From NCBI GenBank assembly GCA_043228905.1, contig JBHGNT010000007.1, positions 8,060,001 to 8,124,000 on the forward strand: a DNA stretch of 64,000 nt, written 5' to 3'. The stretch comes from Azolla caroliniana (taxonomy: Eukaryota > Plantae > Polypodiophyta). The position numbers and the translations under genes were made by a program. The notes below the pieces were generated by a model. That model was given only the letters and a program-made list of their open reading frames with translations. It was not told the DNA's origin and did no database searches. Positions 1-64,000 of this stretch are shown here, in pieces (position 1 is the first letter of the stretch; each line of letters starts with the position of its first letter).

Positions 1-67
1 TTGCTCTTCGGTACAAGACCCCCGAGGCCCCGCCTCATTCCACGCATCCGCGAGGAAAACCTCGACA
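1..67 (+). mobile_element. 3' tip of an LTR of the tRNA-Trp-primed gypsy lineage (element lies left of the window)
   Basis: 'ctcttcggtacaagacccccgaggccccgcctc...ctcgaca' resembles the LTR end at 29572-29634 (ctcggtccaagaccccggtggtcccgcctc...cgcgaca). It ends in CGACA and is followed by ACGT. Confidence 0.7.
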
Positions 68-299
68 ACGTCCTCATCGAATCCATCCACCTTGGTTAGC
101 CACTACACGAAATCACCTACCGTGGTTGACGGCCCCAACTCCCATGTCATCCTCCACTTCATCTTCAACTCCCGCTATAGATTCTAGCTCCCCAATGGAG
201 ATTGATCGAATTTGCTACTAACCGTTGACTAGTACTCTGCGTTGATACCACTGCATGTCTCTATTGTGACGGGCCAACTTGTGAGATCAAGTGCAAAGT

Positions 300-575
300 A
301 GTGTGAGGGCTCTGTACCACTAATATTGGTAATGAGATAAGGTTGGATACAATCAATAGGCATTCTTGCCTTATATTGAGACCAATATTTAAGGTTGACA
401 TTTGCAATGTAGTATTCTAGCTTTGTTCTCTTAGAATCTTCCCACTTCATCCTTAATAATTCCACTAACCTTTGCTCTATCATTACAAAATACATAGTAT
501 CACCCAAAAGCTCAAAAAGATCATCCACACCCCATCTTTTGAACCATTTTCTTATGTCAACAATCCAACCGAATG
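300..575 (-). pseudogene. LINE ORF2 C-terminal fragment
   Basis: GWIVDIRKWFKRWGVDDLF resembles GWMQYLDKWFGRWDARHLL in the LINE at ~14230-14290. Confidence 0.5.
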
Positions 576-1878
576 AGAAGGAGAATGGATTTGGGAAAAA
601 GGGTGGACGAAACAAATCCAATTGTTAGTGACAAAAGAGACAAGGGAACAGAAGGGAGGTGAAGGGAGCAAGTTTGAAGCATGAGAAAAATGATAAAGCT
701 TATATTAGCAAGCCAATTTAATTAATGTCCAAGATGGATGTTGATCTAATTGAATCTAGTGCCTCTTTTTAGTTAAGTATGGTCACCTACCTTTTCTTGC
801 ATTACATATGTATGTCAAATGAGCATAAACAATGTCTTATTTTAGTTAGAAATAAAGAATCTATAGTATAATGTGAGCAGATAAAAAATAGGGAAATTAT
901 GTGAGTTTAGGGTTTACTTTTATCCTCAAAATATAGGTTTTATGAGGAAGAGCCACAATGTTTTCCTAAAATTAGAGAATTTGTTTGAGCAATGACCTAT
1001 GTTTTTGTATTGAAATGGGAGAAGCACCATGGAGCATTTCTTGACTAAATAAACTATACAATATAACTCTCAATTGACTATTTCCAAAACCACAAGCTTG
1101 TTTGTTGGGCATAACACTTCGGGCTATTAGGATTTCGGGTTTGGAAGTTGGGATACATTACACTCTTTTTTCATGGTGCCTTCATAGATTCTTGGGTAAT
1201 TAATTGAGGCATCTTCACAAAGCCAATGTGTCACAAGGGAAAGTTGTGGAAACTCCCACTTTAGCAACTAATCATCTGAATTGTGGAAATTCATCAAGTA
1301 CTTTTATGAAGGATGAAGAGAAAATTAAGCATAAAATAATCAGAATTTATCAGAGTTTTGGAGATTGGCCAAGCTTCAGTACTTAATTTATCCAAAAACA
1401 CAACAATTGTGCCTGTATTATATATCAAATTTTTGACACAATATTGCTTGATGTTGAACGCTTTTGCACTATACATATATAGAGAAACAATAGTGAAAAT
1501 GAGCTGCTATACATCCATAAAAACATCTTCAGTGTGTCTCTAATAACAGAGACAATTCATCCAGTAACAAAAAAACTATAGAAGAAGACAGAAAAGAAAA
1601 CTAAAGAACAGCCATTCTGTAGTCTTCATCAAGTAGCAACTTCTCAAATAGATTTTGAGACTGTTTTTTTTCATTACATATATAACTCTAAAGTATCTAT
1701 CTACCTATCTACCTACTACCCCTACATATCGTTTCTCTTAATCTTTGTAACAAAAAACTATAGAAAAGAACAGAAGAAGAAAACACAAGAGTATGTATGG
1801 ATATCTATCTATCTATCTATCTATATATATATATAATTATTTATATGTAGATGTATATGTAGAAGATGTATATAAAAA

Positions 1879-2061
1879 CTACCTTTTCGCACAAAAGAGT
1901 AGAAGTGCAGCTGATAAAGAAGCTAATAGTCTGAACTTTGGGTTTAACCATATGGCTCCTTTTCCTCCATTCTTCTGTGCCATACCACTAGGAGATGTTG
2001 AATTACTTCTTCCTATCTCAACTTTAAGATCTTTAATCTCCTTCTCTCTTTTCTCCACAAT
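1879..2061 (-). CDS. NEAP: Terminal exon of a NEAP-like (nuclear envelope-associated protein) gene
   Basis: Acceptor TTATCAG|ATT at 2062/2061, phase 0, 60 aa + TAG. IVEKREKEIKDLK...WLNPKFRLLASLSAALLLFCAKR* matches the NEAP C-terminal pattern (GERRDxEIKEIRD...FWDNSGFKIVVSMSMLMLVVVSKR*: TM segment + KR). Confidence 0.8.
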   Translation of the reverse strand: MVEKREKEIKDLKVEIGRSNSTSPSGMAQKNGGKGAIWLNPKFRLLASLSAALLLFCAKR

Positions 2062-2240
2062 CTGATAAGCAATCAAACACAAAAGAAAAACATATGGGCT
2101 TAGGATTTAGGATTTATACCTTGCATAAGGAGTATGGATTATTAGACAATATCAATCTCTATCCTAGTTCAAAAACCTAATGAACCATTAAATTCTGAAA
2201 AACACCCGGGCTGGTTTAGCATGTTTAAGCATTTAATTAC

Positions 2241-2342
2241 CTTTTGAAGCTTCCGTGTTTGGGCCCGAGCTTCTTGTAACCAAAACTCCAATTTCAAGAC
2301 CCTCTTCTTCAGGTCCTGTTCTACCGTCAGGTGCCTCTCTCT
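2241..2342 (-). CDS. NEAP: Penultimate exon of NEAP-like gene
   Basis: CAG|AGA acceptor and AAG|GTAATT donor, 102 nt, phase 0/0. RERHLTVEQDLKKRVLKLEFWLQEARAQTRKLQK matches the NEAP motif [26 protein letters not shown]. Confidence 0.85.
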
Positions 2343-2429
2343 CTGATAAACAAAAGAAAAAAGAAAATAAACCATCTGACTGATGGATGCATCGACAATT
2401 CAACACCTCAGAGCATGAAATTACATACA

Positions 2430-2741
2430 TGTGTATCCTATCTATACATAACACATATCAATACACACACGCATTGTGTATAATGTGCATGTGGTATGCG
2501 TGTGTATGTATATGCTGTATGTGGTATGCAATATTCTGCATGTGCTATGAGTATGAGTATGCATAGACCATGTATGAGTATCCAAAGAGCATGAGTATGC
2601 ATAGACCATGTATGAGTATGCATACACAGGTATGAGTATCCATAACCCTCGGTATGCATATGGTATGCGGTATGCGTATGCATATCCATGTATGAGCATC
2701 AATATGCCTCTGTATGTGCGTATGCTGAAGGGCGTTATGTA
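2430..2741. repeat. Degenerate hexamer-like low-complexity repeat (ATGAGT/ATGTGT/ATGCAT) in the NEAP intron
   Basis: Visible periodic tract, including a duplicated gagtatgcatagaccatgtatgagtat. It runs into the gap. Confidence 0.8.
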
Positions 2742-2841
2742 NNNNNNNNNNNNNNNNNNNNNNNNNNNNNNNNNNNNNNNNNNNNNNNNNNNNNNNNNNN
2801 NNNNNNNNNNNNNNNNNNNNNNNNNNNNNNNNNNNNNNNNN
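2742..2841. other. Assembly gap (100 N)
   Basis: Run of exactly 100 N, so the true size is unknown. Confidence 0.99.
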
Positions 2842-3261
2842 AATCGACAGAAGAACATGTCCGTGGCAGACTACACGGGCTGGATAAACGTGAGTGTTTG
2901 TGGAAGCGTAAAACAGAGAACAACACAGAGAGAGAGCACAGAACCCAATTTCAAAATTATATCAAAACTCTGTATACACACTGTGCTAAGTAGCACTATT
3001 TATACAAGTCCTCTTGGGACTGACAGAAGTACCATGTACTTCAATGCTCACACGAGCATCTGACACTTACTACGAGACTATAGCTACCTAGTAGTCTATC
3101 CTATACTAGGCTTCCGATTGGACTGCCGGTTACGGATTGCACCCGACCTCCACTGCTTGCCGGTTCGGTTGCTCACCGTCATACCGATCCGTTTCGCCCG
3201 ATCCGTCTCGCTTACCGGCTCCGGCTTATTCAGCCGATCCGGCTCCGGTTGAGCTTGCCGC

Positions 3262-6200
3262 TCAACACTCCCCCTCAAGCTCAACCTGAGGTGGGGTCGT
3301 AGTGTCGGCCTTTGTGGCAGTCGGTTCTTCCAACTGACTTCTCCTGGCGTCACTCCGCCTTGTTTGCGCTCCTCGTCTGGTCCGGTCCCGTTTGCCGCGA
3401 CCCCTTTGGTTCTGCGCGCCTCGACCCTCTCGGTCGGCATGTTTGCTCAATAGGCCCATCTCAGCACTCACGCTGCTGTGATTCCGTCGCTTGCCGATCC
3501 ATCGGTTCTCCCACGATGGCATCGACATCCGCTGTGTCCGTGTCCCCTTGGCCTTCAGACGATCCGACTCGTCCAGATCCATCTGTTGATCCGAGTCAAC
3601 TGTCTCCGACTCGTTCCATCTCTTGTCCGAATCGGTACACTTCGATTCGACTTCCGGCTTCAGGCCTCTCACCACATCGGACCACTTCCGAGTCTTGGCC
3701 TTCTCCATGCTTCCCTCGGCTTCTTCAGCCGGTGAACCGAAATCGAATTCTTCATTCGACTCCGCATCATGGTTAGTACTGTCGTGATGACCTCTGCACA
3801 GCATGCACTTCTCTTCCTGAGTGCACAACTCTTCTTCACAGCCGCTTGCTCCGACCTGTTCGGATGTGTCGACTTCCTTCGTCGACTCGGCTTCCTTCAT
3901 CTTCTTGTCTCCTCTTCTTTCGGCTCTCCTCTTACTGACGGGTTCAATAGTTTTTTGGCCTTTGCCCGTTTCGATAGAGACTGTGCCCTTGCTTCTCCCC
4001 CTCAAGTGCGGCACGTCGAGATGCTGAATACCAAGCATGTCGGTAAAGTGCTGCAACTTGTCCGATCCGAGTGGCTTGGTGAAGATGTCGGCAACTTGCC
4101 GATCCGTATGAACATACCGTAGGTCAACTTCACCGCTCAGGACCCGCTCACGCATGAAGTGGTAGTGCACCTCGATGTGCTTTGTGCGAGCATGGAACAC
4201 AGGGTTCCTGGCGAGCTGCATGCTGCTCATGTTATCGCAGTAAATCGGGATCGGGGTTGGTACCTCGATCTGCAAGTCTTGCAGCAGTCACCGAAGCCAG
4301 ATGGCTTCACAAGTGGCAACGGTAGCAGCCCGGTACTCAGCCTCAGTGCTTGACAAAGCCACTGTGGGCTGCTTCTTGCTGCTCCACGCAACGACCGCGC
4401 TATCTATGGAGAACATGTATCCGGAAGTGGAGCGGCGATCAGACGCATCGCCGGCCTAGTCAGCATCTGTGTAACCGACAAGCTCTTCGGGTATACCTCG
4501 CCGGTATAGAAGTCCCCGATCCTTAGTGCCGCTGACATACCGTAATATTCGTTGCGCGCATTGAAGGTGCTCCACGGTCGGCTTCTGCATGAACTGACTT
4601 ACCATGCCGACCAGATAGCTGATGTCGGGTCGGGTGATGGTTAAGTAAATCAGGCTTCCGACCACCTGTCGGAACCGTTTCTCATTGCAGGCCGGTCCGG
4701 AGTTGGGACGGAGCTTCTGGTTCCGATCCAGGGGTGTGGACACAGGTCGGCAATCCGTCATGCCGAACTTATACAACATATTCAACACGTAATGTCGTTG
4801 TGAGAGCAATATGCCTTCGGGGGTCCGGATCACTTCGATCCCAAGAAAATAATGAAGGTCCCCCAAGTCCTTCATTTCGAATGTGTTCGACAACTGGGAC
4901 TTGACGCGGTTGATTTCGGGAAGACCCGGTCCGGTGATGACTAAATCATCCACATACAAGAGTATACATACCGGACCGTCAGAACCTTGCCGGATGAACA
5001 ACGAAGAGTCCGACTTAGAGACAGCAAACCCCAGCTTATGCAACCGGTGCGTGATCTTCGCGTTCCAGGCTCGGGGGGCTTGCTTCAAGCCGTAAAGCGA
5101 CTTCTTCAGTTGGCATACCACTGACTTGTTCATCTCCGATTGAAATACGGGGGGCTGAGTCATAAAGACTTCTTCTTCAATCTCTCCTTGAAGGAAGGCG
5201 TTCTTCACATCCATCTGGTGAAGATGCCACCCCCTTGCCGCAGCAACCGCCAGTACCACACGAACCGTCGTCATCTTCGCCACAGGAACGAAGGTCTCAT
5301 CGTAGTCGATTCCGTGGGTCTGCGCGTATCCCTTCACCACTAACCGGGCTTTGTACCGGTTAACAGAACTGTCGGCGTTGTACTTGACCTTGTACACCCA
5401 CTTGCATCCGATCGGTTTATAGTGACGGGGAGGATCAACTAGGTCCCAAGTTTCGTTGGCATCGAGTGCCCGCATTTCTTCGTCCATAGCGGCACGCCAA
5501 TTTGCGTCCTTTGCCGCTTCTGCGTAGCTCTCCGGCTCACGCACTTCTGTCACTTTAGTCATGTATGCATAATGATCTGCCATGTATTCATTGTACCCGT
5601 ACCGCATGACGGGATCCTTCTGAGGGGTTGATCGGTGCAACGCACCGTCACCCGATTTGAGGCCTTTCTTGGCCAGTTCGGTCTTCGTTGCCGAAGATCT
5701 ACCTTTCTCCTTTCCGGAGTCGGATACGCACCGATCCAACTCATCGTTGCCGGTTTCGAATTCCGGCATCTTCCTCTTCCCCTTCTCTTTGCGCGTGAAC
5801 CGTTTCCTCGGTTCCTTGCGCGGGGTGAACACGGCAGAGTCACCACCACTTGCCGTCTCTTCATCCGACTGGTCCAACCGACTCAGTCGCTCGTTCGGTC
5901 CACTCAACTGTAACGATTCCGGACTCTCATCTTGAGTCCCGGCTTCATCATCCTCTGCCAGGGCTGATTCAGGCTCACTGGCCTGATCTTCCGGCATTGG
6001 GTCGGGATCGGAAGTCGGAGTCGGTATGGAGTACCAGGATGCCAATTCATCGAACTCGACATCCCGGCTTACTCGGACTTCCTTCGTCCGGGGGTTATAG
6101 CACTTATACCCCTTTTGCTCTTGAGCATAGCCGACTAGGATGCATTTTTCCGATTTTGCATCCAGCTTTCTCCGCTTCTGATCCGGCACATGCACATACG

Positions 6201-8308
6201 CTATGCTGCCGAATATCCGAAGGTGTCTTAAGTTCGGCTTGCGCCTGAAATACAGCTCATGAGTTGACACCTTGTCACCAATGCGGTTTTGTATGTAGAC
6301 GGCCGTCTGGACCGCCTCCGCCCAGTAGAACCCGGCGGGGCATGCTCTTTTCCTCCAGCATTGCCCTTGCCGCTTCGACGAGTGTACGGTTCTTCCTTTC
6401 GGCCACACCGTTTTGCTCCGGTGTGTATCTGCAGCTGAACTCTCGCCGAATTCCCTTCTGCTACAGATAACTAGTGAATTGGCCAGAAAAATATTCCTTT
6501 CCGCCATTCGACCGAAGGCATTTGATCTTCCTCTCCGATTCCCGTTCCACCATCTTCTGGAAGCTCCGGAAACAGTCGAAGACTTCGCTCTTCCGCTCAA
6601 TGAGGTAGATCCAAGTATGTCGTGTATAGTCGTCGGTGAAGGAGATGAAGTACTGACTCCCGCCAAGGCTTACACTTTGTGCCGGTCCCCACACATCCGA
6701 AAGGATGAGATCAAGCTTGTTGCGGCTCCGGTTCTGTTCGGTGGGCAATGGAAGCCGGTGTTGCTTCCCAAGTTGGCAGGCTTCACAAATTTCGGCTCTC
6801 CGGCCGTTGAACTTCGGCAAACCGACAACGACTTGTTTCGTATGCAGGTCTTGAAGCCTCCGGTAGTTGACGTGGCCTATCCGCTTGTGCCACAGGTCGA
6901 TGTCTGACTCGACCTTCTGTCGATTCGCGAACAGAGCGGTGCCAAAGTCATTGGTGTTGAGGATAAACATCCTCCCGTCTCTGCGCCCTTGCGCAATGAC
7001 TTCGCCCTCATCCTCAATGAAGCACCCGAGGTGCGTAAACCGCACCTGCATCCCCTGGTCGACAATCTGACCGACGGACACCAGGTTCTTCGTGATTGTC
7101 GGAACGTGTAATACGTTCATCAACTTCCCTTTCTGTCCAACGTGGCTTAGAGGGACTTCTCCGACGTGCACGATTGGGTGAGGAGTGTCGTCTCCGGTTT
7201 CGACTACTCCTGGTTGATCCGGTTTCTCCAGAAAGGAGAACCACTCTTTGTGGCTCGTCATGTGGTTCGACGCGCCAGAATCAACATACCACACTTCCTC
7301 CGTTTTGGAAGTGGTCTTCTTCATTGAGTTTTCCTTGTGATTCATCACCAAGGCTGGCCCCTTGCTGGCCTTTCCGGTTCTGGATCTTCCTGATCCGTTT
7401 GCGTAGTGCGAGTTTTGCCGGCCATCCTTACCGGTCTTGCCGGATCCGGATTTGTCCGAATCGGCACGCTTTCTCCAGCACTCGCTTTCCCTGTGGCCTT
7501 TTTTGCCACAGTACCAGCATTCCGTAGTGGATTTGTCTTGCCGGCCTCCAGCACCGCCTTGACTCCCCCTGCTTGTGGAAGTCTCGGAACTGCTGTCGGC
7601 ACGCTCATAGTGCCTCCGTTCCTGCTCTTGCCGGCCGCCTCCATTGCGTAGCCACCCACCTCTTCCACCACGCCCACGGAGCCGATCCGTTCCCGTGTAC
7701 AGCATTCGGCTGTCCGGGGATGCATTGGTAGATGCACCGGCGTGGTTCTCCTCTACAAGGAGCATCGATTGTAAGTCGAAGAATGAGGGGGTATTCTCCC
7801 TTGTACACACCGCAGTCCGGAACGCTCCGAACTTGGACGCCAGGCCTCCGAGACATACCTGCACCATCTCGTCTTCCTCTACAGTAACATTGATAGAGGC
7901 GAGCGAGTCGCAGATCTCCTTTATCCGGCCCGTGTAGTCTGCCACAGACATGTTCTTCGGTCGAACATTGCTCAACTCCTGTCTAAGTTGCAGCTTCCGG
8001 GCAGTGGTGCTTGTGGCGAAAACCTTTTTCAGGTTCCCCCAAGCATCCTTCGGTGTCTTGGCGTCACGGATGTGGCTAAGCAGCTGATCGCCGACACTGG
8101 ACGCGAAGCAGTACATCACCCTGCTTGCCGCTTGTTCCCATACCGGGAAGTCCTTGTGTGCCGAGTCGGGCGCCGCATTATTCGCTCCTTCGACATAACT
8201 CCAGTACCCGTGTCCAAGCAGGTACTGGTGCATCTTGTAAGACCAGGATGTGTAGTTGCTCCTGTCGAGCTTCTCCACCGGGAGCGACGTAGCCATGCCT
8301 CTATCCAT
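3262..8308 (-). pseudogene. C1 gag-pol polyprotein, disrupted by stops/frameshifts
   Basis: CWYCGKKGHRESEC zinc knuckle, WYVDSGASNHM protease, LWHKRIGH..CEAC integrase, LYVDDL RT, NPVFHARTKHIEVHYH RNase H. Stops at 6461 and 4456. Confidence 0.93.
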
Positions 8309-8390
8309 GTCTTCTACTGTGTCTGTTTTCGACCTGTTAGGGTTTTCTTCTCAAGAGTAAATGTCTGCAGCAGAGGTTCTCAACCCTCGC

Positions 8391-8402
8391 GCTCTGATAC
8401 CA
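8391..8402 (-). promoter_or_regulatory. PBS complementary to tRNA-iMet (C1)
   Basis: TGGTATCAGAGC immediately inside the 5' LTR. Confidence 0.95.
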
Positions 8403-8441
8403 TGTGAACGTGAGTGTTTGCGGAAGCGTAAAACAGAGAAC

Positions 8442-8495
<54 letters not shown>

Positions 8496-8825
8496 GCAGA
8501 ACCCAATTTCCAAATTATATCAAAACTCTGTATACACACTGTGCTAAGTAGCACTATTTATACAAGTCCTCTTGGGACTGACAAAAGTACCATGTACTTC
8601 AATGCTCACACGAGCATCTGACACTTACTACGAGACTATAGCTACCTAGTAGTCTATCCTATACTAGGCTTCCGATTGGACTGCCGGTTACAGATTGCAC
8701 CCGGCCTCCACTGCTTGCCGGTTCGGTTGCTCACCGTCATACCGATCCGTTTCGCCCGATCCGTCTCGCTTACCGGCTTCGGCTTATTCAGCCGATCCGG
8801 CTCCGGTTGAGCTTGCCGCTCAACA

Positions 8826-8879
8826 GTTCATCAGCACTGTTCTTCTCCCTTTCCATCTGGAGGGACTTGTCTCCCAACA
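8826..8879 (-). mobile_element. 5' tip of a Tork/Tnt1-type copia LTR (C6 family), interrupted by C1
   Basis: ccatctggagggacttgtctcccaaca is nearly identical to ccatccggagggacctgtctcccaaca at 43659-43685. Confidence 0.7.
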
Positions 8880-10091
8880 AGCAGAACATCATGAACTCAA
8901 CTCAAAATAATAACACTCTATACATACAATGTGCTTTAGAACACTTTTTATACAAGTCCTTAAAAGGACTGACAAAAGTACTGACAAGTACTTCAATGCT
9001 CACACGAGCGACTGACACTAACTCCAAGGAATTTTCCTACATACTTGGCCAAGATTGTAGACCTCTAACTACCTATCAGTTACCATCCTATCCGTCTCTC
9101 CGATCTGGATACCTATCCGGTTCTCCGTTCTGGATATCGATCTGGCTCTAGCTTATTCAACCGATCCGGATCCGGTTGAGCTTGTCCACTCAACACTCCC
9201 CCTCAAGCTCAACGTGAGGTCGGATCGCTGAGTTAGTGTCTGCTGAACCTTGCGGTCGGCTTCTTCTAGTGTCTTCTCACCTCGTTCACACTCCTCGACC
9301 TGTTCGGTTCCGCTTTCCACGACCCGTCTGGTCCCGTGCACCTCGACCTTCTTGATGAGCTTGTTTGCTCATAAAGCCCATCTTAGCTCCTTCGTTGTTG
9401 CGACTCTGGCATTTCTCGGCCCGTCAGTTTCTTCGTGTCGGTGTCGACTTCTGCTACCCGCTCATCTGTTTGGCCTTTAGTTGATCCGGTTTCTTCTAAT
9501 CGAACTCCCCTCCCGAATTGGGTGCCTCCGATTCATTCCAGTTCGTGTTTGAATTGGCTGTCTCCAATTCGTCTTCAATCTTTAGGCCCTTTACCACATC
9601 AGACCACGTCTGGCTCTTGGCCTTCTTCTTCCGATCGGCTCTGTCCTTCTTGACTGTGCCATCGTCGCCGCTTGTTCCGACTTGTTTGGATGTCCCGACT
9701 TCTTCAGTTGACTCGACTTCCTTCTTCTTCTTGTCTCCCCCTGTATCAGTTGTTTCCTTCTCTCTGACCTCTCGTCTGGTGCCATTTCCTGCTTTCCCGC
9801 TTTCTGTTCCGGTTTTCCCTGTACCAGTACCGGTTCTCCCCCTCAAGTGCGACATGTTGAGATGCTGAAGACCAAGCATCTTCCTCAAGTGTGGCATGTC
9901 GAGATGCTGAATACCAAGAATCTCCAAAAGATGTTGCAGCTTTCGATTCCAAGTGCCTTGGTGAAGATGTTGGCAACCTGCCGATCCGTCCGGACATACC
10001 AAAGTTCTATGTGCTTCATCCGAGCACTTCTATGTGACCCGTTGCTATGTGCTTCATCCGAGCATGGAACACAGGGTTCTTGGCTAGTTGT
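8880..10091 (-). mobile_element. Copia C2 3' remnant (RNase H end, extension, PPT, partial 3' LTR), related to C1
   Basis: LTR ends caaca at 9195, PPT 9196-9206. QLAKNPVFHA and RQVANIFTKAL remnants. The WSDVVKGLK motif is shared with C1. Confidence 0.85.
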
Positions 10092-10401
10092 TGTCATGAT
10101 ATATCATGGTATGGCATGAAAAGGATTTTAACCCATGACCTTGTGTCACATGGGTTAAAGCCCTACCATTCAACTATACATTGTAATACAAAGAATATTG
10201 TTTTCATTTACTATTTCACTATAGAAAATTGATGTATATTCCAGATTTCTCTGGAACATTCTAGAAACTTCAGGAGTACTCTTGACAGCACTATAAAAAG
10301 AGGCACAAGGCATTATTTCAAACCAATTCGGTTCAACGCCAGTCTTAAGCCTCCTAGCTATTCTTGTACTCACTCTTCATATAATATATCACTTGTAATC
10401 A

Positions 10402-10437
<36 letters not shown>

Positions 10438-10440
<3 letters not shown>

Positions 10441-13400
10441 CGCAAGGTAGATTTTGAAGCCCTAAATCATGTGAAAGGTACATTTTCTCTCTCCCTCTCT
10501 CCCTCTCTCCCTCTCTCTCTTCTCATAGGGTTTGGTCCTACAATGACACACTTGTAAGAGCGCCTCAAAGTTCGGGAGTATGATTGATAATGAACCGAAA
10601 TCACCAACAAATTTTGATTCCAATGCAATAAACACAATGGACAAAATGCTTATGAGTCACTTGATCTCTCTTCAAGAAACCATAAACATGCAAGGTGAGA
10701 GAGGTTAGGATGTTAATGAAAGAGAATGCTAAGCTCCAAACTATTGCCATTGAGAATGAAATTCTTAAGAAAGTGGTTGCAAAACTTGAAAAAGAGATTC
10801 AAGAATGTAAAAGAGCTTCTTTCGAAACAAATGAGTGCCTTAATAAGATTGAGTTAAAGGAAGCATTAAAAGAAGAAAAATTAGACACGATGAGGCGGGA
10901 TGTAAGTGAGATGAAAAATGTATGTACAACGAAATCATGGGCAGATGTATGTGGTGGGGATGGGGTATCAAACTCATCTAATATGCATGTGATGCATCAA
11001 GAGAAGAATATAGAAAGCATAGATGCCTGAGAATTGAAAGAGCGTGAATGAAGATCAAAGAACATTGTTACCCGTGGGATTAAAGAGGAGAGTATGGAAA
11101 CACCCGCTTCCCTTGGAAAGGCCATTGGTGAATTTTTTAGCATGCATTATGGGATGTCGGATGTGAATGTATATGGGGCACACCAAGTTGGGAAACATGG
11201 TGTTACTCGCTCCGGAGAAAGACCCATTGTATGCACAATGACGGATGATACAAAGCGGCGAATCATACTCGAAAATAGTTGGGTATACCTCAAAGGTATG
11301 CAATGCTTTGTGAGTGAAGATCGTACTATCTCACAACAAAATGCCCGTCGTAAAGCATATGAAGAAATATTGAAAAATAAGGTTAAGGATGTGCTTAAAG
11401 ATGGAAATGTAGGCAAATAGGGACACGTGACTTATGAGACTAAACCACGTCTTTCACGACTATGTTTTTGGAATTACAATGGATACCCATGGAATGCGGG
11501 ACTCGGCATAGAGGAGTTCATCGATGACTCGGATATCACACTTCTTGTTGAAACATGGGAGCATGATACTCAAAGGATTCAAGGTTTAGGAAACTATAAT
11601 GTACACTCTCTGATATGGGAGAAAAATCCAAGACAAAGACGAGGACAAGGAGGGGTGGCATGTTTGATTAAGAAGGAAATAGAGAAATATGTGTCAATCG
11701 TAAAAAATGATGAACATAAATGCTACATATGGGTCAAAATAGAAACACCTAATGATTTGCCCACTTTTGTCATTGGATGTTACATTCCTCATCAAGATTC
11801 TAACTTCTATGCTTGTTTGGATAAAGATTAACCTTTTGCAAATCTAGAAGATGATATTGCTTATTTCAAATCCAAAGGGGAAGTTATTTCTTTGGTGACA
11901 TGAATGCTCGTACAAGAAGTTTCCAACTTGATTCACAAGAATCTTTCATGCCACATATCTCAAGGATGCAAGAGGATATGCAAATGTATAGTCTTCTAGC
12001 GATTAAAAAGGTCCAGACCAATTTGGGAAACTACTCCTACAAATGTGCAATAGTACCGGATTGCTTGTTGCAAATGGTGTTTCCTTATGGCCCAATACTA
12101 ACGGCTTTACATGTAGAAAACACAATGGAAATAGTGTGATTGACTATGTGCTACTTTCCGAAGGTATTTTGGATCGTATACATAAATTCTCACCAGGGGA
12201 ATGGACACCGGAATACGATCATAGGAATTTATGTATTGATCTCTCTATGCATAGGTTTGATTGCGAGAAGGTCATTAAAGATAATAAACAAACACACTTG
12301 AGCATGAATCTTAAGCGAGCGCCCATGTATTCCAAGATGGTTGAGGATATGTTACAAATGACAAAGACAAAACATGGTGCCACACTAGAATGCAAATGGG
12401 AAGCTTTTAAGAATGTCATTCTGTCTTGTACGAACAAATGTTTTTCGATCAACCGCACATCATGGAAATGCACCAAAAAATGTAAGAAAAAATGGTTTGA
12501 TAAAGAATGTCATGAAGCTCGAAAGTGCCTTATGGTTTTGGATGTAGTTAAGGATAAAGAAAATTACCAAAAGCATTTGCATGACTATAAAAGGCTTATT
12601 CAAAGAAAGAGACGAATATGGGAAGTTACTCAACAGCTTCTATAAACGCAAGAGAAAGCACATGCATGTGCTAAATTTTGGGGAAATCTAAAGGGGAAAT
12701 GTGTTGAGAGTTATGGTGACTTAACTCTTCATGACTTGTCTATGCATTGTAAGAATTTATATGAGTTATCTCTTGCTGGAAAGATGATGTGTTATGGTTC
12801 TCTTTCACATATGTCTCCCTTCTTTACAATTGAAGATATATGCATAGGACTTAAGAAATTGGTCTCTCGAAAGGCAAGCGATCTTCAATGCATAAAAGCT
12901 GAAATGCTCAAATGGACGGGAAAGGAAGCACATACATATATGGATATGCGATATGTTTAATGATGCATTGCAACATGGTATGCCATATGATTGGACTACA
13001 AATTGGATCAAACCTTTACATAAAGGCGAAGATGTAAATAATGTAAACAACTATCGAACCATCATGGTTGGCTCATTAATGGCAAAACTGTTTGGATGTA
13101 TAATGGAATCAAAGATAAGTGTATGGGCAGAAAAAAATGGTAAGAGAGATTATGGACAAGTTGGTTTTCGAAAACACCATAGCACCATTGATCATCTTGT
13201 CACTCTTCGAGTATTAATGGAGGGAAGTCGCCTTAGAGGTAAAGGTTTATATTGTTGCTTTGTAGACTTCAAGAAAGCTTTTGATATGGTACCTCGTGAG
13301 CATCTTTGGAGGTGGATGGAAGAACTTGAGGTGCCAAGTGAATATATGCTTGCAATTTCCCGAATATATGAGAAGGTTATATGTTGTGTGCATATGAGAG

Positions 13401-14870
13401 ATAGACTTTCAGAATTTTTCAATAGCACTATTGGTGGTAATCAAGGATGCCCACTCTCACCAACATTATTTGGTCTATGCATTGATGAATTAGACGAAAT
13501 GGTTACCTAGTTTGTAAAGGAAGAATGTGTTGAAGAAGTTGCCATTAGGAATGTTGTGATTATGCTTTTGTTATATGCAAATGATGTAGTGCTTTTTGCA
13601 AATACTTCAGGAGATGCACAAAAGCTTATGAAGGCATTGGAATTTTTTTGCATGCATACTAGATTAAGTGTCAATAGCTCTAAAACAAAGATTATGCTTG
13701 TGAAGAGTCAAAAAAGAGATAAACCATGCATTATGTACAACAATGAGCCACTTGAATGTGTGGAAAGCTTCAAATATCTTGGCCTTGATGTTCCTTCAAA
13801 TTATAAATGGAATGAATGTGCTGCACGCCGCCTAGAGGTGGGTAAGCGAGCATATTATGCATTCGAGAACACATGCAATCTTGGAGATATTAAGTGTTGG
13901 GTCCTCAAGAAATATCTTTTTGACACTTTGGTGACCCCAGTTCTTCTCTATGGCGTGGAAGTACGGGGCGGTAGCATCCCTAAATCTACGTGGAAAGAGT
14001 TTGAAAATGTCCAAAAACATTTTCTTACAAAGTTTCTACAAGTTAAGAAACAAATGCCCTACACCCTCCTCCTCCTTGAGCGGGATCACTTCCCATTGAG
14101 ATCATGGCCATGGAAAGGGTTGTTGAATACATGCTTAAGGTTCAAAAAACCCCCTCACATCGACTTCCTAGAATTGCATGGGAAGCAAGCAAAAAGATCC
14201 AAAAGATGCATAAAAGCAAAATTTTGTATTCCGGTTGGATGCAATATTTAGATAAATGGTTTGGTAGATGGGATGCAAGACACTTGCTTCATGATGCGTC
14301 ACTAGATTCCTCTGTAAATGAGGCCTTTTTGCAACTCCAATGTATCATGACATGGGACAAATGTGGTGGCTCACGCTTCATACATTATACTACAAATGTT
14401 ACACCTAAGTACAAAACCATATTCTTCGCGGAATGGGGAAGTCGTACACATCGATACATGTTAGAGTCCATCCCGATATCTGCCATTCGAACCATTGCTT
14501 CCATGTGACTTAGGTCGCACGCATTGAGATGTGAGACAGGGAGTTGGGGCACAAGTGATGAGAGTGGCCGACTATGCACACTTTGCCCTAAACAAGTTCG
14601 AGAGTCTGAGTATCACACTTTGATACAATGCTCTGCCTTTGATCATATTCGATCATGCTTTCCACATCTCTTCAATCGAGACCAATCTTTGCATGAATTT
14701 CTCTCACAACCACGATGTGCACTCTTGATTGCAACATTCATTGGTAAAGTTCTTGAACATTGAGAGTCGCTACTCACCTTCACACGTATCACGTGAAATA
14801 TAATATTTTTGGTCTCATAGGTCATATTTGACCTCCAAAGACGATAATATAATCTATCTATCTATCTCTC
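10438..14870 (+). mobile_element. Full-length, decayed non-LTR retrotransposon (LINE)
   Basis: ORF1 coiled-coil ~10580-11420. ORF2 has an APE endonuclease (FWNYNG, LVETW, SVIDYVL), RT (NNYRTI, FVDFKKAFD, QGCPLSPTLF, YANDVV) and a C-terminal CTLC..ESEYHTLIQC. (TCTA)n tail. Flanked by (CT)n of the host LTR. Confidence 0.92.
11427..14800 (+). pseudogene. LINE ORF2 (endonuclease-reverse transcriptase), multiple stops/frameshifts
   Basis: ORF pieces 11427-11831, 12043-12645, 12953-13510, 13556-14251, 14104-14508 and 14524-14763 are collinear with LINE ORF2. Confidence 0.9.
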
Positions 14871-14971
14871 TCGTGAGTCTTACACACTCCCTTTCCTCTT
14901 AGTATTAATCCTCATAGTACTTTCCTTCTCTAGTACTAATTCTGTCTCTGTTTTTTGTACTATTCCTGACA

Positions 14972-14985
14972 GTTTGAACCGAATT
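14972..14985 (+). promoter_or_regulatory. Self-priming PBS of the Tcn1-like element
   Basis: TTGAACCGAATT (14974-14985) is the exact reverse complement of AATTCGGTTCAA (10325-10336), ~33 nt downstream of TATAAAA (10292). No TGG tRNA PBS is present. Confidence 0.8.
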
Positions 14986-17900
14986 CAATCATCCTCTTAT
15001 CCCTCATTCCCTTCATACTAATCATCTTATCCTCCCTAGTAAATGGCAACTGTTAGCGCACATGAATACCAATCTATTTTTTTGGAGCTCCAATGCTTAA
15101 AAGAGAAGTTTGTAGCACTAGAACAAGAAAATCATCGTCTGTTGGGGAACCTTCAGCAAATAGCTCTAGAAAAACAACAACACGGGTAACTGACGTTATG
15201 TGTGCAACAACTTGAAGCGACTATTGTATCATTACAACAACGAGGCTCAAGCGCTCAGGCGACTCACAAAGAACCCAAGATCGGCGTTCCTATGAAATTT
15301 GATGGGACCCGATCACAGTTGAGAGGTTTTCTTAATTAGGTACGTTTAGTGATTCAAATGCATCCTTCTCGATATCCCACCGATGCATCACGAGTGGGAC
15401 TAGTAGGCACGCTACTTAGTGGCATGACTTTGGCATGGTTCACCCCCCTGTTATAAAAAAGCTCTCCCTTGTTAAATAATTTTGAAAAGTTTATTAGCGA
15501 GTTCAAAACCTGTTTTGCAACTATCGACAACGTTAGGATGACAATCAACAAAATCCAAAGATTGCCCCAAGGTGATCGGCCGGCCTCAGCTTATGTTGCA
15601 GATTTCCGTCTTCTCGCCACTTATATTCCCTGGGATGACCAGGCATTAATGGAACAATTTTGTTATGGCCTACATAATGATGTCAAGGATTTACTCTTGA
15701 CTTTCCTCTAGGATCCAAAGTCATTGGTAGAAGCAATCAGTCGAATAGTACGATGCGATAACCACCTTTTCAAACGACGTTTGGAACGTTAGTTCGAAAT
15801 GCCAAGGACAAGATCAGAGCCCACCTACACCTCAATTGTAGCAAAACCTTTTCCAAGGGAGTCATATAATGTGTCTCCAACAAATACTCCAACTCCGATG
15901 GAAATCGACACCACACGTCGTCGCGGACCATTATCAGAAGTGGAAAAGCACCGACGCCGAGAAAATCGACTATGTCTTTATTGTGGTGGACTGGGGCATA
16001 TTGCAGTGAATTGTCCCCATAGGCTAAGAAGACAGGTAAACCAAATAGTCGCTAGTACTAATTGTACTAAAACTTAGTTTATTTCAGTAGAAATATCTGA
16101 TAGTCCTAATAGTACTAATTGCCCAAGTCTATCGAACAAATTTGATGTCCTTAGTCAGTTAGAAGAAGAGTTAAATGACTAAGTCTAGCCAAAATAGGAG
16201 CCATTTGGTTGGACAAGCCTAGATCTGTGCAACCCATTAGTGGTTCCATTCCCTCTTAGCAAGTTAGCAATGTGTTCTTAGCTCAAGTAATAGTTAGTAC
16301 TAAAAGTACCCCTCTAGTACATACCTTAGCACTCTTAGATTTCGGAGCTAATTCTTGCTTCATGGATAGGAATTTTGTGCAAGCTCATCAGATATCCCTA
16401 AGAAAACTTCTCTGCCCAACATCTGTAGTAGTCATTGATTGTCGTCCCATTGCTTCTGGAAATATCATAGAAGAGTCAAAGACAATTAGTATTGTTCTAG
16501 ATAATTTTCCGTGTGTAGTGTCGTTTAATATAATTAGTAGTCCAAAACATCCCATTGTTTTGGGGTTACCATGGTTCGAATTACAGAATCCGGACATAGA
16601 TTGGAGAACAAGAGAAATCAGGTATCAACAACCCCAAGAATCTACTCATAAGGTTTCAACCATTTCGCTAAATCAACTACGTGAGGAAGGACGCACGGAA
16701 TCAATGTTGTATTCGCAGTATCAGTGAAAACTTCCAACACCACCAAGGAGAAGTCAACATTTCCACTTCCAAAAAAGTATCATCATTACGCCAACGTTTT
16801 TAATAAGGTAAAAGCTAGTACTCTTCCTTATCATCAACTGTATGATTGTCCCATTGATTTATAACGAGGAAAAGAGCCACCATGGGGACCAATCTACAAC
16901 TTGTGACCAATAGAGCTTGAAGTTCTTCGAGCTTACATAGAGGAAAATTTGGCAAACAGGTTTATTTGACATTTGAAATCTCTAGCCAGTGCACCCATTT
17001 TCTTCGTCAAGAAAAAAGATGGCTCACTTTGTCTAGTCGTGAATCACCGTGGCTTGAATAAGGTCACCATCAGGAATAGGTATGCACTTCCCTTGATCTC
17101 GAGTATTTTAGAAAGGATTAATGGCGCCAAGTTTTTCACAAAAATCGACTTACGAGGAGCATATAACCTTGTACGGTTTCCACCAGGAGACGAATGGAAG
17201 ACAACTTTCCGCACCTGATATGGGCACTTCGAGTATACGGTTATGCCAATCGGCCTCACCAATGCACCAACGGACTTCTAGCACATGGCAAATGATATAT
17301 TCTGAGATCTTTTGGACATATGTTTAATCATCTACTTGGATGATCTGCTAGTTTATTCAAAGACACGGGAGGAGCATAATTTTCATGTACTATTAGTACT
17401 AAGACGACTACGAGAACATGGTCTTTATGCAAAGCTAGAGAAGTGTAGTTTTGTGTTATGTTCACATAACGTTGGTGAGCGTAGGTCACTAATATTTACA
17501 TTAGTGAAGGGTATGTTCACTAATGTTAAAAAAGGGGCTAATGTGATTGGATAGAAGGAATGATACTTGCATGCACTATCATGATTTGGGCAACCAATGA
17601 ATGGAGACCCTTTTAGAAAGGCACATCTATTCAAGGGGCCTAGGAAAAGGTATAAATATGAGGCTTAGCTACCCTCATAAACACATTACATCGAAAGGTT
17701 GTTGTCTTAGACACCGGTGGTGCGGGCTAGGCTTTCGTCTCGACGATCATGTTTATCTCTTCCAAGGTATTAGTCATCCTAATATCCAACGGTATGGGAC
17801 GTCGATGGTAGGTTGGTTATGTCTAGATCATAGCTCGGGGGTGGTCGAGTGGAATGGGTTCTTCTATCCATTCTATTTTCCTTCTTTTACTTTAGTTTGT

Positions 17901-18174
17901 TCTATTGATTAGTAATAGACTCTTAATAGTGGTATCAGAGCATTTACTGACATTTATTTTTTTGTTGTTTTGATTTTTTTTGCGTGTGAGCGATGGGGAT
18001 CTAACAAGGCTCGTCATGCTCTTCACAAGATCAAAACAACATTCTTAACCCGGTATTCTTCTTTCTCAATCTCTCTCTCCTTTCTATGATGCGTTCTTCT
18101 TGGTCGAATCAAAGTTGTATTACGTTTTATTTTCTTTCTTTCTACTTTCTACCATGCTATGATTTTAATTATTA

Positions 18175-18610
18175 TAGTGCATCGGGCCGAGCATGTTTGC
18201 ACTAATCGCACACGCTCAACTCATGGCCCTTTTGTATATTGCGATATATCTCCCACACTCCCCCTCTCTTGAGCCATCTCTTATGATAATAATTATTCTT
18301 GTGTATCGGGTCGAGCGTGTTTGCCCTAATCGCACACGCTCACCTCATGGCCCTTTTGCATATGATGTTGAGTATGCCACTCTTCCCTTTATTGAGCCAT
18401 CACTTGGCCAATTGTATGGGATGTTGTGGTCTTGACGAGTGTATGTCGCCTACCTATGCCACTCTACTCTCTATTGAGCCATTGCTTGGCTGATTCTATA
18501 GGATGTTGTGGCCTTAACAAGGTATATGCCGCTTACCTATGCCACTTTATTCTCTATTGAGCCATCACTTGACCGATTCTAGGAAGATGTGGTGGTCTTG
18601 AGGAGGTTCA
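18175..18610 (+). repeat. Tandem repeats in the G-E 5' UTR
   Basis: Two ~125-bp copies (gcatcgggccgagcatgtttgcactaatcgcacacgctc) then three ~80-bp copies (tatgccactct...attgagccat). Confidence 0.8.
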
Positions 18611-20726
18611 TGTCGACTACCTTAGGGTTTCATACCTTAAGGCATGCTTAATGTTCATACACCTAATTGATTATTATTCTAATTATTTTTTAATTACACA
18701 AATTGTCTTTTCATGTTCTTATGATTTTCTCATAATTGTCATTAAATACCCACCCACAATTAACTCTCTTTCGTGCCCTTATTTTAAGTTCATCTACACT
18801 ATTTACGTACGTTTAATGATGTAACGATTCATGTAGACTAAATTTTAATATTGAGTGGTCATCATGCCGCTTTTTAAATATTTTTTCCAAAGTGTCCTCT
18901 AGGTTTAACTCATGTAATTGAACCTTAGAACTTAATTAAAAACACATGAGTTCCCCTATTGGTGTTTAAATACTCATAAAATTGAGTACTACATCTTTGC
19001 GCACAACACCACCACCATTTATATCAACTTGTGGCTTATGTCACAATTGTGCACATTACAATCGCCATATTGGGATGGATATGTGCATACCTCGCACCAT
19101 CTCATTTGTTGGTGGTATTTTTGTTTAGTAGAAAACGCATGGTTTTTGAACCTTGTTTTCGTCACTTCTTGACTCTTATAGATAGTGACTTCTTTTTCTC
19201 TTTTTTTCATAACATTTGCTTGCTACTCGCAAGACTAGAATATTACTTGCGAGTGCACTTGTTTTTTCACGTAATACACTTTCTCGACCATGTCAATACA
19301 TGTTGGGTTGGCATTCTAATATAAGGCTAACTAGGAAACTACATTGATGTTAGAACCATGGTTGAGCCTCGGGGAGCCCCCATGATTATTCAAGATAGAG
19401 ATCCGAGAAAGACATCTTAGTTATGTTTTCCCCCATGGTTTTTAAAACATCATAGTGTTACCACAGTTATTGGATCTCGAATCACATCTCATATGTCTAG
19501 AGGGGTAAATACGTGAGATGCTTTCTTGGTAGAGTTCTTACAATCAAAATTTCAAGCATTCATTTTGCGTGTCTATTTCAAGCATACCCACAACTTGCAT
19601 CATGAAACAAGTTTTGAATGCTGTTGGAGCGATCTCTCCAACCGAGACCTCTCAACTCCAATCCGCATCTCACACACAAGCTGAGATCACTATTGAGCAA
19701 TTGCTCACTACTACCTTGAATCAATTGGCCGAAATGAGGCAAGCCAATATGGCATTGGAAAAGAAATTCCAAGAATTGACTATTGAGTCCAAGAAAGAAG
19801 TGAACCTTCTTTCGTAGTAACGCCATTCAAGGGAGATAAGAAAGAAAGAACCGAGGAGGCCATTAGCACTTGCTTGGTCATTGGGAGTCTCACTTTGAGC
19901 TCCACCCCAAGCCCGATGCTGTAAAAATTGGTTATGTCAGTCGTGAGTTAGGTGGCCAAGCTGCTGCTTGGTGGTGCAGCCTAAGGATTGTAAACAACTT
20001 ACCCACAACTTGGGAAGGTTTCGTTGATGTTTTTAAGAAATAGGTTTTGCAACCACCTTCTCAAACTGAACAAGTGCAACACTTGCTCACGTTGTCGAGT
20101 AAGCCATTTACCTCTCTCGAGGATTATGTGCATCATGCTCGGACCCATATCCAAAAATCGGGACTTACGGGTGAGAAATGGTTTGTTGCTTGCTTTTTGA
20201 ATGGTATTCCCAATGGGGATTACCATTGGATTGTCCATGACAAGGACCCCACAACTTTTGAGGAAGCCGTCAACATTGTACTTTGGTACCATAGGACTTC
20301 CAAGAAAGACCACAATAAACCTGAGTTCGCCAAAACTCTAAATGTCAAGTTCATTGGGAAACGTAAGCAATCCAGTGACACTCTTGACCGTGACTACAAG
20401 AAACCGAACCTCTTTTGTGCATATTGCAAGAAGCGGGGCCACACAAAGGATACATGTCGTCGTCTTGAGAGGAATTCAATGAACACCCCTCCTCAAGACA
20501 AATCTACGAGTCACACAGGTGAGTCTTTTGATGTTGTTGAAGTTCATACCAACCACTTAAGTTCATGTGAATGCAGTTAAATTTCCTTCACATTTACTTG
20601 GACCTAATGATTTACTCCGAGCAGTTGGGTATATCAATGGAACACAAGCACATTTCTTGTTTGATTCTGGTAGTTCTCACAATTTTCTTAATGATCACTT
20701 TGTGCAGCAAATGGAACTCCACATAA

Positions 20727-23491
20727 ACCACGTTCGCGTTCACAAGTGGAAGGATCGCGCATTCCATTTATAGATTCCTTTTATAATCTTGCGATTTTAG
20801 ATCATTTTCAAAAACTTGATACACCAGTATCACATGTTTTAAATAGCATGTAAAATTTGCTAATTTTTTGAGATTTAACAAGTTTCAAAATGATAATTTC
20901 TAAAATTGAATAGTTTTTCAGTAAATGTTTAAATGTTGATGGTTTGCAAATATGAAATGTAGTTAACTTAAAGAAAATCACAATGGTTAACTCAAGGCAC
21001 AAGTTAAGATTAATGGTTTCACCATCTTGATGAGATTAAGATTACATCTTTTGTTAGACTTGAAAATGTTTTAAGTATAGGAGGTAACATTGCAATCCTT
21101 AATGTGATCATCTATAAATTTAGTGCTCATTAACATCCATAAATTCACAACTCAAGAAATGTAGACAATAGTCATAAACAATTTTGATAAATCCACAACT
21201 CCTAAAATATAGATGATATTCATAAACTGTCAAAACTGTCAAATTTTAGATGTGAACATTAATATATCAATTTGAACATATCACACAGTTATCAGGGTAT
21301 CTACAATGTTATCCTCTTCTTCCTTTTGAGAATTCCCCTACAAAATTTGTGAAGTAAATGGCATTTGCGAAGTTAAATTACCATCAATAGAATTATTAAT
21401 GGTTTTTTGCTAATCAATGAAGCACATGTTCACCATAAGGTATCTTGTTGTGCAACATACATCTTTGTAGTATCGGTATACATCTTTTTCTCTCGTAAAA
21501 ACATAGATTTCAGTATAATTTGAGTTCATGTTTAAAAAACCTCTTTTATTTGAAAAACAAGAAGTTTTTTAAACATGAACTCGATATGTTGTATCAAGTT
21601 GATGTAAAAAACAAAGTTTTGATCATAATTCCATACAATGTATTGAATTCCGGTTCAAAGTTTTTTTTATCGGATTTAAAAATAATAAAATAATAAAATA
21701 ATAAAATAATAAGTTGAGCTTGAGTTCATATAAAAACCAGATTTCTCCTCACAATTCGATACAATGTATCGAGTTCATGTCAAAAGTTAGCTTTTCAGCA
21801 TGAATTCGATACAATGTACTGAGTTCATGTGATCGTGTAGAAAAGTCCACTTTTTAACACGAACTCCATACATTGTATCAAGTTTGTGTAGAAAAGTCAA
21901 CTTTTTTACACAAACTCGATACAATGTATGGAGTTCGTGTTGAAAAATAGAGTTTTGAACACAAACTCGATACATTGTATCAAGTTCGTGTTGAAAAGCT
22001 AACTTGTTTAATATTTATTTAGGTTTTTTGTTTTTTTTTTTGAAATGTTTTTTTGAGCTTTAATAAATGATGAAAAAACCAGAGTTTTCATCACAAGTCA
22101 ATATAATGTATCGAATTCATGTTTAAAATTATTTTTTTTCCATAAAAAAATTTGAAAACAAATTAGAAGAAATTACTTTAAACATGAACTCGATACATTG
22201 TATCGAATTGTGATGAGAAATCTGGTTTTTATATGAACTCAAGCTCAACTTATTTTTTTATTTTTTTTAAAAATCTGGTAAGAAAAACTTTAACCATGAA
22301 TTCAATACATTGTATGGAATTATGATCAAAACTCTGTTTTTTACATCAACTTGATACAAAATATCGAGTTCATGTTTTAAAATCTTCTTGTTTTTCAAAT
22401 AAAAGAGGTTTTTTAAACATGAACTTGAATCGTACTAAAATCTTTGTTTTTAGAAGAGAAAAACGATAGTGCAAAGAAGTATGTTGCATAACAAGATACC
22501 TTATGGTGAATATGTGTATCATTGATTAACAAAAAACCATTAATAATTGTGTTGATGGTAATTGAACCTTGCAAATGTCATTTACATGGTCTATAAAGTA
22601 TTCTCGTGGTTCTCAATGACCACTTCAAGCACTTAATGTTGATCTTCATAGTTTGATTTATCTACAACAGAGAAACATTGATGTGGAACAAAGGATGACA
22701 ACACGAGCATAACTCAGGTGACAAGGAAAATTGCAAGAACTCAAGGTGGGGATATTAATAACTACACATGTAGATGGCCATGAGCTAGGGTACCAATTCT
22801 ACATTGGTAAAGTTTTGGACGTGATGATGCATTAAACCCTTGTAATACATCTATCATTGACATTAGTTAGGTGGATATCATTGTGTATGACTTTACATTG
22901 ACAAAAGTTGGATGTTTAAGGACAACAACAATATAGATAATAAAAGAGATATTACCAAGTCTAGAAGATATCTCAGATTAAAGGTGAAGAAGATTTACTG
23001 CACACAATTTGGAGACACCATTTGGTGAAGACATTGATTTGATTGGTACATTTGAAAATGAACGAAGAGTCACAATTGTATATTATCTATAGTAGTGATT
23101 CTCATGAAAAGAATGATGATATTTATGCAAATAACTCCCAAATGTATTTGTTGTGCAACTGTGTAACAAATTTAAACATTTTATCGAATGAAATAAAAAC
23201 GTTCATTGTTTTGAAATCTTGTACTTTTGATTTCTTCAAGATCTAAAAACTTATTAGTTGTCATTTTTCTTTAAAAATACACAAAGTTTCTTTTCGTATT
23301 TGACCAAAATTTGGCATTTTTGAATTTTACCAAATGGTAAAAATTTTAACTTTTTCATCAAGTTTTAGAGAACATGTGATACCAGTATCAAGGTGTTTTG
23401 TGAAATGGCAAAAAAAAAAACAAAATCAAATAGAATATTCCTTATCCTTCCACTTGTGCACGATCCTTCCACTTGTGAACGCGAATGTGTT
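20727..23491. mobile_element. Non-autonomous TIR DNA transposon inserted in the G-E protease
   Basis: TIR cacgttcgcgttcacaagtggaaggatcg / cgatccttccacttgtgaacgcgaatgtg, plus subterminal inverted blocks (20815-20838 vs 23371-23392). The host reading HIN|TSDH is restored on removal. Flanking duplication ATAA(AC). Confidence 0.85.
21354..22585. repeat. ~1.2-kb foldback (long inverted repeat) with internal palindromic subrepeats
   Basis: gtaaatggcatttgc...caccataaggtatcttgtt is mirrored by aacaagataccttatggtg...gcaaatgtcatttac. Repeated GAACTCGATACA(A/T)TGTATCGAGTTC-type units. Confidence 0.9.
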
Positions 23492-24249
23492 ATAAACACA
23501 AGTGATCATATCTATCAAGTTCACATGGCAAATGGAAGCGTTCAATACATTAGTGGCATTGTTTATCAACCACCAATTGAAATAGATACCTATTTGGAGA
23601 AGCTACACTTTCATGTTATAAAACTACAATTCGCAAATGTCATTTTAGGATACCCTTGGTTTTTTAATAAAAACCCTTCTTTGTCCATTGATTGGGTTAA
23701 TCACTCAATCACATTCGAACTTAATAATTGTAAACATTTTATTCAATGTTCCAAACTTCGTTCTCGTTCACTTGTGTCTTCTAAATCTTTAAGTGAGTAT
23801 TCTAGTTCATTATTTTATTCGTGTGTAATTGATCCTGTGCTTCAATTTTATTATTTTAATATTGACGCCACACAATTACCACATTATGAACAACGATTAC
23901 TCGACTCTATTTTAGACGATTTTCAAGACATGTTTCCTAACGAATTGCCGCTTACTTTACCACCAAAACGTTGTCGCGAAGTTTCGCACGCGTGTGTTAC
24001 TTGGGCGGGATCACGGGGGTCTTGGACTAGGGAGTACTCAAGGGATAGAGAAGACCTAAGGTTTGCTTTATGACAATACTACTTTCCGACCCTTCCCGAG
24101 CAAGGTCTCATTGCCCTTTGTTTTGTGAGGCCGATGGCTCTCGTTGATCACGACTCGTCGAGCTTTCGAGATCACCGCACGAGCCAAGTGATCAAATGAG
24201 TACAAGCAAGATGAGCACGCAAGATGAACGCACAAGGGGACGATAACAC

Positions 24250-24775
24250 AAACACGAATGCCTGTACGTCTTTAAGAGGAGGAGAGGTGCATGGGCATGC
24301 CCGAACGCTCCCTCGTCAGAAGACGTCGAATGTACGAGGAAGACACAAAACACACTCACAAATGCTCGTACGCCTTTATGCGGAGGAGAGGTGCATGGGC
24401 ACGCCCAAAATGCTCCCTCGTCATAAGACGGCCGAACGTACAAGGAAGACACAAACACACACACAAAATGCTCGCACGCCTTTATGAGGAGGAGAGGTGC
24501 ATGGTCAAGGCCGAAATGCTCCCTCGTCACGAGACGACCGAACGTACAAGGAAGACATAAACACACGCAGAAAATGCTCGTACACCTTTATGAGGAGGAG
24601 AGGTGCATGGGCAAGCCCGAAACGGTCCCTTGTTACAAGACGAACGAACGTACAAGGAAGTCACAAACACATGCACAAATGCTCGTACGTCTTTATGAGG
24701 AGGAGAGGTGCATGGGCACGCCCGAAACGCTCCCTCGTCACAAGACGGCCGAACGTACAAGGAAGACACGAACAA
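24250..24775. repeat. Five ~105-bp tandem repeats inside the G-C LTR
   Basis: ggagaggtgcatgg recurs at 24281, 24385, 24491, 24597 and 24702. Confidence 0.92.
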
Positions 24776-26869
24776 AGAAAGAAGGAAAGAAAGAAACATG
24801 AATGATATCGGCTAAAGAAATAAATACGTGTTCAATTCCAACGCAAGAGGACCCTTTATAAAATAGGGTTTGATTACAATGGCAACTTATAGTTAACCAC
24901 AAGCTCAATTAAAACATAAATACTAAATGCCCTTAGAGACAAGAGCAAATCCGAACACGGTGAAGATGAACACACGAGCACCACCAAAATGCCAATCCCA
25001 ACGAACCACGACCACCCAAACGGCGAGCACACGGGCTCGCAACGACGAACGGGGCGGAGCAACATCGAACCAAAGAAGCTTGGGCTTACGAGCACTTCGA
25101 GTGCCGACTCGAAGAAGACGAGCACGTGGCGGTGGGGGGATGAAGGGGTATGAGATGAAGAGAAGTGGTGAATAAGAAGATGAAGAGCTCCGAAGGAAAA
25201 ATGGCGATAGTCTCCTCCTCCCAAAACGTCCTCTCGAATGAGTCCCCCTCGACCTCCTTTTGTAGGGAAAAAGGAAGGGGGGTCGCCAATTTCGTCTTTA
25301 ATGCAAAAAGGAATAAAATTCCTTAAATCACGCTTAATTATAAGGCTAGATTTAAACCTTGCATCTTTAGCTAGAAGTCAATGTGACTATCCTCTATCCC
25401 ATTAACTCTCTCTTATATAATATATGATTCTATCTCTCTAAATTCTTAGCCTGTCTCCCCTCTACTTTTTATCTCTCCTCTCTCTTACTTTTTACACAGC
25501 CTTCTATGCATCCTTTCCACCCCTTTCTTTTCCCTTTTCTTTTTCATGTGTGCAATTAATTTGTGTGCACACACATTACACATGCACATTTTGAACCCCC
25601 CCTTTCGCCGGTTTTTCCCACTCTCGAGCACGCCACATCATGACATCCACCCCCACCAAACCGCACATCCTCCGGTATGTGCCAAGAATGGCGGGCTGAG
25701 GGTGTTCAATAGTTCATTTCCTCCTCCTCATTGATCCCGCAGCTTGTTGTTTGCTCAACGTTATCTTCGTCAAGGTCATCGAGGTTTGGATCCTTGTCGT
25801 GTCACTTTTTGAAGATTTTGACCTGCTTCCCTGATATTGGTACTACCAGCTTAGTCCCATCGAGTTCAACGAGGTGGTAGGTAGCATTATCGTTTGCACT
25901 TGTTACCACGTACGACCTGAACCATTGCTTTGCGAATTTCCGCATCAAGCTATGTTGATTGTCGAGACTACTTTTATATACAATCACCCAATCTCCTTCT
26001 TTGATCTTCTAAGGGCGTAGTCAGTGTGTCTTGTCGAACCGGGCTTTATTACTTAGCGTAGCCGCTTCTAACCTCTCCTTTGCCAACTCCAAGTCTTCAG
26101 GTCTTCTCTCAAGTTGCCTTATCCTTGTTGCTAGAAGCTCTTCTCGACTCATCTCGTTTTCCCATGGCATCGCTACCCATGAAGCGATCGTGTCTTCAAT
26201 GGGCATCACCGGCTTTTGTCCGTACATGAGTTCAGCTGGCATGAAACCTGTAACTGAGCTATGAGTTATTCTGTCGGCCCACAAGGCATAAGGTAGTAAC
26301 CAAGGCCAATTCCTGACTCACCCATCCCAAGCTCTTACAATGACTTTTACGATAGGCCCGTGTCCGCGTTCTATCTTCCATTAGCCTCCGGGTTATAAGT
26401 AGTCGTGAGAGAAAGCTTCACTCCAAGTCGGTCAAAGAGCTCTGTAGCTTCGTGAGCATTCAACTCTCCTTTGTCGGCCACTATCTTCCCCACACATCCG
26501 TACCGGCAGATGACATCCTCAAGTAAGAATTTACACACCTCCGTCGTCGTTTTGTTTGCTAAGGCTTGCCCTTCTACTTGGTTTGTTAGGTCTTCTCTTG
26601 CTAGCACCAAATATTTCCTTTGGCCCACTCCCATTGGCATCGAAACCAAATCCACCATCCATTTGAAGTGTATGGTGAGTGGGTAGGTCGGGTGCAACTC
26701 ATCCCTATGGCGTATGTTGGAGTGTATTTGGCAGCTTTCACACGTCCCCACGAAATAGGTGACATCCTTGTACATTCCCGACCACCAATACGTCTCCTTT
26801 AACTTCTCAAATGTTGCCCACGTTCCTCTATGGCCCGCCCAAGGACTCTTGTGGAACTAAGACACCAAT

Positions 26870-27291
26870 TGTTGAGAGACAAGCTCAACATTCGGTGCGA
26901 AGTACGCAGCGTAACCCAATGCATAGACTGGGTGCGTGAAAAAGTACACACAAGAGGGCCGCATCGGTGTGAAAACCAAAAAGGCCGTTAGAGCGTTATT
27001 CCTCGTAAGGAATAATTTTGGGAGTGAGTGTCGCGGCTCATTTATGAGCGTCAAGTACTGTCAGTACTTGTGTCAGCCCGATTGTTAGGGCTTGTATATA
27101 AGGTGCTCACTGAGCACGAGGTATGTACACAGAACAAAGCGTCATTATTTTGAATCTGAGTTTTTTGTTGTTTGCTCTCTCTCTCTCCATCTCCATCTTT
27201 GTGTTTTCTGTGTTTTACTGAATTGTCTTATTCCTCCGAACCGTGTACTCTGCATTTACGCACACGCTTCCGCACAACATATTCTTTTACA
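26870..27291 (+). mobile_element. Copia solo LTR with 5-bp TSD
   Basis: TGTTGAGAGACAAGCTCAACA...TTTTACA flanked by CCAAT (26865-69 and 27292-96). The start is identical to the C5 LTR start. Confidence 0.92.
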
Positions 27292-28945
27292 CCAATGTTG
27301 TCTGGTCTTCTTCCTTTATGACCACTCATTGTGGCGTCCCTGTCCTTCTCTTCGGGTGCCTCTAGAGGAATCCCCCTCGTAGGAAGTACTTGTACACTTT
27401 CTTTCAGACTCTCTGTGCTTCCTGCTTCGACCATGAACTATCCACCATCATTGAGCTTAATAACTTGCCAATGTGTAGCCACTCCCCTTCGTATTCACTT
27501 TCATTGAAGGCATGGAGTACTCACACATCTTGATCATCTATAGACGCTTGGGCCGTCTTAAAGAAGTCAAGAGCGACATCCTCATCTTCAAACACCATGT
27601 CGCTTTCGCCCTCGAAACTTGCCCTCGATAGCATATCTACCATGGCATTGTTCTTCCCTGAAATGTGGTGAATCTCTAGGTTCATTGATTTGATGTAAAC
27701 AATCCACCTTAGCATAGCTAGGTCAAGTGTTGCATATCCCGAAACCATCCCTAGGATTGGAAGGAAATCCGTCTCTATTACCACCTCTAACTTGATTAGG
27801 TAATCTTTATCCACCTTTATTGCGGACACAATACCCCAAAGCTCACGTTTTACTTGGGTGTATCCTCCTTGTCGCTCGCTTAAGACCTTGGCTCCGAACC
27901 AGATGGCATAGCGTGTACCATCCTCTCCTTCTTGGTTTATGACCCATCCGATCCCAGTGGGACTCGTATCTACCGTCATGTAGATGGGCACCCCTTCCTT
28001 GTATATGGCTTTTCGTAAGGCTAGTGCTGCTACCAACATTCCTTTGAGCCTCTTCATTGCCTCTATGTGCTCTTTCTCCCACTTGAACTTCCACCCCTTC
28101 TTGAGTAGCCCATACAAGGGCTCGGCTAGGTGAGCATAGTGTAGGATCTAGATGTGGTAGAATGCATAGGCACCAGGAAATCGCCTCACCTCTGTTTGCG
28201 ATTTACATTCTTCCCTCATGTCTGTGATGGCGTCCACCCTTGCCGGGGACGGCTTCCATCCGTATGCCCCGCACAAGTGTCCCACCACAAGGATCTCCGG
28301 TTGGCCAAATGCCGATTTCTCACCGGAGAAGGTCAAGCGTGCATCTTCGAGTCTTTGTAGAACCTTCTCGCAATCGGAGATGTGATATGCCACAAAACGT
28401 CTGCACCCATCCTCGTCCAAGGTTTCATCTTTCTCCACTTCAGAGCACCCTTTTATGGGGATGTCATTGAGGAACGACATGGAGATGTCGGGGATGCAAT
28501 TTCTTAGTACCTTGTTCATTGCATTTACCATGTGGACTACAGAGTTAGTGCCTCCTTGTGGGAAGGTACACATTCGCACTAGGCCGATAGGGGTCCGCAT
28601 CGTCATGATGTCCCTACTCTCCACAGCTAGTTGGAATTGATCATACCCCGAGTACAGATCATCGGTAGAATAAATAGACCTTCCAGCGAAGGCCTCGGCG
28701 AATTCGTCAATGCTCGGTCCGGCCCCTGCATTTCGAATTGTCACTTGATTAACAGGTTGTAGGTCCTGGATGAAGCATAAGGTGACGTTCTTCTTTGGCA
28801 CAGTGAACCACCGATTCAAGTATGGGGCGCTTGATGCCTCCAGGATACCCATCTCGATCTTTTCCTTGAGTAGCTCAATCAACTTCGGGATGTGAGCTCT
28901 TGGAACCGGGATTGGCTTGATGTTCCATGGTACATACGGCACCGT

Positions 28946-29840
28946 TGTCGTGAAGAAAACCGTCCCTAGGCGGAAACCGAGTTTAGGATGTGTAAACCGG
29001 CCCTTACACGCGAGCACACTTTTCGTTGTATAGTAAGTAGGTAGGTACAAGTCGGCTGAGGTGAAATCCTAGGTAGCACACATTCGATAGGGAGAGAATC
29101 GAGGTGTATCTTTGTCTGAAAGGACAGAGAATTAATGTGACGGATGATAACGGCCTCCCTCCTTGGGCTATAAAAGAGAGGGAGAGGAATGGAAAGGGTA
29201 TCGCGCGTTAGAGAGGACGAAGTGCTGCTGGACTGGGACCGAGCCCTTCTCCTGTGCCACTCTCCATAGCCATTTTGCACAGGTTTTCGGGGGGCTGACT
29301 TGCTTCGTGGAACGCCCGTGTGCTTCCGGCAGAGTCTCCATCTCGCTCTTCTGTGTGGGAGTGAACAAGCGTCGGTGTTCGCCTTGCCGGCCTGTTGGTT
29401 GTAACCGTCTTGATATATATATATATATATTTATATACATACGTGTTCATATACTCGGACTTCTAGTCATCTCGTTTTGATGTGTTGTTGGATTGTGATT
29501 CGTGTGTGCTCCCGTGTCTATGCATGTGCAACTGCGTCTGTTGCCTTTTCGTTCTCCTCCTTCTCAGCTATTTCTCGGTCCAAGACCCCGGTGGTCCCGC
29601 CTCGTTCTCCACGCACGCGTGTAACAACGCGACATATTTGGTGAACCCGATGTGAACAGGCGGTAGAGGAATAGAAAGATGAGGGGGTCGGATCTCGCGG
29701 AAGCCATGGCTTCGGCTGTGGATCGGATAGTGAGTACGCGCGAAGGCGCAGGTGCCCTCGATAGGGCTATTGAAGCGGTCGTCGGCGCGATAGGCCAGTT
29801 CGGTGGGAAGGACGCCGCGAGCTATTTGGAGGCCTACCGG
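28946..29840 (+). mobile_element. Trp-lineage gypsy G-D, 5' LTR (28946-29634), PBS and gag start
   Basis: TGTCG...CGACA. PBS TGGTGAACCCGATGTGAA 29639-29656. Gag IGQFGGKDAASYLEAYR (cf. IGQFNGKDVLRYLRDY in G-B) is cut at 29840 by G-A. Confidence 0.9.
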
Positions 29841-29976
29841 TGTCGGGGTAGTTGTGGTTCGTGCGGCGAAGTCGCGGGGACTAAGGTTAAGCGGAGTTGA
29901 AGAAACTTAACTTTTAATAAGGCTTGTATGGTGATGATAGAATGGTTAAGGATAGTAAGAAGAAGAGTTACGAGTA

Positions 29977-30018
<42 letters not shown>

Positions 30019-30213
30019 AGAGCATAGATAAAAGATAGAGACAATGTATGATTCAAGAAAGAAGATTGCGACAAAGTATGATTCTAGAATAAGATTGAGA
30101 CAAAGTATGATTCAAGAAGCAAGAGTATATGATATAAACATGATGTATATTAAAAAGACAATATTTTACCAACTTTACAATCCTTGATCGCAAACTGAAC
30201 ACATTCTCTATCG

Positions 30214-30277
30214 ACCCTTGATTTGAACCCACGACATCAACTTCGAAACGAGAGGTTCTCCACCCAATGAGCTAGTC
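30214..30277 (-). promoter_or_regulatory. tRNA-like A/B-box module in the G-A LTR (second copy at ~42180-42243)
   Basis: TAGCTCATTGG ...34 nt... GGTTCAAATC, which is tRNA spacing. Confidence 0.6.
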
Positions 30278-30500
30278 TTCTTTACTTGATTGTATTATTT
30301 TCTCACTCTCTCTTGATTCCTTCCTTTTTGTTTTCCTTTCCCCTCTTTTTATAAGTATTTCCATGCATATGGTAATGTCATGCATGTAATGCATGATCGC
30401 CATTTGGCGCACATGCATTGCATGTGATGAATGATGGCTATGTATGAAAATAGATATGAGATAATTATAATGATGAAAATGCATTTTAAAATAACTAACC

Positions 30501-30695
30501 TAGCTTAGTGGTGTATGCTTGGTGCTTGGTATACAAGGTTGAGGGTTCAAGTCCCTCAATTTTACTTAATACAATATATAGCTTCATTCTTATATCATGA
30601 AGCACATTTATTACATACTTTTAGAAATAAATAGCCTAGCTTAGTGGTATGTACATTGTACATCGTATATAAGGATGTGGGTTCAAGTCTCTCAA
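30501..30695 (+). promoter_or_regulatory. Two tandem tRNA-like A/B-box modules in the G-A LTR U3
   Basis: TAGCTTAGTGG (30501, 30637) followed ~32 nt later by GGTTCAAGTC(C). The first has a perfect T-arm GAGGG-TTCAAGT-CCCTC. No acceptor stem. Confidence 0.7.
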
Positions 30696-33600
30696 ATATT
30701 ATTAAATACAACATTTAAGCTCATTTTTATATCGTGAAGCACATTCTTCACGACACCCACCCCCTCTGAACTTGCACATTGGTTGTGTAGAGTTCGTCCA
30801 ACACTTCTTCCAATTCCTTTAGTTCTTCTACTTCTTCATAAAATTCAGGCTCTAATGACTCCCTCCTTTTAAATATTTTAATCCTTTTTCCTGCAATTGG
30901 GATACGAATTTCTGTCCCATCTAATTCATTGAGGAAATATGTGGCTTTATCTGTTATTTTCCTAACTTCATAAGGTCCAAACCATCTTTTTGCAAACTTC
31001 CGAATAGTACTGTATTGATTATCTAGGCTATTATCATATACTAATACCCAATCTCCCTCTTGCACCTTTCTTGGTCGTATTCTTTTCATCTTGTCAAATC
31101 TATCCTTATTCTTGATTCTTGCCTCTTTCAATCTAGTAGCTGCTTTTTCTATGTCTTCTATCCTTGATTGAAGTTGTCGTATTCGAACCGCAAGTAAATC
31201 TTCCCTACTCATTTCCGATTCCCAAGGCAACACAGCCCATGTAGTTATCTTTTCTTCAATTGGCATTATTGGCTTCTGTCCTGTGATTAATTCTGCAGGC
31301 ATATATCCAGTAACAGTGCTGTGAGTTGTCCTATCAGCCCATAGTGCATAGGGTAAGGTTTTTGGCCAATCACTAACCCGTCCTCTACATGCCTTTGCCA
31401 AAGCTTTGACTATTGGCCCATGTCCCCTTTCTACCTTTCCATTAGTTTCTGGATTGTACGTCGTTGTCAAAGAAAGCCGAATTCCTATTTTGTCGAAAAA
31501 ATCTTGAGCTTCCACAGAATTGAGTTGTCCCCTATCTGCCACTATCTTCCCGATACATCCATATCTACAAACAATGTCCTCCAAGATGAATTGACATACT
31601 CCTAATGTCCCTTTTGTTCTCAATGAACGACCTTCCACTTGATTTGTTAGATCTTCTCTAGCAAGAACCAAGTATCTCTTTTGTCCTACTCAAAGTGGCA
31701 TTGTTACCAAATCTATCATCCACTTGTAATGCACCCCCGGTGAGTATGTTGGGTGTAATTCATCACAAAATTTTACATTTGAATAATATTGACAAGTGGG
31801 ACAAGTTTCCACATACTTTTTTATTTGCTCATAGTATCGAGGCCACCAAAATCGTTCTTTAATCTTACTGAAAGTGGCCCACACTCCTCGATGACCAACC
31901 CATTCTTTGTCATGCAGCTCTTTGATTATCTCCTTTCATTGCCCTTCAGAACCTATTACTCTTTGCGGGTTTCCAGTCTTGGTTTTCGGATGTCGCCATA
32001 GATATCCTTCATGCAGGAAGAACTTATGGGCTTTCTTGCGAAACTGGGCGAACTCTTTTCCAGATCGACCTTTGTACTTGTCAGGGGTTTGTAGGTATTT
32101 CCCTATTTTCTTGAATTCTTCTTCATACTCCTCTTCTAGAAACTGCATTCCTCCTTCCCGAGTAATGCTTGTGGTAAGGACTGTTTGTTCTTTGTCCTCA
32201 TCGTCCGAGTCGGGAATCTCCTCTTCCTCATACCTTGCTCTTGATAACATATCTGCTACTGCATTTCTATTCCCAGAGATATGTCGAACTTCAGGGTTGA
32301 TTGATCTAATATAGATACACCATCTTAACATGGCTTGATCTGGAATATCACAATTAGCTATGATACCCAGAATAGGCAAACAATCTGTTTCTATTATTAC
32401 TTCAGCACCAATTAAGTAATCTCTGTCTGTCTTTACAGTTGTTACTATCCCCCATAGCTCTCTTTTCACCTGTGCATATTTTCTTTGTCGACCACTAAGA
32501 ACCTTTGCCCCGATTCGGACTGGATACCTTTCTTCCCTATCTTGTTGGCTTATCACCCATCCAATTCCAATGGGACTAGAGTCTACTGTGAGATATATGG
32601 GTCGGATGTAGTCTGGTTGCTTTAATGGTGGAGCTTGTGCCAAGTAGTACTTCAATTTCTTCATTGCCTCTGAATGCTCTTCACTCCATTCAAATGTCTC
32701 TCCTTTTCTTAGGAGTCTATATAAAGGTTCAGATAAATGGGCATAATGCGGAATCCATTTACAGTAAAAAACACATACCCCCAGAAACCTTCGTACTTCT
32801 GAGATGGATGTACATTCCTCTTGCATATTTTGAATTGCATTGACCTTGGTTGGGGATGGCTTTCTCCCATACGGGCCACACATATGACCAACTATTAATA
32901 TCTCTTTTGCCCCAAATATTGACTTCGCCCCTGATAAGGTCAAATGCACTTCTTCCATCCTTGATAGCACCTTCTCACAATCCTTGATATGATCAGCAAC
33001 GAATTGACGGCAACCACTTTCGTCCAATTCCTCATTCTTCTCTTCCTCCTTGCATCCCTTAATTGGAACATCATCTAGAAAAGGCATTGTAATATGAGGA
33101 ATAAAATCACGAAGTACCTTGTTCATTCCATTCATCATATGCGCCACTGAGTTGGTCGCTCCTTGCGGCAAGGTGCACATCCGTACTAACCCTATAGGTG
33201 TCTTGATAGAAGTTATATCTCGACTTTTGATAGCAAGTTGAAATTGATCATACCCGAAATAAAGGTCTCCCATTGAATATATAGCTCTTCCTGCAAACAT
33301 CTCAGCAAACTCATCCACAATTGGCCCTACTCCCGAGTTTCGGATTGTTACCTTATTCACGAGTTGCATATCTTGGATAAATCAGAGTCGCCCATCTTTC
33401 TTTAACATAGTGAACCATCGACTCGAGTAAGGAGCGTTCGATGGTTCCAAGATACCCATCCTTATCTTTTCTTTCAAAAGTTCTAATAGTTGAGGGATTC
33501 TAGCCCTAGGCATGGGTATTGGCTTAAAGTTCCATGGAATATGAGGGATAGTGAATATAACCATGGGCTCCACAATTTCTGGATCCACACACCCTATTTC

Positions 33601-33890
33601 CTCCGGTTGGAATGCGAACGCCTTTCCATGCCTTTTTAACATCTCCCTGAACTGCTTTTCTTCAGCGGGTAATAGGAAGTCACCCCCTCCTATTTTCATC
33701 CCTTGTATTGTTTCCGGAGTAAACACATGTCCTACCTTTCGTGGGTCTCTGATCATTGGCTCTGTGGCTGCTTCTTTGCTTGCCTTTTCACTATCCCCTG
33801 GAAGTGGAGCAGCAATAGGACGAACCTTCTTCTCCACTGTCTTGTACTTTGTTAGTACATGTGCTTCATGATCCTTTCGAGCAACTTCTT

Positions 33891-36800
33891 TGTTGAGAAG
33901 CAAGCTCAACATGGTATGCGATGCTTATGAGAAATAAGCTATAGTAGCTATTTAGCTACTAGTGAACAAAAAGGTAAAACAGCTATTTAGCTAGTGACAG
34001 CTAATTAGCTAGTGAACAGCTATTTAGCGACTGACAGCTAATTAGCTACTGGCAGCTAATTAGCTACATGTGTAATAACTTATGACTCAGGTAAAAGTAA
34101 GTGAGAGTGAATAGGAAGTAAGTAGTAAGAAGACATACAGTGAGTAGAGAACTCTGAGAGAGAGTGAGAGACCAGAAGACTGACGAGAGCAAGTTGAGCT
34201 CTACATGTAATAGAAGAAAACCATTTTGCTACTACAGAGGTAAGTCCCCTTTCCTTTCTCTGTCTGTTTAGAGCACGCTAACGATCCAGCACACTACGAT
34301 CCGTCGCGCATACAAAAGAAGAGCCTGAGTGCCTTCTTCACGTTTTCTTAACATGGTATCAGAGCAGAGTTGCTCATAAAGAAGAGTACAAAAGTGCATA
34401 GATTTGAGAAAGGTATTTCTCTGTTTGCTGATCTGAATCAGAAAGTTACTTGTTGAAGTAATCGTAGCAGAAACCCTTGTTTGGAAGGGAAAAAAAAAAT
34501 GGCTGCAGAGAATGTAGGCCAAATGGTCACAGAGAAATTAGATAAAAACAATTTCCCGGCGTGGAAATTCAGAATGACAAACTTTCTAATGGGGAAAGGA
34601 TACTGGAATTACATTGAAGGAGACCTAGAAGAGGCTCCAGAGATCCCAGAAGAGAATGCAACAGCTGCACATATTAAGGCATTTAAAGATTGGAATCAAG
34701 GGGCAAGGAAAGTAATGCATTGGCTATCACTCAACATCTCAGATTCAATGCTTGGGCATATACAAGATGCTATGCTCCCAAAAGAAGCTTGGGACAACTT
34801 GGTAAAACTGTTTGCTATGAACACAAAGGCTAGAAAGCTCCAGTTAAAGACTGAGCTAAATACCTTGGAGAAAGGTAAGATGTCAATAAATGAATATGCC
34901 CTAAAAATCAAGAGTATATGTGAATCACTTGCTTCTATCAATGTGAAGATAGAAGATGATGACAAAGTGGAAATATGCTTAAGAGGCTTAGGACCTCAAT
35001 ACAAGAGTTTTAAAACTTCTATGCTCACAAGGGATAGTATCCCAAGTTTTTCAGATCTGGTCTCAATGCTTGTGGTAGAGGAAAGGAATCAGACGGATGA
35101 TGCAAATAAAGGAAACTCAGAGAACGAGGGGCAAGCCCTCTATAATAATGCCGGAAGAGGCCGAGGAAGAGGCCATGGAAGATTTGGCTCAGGAAGAACC
35201 AATAATAATGGCTTTCAAGGAAGAGGACAACAAGCTCATAGAGGAGGAAACAACAACAGAGGCAGGGGGAGCAACCGAGGTAGAGGTAAGCAAACTTATG
35301 TAAATGATGATGGTTGCTGGTATTGTGGTAAACCAGGCCATACACAGGCTGAATGTTACAAGAAACAAAATGATGAGAAAAGAGGAAAAGGACAACAGAG
35401 TAACTATGCCTCTACTAGTGAAGATTGTGAAAAGGAAGGTGTTTTTGTAGTGCAACATGAGATAGCAGCAGTGGCTGAAAGCTCACAGAAATGTAATGAA
35501 GAGTTTACGTGGTATGTAGACTCGGGGGCATCTAACCATATGACTGGACATGCAAATTGGTTTGAGAGTTTAAGAGAACCAGAGGTTCCTGGTTATGTAC
35601 AAACAGGTGATGACACAACTCACCAAATAAAACATGTTGGAGATATCCCATTGTGGGAAGAAAGAGGAAAAACCAAGTATATGTTGAATGTGATGCATGT
35701 TCCAAACCTTGCTAAGAATCTGATTTCTGTTGGACAGATTGTAGAGCAAGGTATGCAAGTGAAGTTTAAGCAAAGTGGATGCTATATAGAAAAGAATGGG
35801 AAGCTCATTGCAAAAGGGAAGAGACAAGGAAGAATGTTTATCTTGGATGTAGAAATGCCCAAACAGATTTCAGCCATGTTTGCAAATGGAACGAGTGTAA
35901 TCTCAGATGTGGAAATGTGGCATAAAAGGATTGGCCATATAAGTATGCAAACATTAAAGAATATGTTGAGAAAAGATGCAGTGGCTGGACTGCCAAACTT
36001 GAAAAAGTGTGAAATGGGAAAAGTATGTGAAGCATGTCAATATGGTAAGCAAAACAGGTTGCCATTCCCTCATGAGAGACATGTAAGCAAAAATCTGTTG
36101 GATTTGGTACATACAGATGTATGGGGACCAACAAAGGATGCATCTATTGGTGGATGCAGATTTTATGTTACATTTATTGATGATTGTTCACGGAAGACAT
36201 GGGTGTACTTCATGAAGGAGAAAAGTGAAGTATTTGACTGTTTTCGTAAGTTTAAATGCATGGTAGAAAAGCAGGCTGGTACAAGGATAAAATGTTTGAG
36301 ATCTGATGGAGGAGGAGAGTATTTCTCCAATGAATTTTCTGATTTTTTTGTGTAATCAGGGAATAAGAAGACAGTTCACATGCCGATATACTCCACAGCA
36401 AAATGGAGTTGCTGAGAGGAAAAACAGAACTTTGGTGAACATAGCAAGGGCAATGATGACTGAGAAGAACATGCCATTATACTATTGGGCAGAAGCTGTA
36501 AATACAGCAAATTACATTTTAAATAGATGTATTACATCAGGAGTACATGAGGCAACTCCTGAAGAGTGTTTTTATGGCAGGAAGCCTAGCTTACAACACT
36601 TGAAAGTGTTTGGATGCCTTGCATATGTACATGTGCCTGCAGAAGTAAGAAGTAAGTTGGATCCAAAAGCAGAAAAATGTATCTTTGTTGGATATTCAGA
36701 AGAACAAAAAGGGTACAGATGTTATAACCCTGTGACTAAAAAGATTGTGACAAGTCAAGATGTGATATTTGATGAGTTGGCTAGTTGGTACAGCCCAAAA

Positions 36801-39328
36801 CAGAATCTAGAGATTGATGAAGACTGTCAAAATGAAGACAAAGACAGATCAGAAAATGTAGAAGACTGTCACAGAGATGGAGACAAGGTTGGACAGCAAA
36901 GTCCAACATCAACAGAATGTTCTGGACCATCAAAAAGCTCAGATGGTAAATCTGATTCAAATTCATGGAGTGGAAAAACTGGACAGAAAAAATCTGATGA
37001 CAAAAAAGGAAAACAGAAAATGCCAGAGTATGAAATCCCGGATGACCTATCAAAAAACATGGAAGATGAAGATTCAGATATGTCTTTGGATGATTTCCTT
37101 GGAATACAGGAAATGAAAATCCCTGGTATGGAAAAGGCAATAAAGAATGCAAATCAGAAACTGAGAAGATCAGATAGAGAGAAAAAGACTGTGGAAAGAT
37201 TTGGGTATGATACATATATGGCTATGCACTATGCATATATGTCTAAGGTGGTACAGATCCCTGACCCAAACAGCTTTGAAGAAGCAAAATCTGAGAAGAA
37301 ATGGATGGATGCAATGCAAGAAGAGATTGATGCATTGGCTGAGAACAAAACGTGGGATTTAGTGAAGTTACCAAAAGAGAAAAATGTGGTAGGCTGCAAA
37401 TGGGTCTACAAGACAAAGCATGACTCAAATGGGAATGTAAGTAGACATAAAGCAAGATTGGTTGCAAAAGGATATGCTCAGATGCAAGGGATTGATTATG
37501 ATGAGACTTTTGCACCGGTTGCAAAGATGGCAACCTTGAGAACACTACTTGCTGTAGGAGCAGCCAGAAAATGGATTTTGCATCACATGGATGTAAAAAA
37601 TGCCTTTTTACATGGTAACTTGGAAGAAGAAGTGTATATGAGTCAACCACCAGGTTTTGAAGATAAGAAACATCCTGATTATGTATGTAAGCTGAAAAAA
37701 GCTCTCTATGGACTGAAACAGGCACCAAGAGCATGGCATAGAGAACTTTCAGATTCTCTGAAAAATCTTGGTTTCAAAATGTCAAAAGCTGATCCTTCTT
37801 TGTATGTAAAAAGTGAAAATGATTGCATTGTTATTATTCTGATTTATGTAGATGATTTGATTATTGGAGGAGATTCCGTGGATGAAATAAGAAAGTTGGA
37901 AAAAAATCTGGAAATGCAGTTTCATATGAAAGATTTGGGAGATCTGAGATATTTTCTTGGTATTGAAATCATCAGATCTGAAAGTGGTATATGTATGTTG
38001 CAAAAACAGTATGCAACAACTATGTTGAAAAAGTATGGTATGCTTGGATGCAAACCTACTGTTGTACCACTTGATAAAAACTGCAAGTTGAGGGCTGATT
38101 TGGGAGCCAAGATAGAAGATGTAAACATGTACAGGTCTATGGTGGGCAGCCTTATTTATTTGACTATAACAAGACCTGATTTGAGCTATGTTGTTGGATT
38201 AGTCAGCCAGTTTATGCAACAGCCAACAAAGCCACATTTGGACTGCATCAGAAGGATTCTGAGGTATGTAAAAGCAACTCAGAACTTTGGACTATTTTAC
38301 AGGGCTGATCTAGACATAAATCTGGAAGGATATACAGATGTTGATTGGGCTGGAAGCCAAACAGACAGGAGATCCACAAGTGGATACATGTTTACCTTGG
38401 GAAGTGCAGGAATTTCATGGAGTAGCAAGAAACAGGCTACTGTTGCATTGTCCAGTACAGAAGCTGAGTATAGAGGGGCTGCAATAGCCACATGTGAAGA
38501 AGTATGGATCAGAAGACTGCTTGCTGATCTGGGAGTATATATAGATGGTGCTGTCACAATCTGGTGTGACAATATGAGCAGCATTCAGCTTGCAAAGAAC
38601 CCAGTGTTCCATGCAAGAACAAAGCACATTGAGGTGCATTATCACTTTGTTAGAGAAAAAGTGATGGAAGGTGAAGTTGATCTGGTGTATGTGAATACAA
38701 ATCAGCAGGTTGCTGATATCCTTACGAAGGGATTGAGTGTGGAAAAACATACACAGTTTCGGAACATGATGGGAGTTGTAAACATTGATGAGATGGCTAA
38801 AAAGCAAAATGGAAAAGAAGATTGAAGAGAACCTCAAGCAAGAATAAGTTGAGCTTGAGGGGGAGTGTTGAGAAGCAAGCTCAACATGGTATGCGATGCT
38901 TATGAGAAATAAGCTATAGTAGCTATTTAGCTACTAGTGAACAAAAAGGTAAAACATCTATTTAGCTAGTGACAGCTAATTAGCTAGTGAACAGCTATTT
39001 AGCGACTGACAGCTAATTAGCTACTGGCAGCTAATTAGCTGCATGTGTAATAACTTATGACTTAGGTAAAAGTAAGTGAGAGTGAATAGGAAGTAAGCAG
39101 TAAGAAGACATACAGTGAGTAGAGAACTCTGAGAGAGAGTGAGAGACCAGAAGACTGACGAGAGCAAGTTGAGCTCTACATGTAATAGAAGAAAACCATT
39201 TTGCTACTACAGAGGTAAGTCCCCTTTCCTTTCTCTGTCTGTTTAGAGCACGCTAACGATCCAGCACACTACGATCCGCCGCGCATACAAAAGAAGAGCC
39301 CGAGTGCCTTCTTCACGTTTTCTTAACA
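33891..39328 (+). mobile_element. Complete Ty1/copia element C3
   Basis: 463-bp LTRs 33891-34353 and 38866-39328 (6 substitutions). TSD TTCTT on both sides. PBS TGGTATCAGAGC 34354, PPT 38857-38865. Confidence 0.98.
34499..38825 (+). CDS. C3 gag-pol polyprotein, intact except for one frameshift at a T7 run (~36343-36349)
   Basis: ORFs 34481-36355 and 36306-38825 overlap at RSDGGGEYFSNEFSDF/LCNQGIRRQFTCRYTPQQNG. All copia motifs are present. Confidence 0.9.
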
Positions 39329-39590
39329 TTCTTCAATGACCTCGTACATCTTGATTGAATGGACAGGAACTTGGATTTCGTTGTCTTCTTCCATTGCTTC
39401 CAAATGAGTTATTGTATCTTCAAAACTTAATTCTTCAAACATATCCTGAATTTCTTCATCATCATCTATTAATCCAGAACACTTAAAGTACTCGAAAGCA
39501 TTTTGTATTTTATTATTATTTACTTTTAGTATAAAAGTAGCACCATTAGATGAGATTGTACAAGGAATATCTTTATTTACATTATTATTT

Positions 39591-39655
39591 ATGGGGTTTT
39601 CTTTTATGTTCGGACTATCACAGCCCCTACCTGTAAAAGCCCTATCTAAAAATCC
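39591..39655 (-). promoter_or_regulatory. Predicted -1 ribosomal frameshift signal of G-A
   Basis: G GAT TTT TAG followed by the stem GGGCTTTTACAG/CTGTGATAGTCC, whose loop GGGG can pair with downstream CCCC. The -1 frame is open into pol. Confidence 0.8.
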
Positions 39656-41760
39656 TGGGAAAACTCTTCATCCATCTCTTGAATTGGATGTTCCCTCAAG
39701 CATTCTTTGTTTCTTTCATGGTTAGGCCTCACGGTTAAGAATTGGACAATCTTTCTTCCATCTTGACTCTTGATTCTCGCGAAAGCCGAACCATCATCAA
39801 TAACCTTTGTTTCCATCCTCACTGCGGTGATGTAGGGCTGGCCAAGGATGACAGGGTAGGTTGATCGATCCTGCACAAAGAAATTTTGATTCACCGAGAC
39901 ATCACCAATTGTTACCTTCACACTAGGACATGCTCTGAATAGATCCTCCGTAGTTTCTGTGGCAGCTCTTATTTTCCACCCATGATTCTTGTCGATCGGC
40001 CACCGTCCTCGAGCATAAAATTCCGATGACATCATGTTAATCTCCGATCCATGATCGATCAAAGCAATACATGGAATTTGCTGCTCCCCAATTTTTGCAA
40101 GTGCCTCCGTTGTTGCTCGAGCCCAATGGTCCCTTGTATAGTGACTCCTATCCCCTTCATGGACGCCAACATCATTCTGGTTTTCTACACTTGCAGCATT
40201 GATGGTGCCAGAATACAAATCTTGAAGTGTTGTTGCACACCCTCCCGTAATTTCCTCCGTCACCTGTCTCTTCCTTCTAATAATATCTATGATAACTTCA
40301 TGAAATTCTTTCTTTGCTATACCCAACACTTCTCTTAAAGTAAATTCTACCTTACTATTTAGTATTCTTGTTTCTAGTACCTTTTTTATATCCGTTGTTT
40401 TTTCTATGTCTGAGGCAAGCTTGAAAGATGGGCATGTCTTTCCTTTTACTTTATCAGCTTCCTTCGGCTCAGTAGCACCCTTTTCCATCTCCCTTCTCTT
40501 CTGTTCTCGTGTCTCATGTCTCTTTGTCGGATCAGCTTCCTCAGCTCTCTTCCGCTTCTCTTCCACTAGCACATCTCGTGCATTCACTTGGGCGAATGCT
40601 GATAGCGCGTCTACTGGATCATTCCATCTAGTGAAGTTTCGTATTTCATCTCCCGCTCTTTTTAATTCATCCACTCGAACCTTCCCTTTTCTTGCATAAT
40701 CCATCACATCTTGCCAAAAGCTAGATCCACCATATGAGTCTTCTACGCGCAATCCTAAGGTTGCCACGGATTGTATCGCTTGCGTCGTTTCTCTCTCGGT
40801 ATCTTCCATTAGCTTTTTCATTCCTCCTCGCCCAAAGTTGAGTTGAAGTGGTTGTCGAGTCTCAGTTGAGTGAATCTTGCCATCTTGATAGTAGATTTTA
40901 TTATGATTAAGAGCATCCCTATGCTCTTGACAATCTTTCTTCTGGTGGTCGATACTATCACACCACATACACCTTCGGACCATTCCACCTCCCTGCCTTG
41001 ATGAAGTCGAGCTTTGTCCCGATTCTAGCTTCGTCACTTTGATCGACAAGTCTTTCATGCCTTTCACCAATTCGTGTAAGAGTGATTCTTCTACTTTCTT
41101 TTCTCCTGACTCATTCCCCATTTCTTCATCATTTCTGTCGGGCAACTCCATAAACCATAACTTTCTTTTGCAAAAATGGGCGCACACCCTTTTCACCTCC
41201 TCCCAGTCTTCGGTAAGTCCACTTGGACTATTCTGATCTTCTAAAAGCATTCCCAAGTCCTTCTTGTCTTTAATATTAGTGGCTTGGAGAAACAATATTA
41301 CTTTATCTAGCATTAGTATATTTCTATCCCTAATATTTAATTGCTCAAATCTTTCAGAAAACTCTTTTAATACTTCCAAAACACTTAAATGTTTATCAGA
41401 CTCTACCCAATCCATGAAAGCTTGCCTTGTCATCCTTGACATATCGTTGAGGTTGTATTCATTGAGTAATGCTCTTTCGAACGTTGTCCATGTCTGATTC
41501 TCCCTTCAGAGCTCTTGGATCCTCTCTTGTAGCCCAATCGCAGCGATGCGACTAAAGCTATTAATTTTTGTAGCTTCATTGACACCGCGTTTAAGCATTT
41601 CTTCATTATAAATCTTCAGAAATCTTGTTAAATTTATACCTTCGAAGATTCCTACTCGTGTGAGAATATTGTCGACGGCTTTGTCGATGCTTGTCATCAT
41701 CCCTTGTTCCCGCATCACTCGTTCCATCATCGTACACATAAGCCTCATTTGCTCCTCCAT
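39646..41760 (-). pseudogene. G-A Gag-protease ORF1 (disrupted near the N-terminus)
   Basis: CMWCDSIDHQKKDC zinc knuckle. Protease ALIDHGSEIN...ILGQPY is in the same ORF. Confidence 0.88.
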
Positions 41761-41778
41761 TTCTCCTCGTCCGCCGCC

Positions 41779-41796
41779 TTCACGTCGGGTTCACCA
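41779..41796 (-). promoter_or_regulatory. PBS complementary to tRNA-Trp (also 54793-54810 and 29639-29656)
   Basis: TGGTGAACCCGACGTGAA is the reverse complement of the plant cytosolic tRNA-Trp 3' end TTCACGTCGGGTTCACCA. There is a 4-nt spacer after the LTR in all three elements. Confidence 0.9.
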
Positions 41797-41936
41797 AATG
41801 TGTCGGGGTAGTTGTGGTTCGTGCGGCGAAGTCGCGGGGACTAAGGTTAAGCGGAGTTGAAGAAACTTAACTTTTAATAAGGCTTGTATGGTGATGATAG
41901 AATGGTTAAGGATAGTAAGAAGAAGAGTTACGAGTA

Positions 41937-41984
<48 letters not shown>

Positions 41985-42491
41985 AGAGCATAGATAAAAG
42001 ATAGAGACAATGTATGATTCAAGAAAGAAGATTGCGACAAAGTATGATTCTAGAATAAGATTGAGACAAAGTATGATTCAAGAAGCAAGAGTATATGATA
42101 TAAACATGATGTATATTAAAAAGACAATATTTTACCAACTTTACAATCCTTGATCGCAAACTGAACACATTCTCTATCGACCCTTGATTTGAACCCACGA
42201 CATCAACTTCGAAACGAGAGGTTCTCCACCCAATGAGCTAGTCTTCTTTACTTGATTGTATTATTTTCTCACTCTCTCTTGATTCCTTCCTTTTTGTTTT
42301 CCTTTCCCCTCTTTTTATAAGTATTTCCATGCATATGGTAATGTCATGCATGTAATGCATGATCGCCATTTGGCGCACATGCATTGCATGTGATGAATGA
42401 TGGCTATGTATGAAAATAGATATGAGATAATTATAATGATGAAAATGCATTCTAAAATAACTAACCTAGCTTAGTGGTGTATGCTTGGTGC

Positions 42492-43685
42492 CTGGGACTA
42501 CGGTTTCCCTGTCTTCCGCGTTCTGATTCGGTAAGGAGCGCTTTGGAGTTGGAGCTCGTATCTTTATCTTTCCGACACGCCTCCTCATCTAGCAAGCTCG
42601 ACTTTACTCTTGCTAGGGATAACCGCTTTCCTTCCGGCCCGGCGTTGCCCAAAGTGACAACCAACGTCTCCCAGCTATCCGGGAGGGAACCGAGCAGGAA
42701 TAGCTCTAGTACCTCGTCGGCGAGAGGTACTTCCAATTATGTTGCCTGGTGGATCAGCCCCTAGAAGGCATTCATGTGCTCCGCCATGTTGGAGCCATCT
42801 TGGTACTAGAATCTTACTAGCTTCCGGAATACCGAAACCTGATTAACAACATTTTTGTTTTGAAACATTATGACAATCTTCTCCCAGAGCTCATGAGCCT
42901 TGCTCTCTTCATTGAAGTTGTTGTACAGGCTCAGCCGCTCATGTCAATGAGGGCACCGTATGTACGCCGTTGTCTTCATGTGCATCACCTCCCATATCGC
43001 GGCGTCGATTTTGTCTGGTCTCTTGTCCCCGAACTGAACCGGCAGCCAGAGGTCTTTAACCACGATCATGTCCCTCATCCTCGACTTCCACACTGAATAG
43101 CTGGAGCCGGTAAGCTTGAACATGCCGCCAAACGATTCGTCCATTTTCTGTGTCGTTTCGCTCTGATACCACTTGACGGGAACTCAACGCTCCTTCTACA
43201 CGACGCTCAGCCACAACCGAGCTTAGAATCATACACAGAAAACGGGAAATAAATGCGCGACACTGTGAAGAGAAGTGTACACGGGATGTTTACGTGGAAA
43301 ACCCAAACTAAGGGAAAAACCACGGCAGCCCACAGGCTGCAAACTATCACTATGTTAGAATGTACAACAGTGAGTTCAAAGAGGCAACGACCTCATGCTC
43401 ACGATCTTCGCCACAGGCAGCGGTTACAACAAAGGCAACGACCTCTTTCTCTCTCTCTCTCTCTCTCTGCACACAGTTACGCGCTCTCTCTTTTCTTGCA
43501 CCAACAAGAAATGACAACAACAACTAAAAGTTTGCCCTAAGTCATATTTATACTAATATGACTTTTCGGCTATTTACAAATGTAGCCACGATGGACTCTC
43601 AGAAACATATTTACAAATATGTCTCTTCATCCGGAGAGCATTCCTCACCGGGTCTGCACCATCCGGAGGGACCTGTCTCCCAACA
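42492..43685 (-). mobile_element. Tork/Tnt1-type copia C6, 5' LTR (43174-43685), Met PBS, partial gag
   Basis: MFKLTGSSYSVWKSRMRD and LLGSLPDSWETLVVTL. PBS ends 43171. Inserted into the C5 integrase. Confidence 0.88.
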
Positions 43686-44263
43686 GCATGTAGTCGTCGA
43701 TGAAGGAGACGAAATATCGGCTCCCACCAAGACTAACGTTTTGTGCCAGCCCCCATACATCGGAATGAATAATGTTGTCGTGCCTTTCGACTCCGGATCG
43801 TTGCGTGAGTCGGGTGGGAACCGCTGGGGTTTTGGACTAAGAGGAAAGAAAATTCTAAGTCAATTAAGAATATGAAATATATTGTAAGAAAGAAAAATAT
43901 GAAAACTTCGTGAATCCCATGAGTATAGTGTATTAGTGAGTAATCAAATTAAGAGAGAATAGTTAGCAAATTCCTGAATCCCACGATTATCTTATATTAA
44001 TCAACCCTTGTAAAATAATCAACAACCTCTATACATCTTTCTCTCTTCCTTATATAGTGTTGGAAGAGTCTCAGTTTATCACATGCAAGCATCATGCTTT
44101 TTCTATCTTTAGTTTTCATGTACACTGCATGTGCATGATTAGCTTTATATCTCATCTTTTCTTTTTAACTCGAGTGTCTATGCATGAATAACTTTTGTAC
44201 CATGCATGTCTAGAAATTTTACATGGAATAAAGTTTAGTATAACTTTAAAATTCATAATACCC

Positions 44264-44322
44264 TACTATAATGATAAGGCTTAACATTATTAACATGGAG
44301 GTGCAAGGTTCGAATCTTGCCC
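44264..44322 (+). promoter_or_regulatory. Degenerate tRNA-like A/B-box module in the G-B LTR (copy at ~55303-55360)
   Basis: TACTATAATGA...GCAAGGTTCGAATCTTGC, homologous to the cleaner module at 56113. Confidence 0.55.
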
Positions 44323-47300
44323 TATGCATGTTATATATATTTTTTATACTTTCTTCTATTTACAAATACGTCTCTTCATCCGGTGAGATACTCTCATCGG
44401 CCTTCTTCATCCAGCTCTTTCCGGTTCTGCTTCATCTAGTGCTTGATAGTTTTCTTTGTCCGGTTCTTACCGGGACCTCCTTACCGATCTCTGCGTCCGT
44501 TTCTCACCGACTCTCACCGGCCTTCTTCATCCAGCTCTTGCCGGGTCTCCTTGCCGGTTTCGGTCCTTACTAGTTCCTTCTTCCGGTTCTCACCGGGTAC
44601 TCCATGTCCTATCTGGAGAGACCAAAAATGTAATTTTTCACGTAGTGTATGAATTACACTACGACACTCGCCTCCTCCGAACCCGCACATCCTCCGGTAT
44701 GTGCCGAAGTCCCCGATGCTTGCTATTCACCTTCATCCGAAGCTTCCTCCGATTCTCCCCTTAAGTCAACGATGAGTTCTAATCCACTTTCTTCACTTTC
44801 CGCATCACCGCGATCTTCGTCCGATTGCTCCTTCTGGTCTGTCTTGTCTAGGATCACATAGGGTTCTTCATCAGTTCGCTTCTTGAAAATCTTCACCCGT
44901 TTCCCGGCTATAGGCACTCGTAGCATTGTTCCATCTAACTCACATAGTCGGTAAGTTCCGCTGTCGAAAACTTTCCGAACCTCGTATGGACCGAACCACC
45001 TTTTCGCGAACTTCCGCATCGTTGTATGTTGATGATCCAAACTACTATCGTAGACAATCACCCAATCTCCCTCTTCAATCTTCCACGGTCGTAGTCGGTG
45101 CTTTGTGTCGAACCGGCTTTTATTCCGGAATCGCGCTTCTTGTTGTCGGCGTATTGCTTCTGCTATGTCTTCCGGTCTTCCCTCCAGTTGTCGTATCCGG
45201 ACCGCTAGTAGTTCTTCCCGGCTCATCTCTTCCTTCCATGGTAGCATTGTCCATGTCGCAATTGCGGTTTCCGTCGGCATTACCGGTGCTTGTCCGGTCA
45301 TGAGTTCTGTCGGCATATAACCGGTTACGGAGCTATGCGTTGTCCGATCCGCCCATAGTGCATACGGGAGCATCTGCGGCCAATCCATCACCCTTCCGTC
45401 GCATGCTTTGGCAAGTGCTTTGACGATCGGACTATGTCCTCGCTCGACCTTCCCGTTGGCTTCCGGATTGTATGCCATTGTTAGTGTTAACCGAACTCCA
45501 TGTTTGGCGAAGAATCCCCTAGCTTTATCAGAGTCAAGTTCTCCCCGATCCGCAATCACTTGTCCTACGCACCCGTACCTACAAAACACTTCTTCCAAAA
45601 GGAATTGGCATACCATAGAACATGTTTTCCTCCGTAGCACCCGACCTTCTACTTGGTTTGTGAGATCTTCCCGAGCTAACACTAAGTACTTCTTTTGTCC
45701 GATCCCGGTTGGCATGGCTACAATGTCGACCATCCATTTGAAGTTGATTGTCGGTGAGAATGTCGGATGTAACTCATCTCGGTGTCAAACTCTGGAGTAG
45801 ATTTGACACTTCTCGCAGCTTTCCATGAACTCCGAGACATCTTTGTACATATTCTTCCACCAATATCTTTGCTTGATCTTCCCAAATGTTGCCCATGTTC
45901 CCCGATGTCCAGCCCAATCAGATTCATGAAATTCGGACATTACCTGGTTTCATTGCTCTTTTGTCCTGACTACTCGAAGTGGTATGCCACCCGGTCTTTT
46001 CGGCTCCCTCCATAAAAACCCATTTTTCAAGAAGAACTTTCGGACTTGCCGTTTCTTACTTCGGACCTCGGCTCTCTTCTCTTTATTGTCCGATGATTCC
46101 TCGATTTCTTGTAGCATTTTCCCGATCAACAAGCTTTCTCCCTCATATTCTTCTTCCCGGAATTCTTGGATTACGTCCACCCGGCATATGTGCTCCGAAG
46201 CAAAGTAGTCTTCGGAAACTTCTTCATTATCGGATTCAGTTATGTCATCTCCGAACCGCGCCCTTGATAGCATATCCGCTACAATGTTGTCTTTTCCGGA
46301 GATGTGTCTTACCTCCGGATTAAGTGACTTAACATATGCAATCCATCTTAGCATAGCCACATCCGGTATCGTGCAACACCGCATCATCCCGAGTATCGGA
46401 AGACAATCCGTTTCGATCACTACTTCGGCTCCGATCAAATAATCTCGATCTGATTTGATTGCCGACACGACTCCCCATAATTCTCTTTTAACTTGTGCAT
46501 ATCCGTGTTGCCTTTCGTTGAGAACCTTTGCTCCGAATCAGATCGGATATCGCGAACCTTCCGGATCGGCTTGATTGATGACCCATCCGATTCCAGTTGG
46601 ACTTGTGTCAACCGTTACTATGATCGGTTGGTCATAGTTCGGCTTCTTTAGTGCTTCTGCCCTCCGTAGTGATTTCTTGAGCTTCTTCACGGCTTTGGTA
46701 TGCTCCAGTTTCCATTCAAACTTCTTACCCTTCCGCAACAAGTGATAGAGTGGGTCCCCTATATGTGCATAGTGCGGAATCCATATGTGGTAGAATGCAC
46801 ATGCTCCAAGAAACCTTCGAACTTCGGATTGTGACTCGCATACTTCTTTCATAGCTTGAATCACATCGATCTTGGTTGGTGACGGTCTTCGGCCGTAGGG
46901 CCCACATAGATGTCCGACTACCAATATTTCTTCTTGTCCGAATGCCGATTTCTCTCCGGAAAGTGGTAGATGCACATCTTCTAACTTCCGTAACACTTTC
47001 TCACAATCACGGATATGATTGACTACAAACCTTCGGCATCCCCGTTCATCCATAGCTTCCTCTTTTTCTTCCACCGCACACCCTTTCATCGGAATATCAT
47101 CTAGGAACGGCATCGTTATCTCCGGTATGCAATCCCAGAGCACCTTGTTCATCGCATTCATCATATGTGCAACTGAGTTCGTCGCGCCTTGTGGTAGCGT
47201 ACACATCCGGACTAATCCTATCGGTGTTCGCATGGTAGTGATGTCTCGGCTCTCCACAGCTAGTTGGAAATGGTCATATCCGGAATATAGGTCTCCGATG

Positions 47301-48201
47301 GAGTATATCGCGCGACCGGCAAATGCTTCTGCAAATTCTTCTACTATCGGACCGACTCCGGAGTTCCGGATCGTGACCTTGTTCACCGGTTGCAAATCTT
47401 GAATAAATCGGAGTGACCCATTCTTCTTCGGAACCGTAAACCATCGATTTGAGTACGGAGCATTTCATGGCTCTAGAATCCCCATTGCCACCTTCTCCTT
47501 AAGCAAGTCGATGATTTTCGGAATATGCACCCGTGGCACCGGAATCGGCTTCAGGTTCCACGGCACATGGTCAATCGTGAAGATCACCATCGGCTCCACT
47601 ATCTTCAGGTCAACACATCTTATTTCTTTCGATGTAAATGCAAATGCTCTCCCATGTCGCTCTAGCATCCCACTAAATCGTTCTTCTTCATTCTTTAATA
47701 GGAACCCACCTCCACCGATCAGAAGTTTCTTCCGGGTCTCATCCGTGAAGGCATGTCCGATATCCATGGACTTCCGAAGTGTCGGATCCCCCGAGACTTC
47801 TTTCCTCCTTTGTTCGCTATCTGCGGGTAACGGTCCCGCGGCCGGTTTCACTTTCTTCTCCACGGTCTTGTATTTCGTACTTACCATTGCTTCTTCTTTG
47901 CAGAGCGCATCCGGCCCCATTTTCACAATGATCTCGTACATCTCAACCGACTCCACCAGAATTACCCAGTTTCCCTGGCTTGTATCTTCCGCGAGCTCTT
48001 CAAGCCGTTGTAGTGTGCTCCCATAGAACACTTCTTCGACTATTCCCATGATTTCTTCATCTTCATTTATTATTGATGCCGACCGTAACTTATCCTCCAC
48101 CTTTCGGTATTCTTTCTTCATTCCTCCGGTTACGGCCGTGTACGTGGATGCCCCATCCGGACCGATTCGTACTTGTTTTGGACCGAGAAGTTTCTTCCTG
48201 T

Positions 48202-48265
48202 GTGGGGTATCAGGGCTTCTCGGACTATCACTTCCCCACTCCGCAACAATCCGCTCTAAAAATCC
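48202..48265 (-). promoter_or_regulatory. Predicted -1 ribosomal frameshift signal of G-B
   Basis: G GAT TTT TAG followed by the stem CGGATTGTTGC/GTGATAGTCCG. Loop GTGGGG pairs with downstream CCCCAC. The -1 frame is continuous with ORF 47465-48121. Confidence 0.82.
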
Positions 48266-48636
48266 ATTCTTGTTTGGAACAAGAGCTCTCTCTTGTTCCT
48301 TTCATGATTTGCCGGCACCGTTAGGAATTGGACGGATTTCCCTCCGTTTTGGCTCCGAATTCGCGCAAAAGCCGCACCGCTATCGAGCACCTTCGTCTCC
48401 ATCCATGATGTCGTGATAAAAGGTTGCCCGAGGATCACGGAGTGTGAGACCTCGTCTTGTACGAAGAAATTTTGGTCGATCTCGACATCCCCGATCTTCA
48501 CCGTCACATCCGGACAAGCCGCAAATAGATCTTCCGTTGCTTTAGTGGCCGCCCGGATCTTCCACCCATGATTCGTGTTAATAGGCCACTTACCCTTCCG
48601 ATAGAATTCCTTGGACATCAAATTGATCTCCGGTCC

Positions 48637-51600
48637 GTAGGCTGCTTCTTGCTACTCCAAGATATTGTTCCGCTGCCGAGGGAGAAAACAAATCTGGAGG
48701 TTGATCTTCTATTGGCTTTGTAGTCGGCCCAATCGGCGTCGGTGTACCCCTCGAATCGTATTGGCATTGCAGTCTTGTAGAGGATGCCGCAATCCATTGT
48801 GCCGCTCACATATCGCAGAACTCACTTAGCGCAATCCAAGTGAGTATCACCCGGTGTTTGCATGAATTGGCTAAGGAGACCGATCGGATAACTGAGATCG
48901 GGTCGAGTGATCGTGAGGTAGAGGAGACTCCCGATGAGTTGCCGATACTGAGTCGGCTCACACGCTTTGGTGCCGGAGTTCGCATCTAGTTTGAGATTAC
49001 GATCGAGCGGGGTTGCCACGGATTTGCACTCAGCCATCCCGAACTTGTATAACAAGTTGAGGATGTAGTGCCGTTGAGAGATCATGATTCCGGCCGGAGT
49101 CCGAATTACCTCGATGCCGAGGAAGTAGTGGAGCTCCTTCATGTCCATCATCTTGAACTTGTCGGAAAGGAGGGATTTGACCTTACTGATTTCGACGAGA
49201 TGCTCACCTCCAATGACTAGGTCATCCACATATAAAATGATGACGATCGGATTTGCGGAATCGCTTCGTATGTAGAGGGAGTTGTCCGATTTTGACATAC
49301 GGAAGCCGATTTGATGAAGATATTGCGTTATCTTCAAATGCCAAGCACGCGGTGCTTGCTTGAGGCCATAGAGTGGCTTCTTGAGTCGGCATACAGCTTT
49401 CGGATGGGTGCTCGAGTTGAAGCTGGGTGGTTGGATCATGTACACCTCCTCTTCTAATTCGCCTTGTAGAAAGGCGTTCTTGACGTCCATCTGATGGAGG
49501 TGCCACCCTTTCGCCGCGGCAATCGCAATTACGGTCCGCACCGTCGTCATCTTTGCCACCGGTGCAAAGGTTTCTTCGTAGTCGACGCCATGTGTCTGAG
49601 CGTATCCTTTCGCTACGAGTCGAGCTTTGTAGCGGTTGACGGAACCGTCCGCGTTGTACTTCACTTTGTAGATCCATCTGCATACGATCGCCTTTTTGTG
49701 GGAACGAGATCCCATGTCTCGTTCTTCCGTAGTGCCTGCATCTCCTCGGTCATTGCTTCGATCCATCGCGGGTCCTTCGCAGCTTCGGAAAAGGTTTCCG
49801 GCTCCCGTACTGTTGCTACCTTCATCATAAAGGCGTAATGGTGCGCCATATAATCATTGTAGCCGAATCGGCTTACGGGGTTCTTTTCCCGAGTGGATCG
49901 GCGGAGCTTTTCATTTGCAGAGATGAGGGCTTTCTTTGCTCCGATTGGTACCTTGAAACCGTCGAACTCACTGTCGAGTGAGTGAGTTGACTCATTGTCG
50001 GTGAAGCGATCGTCTTCGTATTCCGCCATTTTCGCCTTGCCTTTGTCCATCTTCGGGCTAGGCCGTGATGTGCTTTGATCGCTCAAAGGCTCTTGTGGTC
50101 CGCTCAGTCGGGTCGTGATCGTACTTTCTTCGAACATGCGCGTAAGATGATCTTCATCCTCTATCTCTTGTTCGGTGGATTCTGGGTCGAGCGGAGTCGG
50201 AGGCGAAGTTGTCTCTGGTGCGTACTAGGATGCGAACTCGTCAAAGACGACGTCTCGACTTACCCAAGATTTTCGAGTTGAGGGGTTGTAGCACTTGTAC
50301 CCCTTTTGCTCCAGTGAGTATCCTACGAGGATACATTTCTCCGACTTCGGGTCGAGCTTTTCACACTTCTCATCGGGGATGTGCACGTACGCAATGGAGC
50401 TGAATATCCGAACATGTGATAGGTTCGGCTTCTTTCCAAAGAATCTTTCGTGCGGAGTGACCTCGTGCACGTCAGATGTTGTGCACCGGTTCATTAGGTA
50501 GACAGCCATATTTGCCGCTTCAGCCCAATATGACTTGGGCATATGCTTCTCGTTCATCATGGCCCGCGCTACTTCGAGGATGTGCCGATTTTTGCGCTCG
50601 GTTACTCCGTTTTGTTGCGGAGTGTGTCGGCAAGTGAATTCTCGCCGAATTCCTTCCTTTCAGAGATACGCCGTGAAATCATCCGAGAAATACTCCTTGC
50701 CGCCATCCGATCGAAGGCATCGTACATGTCGGCCCATGGCTTTCTCGACTTCATTCTTGAGCTTTTGGAAGTGTCCGAACACTTCGCTCTTTTGCCGCAT
50801 CGGATAGATCCAAGTGTGCCTAGAAAAGTCGTCGATGAAGAGCACGTAATATCAGCATCCGCCGAATGTCGCCGTTTGGGCCAGTCCCCATACATCAGAA
50901 TGAATTACGTCGAGTACGCCTTTGCTCACATTCCGCTCCTTCGGGAATGGGTGTTAGTGTTGCTTGCCGAATTGGCACGCTTTGCATACACCTTCAATCT
51001 CCTTCTCTTTGAATGTCGGGAGTCCGATAACGACTCCTTTCGATCTCATTGCTTTGAGTTTGTTGAGATTGATGTGGCCGATTCGCTTATGCCATAGCTC
51101 TATGTCGGAGTCGGCTTTCGTGCTTTTCGCGAACATGGCGGATTTCATTTCGTGCGAATCGAGAATGAACATCCAGCCCTCTCTTCTTCCGCGTGCGATG
51201 ATCCGGCCTTCTTTTTCGATGAAGCACCCTTCTTGGTCGAATCGTACTTGCATCCCTTGCTCAACCATTTAGCTGACCGAGACCAAATTCTTTGTGATGG
51301 TGGGAACATGCAAGACATTTTTAATATATGTTTGCTTACCTCTTTCGTCGAACGGAACATTGCCGATGTGCCGAATCGGGTGCGTAGTGTCATCTCCGGT
51401 TTCGACATAACCGGGTCGCTCCGGCTCTCGAAGTTCGAGAAACCATTCTTTATGGGATGTCATATGGTTTCAGGCTCCGGAGTCTACAAACCATACTTCC
51501 TCCGGATTGAGGGCACTAGTTGAGGTAGAGGCCGACATAGAGTTTGCTCTATGTTTCATCATGAACATTCCGCCACGGTCGGAGTTCCATGCATACATTC

Positions 51601-52800
51601 CGCCACGATCTTTGTAGTCGGAGTTGTTCCCGTACATTCCGCCTTTGTAGTCGGAGTTGTTCCCGTACATTCCGCTATACTCTTCGTAGTCAGAATTGTG
51701 TGCGTAATTTGTGAGTTGTCGGCTTGTGGAAGTCGATTCACGCATCTTCTTTCGGCACTCTTCTTCGTGGTGGCCGAGCTTTCCACAATATCCGCATTCG
51801 GTTGCATTTTGACGGCTCGGGCCGGATTGGAAGCTCCCCCTTCTTGCGAAGGTTCCTCGTTGGCCTCCGTTTTGCAGCCGAAATTGGGAGTTGTTGTTGT
51901 AGGTCGGACCTCGTCCACCTTGTCCTTGGCCGAATCGGCCTCTCGCTCGTCCGCGTCCTCTTCCTCCATTAGAGTGCGTGTAGAGCATGTGGCCTTCCGA
52001 CTCATTGCTCCTTGTACGCACGTGGTTTTCTTCGACCAATAGCATTGATTGGAGCTCGAAGAAGGATGGAGATTTCTCCCGTGCTAGAACGGCGGTTCGC
52101 ATCGCGCCGAACCGTGGTGCGAGGCCGCCGAGGCATATTTGCACCATCTCATCATCATCTATACTTACGCTTATTGAGCTGAGCGAGTCGCAAAGCTCCT
52201 TGATCTTCAAGGTGTATGTCGTGATGGACATGTCCCTTTGTTGAATGTTGTTCAACTCTTGGCGGAGTTGAAGCTTCCTCGCGATCGTGTTGGCGGCGAA
52301 AATCTTTCGTAGATTTTCCCACGCTTCCTTCGGCATCTTGGCTTCACGAATGTAGCCGAGCATGTGATCATGAACACATGTCGCCAAGCAATACATCACG
52401 CGGCTTGCGGCTTGCTCCCATGTCACGTATCCAGGAGCCGCTTCGGCGGGTCGGTCTTCATGTGCTCCTTTGATGTAGCTCCAATAGCCTTGTCCGACAA
52501 GGTATTGGTGCATCTTGTACTCCTAAGATGCGAAGTTGTTTCGATCCAACTTCTCGGTAGGGAGAGCGCTCCCCATTTGAGTATTCATTATGTCGATTCT
52601 TCTTCTTTTTCTCTCTTCGAATGCGAGCTATGTAGCGAAGCTACGATAGCGATGAGCCAGTTCTTGGTCGTCAGCGTGGAGCACAACACACGATCACGAT
52701 GAGGCGAATGGGCTAGATCGAGCTACCAAATCACTCTGATACCATGTAAAGAATCAAGAGATGGATTCTTGTGAAGCGGAATAGGTGTGAACTGTGTGTG

Positions 52801-52834
<34 letters not shown>

Positions 52835-53134
52835 AGTAATACACAGAGAATACGCAAGGTAAAGTATATTTGCAAAGGAGAAAGACTCAACTCTATACAA
52901 GGTGGGAGGAGGGTGCTTTATGTAGTCACCCTCTCTCTTCATTAACTACAAAGCTCATGGAGCATGGGGAATGTGAAAGCTCATAAGTTATGTGTCATAG
53001 AATATGATTCTATGACTCATACTAAATGCTAGAATACACAGTGGTGACATAATGGTGACTCTTGACCGTTGGAGTGTCTCTTCACTCTCAAGGTGAGTTC
53101 ACACACTAGACCAAGTTGAGCTTGATTCTCAACA
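48637..53134 (-). mobile_element. Copia C4, 3'-deleted, inserted in the G-B protease active-site region
   Basis: 5' LTR 52745-53134, PBS ends 52744. Gag, PR, IN and RT remnants run up to WSSKKQPT. Host ALI|...EINLMSKEF flanks it. Confidence 0.92.
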
Positions 53135-55412
53135 CAATCAATGCTAGCACCGGCTCTTTGATGTTACCGATTTGGACTGGAGTCTCCGTAGTTGCGCGTG
53201 CCCAGTGTGGCTTTGTGTAGTGAGAATTCGGTATTTCGTCCTCCAATTCGGTGTCATTCATTAGAACAGTATTTGCATTCACCCTGGGAGCGTTCTCCTC
53301 CGTACTTTGCCTTTTTCTCTTCACGAGATCCACAAGAAGATCGTGGAACTCCTTCGTTATTCCGAGTAATTCTCGAAGCGAAAAATCTACCCGGCTATCG
53401 AGGATTCTCTCCTCGAACACCTTTTTCAAGTCCGTTTGTTGTTCGATGTCCAAGGCGAGCTTGAATGCTGGAATCATCTTTTCTTTTCTTTTCCAGCTTT
53501 CCAGTGTCTTCGATGGACCGGCCTCCTCATCCGTGCGCCGTCGCTTCTCATCTACATACACTTCATGCAATTCGCATAAAGCAAACACGCTATTCTTATC
53601 GACGGGGCACTCCCCTCCCGTAGCTTCCCGAATGCCTTCTGCGGTGCTTCGGATCTCATTAGAGTCGGTTTTCTCGGTGTTTTCTAGCACTTCCGGCCAA
53701 AAAGACACCGTTGCTCCCGATGACTCCCCGACACGTATTCCCGTGGTTGTCGCGTAATTGTTCTTCGCCGCTATTTCCTCCTCTAGGACCTTCTTTATGC
53801 CGCCTTTTCGGAAGTTCGGTCGGAGCGACTTCCGAGAGTCCATCGAATGAGTCCGATTTCCCTCGTAGTAGATAAGATCCTGTCGTAGCGCTTCCTTGTG
53901 CTCGTCGCAATCCCTCCGATCATGTTCGGTGCTATCGCACCATATGCATCGACGATCCATATACTTGGAACTTGTGGGACGGTCATCCGACTTCTTCACC
54001 ATCGCAATTTTTAGATTCTCCATCTCCTTCAGCAACTGCTCCACCGTAGTTGCGTCGATTCCCTTCTCAGTCGTAGCTTCCCGAGCCCGCGGTTGATGGT
54101 CTTCCAAACCGGATCTCGGTTTCGGAATCGGTTCCGAAACCCTCTTTTCTTCATTGGCAAGCCATTGCCCCCTCTTTGTATATCGCGCGACGATATCCCG
54201 CACGCTTTCCCATGTTTCGGTGAGGCCACTCTCGGTAGTCTTGTTCTCTAGAAGCACTCCAAGATCCTTCCGGTCTCGGACGTCTACGGCTCGTAAGAAC
54301 ATGATAACTTTGTCCGGTGCGAGGATAGCTTGATCTCTCGCAAACAACCTCCCGAACTGACTTTCGAATGCCGAAAACACATCGAGGACCTTCATACCCT
54401 TGTCCGGCGTTTCCACCCAATCCTCGAATCCTCTCCGCGTTGCCTTGGAGGAGTCCTCGATAGCGAACGTGGTCTTTAGCGCCTCTTCAAACGCTTCCCA
54501 TGTCGGATTTTGTTGTCGTAGCCCGTGGATACTTGCTTGAAGCCCGTCGGTAGCCACCCGGTTGAAGGATGCCACTTGCAGTCCTTCCGAAATCCCACAC
54601 CGTAGCATTTCTGCCTTGTAGTCCCGAAGATAGCGCAATACGTCCTTCCCGTTGAATTGCCCGATCCGTTGCACGAGCCGCTCTACTGTCGCCGCTATCT
54701 CCGACATCGCACGTTGTTCTTGAAGCATCCGCTCGAACATCATCATCATGTTGTTAGCCTCCGGTTGATTCTCCATCTCCTTGCCACCCGTGTTCACGTC
54801 GGGTTCACCACTTGTGTCGTGCCTTTCGGCTCCGGATCGTTGCGTGAGTCGGGTGGGAACCGCTGGGGTTTTGGACTAAGAGGAAAGAAATTTCTAAGTC
54901 AATTAAGAATATGAAATATATTGTAAGAAAGAAAAATATGAAAACTTCGTGAATCCCACGAGTATAGTGTATTAGTGAGTAATCAAATTAAGAGAGAATA
55001 GTTAGCAAATTCGTGAATCCCACAATTATCTTATATTAATCAACCCTTGTAAAATAATCAACAACCTCTATACATCTTTCTCTCTTCCTTATATAGTGTT
55101 GAAAGAGTCTCAGTTTATCACATGCAAGCATCATACTTTTTCTATCTTTAGTTTTCATGTACACTGCATGTGCATGATTAGCTTTATATCTCATCTTTTC
55201 TTTTTAACTCGAGTGTCTATGCATGAATAACTTTTGTACCATGCATGTCTAGAAATTTTACATGGAATAAAGTTTAGTATAACTTTAAAATTCATAATAC
55301 CCTACTATAATGATAAGGCTTAACATTATTAACATGGAGGTGCAAGGTTCGAATCTTTCCCTATGCATGTTATATATATATTTTTTATACTTTCTTCTAT
55401 TTACAAATACGT

Positions 55413-56280
55413 TGTCGTGCCTTTCGGCTCCGGATCGTTGCGTGAGTCGGGTGGGAACCGCCGAGGTTTTGGACTAGGAGGAGGAAGAATTTGAGGCTAA
55501 TCTAGTTATGAATATGAATAGATTATAAGAAAGAGATATAGAAACTTGTGAATCCCACAAGTATAATTGTTTTAGTTTATCTAAATCGTAGTAATAAATT
55601 GAAATAATTTAGAATAGATTAGAGTAGATTGAGAAAAGAGATCAAACCTTGTGAATCCCACAAGTATTACATTAATCAATATTTATGTAAGAATATGAAT
55701 TTAGATTGAAAGAGATAGATTATCTTAAACTTCGTGAATCCCACGAGTATATTTTATTGATTGTTGGTGTTTTAGGAAATATATCCAATTTCCCAAATAT
55801 TTTTCACACTATTACATTGTGCTCCCCATCCTTATGTAGTGATGGGAGAGACTAAGCATAGCTACATGCTTTTTTTTTTTAATATGTTCATGCACACTAA
55901 ATATGCATGTGATGCTTTTCTAATCCTTGCTTTTATTTGCTAAATATAGTGCTCATGCACGCTAGATGTGCACGAGTCACTTTTTAGTTGCTTGCGTTTT
56001 TTCTATAAAATATTCACACACTCTAAAAATGCACGATTTACCTTTTAATAAAGGTAGGTGCAAATAAAGCACTTATAGTTATTAAATCTATTTGTAGAAC
56101 ACTAAAGATAAGGTAGCATAATGGTAAAGTTGAGGTTTGGTTACGTGGAGGTACAGGGTTCGAATCCTGCCCTATGCACGTGATAAATATTTTGATATTC
56201 TTATTTTATTTATTTATATGTAATTAAATCATTTATATTATTTTTACTTTTTCACGTAGTGTACGAAATACACTACGACA
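55413..56280 (-). mobile_element. Solo LTR of a G-B sister family, inserted in the G-B 5' LTR
   Basis: TGTCG...CGACA with the same termini as G-B but a different interior. TSD ACGT (55409-12, 56281-84). Confidence 0.92.
56113..56170 (+). promoter_or_regulatory. tRNA-like A/B-box module in the solo LTR
   Basis: Consensus A box TAGCATAATGG, 32 nt, then consensus B box GGTTCGAATCC. Confidence 0.72.
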
Positions 56281-58405
56281 ACGTATCTTCATCCGGTGAG
56301 ATACTCTCACCGGCCTTCTTCATCCGGCTCTTTCCGGTTCTGCTTCATCCAGTGCTTGATAGTTTTCTTTGTCCGGTTCTTACCGGGACCTCCTTACCAA
56401 TCTCTTCGTCTGTTTCTCACCGACTCTCACCGGCCTTCTTCATCCGGATCTTGCCGGGTCTCCTTGCCGGTTTCGGTCCTTACCGGTTCTCACCGGGTAC
56501 CATGTCCTATCCGAAGAGACCAAAAATGTAATTTTTCACGTAGTGTACGAATTACACTACGACAATGTCGAGCTTGTTATGGCTACGGTTTTGTTTGGCG
56601 GGGAATGGAAGCCGATGTTGCTTCCCGAGTTGGCAGGCTTCACATACTTGGGCCTTCCGCCCACTAAACTTCGGCAAACCGAAAACAACTTGTTTCGTTT
56701 GCAAGTCTTGAAGCCGCCAGTAATTGACGTGGCTAATCCGCTTGTGCCACAGGTCGATGTCCGATTCGACCTTCTGTCCTTTGGCGAACAAGGCGGTGCC
56801 AACGTCATTAGTGTCGAGGATGAACATCCTCCCATCTCTGCACCCTTGCGCGATAATCTGGCCCTCCTCCTCGATGAAGCACCTGAGGTGCGTAAACTGC
56901 ACCTGCATTCCGTGGTCGACGATATGTCCGACCGACACCAGGTTCTTCGTGATAGTCGGAACGTGTAACACGTTCATCAGCTTCCCCCTCTGTCCGACGT
57001 GGCTCAGGGGAACTTCTTCGACATGCACGATTGGGTGAGGAATGTCGTCTCCGGTTTCTCCAACTCCCGGTTGTTCCGGTTTCTCCAAGAAGGAGAACCA
57101 CTCTTTGTGGCTCGTCATGTGATTTGATGCACCAAAATCAACGTACCACACTTCCTCCGATTTGGAAGTGGTCTTCTTCATCGAGTTTGCCTCGTGCTTC
57201 TTACCGGGTCCGGATCCTTCGGTGTAGTGCGATCACTGCCATTTTCCTTTGTCGATATGTCCGGAACTAGATCCGGAGCCGGTCCTCTCCAACTTGACGC
57301 GCTTTTTCCAGCACTCACTCTCCCTGTGGCCTTTCTTGCCACAGTACCAGCATTCCGTGGCGGGTTTCCTCTCCAAACCGAAATTGCTGTCGGCACCATT
57401 TCGGGGTCCTCCTTCCTTGATCTCGTCGGTCGCCTCCATTGCGCACCGACTCACCTCGTCCTCCACGGGGCCTATCTCCCTCCATGTACAGCATCTTGTT
57501 GTCGGTGTACGTGCTCGTTGACGCACCCGCGTGATTCTCCTCTACCAGGAGCATCGACTGTAAGTCGAATAAGGAGTCGCATACGTCCTTGATCTTCGAG
57601 GTATAGTCAGCCACTGACAAATCGCGTTGTCGTAGGTTGCTCAACTCCTTTTGGAGCAGAAGCTTCCTGGTTGTGGTGCTCGCGGTGTAGATTTTCCCAC
57701 GCACCCTTCGGCGTTTTTGCATCCCGAACGTAGCTTAATAGCTATTTGCCCACACAAGACGCGAAACAGTACAGTACTTTGCTCGCCGATTGTTCCCACG
57801 CCGGGAAGTCTTTGTGTGTCGATTCGGGTGTCGTGTCATTCGCTCCTTCGACATAGCTCCAGTAATCGTGCCCAAGCAGGTACTGGTGCATCTTGTAGGA
57901 CCAAGATGCGTAGTTGGTTCTGTCGAGCTTCTCCGTTGGAAGTGAGCTAGCCATTCCTTTGTCCATCGGTTTTCTTGTTCTTCTTCGTTAGTTTTTCCTT
58001 CAAGCAATGTCAACTACAGAGATTCTCAACCCTCGCGCTCTGATACCATGAAAAGAATGGCGTGCGGAAGCAATATAGGAAACCGAACAACAGAAAACGC
58101 AGGTTTAATGGAAAGCTTAGGTTTGCACAGTATGCACGGGAGAGAGAGAGTAAAAAACCAAAACACTATTCAAAAATAATACTCAATCTGTGTATCGTGT
58201 GTGTTCAATGAACACTTTTATACAAGTCCTTTTCGGACTGACAGTACTTCAATGTTCATTAAGGAGCCCCTACACTAACTCCCAAATATATTCCTTGTGG
58301 AATATCTTTCTGATGGCCTCCCGGTTTCTGCACCAATCCGGCCTTCCTACGCACCGGTCTGCGTACCAATACTGATCCGGCCGATGTTGAGCTTGTCTCT
58401 CAACA

Positions 58406-59330
58406 GTTAGGAAATGTCCCTCCTATGGACAGTATACAGAAGATCCAAGTCAAGGACAAGACCAACTAGTCGGGCCAACTGGATGGTTGACGACAACACC
58501 GACCAGACAATCGATATAAGAGTCAGCTAGTCGAATTGACCAGTCGATTGATTGATTGATATTGTTATCAATATAATGATAGATAACATGTTTGGTTCTC
58601 CAGAAAATATTCATAAAAGAAGGATGAAGCTTCTTCACTTATGGAGGAAGGTGCCTCTCTTTGTAATGACAAACCAAAGACCTCAATGGAATTATCATCT
58701 TCCATGGACCCTTTCTTGATGTAAAATCAACACGTTAATGTATCATTTAAGGCTCAACAACCCTATATAAGTTGTTTTTGTACGTACAAGTTTAGGTGTA
58801 CATAAATTACGTTGTAAGCCTACGAGCAAATAACTTTTACTTGTACTTTCTCGATGGTTTAATACTATTGAAGAAAATCTTTCAATGAAAAAAAAGTATA
58901 ATGATAGTAGTATGGACTACATTTGTAAATAGCTCATACAATGTATAAGTATAAATACACATAGGGCAAAACATAGTTTGATGAAACAGTGTGTGGGCAG
59001 AACAGATAGAGTTGTTGTGAGCCTCTGTTGTATATAGAGTGTGTGACAGGGAAGAGAGACTACGTGAGCGAGGGGGAACGATGCCAAAGCTGAGTGAGCT
59101 TAGACGTCAAGAGCCCTGCATGGCTGTTACACTCTACATTGAATGAGCGTGTTGTAATCTTGTATACCCACTGTATAGTGAAGATCTGTTCTCCTGTGGT
59201 TCTCCCCGTTTAGGGTTTCTATGTAAAAACTGTGTACCTTGTTCATTTTGCTATTTTTTGTTTTCCACGGTACTTACTGTGTATTTCCGATTCGATCTTA
59301 ATCTTCTGGAAAGAGGATCAAAACCTATCA
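58406..59330 (+). mobile_element. Old Tork/Tnt1-type copia LTR (probable solo LTR), host of C5
   Basis: TATA-like tatatag, gtggttctcccc..gggtttctatgtaaa motif (matches the reverse complement of C6 LTR 43288-43325), ends CCTATCA. Boundaries approximate. Confidence 0.55.
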
Positions 59331-59604
59331 CAAACCATACTACACATAGAAGGGTGAATTGTATGAGATCGTCCTTGGTACACAAATTGGTTTAAGTCCC
59401 CCAATGGTCCTACTCAACATTCTTGGTTGTGACACCATTTTAGATGCCTACTCGAATTTAGAAAACCATTAAATTGATAATTTTAATGTTTTAAACCATG
59501 TCCATGTGACAAGGTTTTTGGGGTAATGGGAGAGGCTGAGAGTCATTCCCGTTGCCTACTCGAACATGTTTTAATTCATGTATCAAAAGGTTTTATTGGG
59601 TAAA

Positions 59605-59915
59605 GGAGGCTGCGGTGGACAGTGGCGGCTCTAAGAGGGATGGATGGTCAGTCCCTCCACCGCCGAGAGAGGGGGGTGATCGCCGGCCTGGGACGCAGTG
59701 CGGTGGTAGTCCCTCCACCGCCGAGAGGGGGGGGGGGGGGGGGGGGGGGGGGTCATGATGATCGCTGGCTGCGCGGTGGACAGTGCGCTCGCTATGAACA
59801 AAAAAGTTTTTGGAGGGAGGCTGCGGTGGACAGTGGCGGCTCTGAGAGGATGGTCAGCAGGGGCGCAAGGGCAGCGTGGTCCCTCCACCGCCGAGAGAGG
59901 GGGGTGATCGCTGCT
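59605..59915. repeat. GC-rich duplicated block with a G26 run
   Basis: ggaggctgcggtggacagtggcggctct occurs twice and gtccctccaccgccgagag three times. Poly-G at 59727-59752. Confidence 0.85.
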
Positions 59916-61764
59916 CCGTCGCCGGCCTTACACGCGGTACCCCACCACTTCAAGGCGCCGGACGCCTCACCCTCCGGCGAGACGCCCACCGACACTCTCT
60001 GCTTGGAGCGGGCGCGCCCATTCAGATGCGCCGCCTGCCGGTCCTTAGCCCAGCGGAGCCATGCCTCCACACAGCCTCCAAATCCCCCCTTGTGAGGGTT
60101 ACAGGTACAGAACCACCCGGGATGAAGTCTTCTCTCTTCCACTTACTCATATATCTGGCTCAATCTATGTGCCTTCCTTTGTATGTGGGATAAATTCTTT
60201 CATTCTCTTTTCTCGTATGGGTCTCACTCATCGCATACATGCATGCATACACATATGTGCATTAACATACTATGGGCTTAGCGTCGTCACGTACGTATAT
60301 ATGATGATTTTGTAAATCAAATTTGTTGGGGGGGGGGGATTCTAATGAGCTTTTGTGATATTCTTTTATTGTATTTAGTTTTAGGCCATCACCCATTCTT
60401 ACTCATCAAACATACTAACCTATAGTTGACATATGTCGAACCACATTTATTTTTCATAATATGTAATACAACCCCCTTTACATTGTGTAGTGGTCAATGC
60501 AATGTCCCAAAAGAATGTTGTCTATCTATCATTTGGGGGTATAGTTGTGATTGATGTACATAGGGCACACTAAAAAGGGAAAGGCCCATGGGGTTGACGT
60601 AGTGTGAACCCTCCAAGCCCAAGTATATATATGAAGAACTTAAGTTTTCAGTGTGAACTATGAATGGGAATTTCTAGAGACATGTGTGGGAGTTAATTAG
60701 TCGAAGGAATCCTTCAAATAGCTCTCCCCTTTAACAACTCCTACACTAGGAACTCCCCCTCCTAATGACAATAGAAGAATCCACACGTGCTCAACAAGAT
60801 AAGTGTTTCAATGTTGCCATCTTCGACAATAGTTTTGTTGATCGTTTCAAATGTAACTATGCCTTCGTTGAAGACTTCAATTGAGAGAATGACAAGGCAA
60901 TCATTCTAGCAAATGGAACCAACACGTATCCCATGTTAGTTTGGTTTTCATGACATCCCTCTCTTATTCACAGATGCATTCAGTTACGAACTCAACGTCG
61001 AAATCAAAACCAAGGTGAACATATTCTTAGATTACCATAACTCTACAATTAAAATATGAATGACTATTCCACTTTACATCCATGCAATAATCGAGGTTGG
61101 TTCCACAAAGTACTTGATCCCTCCAACAAACCACTTAGAATTCAACCATCATGATGTTTGTTTATAGTTTTTCTTCGACTCCACATTTTGGGATCACTTG
61201 GCATCGTCACCATCTTGGATGCAAACAATTGGTCGAATACTAACTTTATACCAACCAAGTTCTTAACCTCCTCTATTCATCACAATCAGCACAACAAGCA
61301 CACTTATCATTGTTAACCTTTGAATGTTTCTGTCGTAGCTCAATACCAATCCCACTCTCACCCCCTTGCTCGTCGTGTACACCATTTAAACCCTTGTTAA
61401 CCAAACACTCCACAATGGTGGGCGCAACCAAGATTCTAACTCATTAGGTTGAGAGAGATTTTACAAAACAAGTACCAAGGGATAGAAGACCCCCACAAAG
61501 ATAAACGGAAACAACACCTCGCAAAGAACTATCTAGCTCTAGGGTAGACTAGAACTATAAATAAGCAAAAACATTTGGATAACGAAGCATAAAAGTAGTG
61601 TTATGCTTTTCTTCTTCGTGCTAGAGTTTGGAGCGAATAGATTTTGTCCTCCTAGAGCTCACTAATCTCTGATTAACTTAATCTCTCCCATTTGGCTTAT
61701 TGTATCTTTTTATAGTTCTCATTAGATCCTATTATATTTCTTCGAGATTAAGAGGATATGTATG

Positions 61765-62022
61765 ACATTGTGATTTTCTTTAAGTTAACTACATTTCATA
61801 TCTGCAAACCGTCACTGTTTAAACATTTATCGAAAAACTATTCTATTTCGAAATTATCATTTCAACAATTTTAAATCTCAAAAAATCAGCAAATTTTATA
61901 TGCTATTTAAAACATGTGATATTAGTGTATCAAGTTTCTATTAATTGCCTAAAATCGCAAGATTATAAAAGGAATCTACAAGTGGAATGCGCAATCCTTC
62001 CACTTGTGAACGCGAACATGTT
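61765..62022 (-). mobile_element. Single end of the same TIR element family as 20727-23491
   Basis: Reverse-complement match to ~20727-20985, ending atccttccacttgtgaacgcgaacatgtt. Confidence 0.88.
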
Positions 62023-62039
62023 CATGTACTTTGCCAACA

Positions 62040-63570
62040 ACGAGATCCATTGTTTGGAAACACATCAACCTCTAAGCACCATTCCATCATGGAGGAATGA
62101 AGAAGTTGATGTAGGATTCATAAGGGAAGAGTGTTCGTAGCACTTGTTATTCAACATCAAGTGGAATTCAAGTTGGACTTGATATGAGAAGCCAATGGCC
62201 ACATGAAGGAGAATCTAGGTCGTTTAGTTTTTGAATCGAGAACTATTTCTGGCTTATGAGGTTTAGATGACAAATCCTCAAATGTATAGACTAGAGTTTT
62301 AATGGAAACTAAATTATCATCAGAACCTAAGAGTTCTTTGAGACGACTAAAAAATTGAGTAGAGATAAAAACGAGTGTACGATGTATCCCGTGACGCCTT
62401 GCTAAGGGTGCATCATGACATTAAAAAAGAATTATCTTTTTCACCTCAGACAAATTAGGGACACAAACCTAACCATCACGATAGAGCAAACCGTTAGCAA
62501 TGTAAAAGGTTCCTTTCGAGGATGAAGTTTATGGCATTTGTTCCAGATTCAACTCTAACCTAGAATTTTCCAAAATAATTGTCATGAAGGTCCTTTCCTC
62601 GAAGTTGTTCATACAGATCAAATTTAATTTCAGTGAAGCTAAGCATGTTAACTTCATGAATACGGCTCAATGCATCATCGATTGTGTTCATGGATCCATT
62701 ACGATATCGTATAGAAAAATCGAAGTCCTAAATGAGTTCTGCCCGTCATGCCTTGGACCTATGAGGTCTTGTTGGTCACAAAAATATATTTCAAGGACTT
62801 GTGCTCCATAGTGAGCACAAAACAATTCCCATACAAGTAATGTCTCCATGACTTAGTGTATGTATAATAGAAAATAGTTTGTTTTTTTGAACTAAGGATT
62901 GACACCGAGTTGAGGTTTTCCATCTTGATAAAGATTGCCCCTACCCCATACTCACTTGCATCAGTCACAACCTCACAAGGTTTAGATGGGTCTTGTAAGA
63001 GAAATGAATGAGCATGGCACACATGTTCTGTAAGTGTTCTAACTGACTTATCTAGATGATCACTCCAAGAGATTGGTTTTGTAGACTTACGCATTTGACC
63101 TTTTAAAAGGTTGGTAAATGGTGTCATCAATTGGGAATAATTACAAATATATATTTTCGTAAGAACCCCACAAAAGCTAAAAGTGAATACAAATGGTTCT
63201 AGGGGTAGGCCATAGTTTGACTTTCCCTATTCGAGAAGGATCAATTTGGAGACCTCATTCAGTGATCAAATGTCCAAGATAAGTAATTGAATTCTTGAAA
63301 AATTAACATTTCGATAACTCAAGATCAATAGGCTCCTTATCATGGACTATCCAATGATAATCGGTGTTAGGAATGCCATGTAATAAGCAAGCAATAAACC
63401 ACTTGTCACCTTGGAGACCCGATTTTTGGAATTGGGTCCTAGCATAATGAACATAGTCTTCAAGAGAAGAAAATTTTCAACTAGAAAGGGTAAGTTTTGC
63501 GTTGTGTCAGTCTCAAATGGAGGTTGGAGAAATTGTTTCTTAAAAATGTCAACAAAGTTGTCCCATACTA
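62040..63570 (-). pseudogene. Highly decayed gypsy (G-E family) gag/RH/IN remnant with internal deletion
   Basis: VWDNFVDIFKKQFLQPP, and 63335-63480 resembles G-E gag (19990-20250). DPSKPCEVVTDASEYGVGAI RNase H. Confidence 0.75.
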
Positions 63571-64000
63571 TTACGGGCATGACTTTATCCATGTGTATAA
63601 AATACTACGGTAAAACTTACCACGGGATATGGTCATGCCCGTAACAAAGGTAATCCTTTCCTTCTTTACACTCTTTTAACCCTCACACTTTATCCACTTG
63701 TTAGAATACTACAATAAAACTTACCATGGGATATGGCCATGCCCGTAACACATACATGCCACCAAGTGACAACTTTAACTCCAAGCTCACAACTAGCATA
63801 GGAAATCTTTGTATGATTTGGCTTGGGATGAAGCTCAAAATGAGACTCCTGATGACCAAGTCAAGTACTAATAGCTTCTTCGGTCCATTCCTTCTTATCA
63901 CTTGTGTAAGGTTTCATGACAAAGGACAGTTCACCTCGCTTTTCCTCTTTCAAGGAAGAATTCGTGTGCATATCCAACACGGGAGATTCAAGAGCTCCAT

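What the first reader, a model, noticed from the sequence alone, without database searches (positions are those of the whole stretch)
68..56568. Gypsy lineage with 4-bp TSDs centred on CpG: possible CpG/methyl-CpG-directed integration
Seen: all six TGTCG...CGACA-type insertions have these 4-bp flanks: ACGT (68-71), ACGT (23968-71), CCGT (28942-45), CCGG (29837-40), ATGT/ATGT (43772-75, 56565-68) and ACGT/ACGT (55409-12, 56281-84). Both two-sided cases give 4 bp, and removing 4 bp restores the host frame (LDIIHS). Five of six have a central CG, giving the palindromic consensus MCGK. Copia TSDs here are 5 bp with no CG (TTCTT, CCAAT). Known: plant LTR elements usually make 5-bp TSDs with weak preference. 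Inference: this chromodomain-less integrase reads CpG, perhaps methylated, which would steer it into other TEs and help explain the nesting.
Basis: partly seen in the sequence, partly recalled or inferred. Interest (0 to 1): 0.85.

Follow-up and report, generated by a model that had tools for sequence, protein, structure and literature searches.

The report
Phygy retrotransposons inserting at CG sites
These plant jumping genes do insert across a CG dinucleotide and duplicate four bases, but they likely belong to the moss lineage Phygy, for which this preference was published in 2019, and nothing here shows that they sense DNA methylation.

Summary
Observation confirmed and extended. All six flanks are at the stated coordinates. 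The two two-sided cases are 4-bp duplications, and one has its empty site in the sister LTR. In 87 independent flanks of related LTR ends from metagenome contigs, 73 have a central CG (background 3.8%), 10 TG, 1 CA and 3 other. The consensus is VCGB rather than MCGK. It is not new: Neumann et al. 2019 list the Phygy lineage as 4-bp TSD in 100% of 186 elements, motif NCGN, tRNA-Trp primer and no extra domain. These elements match that profile and have Physcomitrium patens, Riccia and Adiantum homologues. No tree against labelled Phygy references could be built. Methyl reading is untested and not needed. No chromo, MBD or other extra domain was found. TG/CA targets were probably used at insertion, and CG-blind Copia elements nest here too. 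The likely mechanism is a foamy-virus-like 4-bp intasome whose central flexible step is narrowed to CG by base readout. An earlier unreviewed note filed nested elements of this genome under Phygy; my look-ups found none on the CG target.

The parts
1..67 (+). Element X: last 67 bases (U5 end) of a Phygy-type LTR, cut by the window edge
   Evidence: U5 motif shared with F, G, D, E; relatives with a PBS behind the same end
68..71 (.). Flank ACGT of X (one-sided)
23968..23971 (.). Flank ACGT of F (one-sided), in the protease-RT spacer of a different, degenerate Gypsy
23972..28941 (-). Element F, truncated: 3' LTR from 23972, integrase about 25750-26880, RT/RNase H about 27290-28940; cut by G
26870..27291 (.). 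Copia solo LTR nested in F, 5-bp TSD CCAAT (26865-69 / 27292-96): CG-blind nesting control
28942..28945 (.). Flank CCGT of G (one-sided), in the RT gene of F
28946..29836 (+). Element G: 5' LTR 28946-29634, PBS TGGTGAACCCGATGTG at 29639-29654, start of gag; cut by C
29837..29840 (.). Flank CCGG of C (one-sided), in the gag of G
29841..42495 (-). Element C: 3' LTR 29841-30755, gag-PR-RT-RH-INT, PBS 41781-41796, 5' LTR 41801-42495 truncated; LTRs 99.7% alike over 689 aligned bases
33891..39329 (+). Copia B nested in C, 5-bp TSD TTCTT: CG-blind nesting control
43772..43775 (.). Left TSD copy ATGT of D, in the integrase gene of host Copia K
43776..56564 (-). Element D: 3' LTR 43776-44666, integrase frame 44726-45784, PBS 54795-54810, 5' LTR 54815-56564 interrupted by E; a Copia (48640-53133) sits in its protease region; about 7.4 kb net
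44368..44371 (.). Empty site ACGT in the 3' LTR of D, homologous to the insertion site of E
55409..55412 (.). Left TSD copy ACGT of E
55413..56280 (-). Solo LTR E (868 bp, D-related family) in the 5' LTR of D
56281..56284 (.). Right TSD copy ACGT of E
56565..56568 (.). Right TSD copy ATGT of D

Best explanation
These are non-chromovirus Ty3/gypsy retrotransposons, likely of the known Phygy lineage, that insert across a central CG and duplicate 4 bp, probably because the integrase itself bends and reads that sequence, with no need for methylation. Shown: the 4-bp duplication, the VCGB preference across several families, a PBS and polypurine tract, the gag-PR-RT-RH-INT order, and an integrase ending in an SH3-like domain and an acidic tail with no further domain. 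Inferred: like the foamy-virus intasome, a 4-bp stagger needs a sharp kink at a central pyrimidine-purine step and disfavours T at the first and A at the last TSD position. This lineage narrows that step to CG by direct base contact, since the equally flexible and more common TA is avoided. Candidate contacts (untested) are the conserved loop between the first two C-terminal strands (S-S-L-D-x-Q-H...R-K-F-x-x-R-W) and the D-R-G-E motif, whose Glu sits where retroviruses have a small neutral residue. TG/CA (one G kept) is the second choice. Nesting into other elements would follow largely from their high CG density.
For: Flanks: 73 of 87 de-duplicated U5 flanks have a central CG against 3.8% background; G at position 3 in 84 of 87; T at position 1 in 2 and A at position 4 in 3; TA in 1. 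U3 side: 12 of 18 non-PPT rows are CG, 12 of 16 after dropping two that are not LTR starts. Run contigs at the U3 end of E follow the reference flank through ACG or ACGT in 40 (X4) and 63 (X2) of the contigs in the listed rows; 13 rows were not shown. Four two-sided cases are all 4 bp: D, E, L003 ACGT/ACGT, L059 ATGG/ATGG. Phygy profile: 186 elements, 4 bp 100%, NCGN, tRNA-Trp 81%, no extra domain (PMC6317226). Gag-protease homologues in P. patens, E 1e-189; RT and integrase homologues in Riccia, Adiantum and Ceratopteris. Nearest solved integrases by sequence and fold are PFV and Ty3. 4-bp-TSD retroviruses select a central YR step and avoid T at position 0 and A at +3 (PMC4422553). No chromo or MBD family at E up to 1 in 8 integrases. 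CG per kb: 6-8 in AT-rich DNA and Copia B, 47-82 in GC-rich elements.
Against: No experiment and no methylation data: sequence readout and methyl-CG readout predict the same TSD logo in a genome whose repeats are methylated. TG as second choice also fits an arginine that reads 5mCpG and TpG alike (PMC11514455, start of abstract only). The non-CG flanks are lopsided, TG 10 to CA 1 at the U5 end (p 0.012 against 1:1; p 0.068 against decay inside the LTRs), and A at position 1 (58) exceeds T at position 4 (41) (p 0.014); a symmetric intasome does not predict that. Two of the six window targets (X, F) lie in DNA with CG density below the window mean. No tree with labelled Phygy references. Net lengths of about 7.4 kb lie just under the P. 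patens range of 7.66-9.97 kb. 5 of 7 solo-like LTRs in the metagenome contigs have unmatched left and right flanks, so some of these contigs are chimeric or recombined. The contact residues are guesses from alignment; the model holds no DNA.
Confidence: 0.72

Rival explanations
1. The integrase reads methylated CG directly, for example through an arginine that contacts both the methyl group and the next guanine, and so steers new copies into silenced repeats without a chromodomain.
For: Near-absolute CG preference. TG/CA, the usual mimic of methyl-CG, is the main alternative, and was present on both sides in 2 of 4 two-sided TSDs. Five of the six window insertions lie in recognisable elements, and 39 of 80 flanks of 250 bases or more hit window elements (no background control). 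CG decay of about 12% inside the LTR ends fits methylated copies. A retrotransposon family with a captured MBD exists in arthropods (PMC6673714, listing only).
Against: No methyl-binding or chromo domain. TG is only 10 of 87, not clearly above its 6.9% background (p 0.08). Copia elements with CG-free 5-bp TSDs nest here as well. ZAM integrase binds and nicks CGCGCg in vitro by sequence (PMC2527525, abstract); that Drosophila has almost no CpG methylation is recalled.
Confidence: 0.15
2. The local preference is sequence readout, but a separate tether (acidic integrase tail or a host factor) first brings the complex to heterochromatin, so methylation correlates with targets without being read.
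For: Dense nesting in this window. Phygy-in-Tcn1 pairs were the commonest repeated nested pairs in P. patens (PMC6911290, passages). Phygy is among the lineages enriched at centromeres of a liverwort (PMC12885004, passages).
Against: No genome was held, so enrichment beyond CG density could not be measured. The tail is poorly conserved and of low model confidence. Selection against insertions in genes gives the same picture.
Confidence: 0.25
3. Pure bendability: the integrase only wants a flexible pyrimidine-purine step and CG is over-represented by chance or composition.
For: 4-bp-TSD retroviruses select a central YR step.
Against: CG is the rarest YR step in the flanks (3.8% against TG 6.9, CA 6.5, TA 6.3%) yet takes 73 of 87 sites; TA takes 1.
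Confidence: 0.03

Closest known systems
Phygy clade of non-chromovirus Ty3/gypsy elements, Physcomitrium patens (Neumann et al. 2019, PMC6317226; seen: passages, section 9, supplementary file 5; files 1 and 3 too large to read)
   Same: 4-bp TSD, NCGN motif, no chromodomain, no archaeal RNase H, coding region fills the interior, PBS that I recall as complementary to tRNA-Trp, gag-protease homologous to P. patens proteins.
   Different: Another host plant (unnamed; named protein relatives are from a moss, liverworts and ferns). About 7.4 kb net against 7.66-9.97 kb. The motif is refined here to VCGB with TG/CA as second choice.
Prototype foamy virus intasome and other 4-bp-TSD retroviruses (Serrao et al. 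2015, PMC4422553; seen: abstract, passages, section 14)
   Same: 4-bp stagger, central YR step, T avoided at the first and A at the last TSD position; nearest solved integrase by sequence and fold.
   Different: The retroviral preference is weak and accepts any YR step; here 84% are CG. Glu stands at the Ala188/Ser119 position (57 of 62 relatives), where the paper reports neutral compact residues.
ZAM of Drosophila melanogaster (Faye et al. 2008, PMC2527525; seen: abstract)
   Same: Gypsy-type integrase with a strong CG-rich target (CGCGCg), read by the protein itself.
   Different: Insect element with a six-base alternating target; not shown to be closely related.
TatI and Selgy clades (same supplementary file)
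   Same: 4-bp TSD; TatI also uses a tRNA-Trp primer.
   Different: TatI carries an archaeal RNase H, which was not found here. Selgy is about 5 kb with a tRNA-Ala primer. Neither is listed with an NCGN motif.
Arthropod Copia family with a captured MBD (PMC6673714; seen: search listing and start of abstract)
   Same: Precedent for a retrotransposon protein that binds methylated CG-dense DNA.
   Different: It has a separate MBD domain; none was found here.

Membership tests
Phygy | Ty3/gypsy order gag-PR-RT-RH-INT between LTRs with PBS and PPT | tested here: met
Phygy | 4-bp TSD | tested here: met
   4 of 4 matched two-sided cases (D, E, L003, L059); empty site for E
Phygy | NCGN target motif | tested here: met
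   5 of 6 in the window; 73 of 87 in related loci
Phygy | tRNA-Trp primer binding site | tested here: inconclusive
   PBS TGGTGAACCCGAYGTG in C, D, G and, exact or degenerate, in 22 of 120 loci. Its match to plant tRNA-Trp is recalled; three attempts to confirm it found nothing
Phygy | No chromodomain, no archaeal RNase H, no extra ORF | tested here: met
   Pfam scans of window frames and of 8 integrases show none; the integrase ends in an SH3-like domain and an acidic tail
Phygy | Length 7.66-9.97 kb (descriptive range from P. patens) | tested here: inconclusive
   About 7.4 kb net for C and D, both damaged by nested insertions
Phygy | Clusters with REXdb Phygy in RT/RH/INT trees (the formal definition) | not testable with these tools
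   Reference file too large to read. Indirect: P. patens gag-protease homologues at 36-63% identity over matched stretches
Chromovirus (Tcn1, Galadriel, Tekay) | Chromodomain at the integrase C-terminus | tested here: not met
TatI | Archaeal RNase H in the polyprotein | tested here: not met
   RT runs into RNase H and then integrase without a second RNase H
   No methylation data or assay available

The most novel reading that the evidence does not exclude
Phygy integrase is itself a methyl-CG reader. Conserved arginines of its C-terminal loop grip the methyl group and guanine of the unstacked central step, accept TG as a mimic, and so aim new copies at silenced repeats with no chromodomain. 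The lopsided TG:CA ratio would then reflect a non-equivalent U3 and U5 half of the intasome.
Probability: 0.13. Interest if true: 0.75.

Novelty: new member of a known kind. Interest (0 to 1): 0.24.

Why it matters
As it stands, this extends a rule published for one moss to several families in another non-seed plant and sharpens the motif to VCGB. It also points to two integrase features (the D-R-G-E motif and the conserved C-terminal loop) as testable determinants of an unusually strict target for a plant LTR element. In my searches the NCGN rule appears in one paper, and I found no test of its mechanism or of methylation. If methyl-CG reading were shown, it would be a domain-free way for a retrotransposon to find silenced DNA, which would matter for chromatin biology and for targeted integration tools.

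Tried and rejected
No whole genome was held, so there is no genome-wide TSD census and no background for nesting. A scan of viral contigs with the U5 pattern gave 2 loci, which were not analysed. A 5-bp TSD fails in all four matched two-sided cases. MCGK as consensus was rejected (46 of 87). The idea that all non-CG flanks come from later CG decay fits on rate (11 of 84 against 35 of 289 inside the LTR ends, p 0.85) but not for D and L059, where both copies carry the same TG/CA; the chance of two such cases in four is 0.0003-0.005. Whether the D target descends from ACGT is open: one related Copia has GAC GTA at that place, another GAT CTC. Confirming the tRNA-Trp primer by pattern scans and a text search found nothing. 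The loose-end tables show only part of the rows, so they give no complete letter frequencies. PMC7466625, PMC9002660 and PMC13469084 (passages) added nothing on target sites. No tree was built, for want of labelled references. No complex prediction was run.
Full report
What is in the window. The window is plant DNA made mostly of nested retrotransposons. Six insertions belong to one Gypsy lineage whose LTRs start TGTCG and end CGACA: X (1-67), F (23972-28941), G (28946-29836), C (29841-42495), D (43776-56564) and solo LTR E (55413-56280). F is cut by G, G by C, and E sits in the 5' LTR of D. The ends are real. The U5 ends of X, F, G, D and E share a motif; the 5' LTRs of C, D and G are followed by TGGTGAACCCGAYGTG, and the 3' LTRs of C and D are preceded by a purine tract. 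The RT-RNase H frame of C is 57-63% identical to those of F and D, so these are several families.

The observation. All flanks are as listed. D and E are two-sided and give 4 bp. For E the empty site is present in the sister LTR. For D the host Copia reads ...KLD on one side and IIHSDVWG on the other. The other four are one-sided. Five of six have a central CG against 3.85% background, and only 7 of 122 non-terminal copies of the same pentamers have such a flank. The Copia TSDs TTCTT and CCAAT are confirmed.

More sites. No genome was held. I scanned metagenome contigs with a pattern that covers only the LTR end, so it cannot select for the flank. I dropped 22 PBS junctions, 9 unrelated matches and 2 duplicates. 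Of the 87 left, the central pair is CG in 73, TG in 10, and CA, TA, AG and GA in 1 each; background CG is 3.8%. Position 1 is A 58, C 16, G 11, T 2; position 4 is T 41, G 22, C 21, A 3. The consensus is therefore VCGB. At the U3 end 12 of 18 rows are CG, or 12 of 16 without two that are not LTR starts. Two solo LTRs have matched 4-bp TSDs (L003 ACGT, L059 ATGG). Five others have unmatched flanks, which warns that some contigs are chimeric or recombined. Most loci share one series of record names, so they are probably one sampling campaign, and their LTR ends are only about 70-95% like the window's. Contigs of public runs agree. At the U5 end of D, 64 (X4) and 44 (X1) contigs leave the ATGT reference at the place expected for a CGT flank. 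At the U3 end of E, the listed rows follow ACG or ACGT in 40 (X4) and 63 (X2) contigs, with 13 rows hidden.

What it is. Neumann et al. [quoted passage not shown] Their supplementary file 5 gives Phygy as 186 elements, 4 bp in 100%, NCGN, 7656-9968 bp, tRNA-Trp in 81%, no extra domain. The window's elements fit: no chromodomain, archaeal RNase H or MBD, gag-protease homologues in P. patens at E 1e-189, and RT and integrase homologues in Riccia, Adiantum and Ceratopteris. The primer's identity as tRNA-Trp is recalled, not confirmed. Net length is about 7.4 kb, just under the range. The formal test, a tree with labelled references, could not be run. I put membership at about 0.9. Phygy has also been reported in a liverwort (PMC12885004, passages), and Phygy nested in Tcn1 is common in P. 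patens (PMC6911290, passages).

How it likely works. The nearest solved integrases are those of prototype foamy virus and Ty3. Retroviruses with 4-bp TSDs kink the target at a central pyrimidine-purine step and avoid T at the first and A at the last position (PMC4422553). The flank table shows the same edges. Bendability alone is not enough, because TA is more common than CG in the flanks yet takes 1 site of 87. So the protein probably contacts the central bases. Candidates are the conserved loop between the first two strands of the SH3-like domain and the D-R-G-E motif. Its Glu (57 of 62 relatives) aligns with PFV Ala188, where retroviruses have neutral compact residues. These are inferences; no DNA-bound model was made.

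Methylation. Nothing here tests it. The share of TG/CA flanks equals the CG decay inside the LTR ends (11 of 84 against 35 of 289), which fits methylated copies ageing. But D and L059 carry the same TG/CA on both sides, which independent decay would rarely give (0.0003-0.005), so such targets were probably used at insertion. That fits plain readout of one guanine. It also fits an arginine that treats TpG like methyl-CpG (PMC11514455, start of abstract). Nesting does not decide it. CG density is 6-8 per kb in AT-rich DNA and 47-82 per kb in GC-rich elements, and Copia elements with CG-free TSDs are nested in C, D, F and K as well. 39 of 80 longer flanks hit window elements, without a background to compare. 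The targets of X and F lie in DNA below the mean CG density. ZAM shows that a Gypsy integrase can bind a CG-rich target by sequence (PMC2527525, abstract).

Left unexplained. TG outnumbers CA 10 to 1 beyond the U5 end (p 0.012; p 0.068 against LTR-internal decay), and A at position 1 exceeds T at position 4 (p 0.014). In run X4, 9 contigs at the U3 end continue AC then mostly A, the mirror of TG in element orientation. D itself shows the opposite orientation. These tests are post hoc and the counts are small.

Literature and earlier notes. The word NCGN together with retrotransposon and TSD was held by one listed paper, Neumann 2019. Searches showed no test of methylation dependence for Phygy; subscription papers are largely missing from the library. 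One unreviewed note of this scan names Phygy as the closest match for nested elements elsewhere in this genome. Searches showed no note on the CG-centred target.

Verdict. Real, strong and well supported, but a new member of a described lineage with a published target rule. The methyl-reading idea is open at about 0.13-0.15. Interest 0.24.

Noticed in passing
window 44340-44630 and 56285-56540: Both LTRs of D carry a GC-rich, internally repeated piece of about 270 bases that E lacks. 31 bases of it match the neighbouring Copia LTR at 43608-43638 (94%), so it may be a captured Copia LTR fragment. E inserted at the ACGT in this piece.
   Followed up: partly
L091, L114 and window 43772-43775 / 50907-50960: Three insertions fall within about 55 bases of the homologous place at the start of the Copia integrase core: D in Copia K, and two metagenome loci whose flanks map to 50932 and 50950 of the related Copia. 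Possibly a local hotspot; small numbers.
   Followed up: no
L008, L014, L038, L065, L069: Solo-like LTRs with different left and right flanks, mostly CG-centred on both sides: chimeric assembly or recombination between two insertions.
   Followed up: partly
window 44726-45784 (-), residue 82 of that frame: Glu at the PFV Ala188 / HIV Ser119 position, conserved in 57 of 62 relatives (Asp in 4), unlike the small neutral residues of retroviruses.
   Followed up: partly
window 21354-22585: AT-rich element with long terminal inverted repeats (about 430 bases, 85%) and internal 50-base repeats, like a foldback or MITE.
   Followed up: no
window 24226-24774: About five tandem copies of a 105-base unit in or just inside the 3' LTR of F.
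   Followed up: no
window 48640 and 42495: The Copia nested in D lacks its 3' LTR and TSD, and the 5' LTR of C breaks off into another Copia: deletions after nesting.
   Followed up: partly
window 2742-2841: A run of 100 N (assembly gap) lies in the left LTR region of Copia A, whose two sides show duplicated sequence.
   Followed up: no
window 29841-30530 vs 41801-42495; 33891-34354 vs 38866-39329: The LTRs of C are more alike (99.7%) than those of Copia B nested inside it (98.7%), the reverse of the expected order; few substitutions (2 and 6), possibly chance or co-mobilisation.
   Followed up: no

What the first reader, a model, noticed from the sequence alone, without database searches (positions are those of the whole stretch)
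30214..56170. tRNA-like Pol III promoter modules built into the LTRs of the Trp-gypsy lineage
Seen: A-box/B-box pairs at tRNA spacing occur in three distinct LTR types: G-A (30501, 30637, plus an opposite-strand one at 30214-30277), G-B (44264, 55303) and the solo LTR (56113). A degenerate B-box-like match lies in G-C (~25345-25365). In G-A and G-B they sit in U3, upstream of and divergent from the TATA box. The boxes and T-arm are kept, the acceptor and anticodon arms are not, and I see no SINE tail or TSD. Known: Cassandra TRIMs carry 5S Pol III promoters, and TFIIIC-bound B boxes act as chromatin barriers in yeast and mammals. Inference: these elements carry their own insulator or Pol III antisense unit so they can stay active in the methylated nests they target.
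Basis: partly seen in the sequence, partly recalled or inferred. Interest (0 to 1): 0.8.

Follow-up and report, generated by a model that had tools for sequence, protein, structure and literature searches.

The report
tRNA promoter boxes inside gypsy LTRs
Two unrelated groups of plant jumping genes carry the two promoter boxes of a tRNA gene as a fixed part of their end repeats, within a few hundred bases of their own promoter, and in the older families these boxes change more slowly than the DNA around them, so they likely bind the polymerase III factor TFIIIC; whether that shields the element from silencing is untested.

Summary
tRNA-type A/B-box pairs lie at the stated places and are fixed parts of the LTR in 28/28 G-A, 27/27 G-B, 30/30 solo-type and 19/19 G-C copies. 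All 30 strict matches examined lie in LTRs, none in a dispersed SINE. The elements are Phygy-like (Trp primer site, NCGN target). The module is not lineage-wide: 4 of 29 unbiased Trp-primed LTRs have it. An unrelated chromovirus family, also in this window (10123-10176), has it in 25 of 30 LTRs; 0 of 30 Met-primed LTRs do. Key box residues are more conserved than matched flanks in G-A and the chromovirus (p 0.013 to 5e-5), but not in G-B, solo or G-C. The hairpins do not co-vary, orientation varies, and the B-box CpG decays like methylated DNA. Best reading: captured, selected TFIIIC sites beside the Pol II promoter; insulation is unproven. Closest known: Helenus and Cassandra TRIMs. Here the carriers are full-length coding elements. 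This scan noted similar LTR modules before in fungal-like genomes.

The parts
29841..30755 (-). G-A 3' LTR (Phygy-like element on the minus strand); TATA-like box at 30345-30355
   Evidence: polypurine tract follows 30755
30501..30554 (+). G-A module 1: A box 30501-30511, B box 30544-30554; antisense to the element, in U3, about 145 nt upstream of TATA
30637..30690 (+). G-A module 2: tandem duplicate of module 1, antisense, in U3
30219..30274 (-). G-A module 3: sense, about 70 nt downstream of TATA; three divergent haplotypes keep box-like motifs
41801..42495 (-). G-A 5' LTR, cut off inside module 1 (A box at 42467); module 3 copy at 42185-42240; Trp primer site at 41780-41796
43776..44666 (-). 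G-B 3' LTR; TATA-like box at 44048
44264..44317 (+). G-B module: degenerate A box (3 mismatches), perfect B box; antisense, in U3
54815..56564 (-). G-B 5' LTR (54815-55412 and 56281-56564), split by the solo LTR; outer target duplication ATGT
55303..55356 (+). G-B module in the 5' LTR
55413..56280 (-). Solo LTR of a young family of short (2.4-3.6 kb) elements; target duplication ACGT
56114..56167 (+). Solo-LTR module: perfect A and B boxes, antisense, in U3
25348..25401 (-). G-C module: sense, in U3, about 80 nt upstream of the TATA-like box at 25256-25265; tRNA-Arg-like loop kept
10123..10176 (-). Module in a chromodomain-bearing (Tcn1-like) gypsy LTR that starts at 10092 on the + strand (TATA-like box at 10291); antisense, in U3, pointing out of the element

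Best explanation
The modules are tRNA-derived A-box/B-box cores that are fixed, inherited parts of the LTRs of several Phygy-like gypsy families and of an unrelated chromovirus family, and they are likely kept by selection as binding sites for TFIIIC, which would help hold the neighbouring Pol II promoter of the LTR open. Shown: position within about 350 bp of the TATA-like box, a 32-34-nt gap, inheritance through replication, loss of the acceptor stem, excess conservation of box residues in older families, free orientation, duplication, and absence from other families. Inferred: at least two, probably three, separate captures of tRNA or tRNA-derived sequence during reverse transcription. Also inferred: TFIIIC binding, with or without short Pol III transcripts of about 80-110 nt ending at the first T run, and a barrier or nucleosome-clearing effect on the 5' LTR of the few active copies. 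My odds: about 0.65 that the boxes are under selection, about 0.3 that the selected role is specifically a barrier.
For: Fixed in every copy aligned. There are 2307 strict matches genome-wide against 0 for the reversed pattern, and 30 of 30 examined lie in LTRs. The module persists across families whose RT is only 63-72% identical, and in metagenome LTRs 70-83% identical to this genome's families, at the same 32-nt gap. Eleven box positions named beforehand against base-matched spacer and flank columns: chromovirus 0.88 vs 0.74 (48 copies, p 0.001) and 0.88 vs 0.65 (12 representatives, p 5e-5); G-A module 1, 0.97 vs 0.86 (p 0.003); module 2, 0.92 vs 0.83 (p 0.013). Across 21 antisense Phygy modules: key positions 0.81, spacer 0.49, flanks 0.37-0.40. 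26 of 28 G-A copies keep at least one intact antisense module. No co-variation of the hairpins, which points to a DNA-level role. A tRNA-gene barrier in fission yeast needs TFIIIC and Pol III and is independent of orientation (PMC2040200, abstract).
Against: No excess conservation in G-B (0.97 vs 0.98, p 0.80), the solo family (0.98 vs 0.95, p 0.26) or G-C (0.89 vs spacer 0.93); module 3 is borderline (p 0.064). The G-B A box is degenerate family-wide. The largest, recently active Trp-primed radiation has no module. Of the first 100 B-box sites listed, 48 keep the CpG, 24 carry the tolerated change, 25 the breaking change and 3 both (counted by hand), which is symmetric decay of methylated DNA. 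In the solo family, module cytosines are mutated more than R/U5 (CG 12/120 vs 18/660; CHG 20/90 vs 0/180), mostly in both LTRs of an element, so the U3 of transposing parents was probably methylated. The p-values treat columns as independent and the copies are related. The cross-family set was partly found by its boxes. L209 has a decayed module and L202 none.
Confidence: 0.5

Rival explanations
1. Neutral relic: tRNA or old SINE fragments were copied into U3 and hitch-hike with the LTR. The boxes look shared only because all tRNAs share them and because decayed copies escape detection.
For: Flat conservation in G-B, solo and G-C; symmetric CpG decay; absent from the dominant radiation; whole tRNA-Arg copies ending in CCA lie beside LTR-like ends in this genome (L340, L341), so capture happens.
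Against: Box-specific conservation in a chromovirus set anchored mostly on the polypurine tract (28 of 48 copies) and in G-A; gap fixed at 32-33 nt while spacers diverge; acceptor strands lost while boxes are kept; repeated capture close to the TATA, and duplication; 0 of 30 Met-primed LTRs (5 clusters) have it.
Confidence: 0.25
2. Active Pol III unit whose transcription or short RNA regulates the element, for example by damping the adjacent Pol II promoter or by feeding small-RNA-directed methylation of U3.
For: Both boxes are kept at tRNA spacing in most families; AT-rich upstream DNA and a T4 run 3-33 nt after the B box in 7 of 8 modules listed; excess C-to-T change in the solo-family module, CHG included; foamy-virus LTRs carry Pol III units with functional A and B boxes (PMC3993851, passages).
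Against: No folding signal (mean z -0.36 on the module strand); no co-variation; orientation varies; T runs are expected in such AT-rich DNA.
Confidence: 0.15
3. Landing pad: the modules attract integration by other retrotransposons, as Pol III genes attract yeast Ty3.
For: Suggested by earlier notes on other genomes; Ty3 needs intact A and B boxes (PMC5911963, passages); the solo LTR lies 56 nt beyond a G-B B box.
Against: Only 10 of 233 insertion flanks have a module within 400 nt, at scattered distances (102-312 nt) and none at the start site; 167 of 199 Phygy-like flanks simply read NCGN.
Confidence: 0.04
4. Helenus-type use: Pol III makes the genomic RNA from the LTR module.
For: Sense modules exist (G-A module 3, G-C, L100, L117).
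Against: Most modules are antisense; T runs follow within tens of bases; the elements are 2.4-7 kb or longer and keep a TATA-like box.
Confidence: 0.03

Closest known systems
Helenus (TRIMp3; Kojima 2024, PMC10886601; parts 1-4 of 6 of the text and searched passages read; supplements not read)
   Same: tRNA-derived sequence inside LTRs, conserved around boxes A and B, not a functional tRNA, several independent origins; one plant example (Selaginella). The paper also says that 'not a few' Repbase LTRs contain part of a tRNA.
   Different: Helenus are non-coding TRIMs of 311-1263 bp thought to be transcribed by Pol III. Here the carriers include 6.8-kb gag-pol elements with a TATA-like box, the modules are mostly antisense in U3, up to three per LTR, and of either orientation.
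Cassandra TRIMs (PMC7215508, passages; described in PMC10886601 and PMC12786077, passages)
   Same: Pol III promoter built into plant LTRs; tandem arrays also occur in the solo-LTR family.
   Different: 5S type (boxes A and C), sense, drives the element's own RNA, non-autonomous, Met primer site.
Phygy clade of non-chromovirus Ty3/gypsy (Neumann et al. 2019, PMC6317226; passages and one supplementary row)
   Same: tRNA-Trp primer site, 4-bp NCGN target duplication, coding region filling the interior.
   Different: The passages read do not mention LTR-borne A/B boxes; placement among REXdb references was not tested.
Pol III microRNA units in foamy-virus LTRs (PMC3993851, passages)
   Same: A/B-box Pol III units inside the LTR of an autonomous, Pol II-transcribed retroelement.
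   Different: Those encode structured microRNA precursors; no conserved hairpin product is supported here.
tRNA-gene and SINE chromatin barriers (PMC2040200, abstract; PMC8136502, abstract)
   Same: Pol III promoter elements acting as orientation-independent or mobile boundaries.
   Different: Shown in fission yeast and mouse; in mouse B2 the boundary limited open chromatin and lowered neighbouring expression, and CTCF was involved. Nothing comparable was tested here.

Membership tests
Type 2 (tRNA-type) Pol III promoter | A box and B box matching the consensus (consensus recalled, not from a call) at tRNA spacing | tested here: met
   host tRNA-Arg has a 33-nt gap; the G-B A box is degenerate
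Type 2 (tRNA-type) Pol III promoter | TFIIIC/Pol III binding and transcription | not testable with these tools
   no RNA holder listed; only contigs could be laid
tRNA gene | Cloverleaf with acceptor stem | tested here: not met
SINE | Dispersed copies with their own tail and TSD, independent of LTRs | tested here: not met
   30/30 strict matches in LTRs; of 30 B-box-only sites, 14 lie in LTR modules, 4 in one other repeat and 12 are unassigned, with no good A box
Helenus/TRIMp3 | tRNA-like sequence with conserved boxes in both LTRs | tested here: met
Helenus/TRIMp3 | Non-coding and shorter than about 1.3 kb | tested here: not met
   6.8-kb elements with 680-aa and 1164-aa frames (RT, RNase H, integrase); the short family is 2.4-3.6 kb, and the one copy examined has a 748-codon frame
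Cassandra | 5S rRNA-derived A and C boxes | tested here: not met
   no 5S match in Rfam at E<=5; the boxes are tRNA-type
Phygy | tRNA-Trp primer site | tested here: met
   primer-site motif at 41787 and 54801, 5561 exact copies; its reading as Trp is recalled and agrees
Phygy | 4-bp NCGN target duplication | tested here: met
   167 of 199 flanks
Phygy | No chromodomain; RT-RH-INT order | tested here: met
   Pfam on L357 pol and on window frames
Phygy | Phylogenetic placement with REXdb Phygy references | not tested
   no reference sequences were fetched
Tcn1 chromovirus clade (element at 10092) | Chromodomain after the integrase; no tRNA primer site | tested here: met
   PF00385 at E 1.6e-11 in L360; no tRNA-type primer site seen after the 5' LTRs by eye; clade traits from PMC6317226
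Tcn1 chromovirus clade (element at 10092) | Phylogenetic placement | not tested
   RT only 25-30% identical to G-B RT; no references

The most novel reading that the evidence does not exclude
Autonomous plant gypsy elements of two unrelated clades have repeatedly captured tRNA promoter boxes and use them as self-carried TFIIIC barriers that keep their Pol II promoter open inside methylated retrotransposon nests: a portable anti-silencing device, and a first lead to tRNA-type insulators in plants.
Probability: 0.3. Interest if true: 0.8.

Novelty: new variant of a known kind. Interest (0 to 1): 0.52.

Why it matters
Pol III promoters in plant LTRs are described for tiny non-coding elements that use them to make their own RNA (Cassandra; proposed for Helenus). 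Here they sit, mostly backwards, beside the ordinary promoter of full-length elements in two unrelated clades and show signs of selection, which calls for another function. If TFIIIC binds, thousands of mobile sites (2307 strict pairs; 17115 B-box matches against 2031 for the reversed control) shape chromatin in this genome. Sister families with and without the module would then give a ready natural comparison for testing whether tRNA-type barriers work in plants. Ten literature searches turned up no description of this arrangement in Phygy or Tcn1 elements. The library lacks most subscription papers, and Repbase entries may note it.

Tried and rejected
Expression: no RNA holder listed. Laying three contig sets shows only presence and says nothing on transcription. 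RNA-structure selection: no folding excess. Pairing each module's own arms against other modules' arms gave p 0.41 and 0.77 for the T arm and no signal for the D arm or spacer (the first set included the sense G-C module, which I had mis-oriented at that point; one search repeats the identity profile without it). Single compensatory-looking changes in T stems were therefore not counted as evidence. Source tRNA: compared with 63 host and organellar tRNA sequences of 13 types only; Arg(TCT) scores best for L095, G-C and G-B, with no clear source for the others. Pairwise whole-LTR alignments gave 153/198 identical key positions vs 387/576 spacer positions (p 0.009), but several of the 18 comparisons were misaligned and they are not independent. 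Monophyly of the module-bearing families: unresolved. They form one side of a branch in the unrooted integrase tree. In the RT tree an unlabelled metagenome element (L210) falls among them and the one-clade test is rejected (p-AU 1.7e-5). G-C is closest to the module-less radiation. Landing pad: not supported. Weak A/B pairs at 16186, 22631, 31247 and 52344 are within the chance rate (2.8 per window at that stringency) and were dropped. The Pfam identity of the 748-codon frame in L362 was not obtained. The original Cassandra paper was not held.
Full report
Setting. The window is a nest of LTR retrotransposons in a 523-Mb plant assembly (G000, contig C7). G-A, G-B and G-C lie on the minus strand, with pol regions 64.5-66% identical and RT, RNase H and integrase domains. 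Their primer site occurs 5561 times exactly in the genome, and 167 of 199 insertion flanks read NCGN. A Trp primer site and a 4-bp NCGN duplication define the Phygy clade in Neumann et al. 2019 (PMC6317226; passages and one supplementary row). I call the elements Phygy-like, because placement among reference sequences was not tested. That paper reports Phygy from a moss and Tcn1 from moss and club-moss, so the host is probably a non-seed plant; I did not determine it.

The observation. All stated sites are present. Three are perfect A/B pairs with a 32-nt gap, against none in 30 shuffles. The G-B module has a perfect B box and a degenerate A box. G-A carries two antisense modules in U3 (a tandem duplicate) and one sense module downstream of the TATA-like box. 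The G-C site is a full module, sense, upstream of its TATA-like box; the window copy is a worn one. No tRNA gene is called. Against host tRNA-Arg(TCT), 23 modules average 0.68 (A box), 0.51 (spacer) and 0.76 (B box), but 0.09 and 0.27 for the two acceptor strands.

Not a dispersed SINE. The module region is present in 28 of 28 G-A copies (30 fetched; one truncated and one near-duplicate dropped), 27 of 27 G-B copies (30 fetched; 3 interrupted or truncated copies dropped), 30 of 30 solo-type copies and 19 of 19 G-C copies (20 fetched, one duplicate dropped). These sets were best hits to queries that included the module. A strict A+B pattern has 2307 matches against 0 for the reversed control. 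The first 30 all lie in LTRs, 28 Phygy-like and 2 chromoviral. The B box alone has 17115 matches against 2031; 14 of the first 30 are LTR modules, 4 belong to one other repeat and 12 are unassigned.

Distribution. Sampling by primer site, blind to the module, 4 of 29 complete LTRs carry an antisense module, and these are the four AT-rich ones. The 25 GC-rich LTRs give one weak sense hit; the shuffle rate is 6 of 580. The four module-less elements whose RT could be read are 90-99% identical to each other, whereas module-bearing families are 63-72% identical. So the module is old or was captured several times, and a recently successful radiation does without it. In metagenome contigs (122 stretches, DNA listed for 80), 8 of 36 complete Trp-primed LTRs carry an antisense module at the same gap. 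They include relatives 70-83% identical to this genome's families; one relative has a decayed module and one has none. Full-length carriers with LTR pairs 99.7-99.9% identical and long gag and pol frames exist.

A second lineage. The site at 10176-10123 lies in the U3 of an LTR starting at 10092 whose family carries a chromodomain, with RT only 25-30% identical to G-B. Sampled by polypurine tract, blind to the module, 25 of 30 such LTRs have a full antisense module, 2 are cut down to the B box and 3 are decayed. 0 of 30 Met-primed LTRs (5 clusters, 600 nt scanned) have one. Separate capture is the simplest reading; transfer of U3 between lineages is not excluded.

Selection. Eleven box positions named beforehand were compared with base-matched spacer and flank columns. 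The excess is clear in the chromovirus (0.88 vs 0.74, p 0.001; 12 representatives 0.88 vs 0.65, p 5e-5) and in G-A modules 1 and 2 (0.97 vs 0.86, p 0.003; 0.92 vs 0.83, p 0.013). It is borderline for module 3 (p 0.064) and absent in the solo family (p 0.26), G-B (p 0.80) and G-C (0.89 vs 0.93). The solo and G-B sets are young, so power is low. Columns and copies are not independent, so these p-values are optimistic. Across 21 antisense Phygy modules, key positions are 0.81 identical, spacers 0.49 and flanks 0.37-0.40, but most of these were found by their boxes. Hairpins do not co-vary and fold no better than shuffles. What is conserved is thus the box sequence and spacing, as expected of a TFIIIC site (A- and B-box recognition: PMC5911963, passages).

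Against simple insulation. In the first 100 of 3957 sites, the B-box CpG is intact in 48 and lost equally by the tolerated and the breaking route (24 vs 25; 3 both, counted by hand). That is neutral decay of methylated copies, expected of dead insertions, and it gives no support for selection. In the solo family, module cytosines are more mutated than R/U5, while eight LTR pairs differ at only 0-3 sites. The changes therefore arose mostly in the 3' U3 of parents that still transposed. This shows the module is no methylation-free island in 3' LTRs. It cannot speak to the 5' U3, which acts as promoter but is not inherited. No RNA or occupancy data were available. A landing-pad role is not supported.

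Mechanism. Most likely, tRNA or tRNA-derived sequence was copied into LTRs during reverse transcription (inferred; whole tRNA-Arg copies ending in CCA lie next to LTR-like ends elsewhere in the genome). It lost the parts needed for a tRNA and was kept where the boxes fell near the Pol II promoter. TFIIIC bound there would clear nucleosomes or block spreading of silent chromatin in active copies (inferred from fission-yeast barriers, which are orientation-independent; PMC2040200, abstract). Free orientation and duplication fit this better than one RNA product. A neutral relic (0.25) and a regulatory Pol III transcript (0.15) remain open.

Novelty. tRNA-derived, box-conserved sequence in LTRs is published as Helenus, and that paper notes that 'not a few' Repbase LTRs contain part of a tRNA, but it analyses only short non-coding TRIMs (PMC10886601, parts 1-4 of 6 and passages). 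Its supplements, which I did not read, may list longer elements. My searches found no account of such modules in autonomous Phygy or Tcn1 elements. Earlier notes of this scan report LTR-borne tRNA boxes in fungal-like genomes; they are unchecked leads, not support. Verdict: a real, partly selected feature and a new variant of a known kind; function inferred, not shown.

Noticed in passing
window 59816-60121 (-): Plant signal recognition particle (7SL) RNA-like sequence, 104.5 bits against a cut-off of 105: a Pol III-type gene or pseudogene 3 kb from the nest.
   Followed up: no
L340 1029-1104 (-), L341 1038-1113 (+): Whole tRNA-Arg(TCT) copies ending in CCA, in L341 directly followed by an LTR-like start. 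This fits earlier notes on elements whose polypurine tract is replaced by a tRNA-Arg end.
   Followed up: partly
window 55413-56280; G000:C12:3268521-3280714; L362: The 'solo LTR' family consists of very young 2.4-3.6 kb elements, with one 748-codon frame in L362, and includes a tandem array with a 2881-bp period.
   Followed up: partly
window 55413-56280 family alignment: R/U5 shows far fewer C-to-T and G-to-A changes than U3 (CG 0.027 vs about 0.10), which suggests the 5' LTR of active parents is less methylated than the 3' LTR.
   Followed up: partly
window 30360-30435, 44075-44210, 55860-55975: Blocks of CATGCA (RY-like) motifs between the TATA-like box and the module in module-bearing LTRs; window 30390-30414 is the most conserved 25-nt stretch of the G-A LTR (diversity 0.014).
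   Followed up: no
L365, L368, L376, L377: Another GC-rich repeat family with a perfect B box but no good A box.
   Followed up: no
window 24226-24774 and 21354-22585: A tandem repeat of about 104 bp inside the G-C LTR region, and a long palindromic MITE-like element.
   Followed up: no
G000:C383 (L002, L032, L036, L454): A small contig that repeats this window's elements at 97-99% identity; probably a haplotype duplicate.
   Followed up: no
window 2742-2841: A 100-base assembly gap (N run).
   Followed up: no
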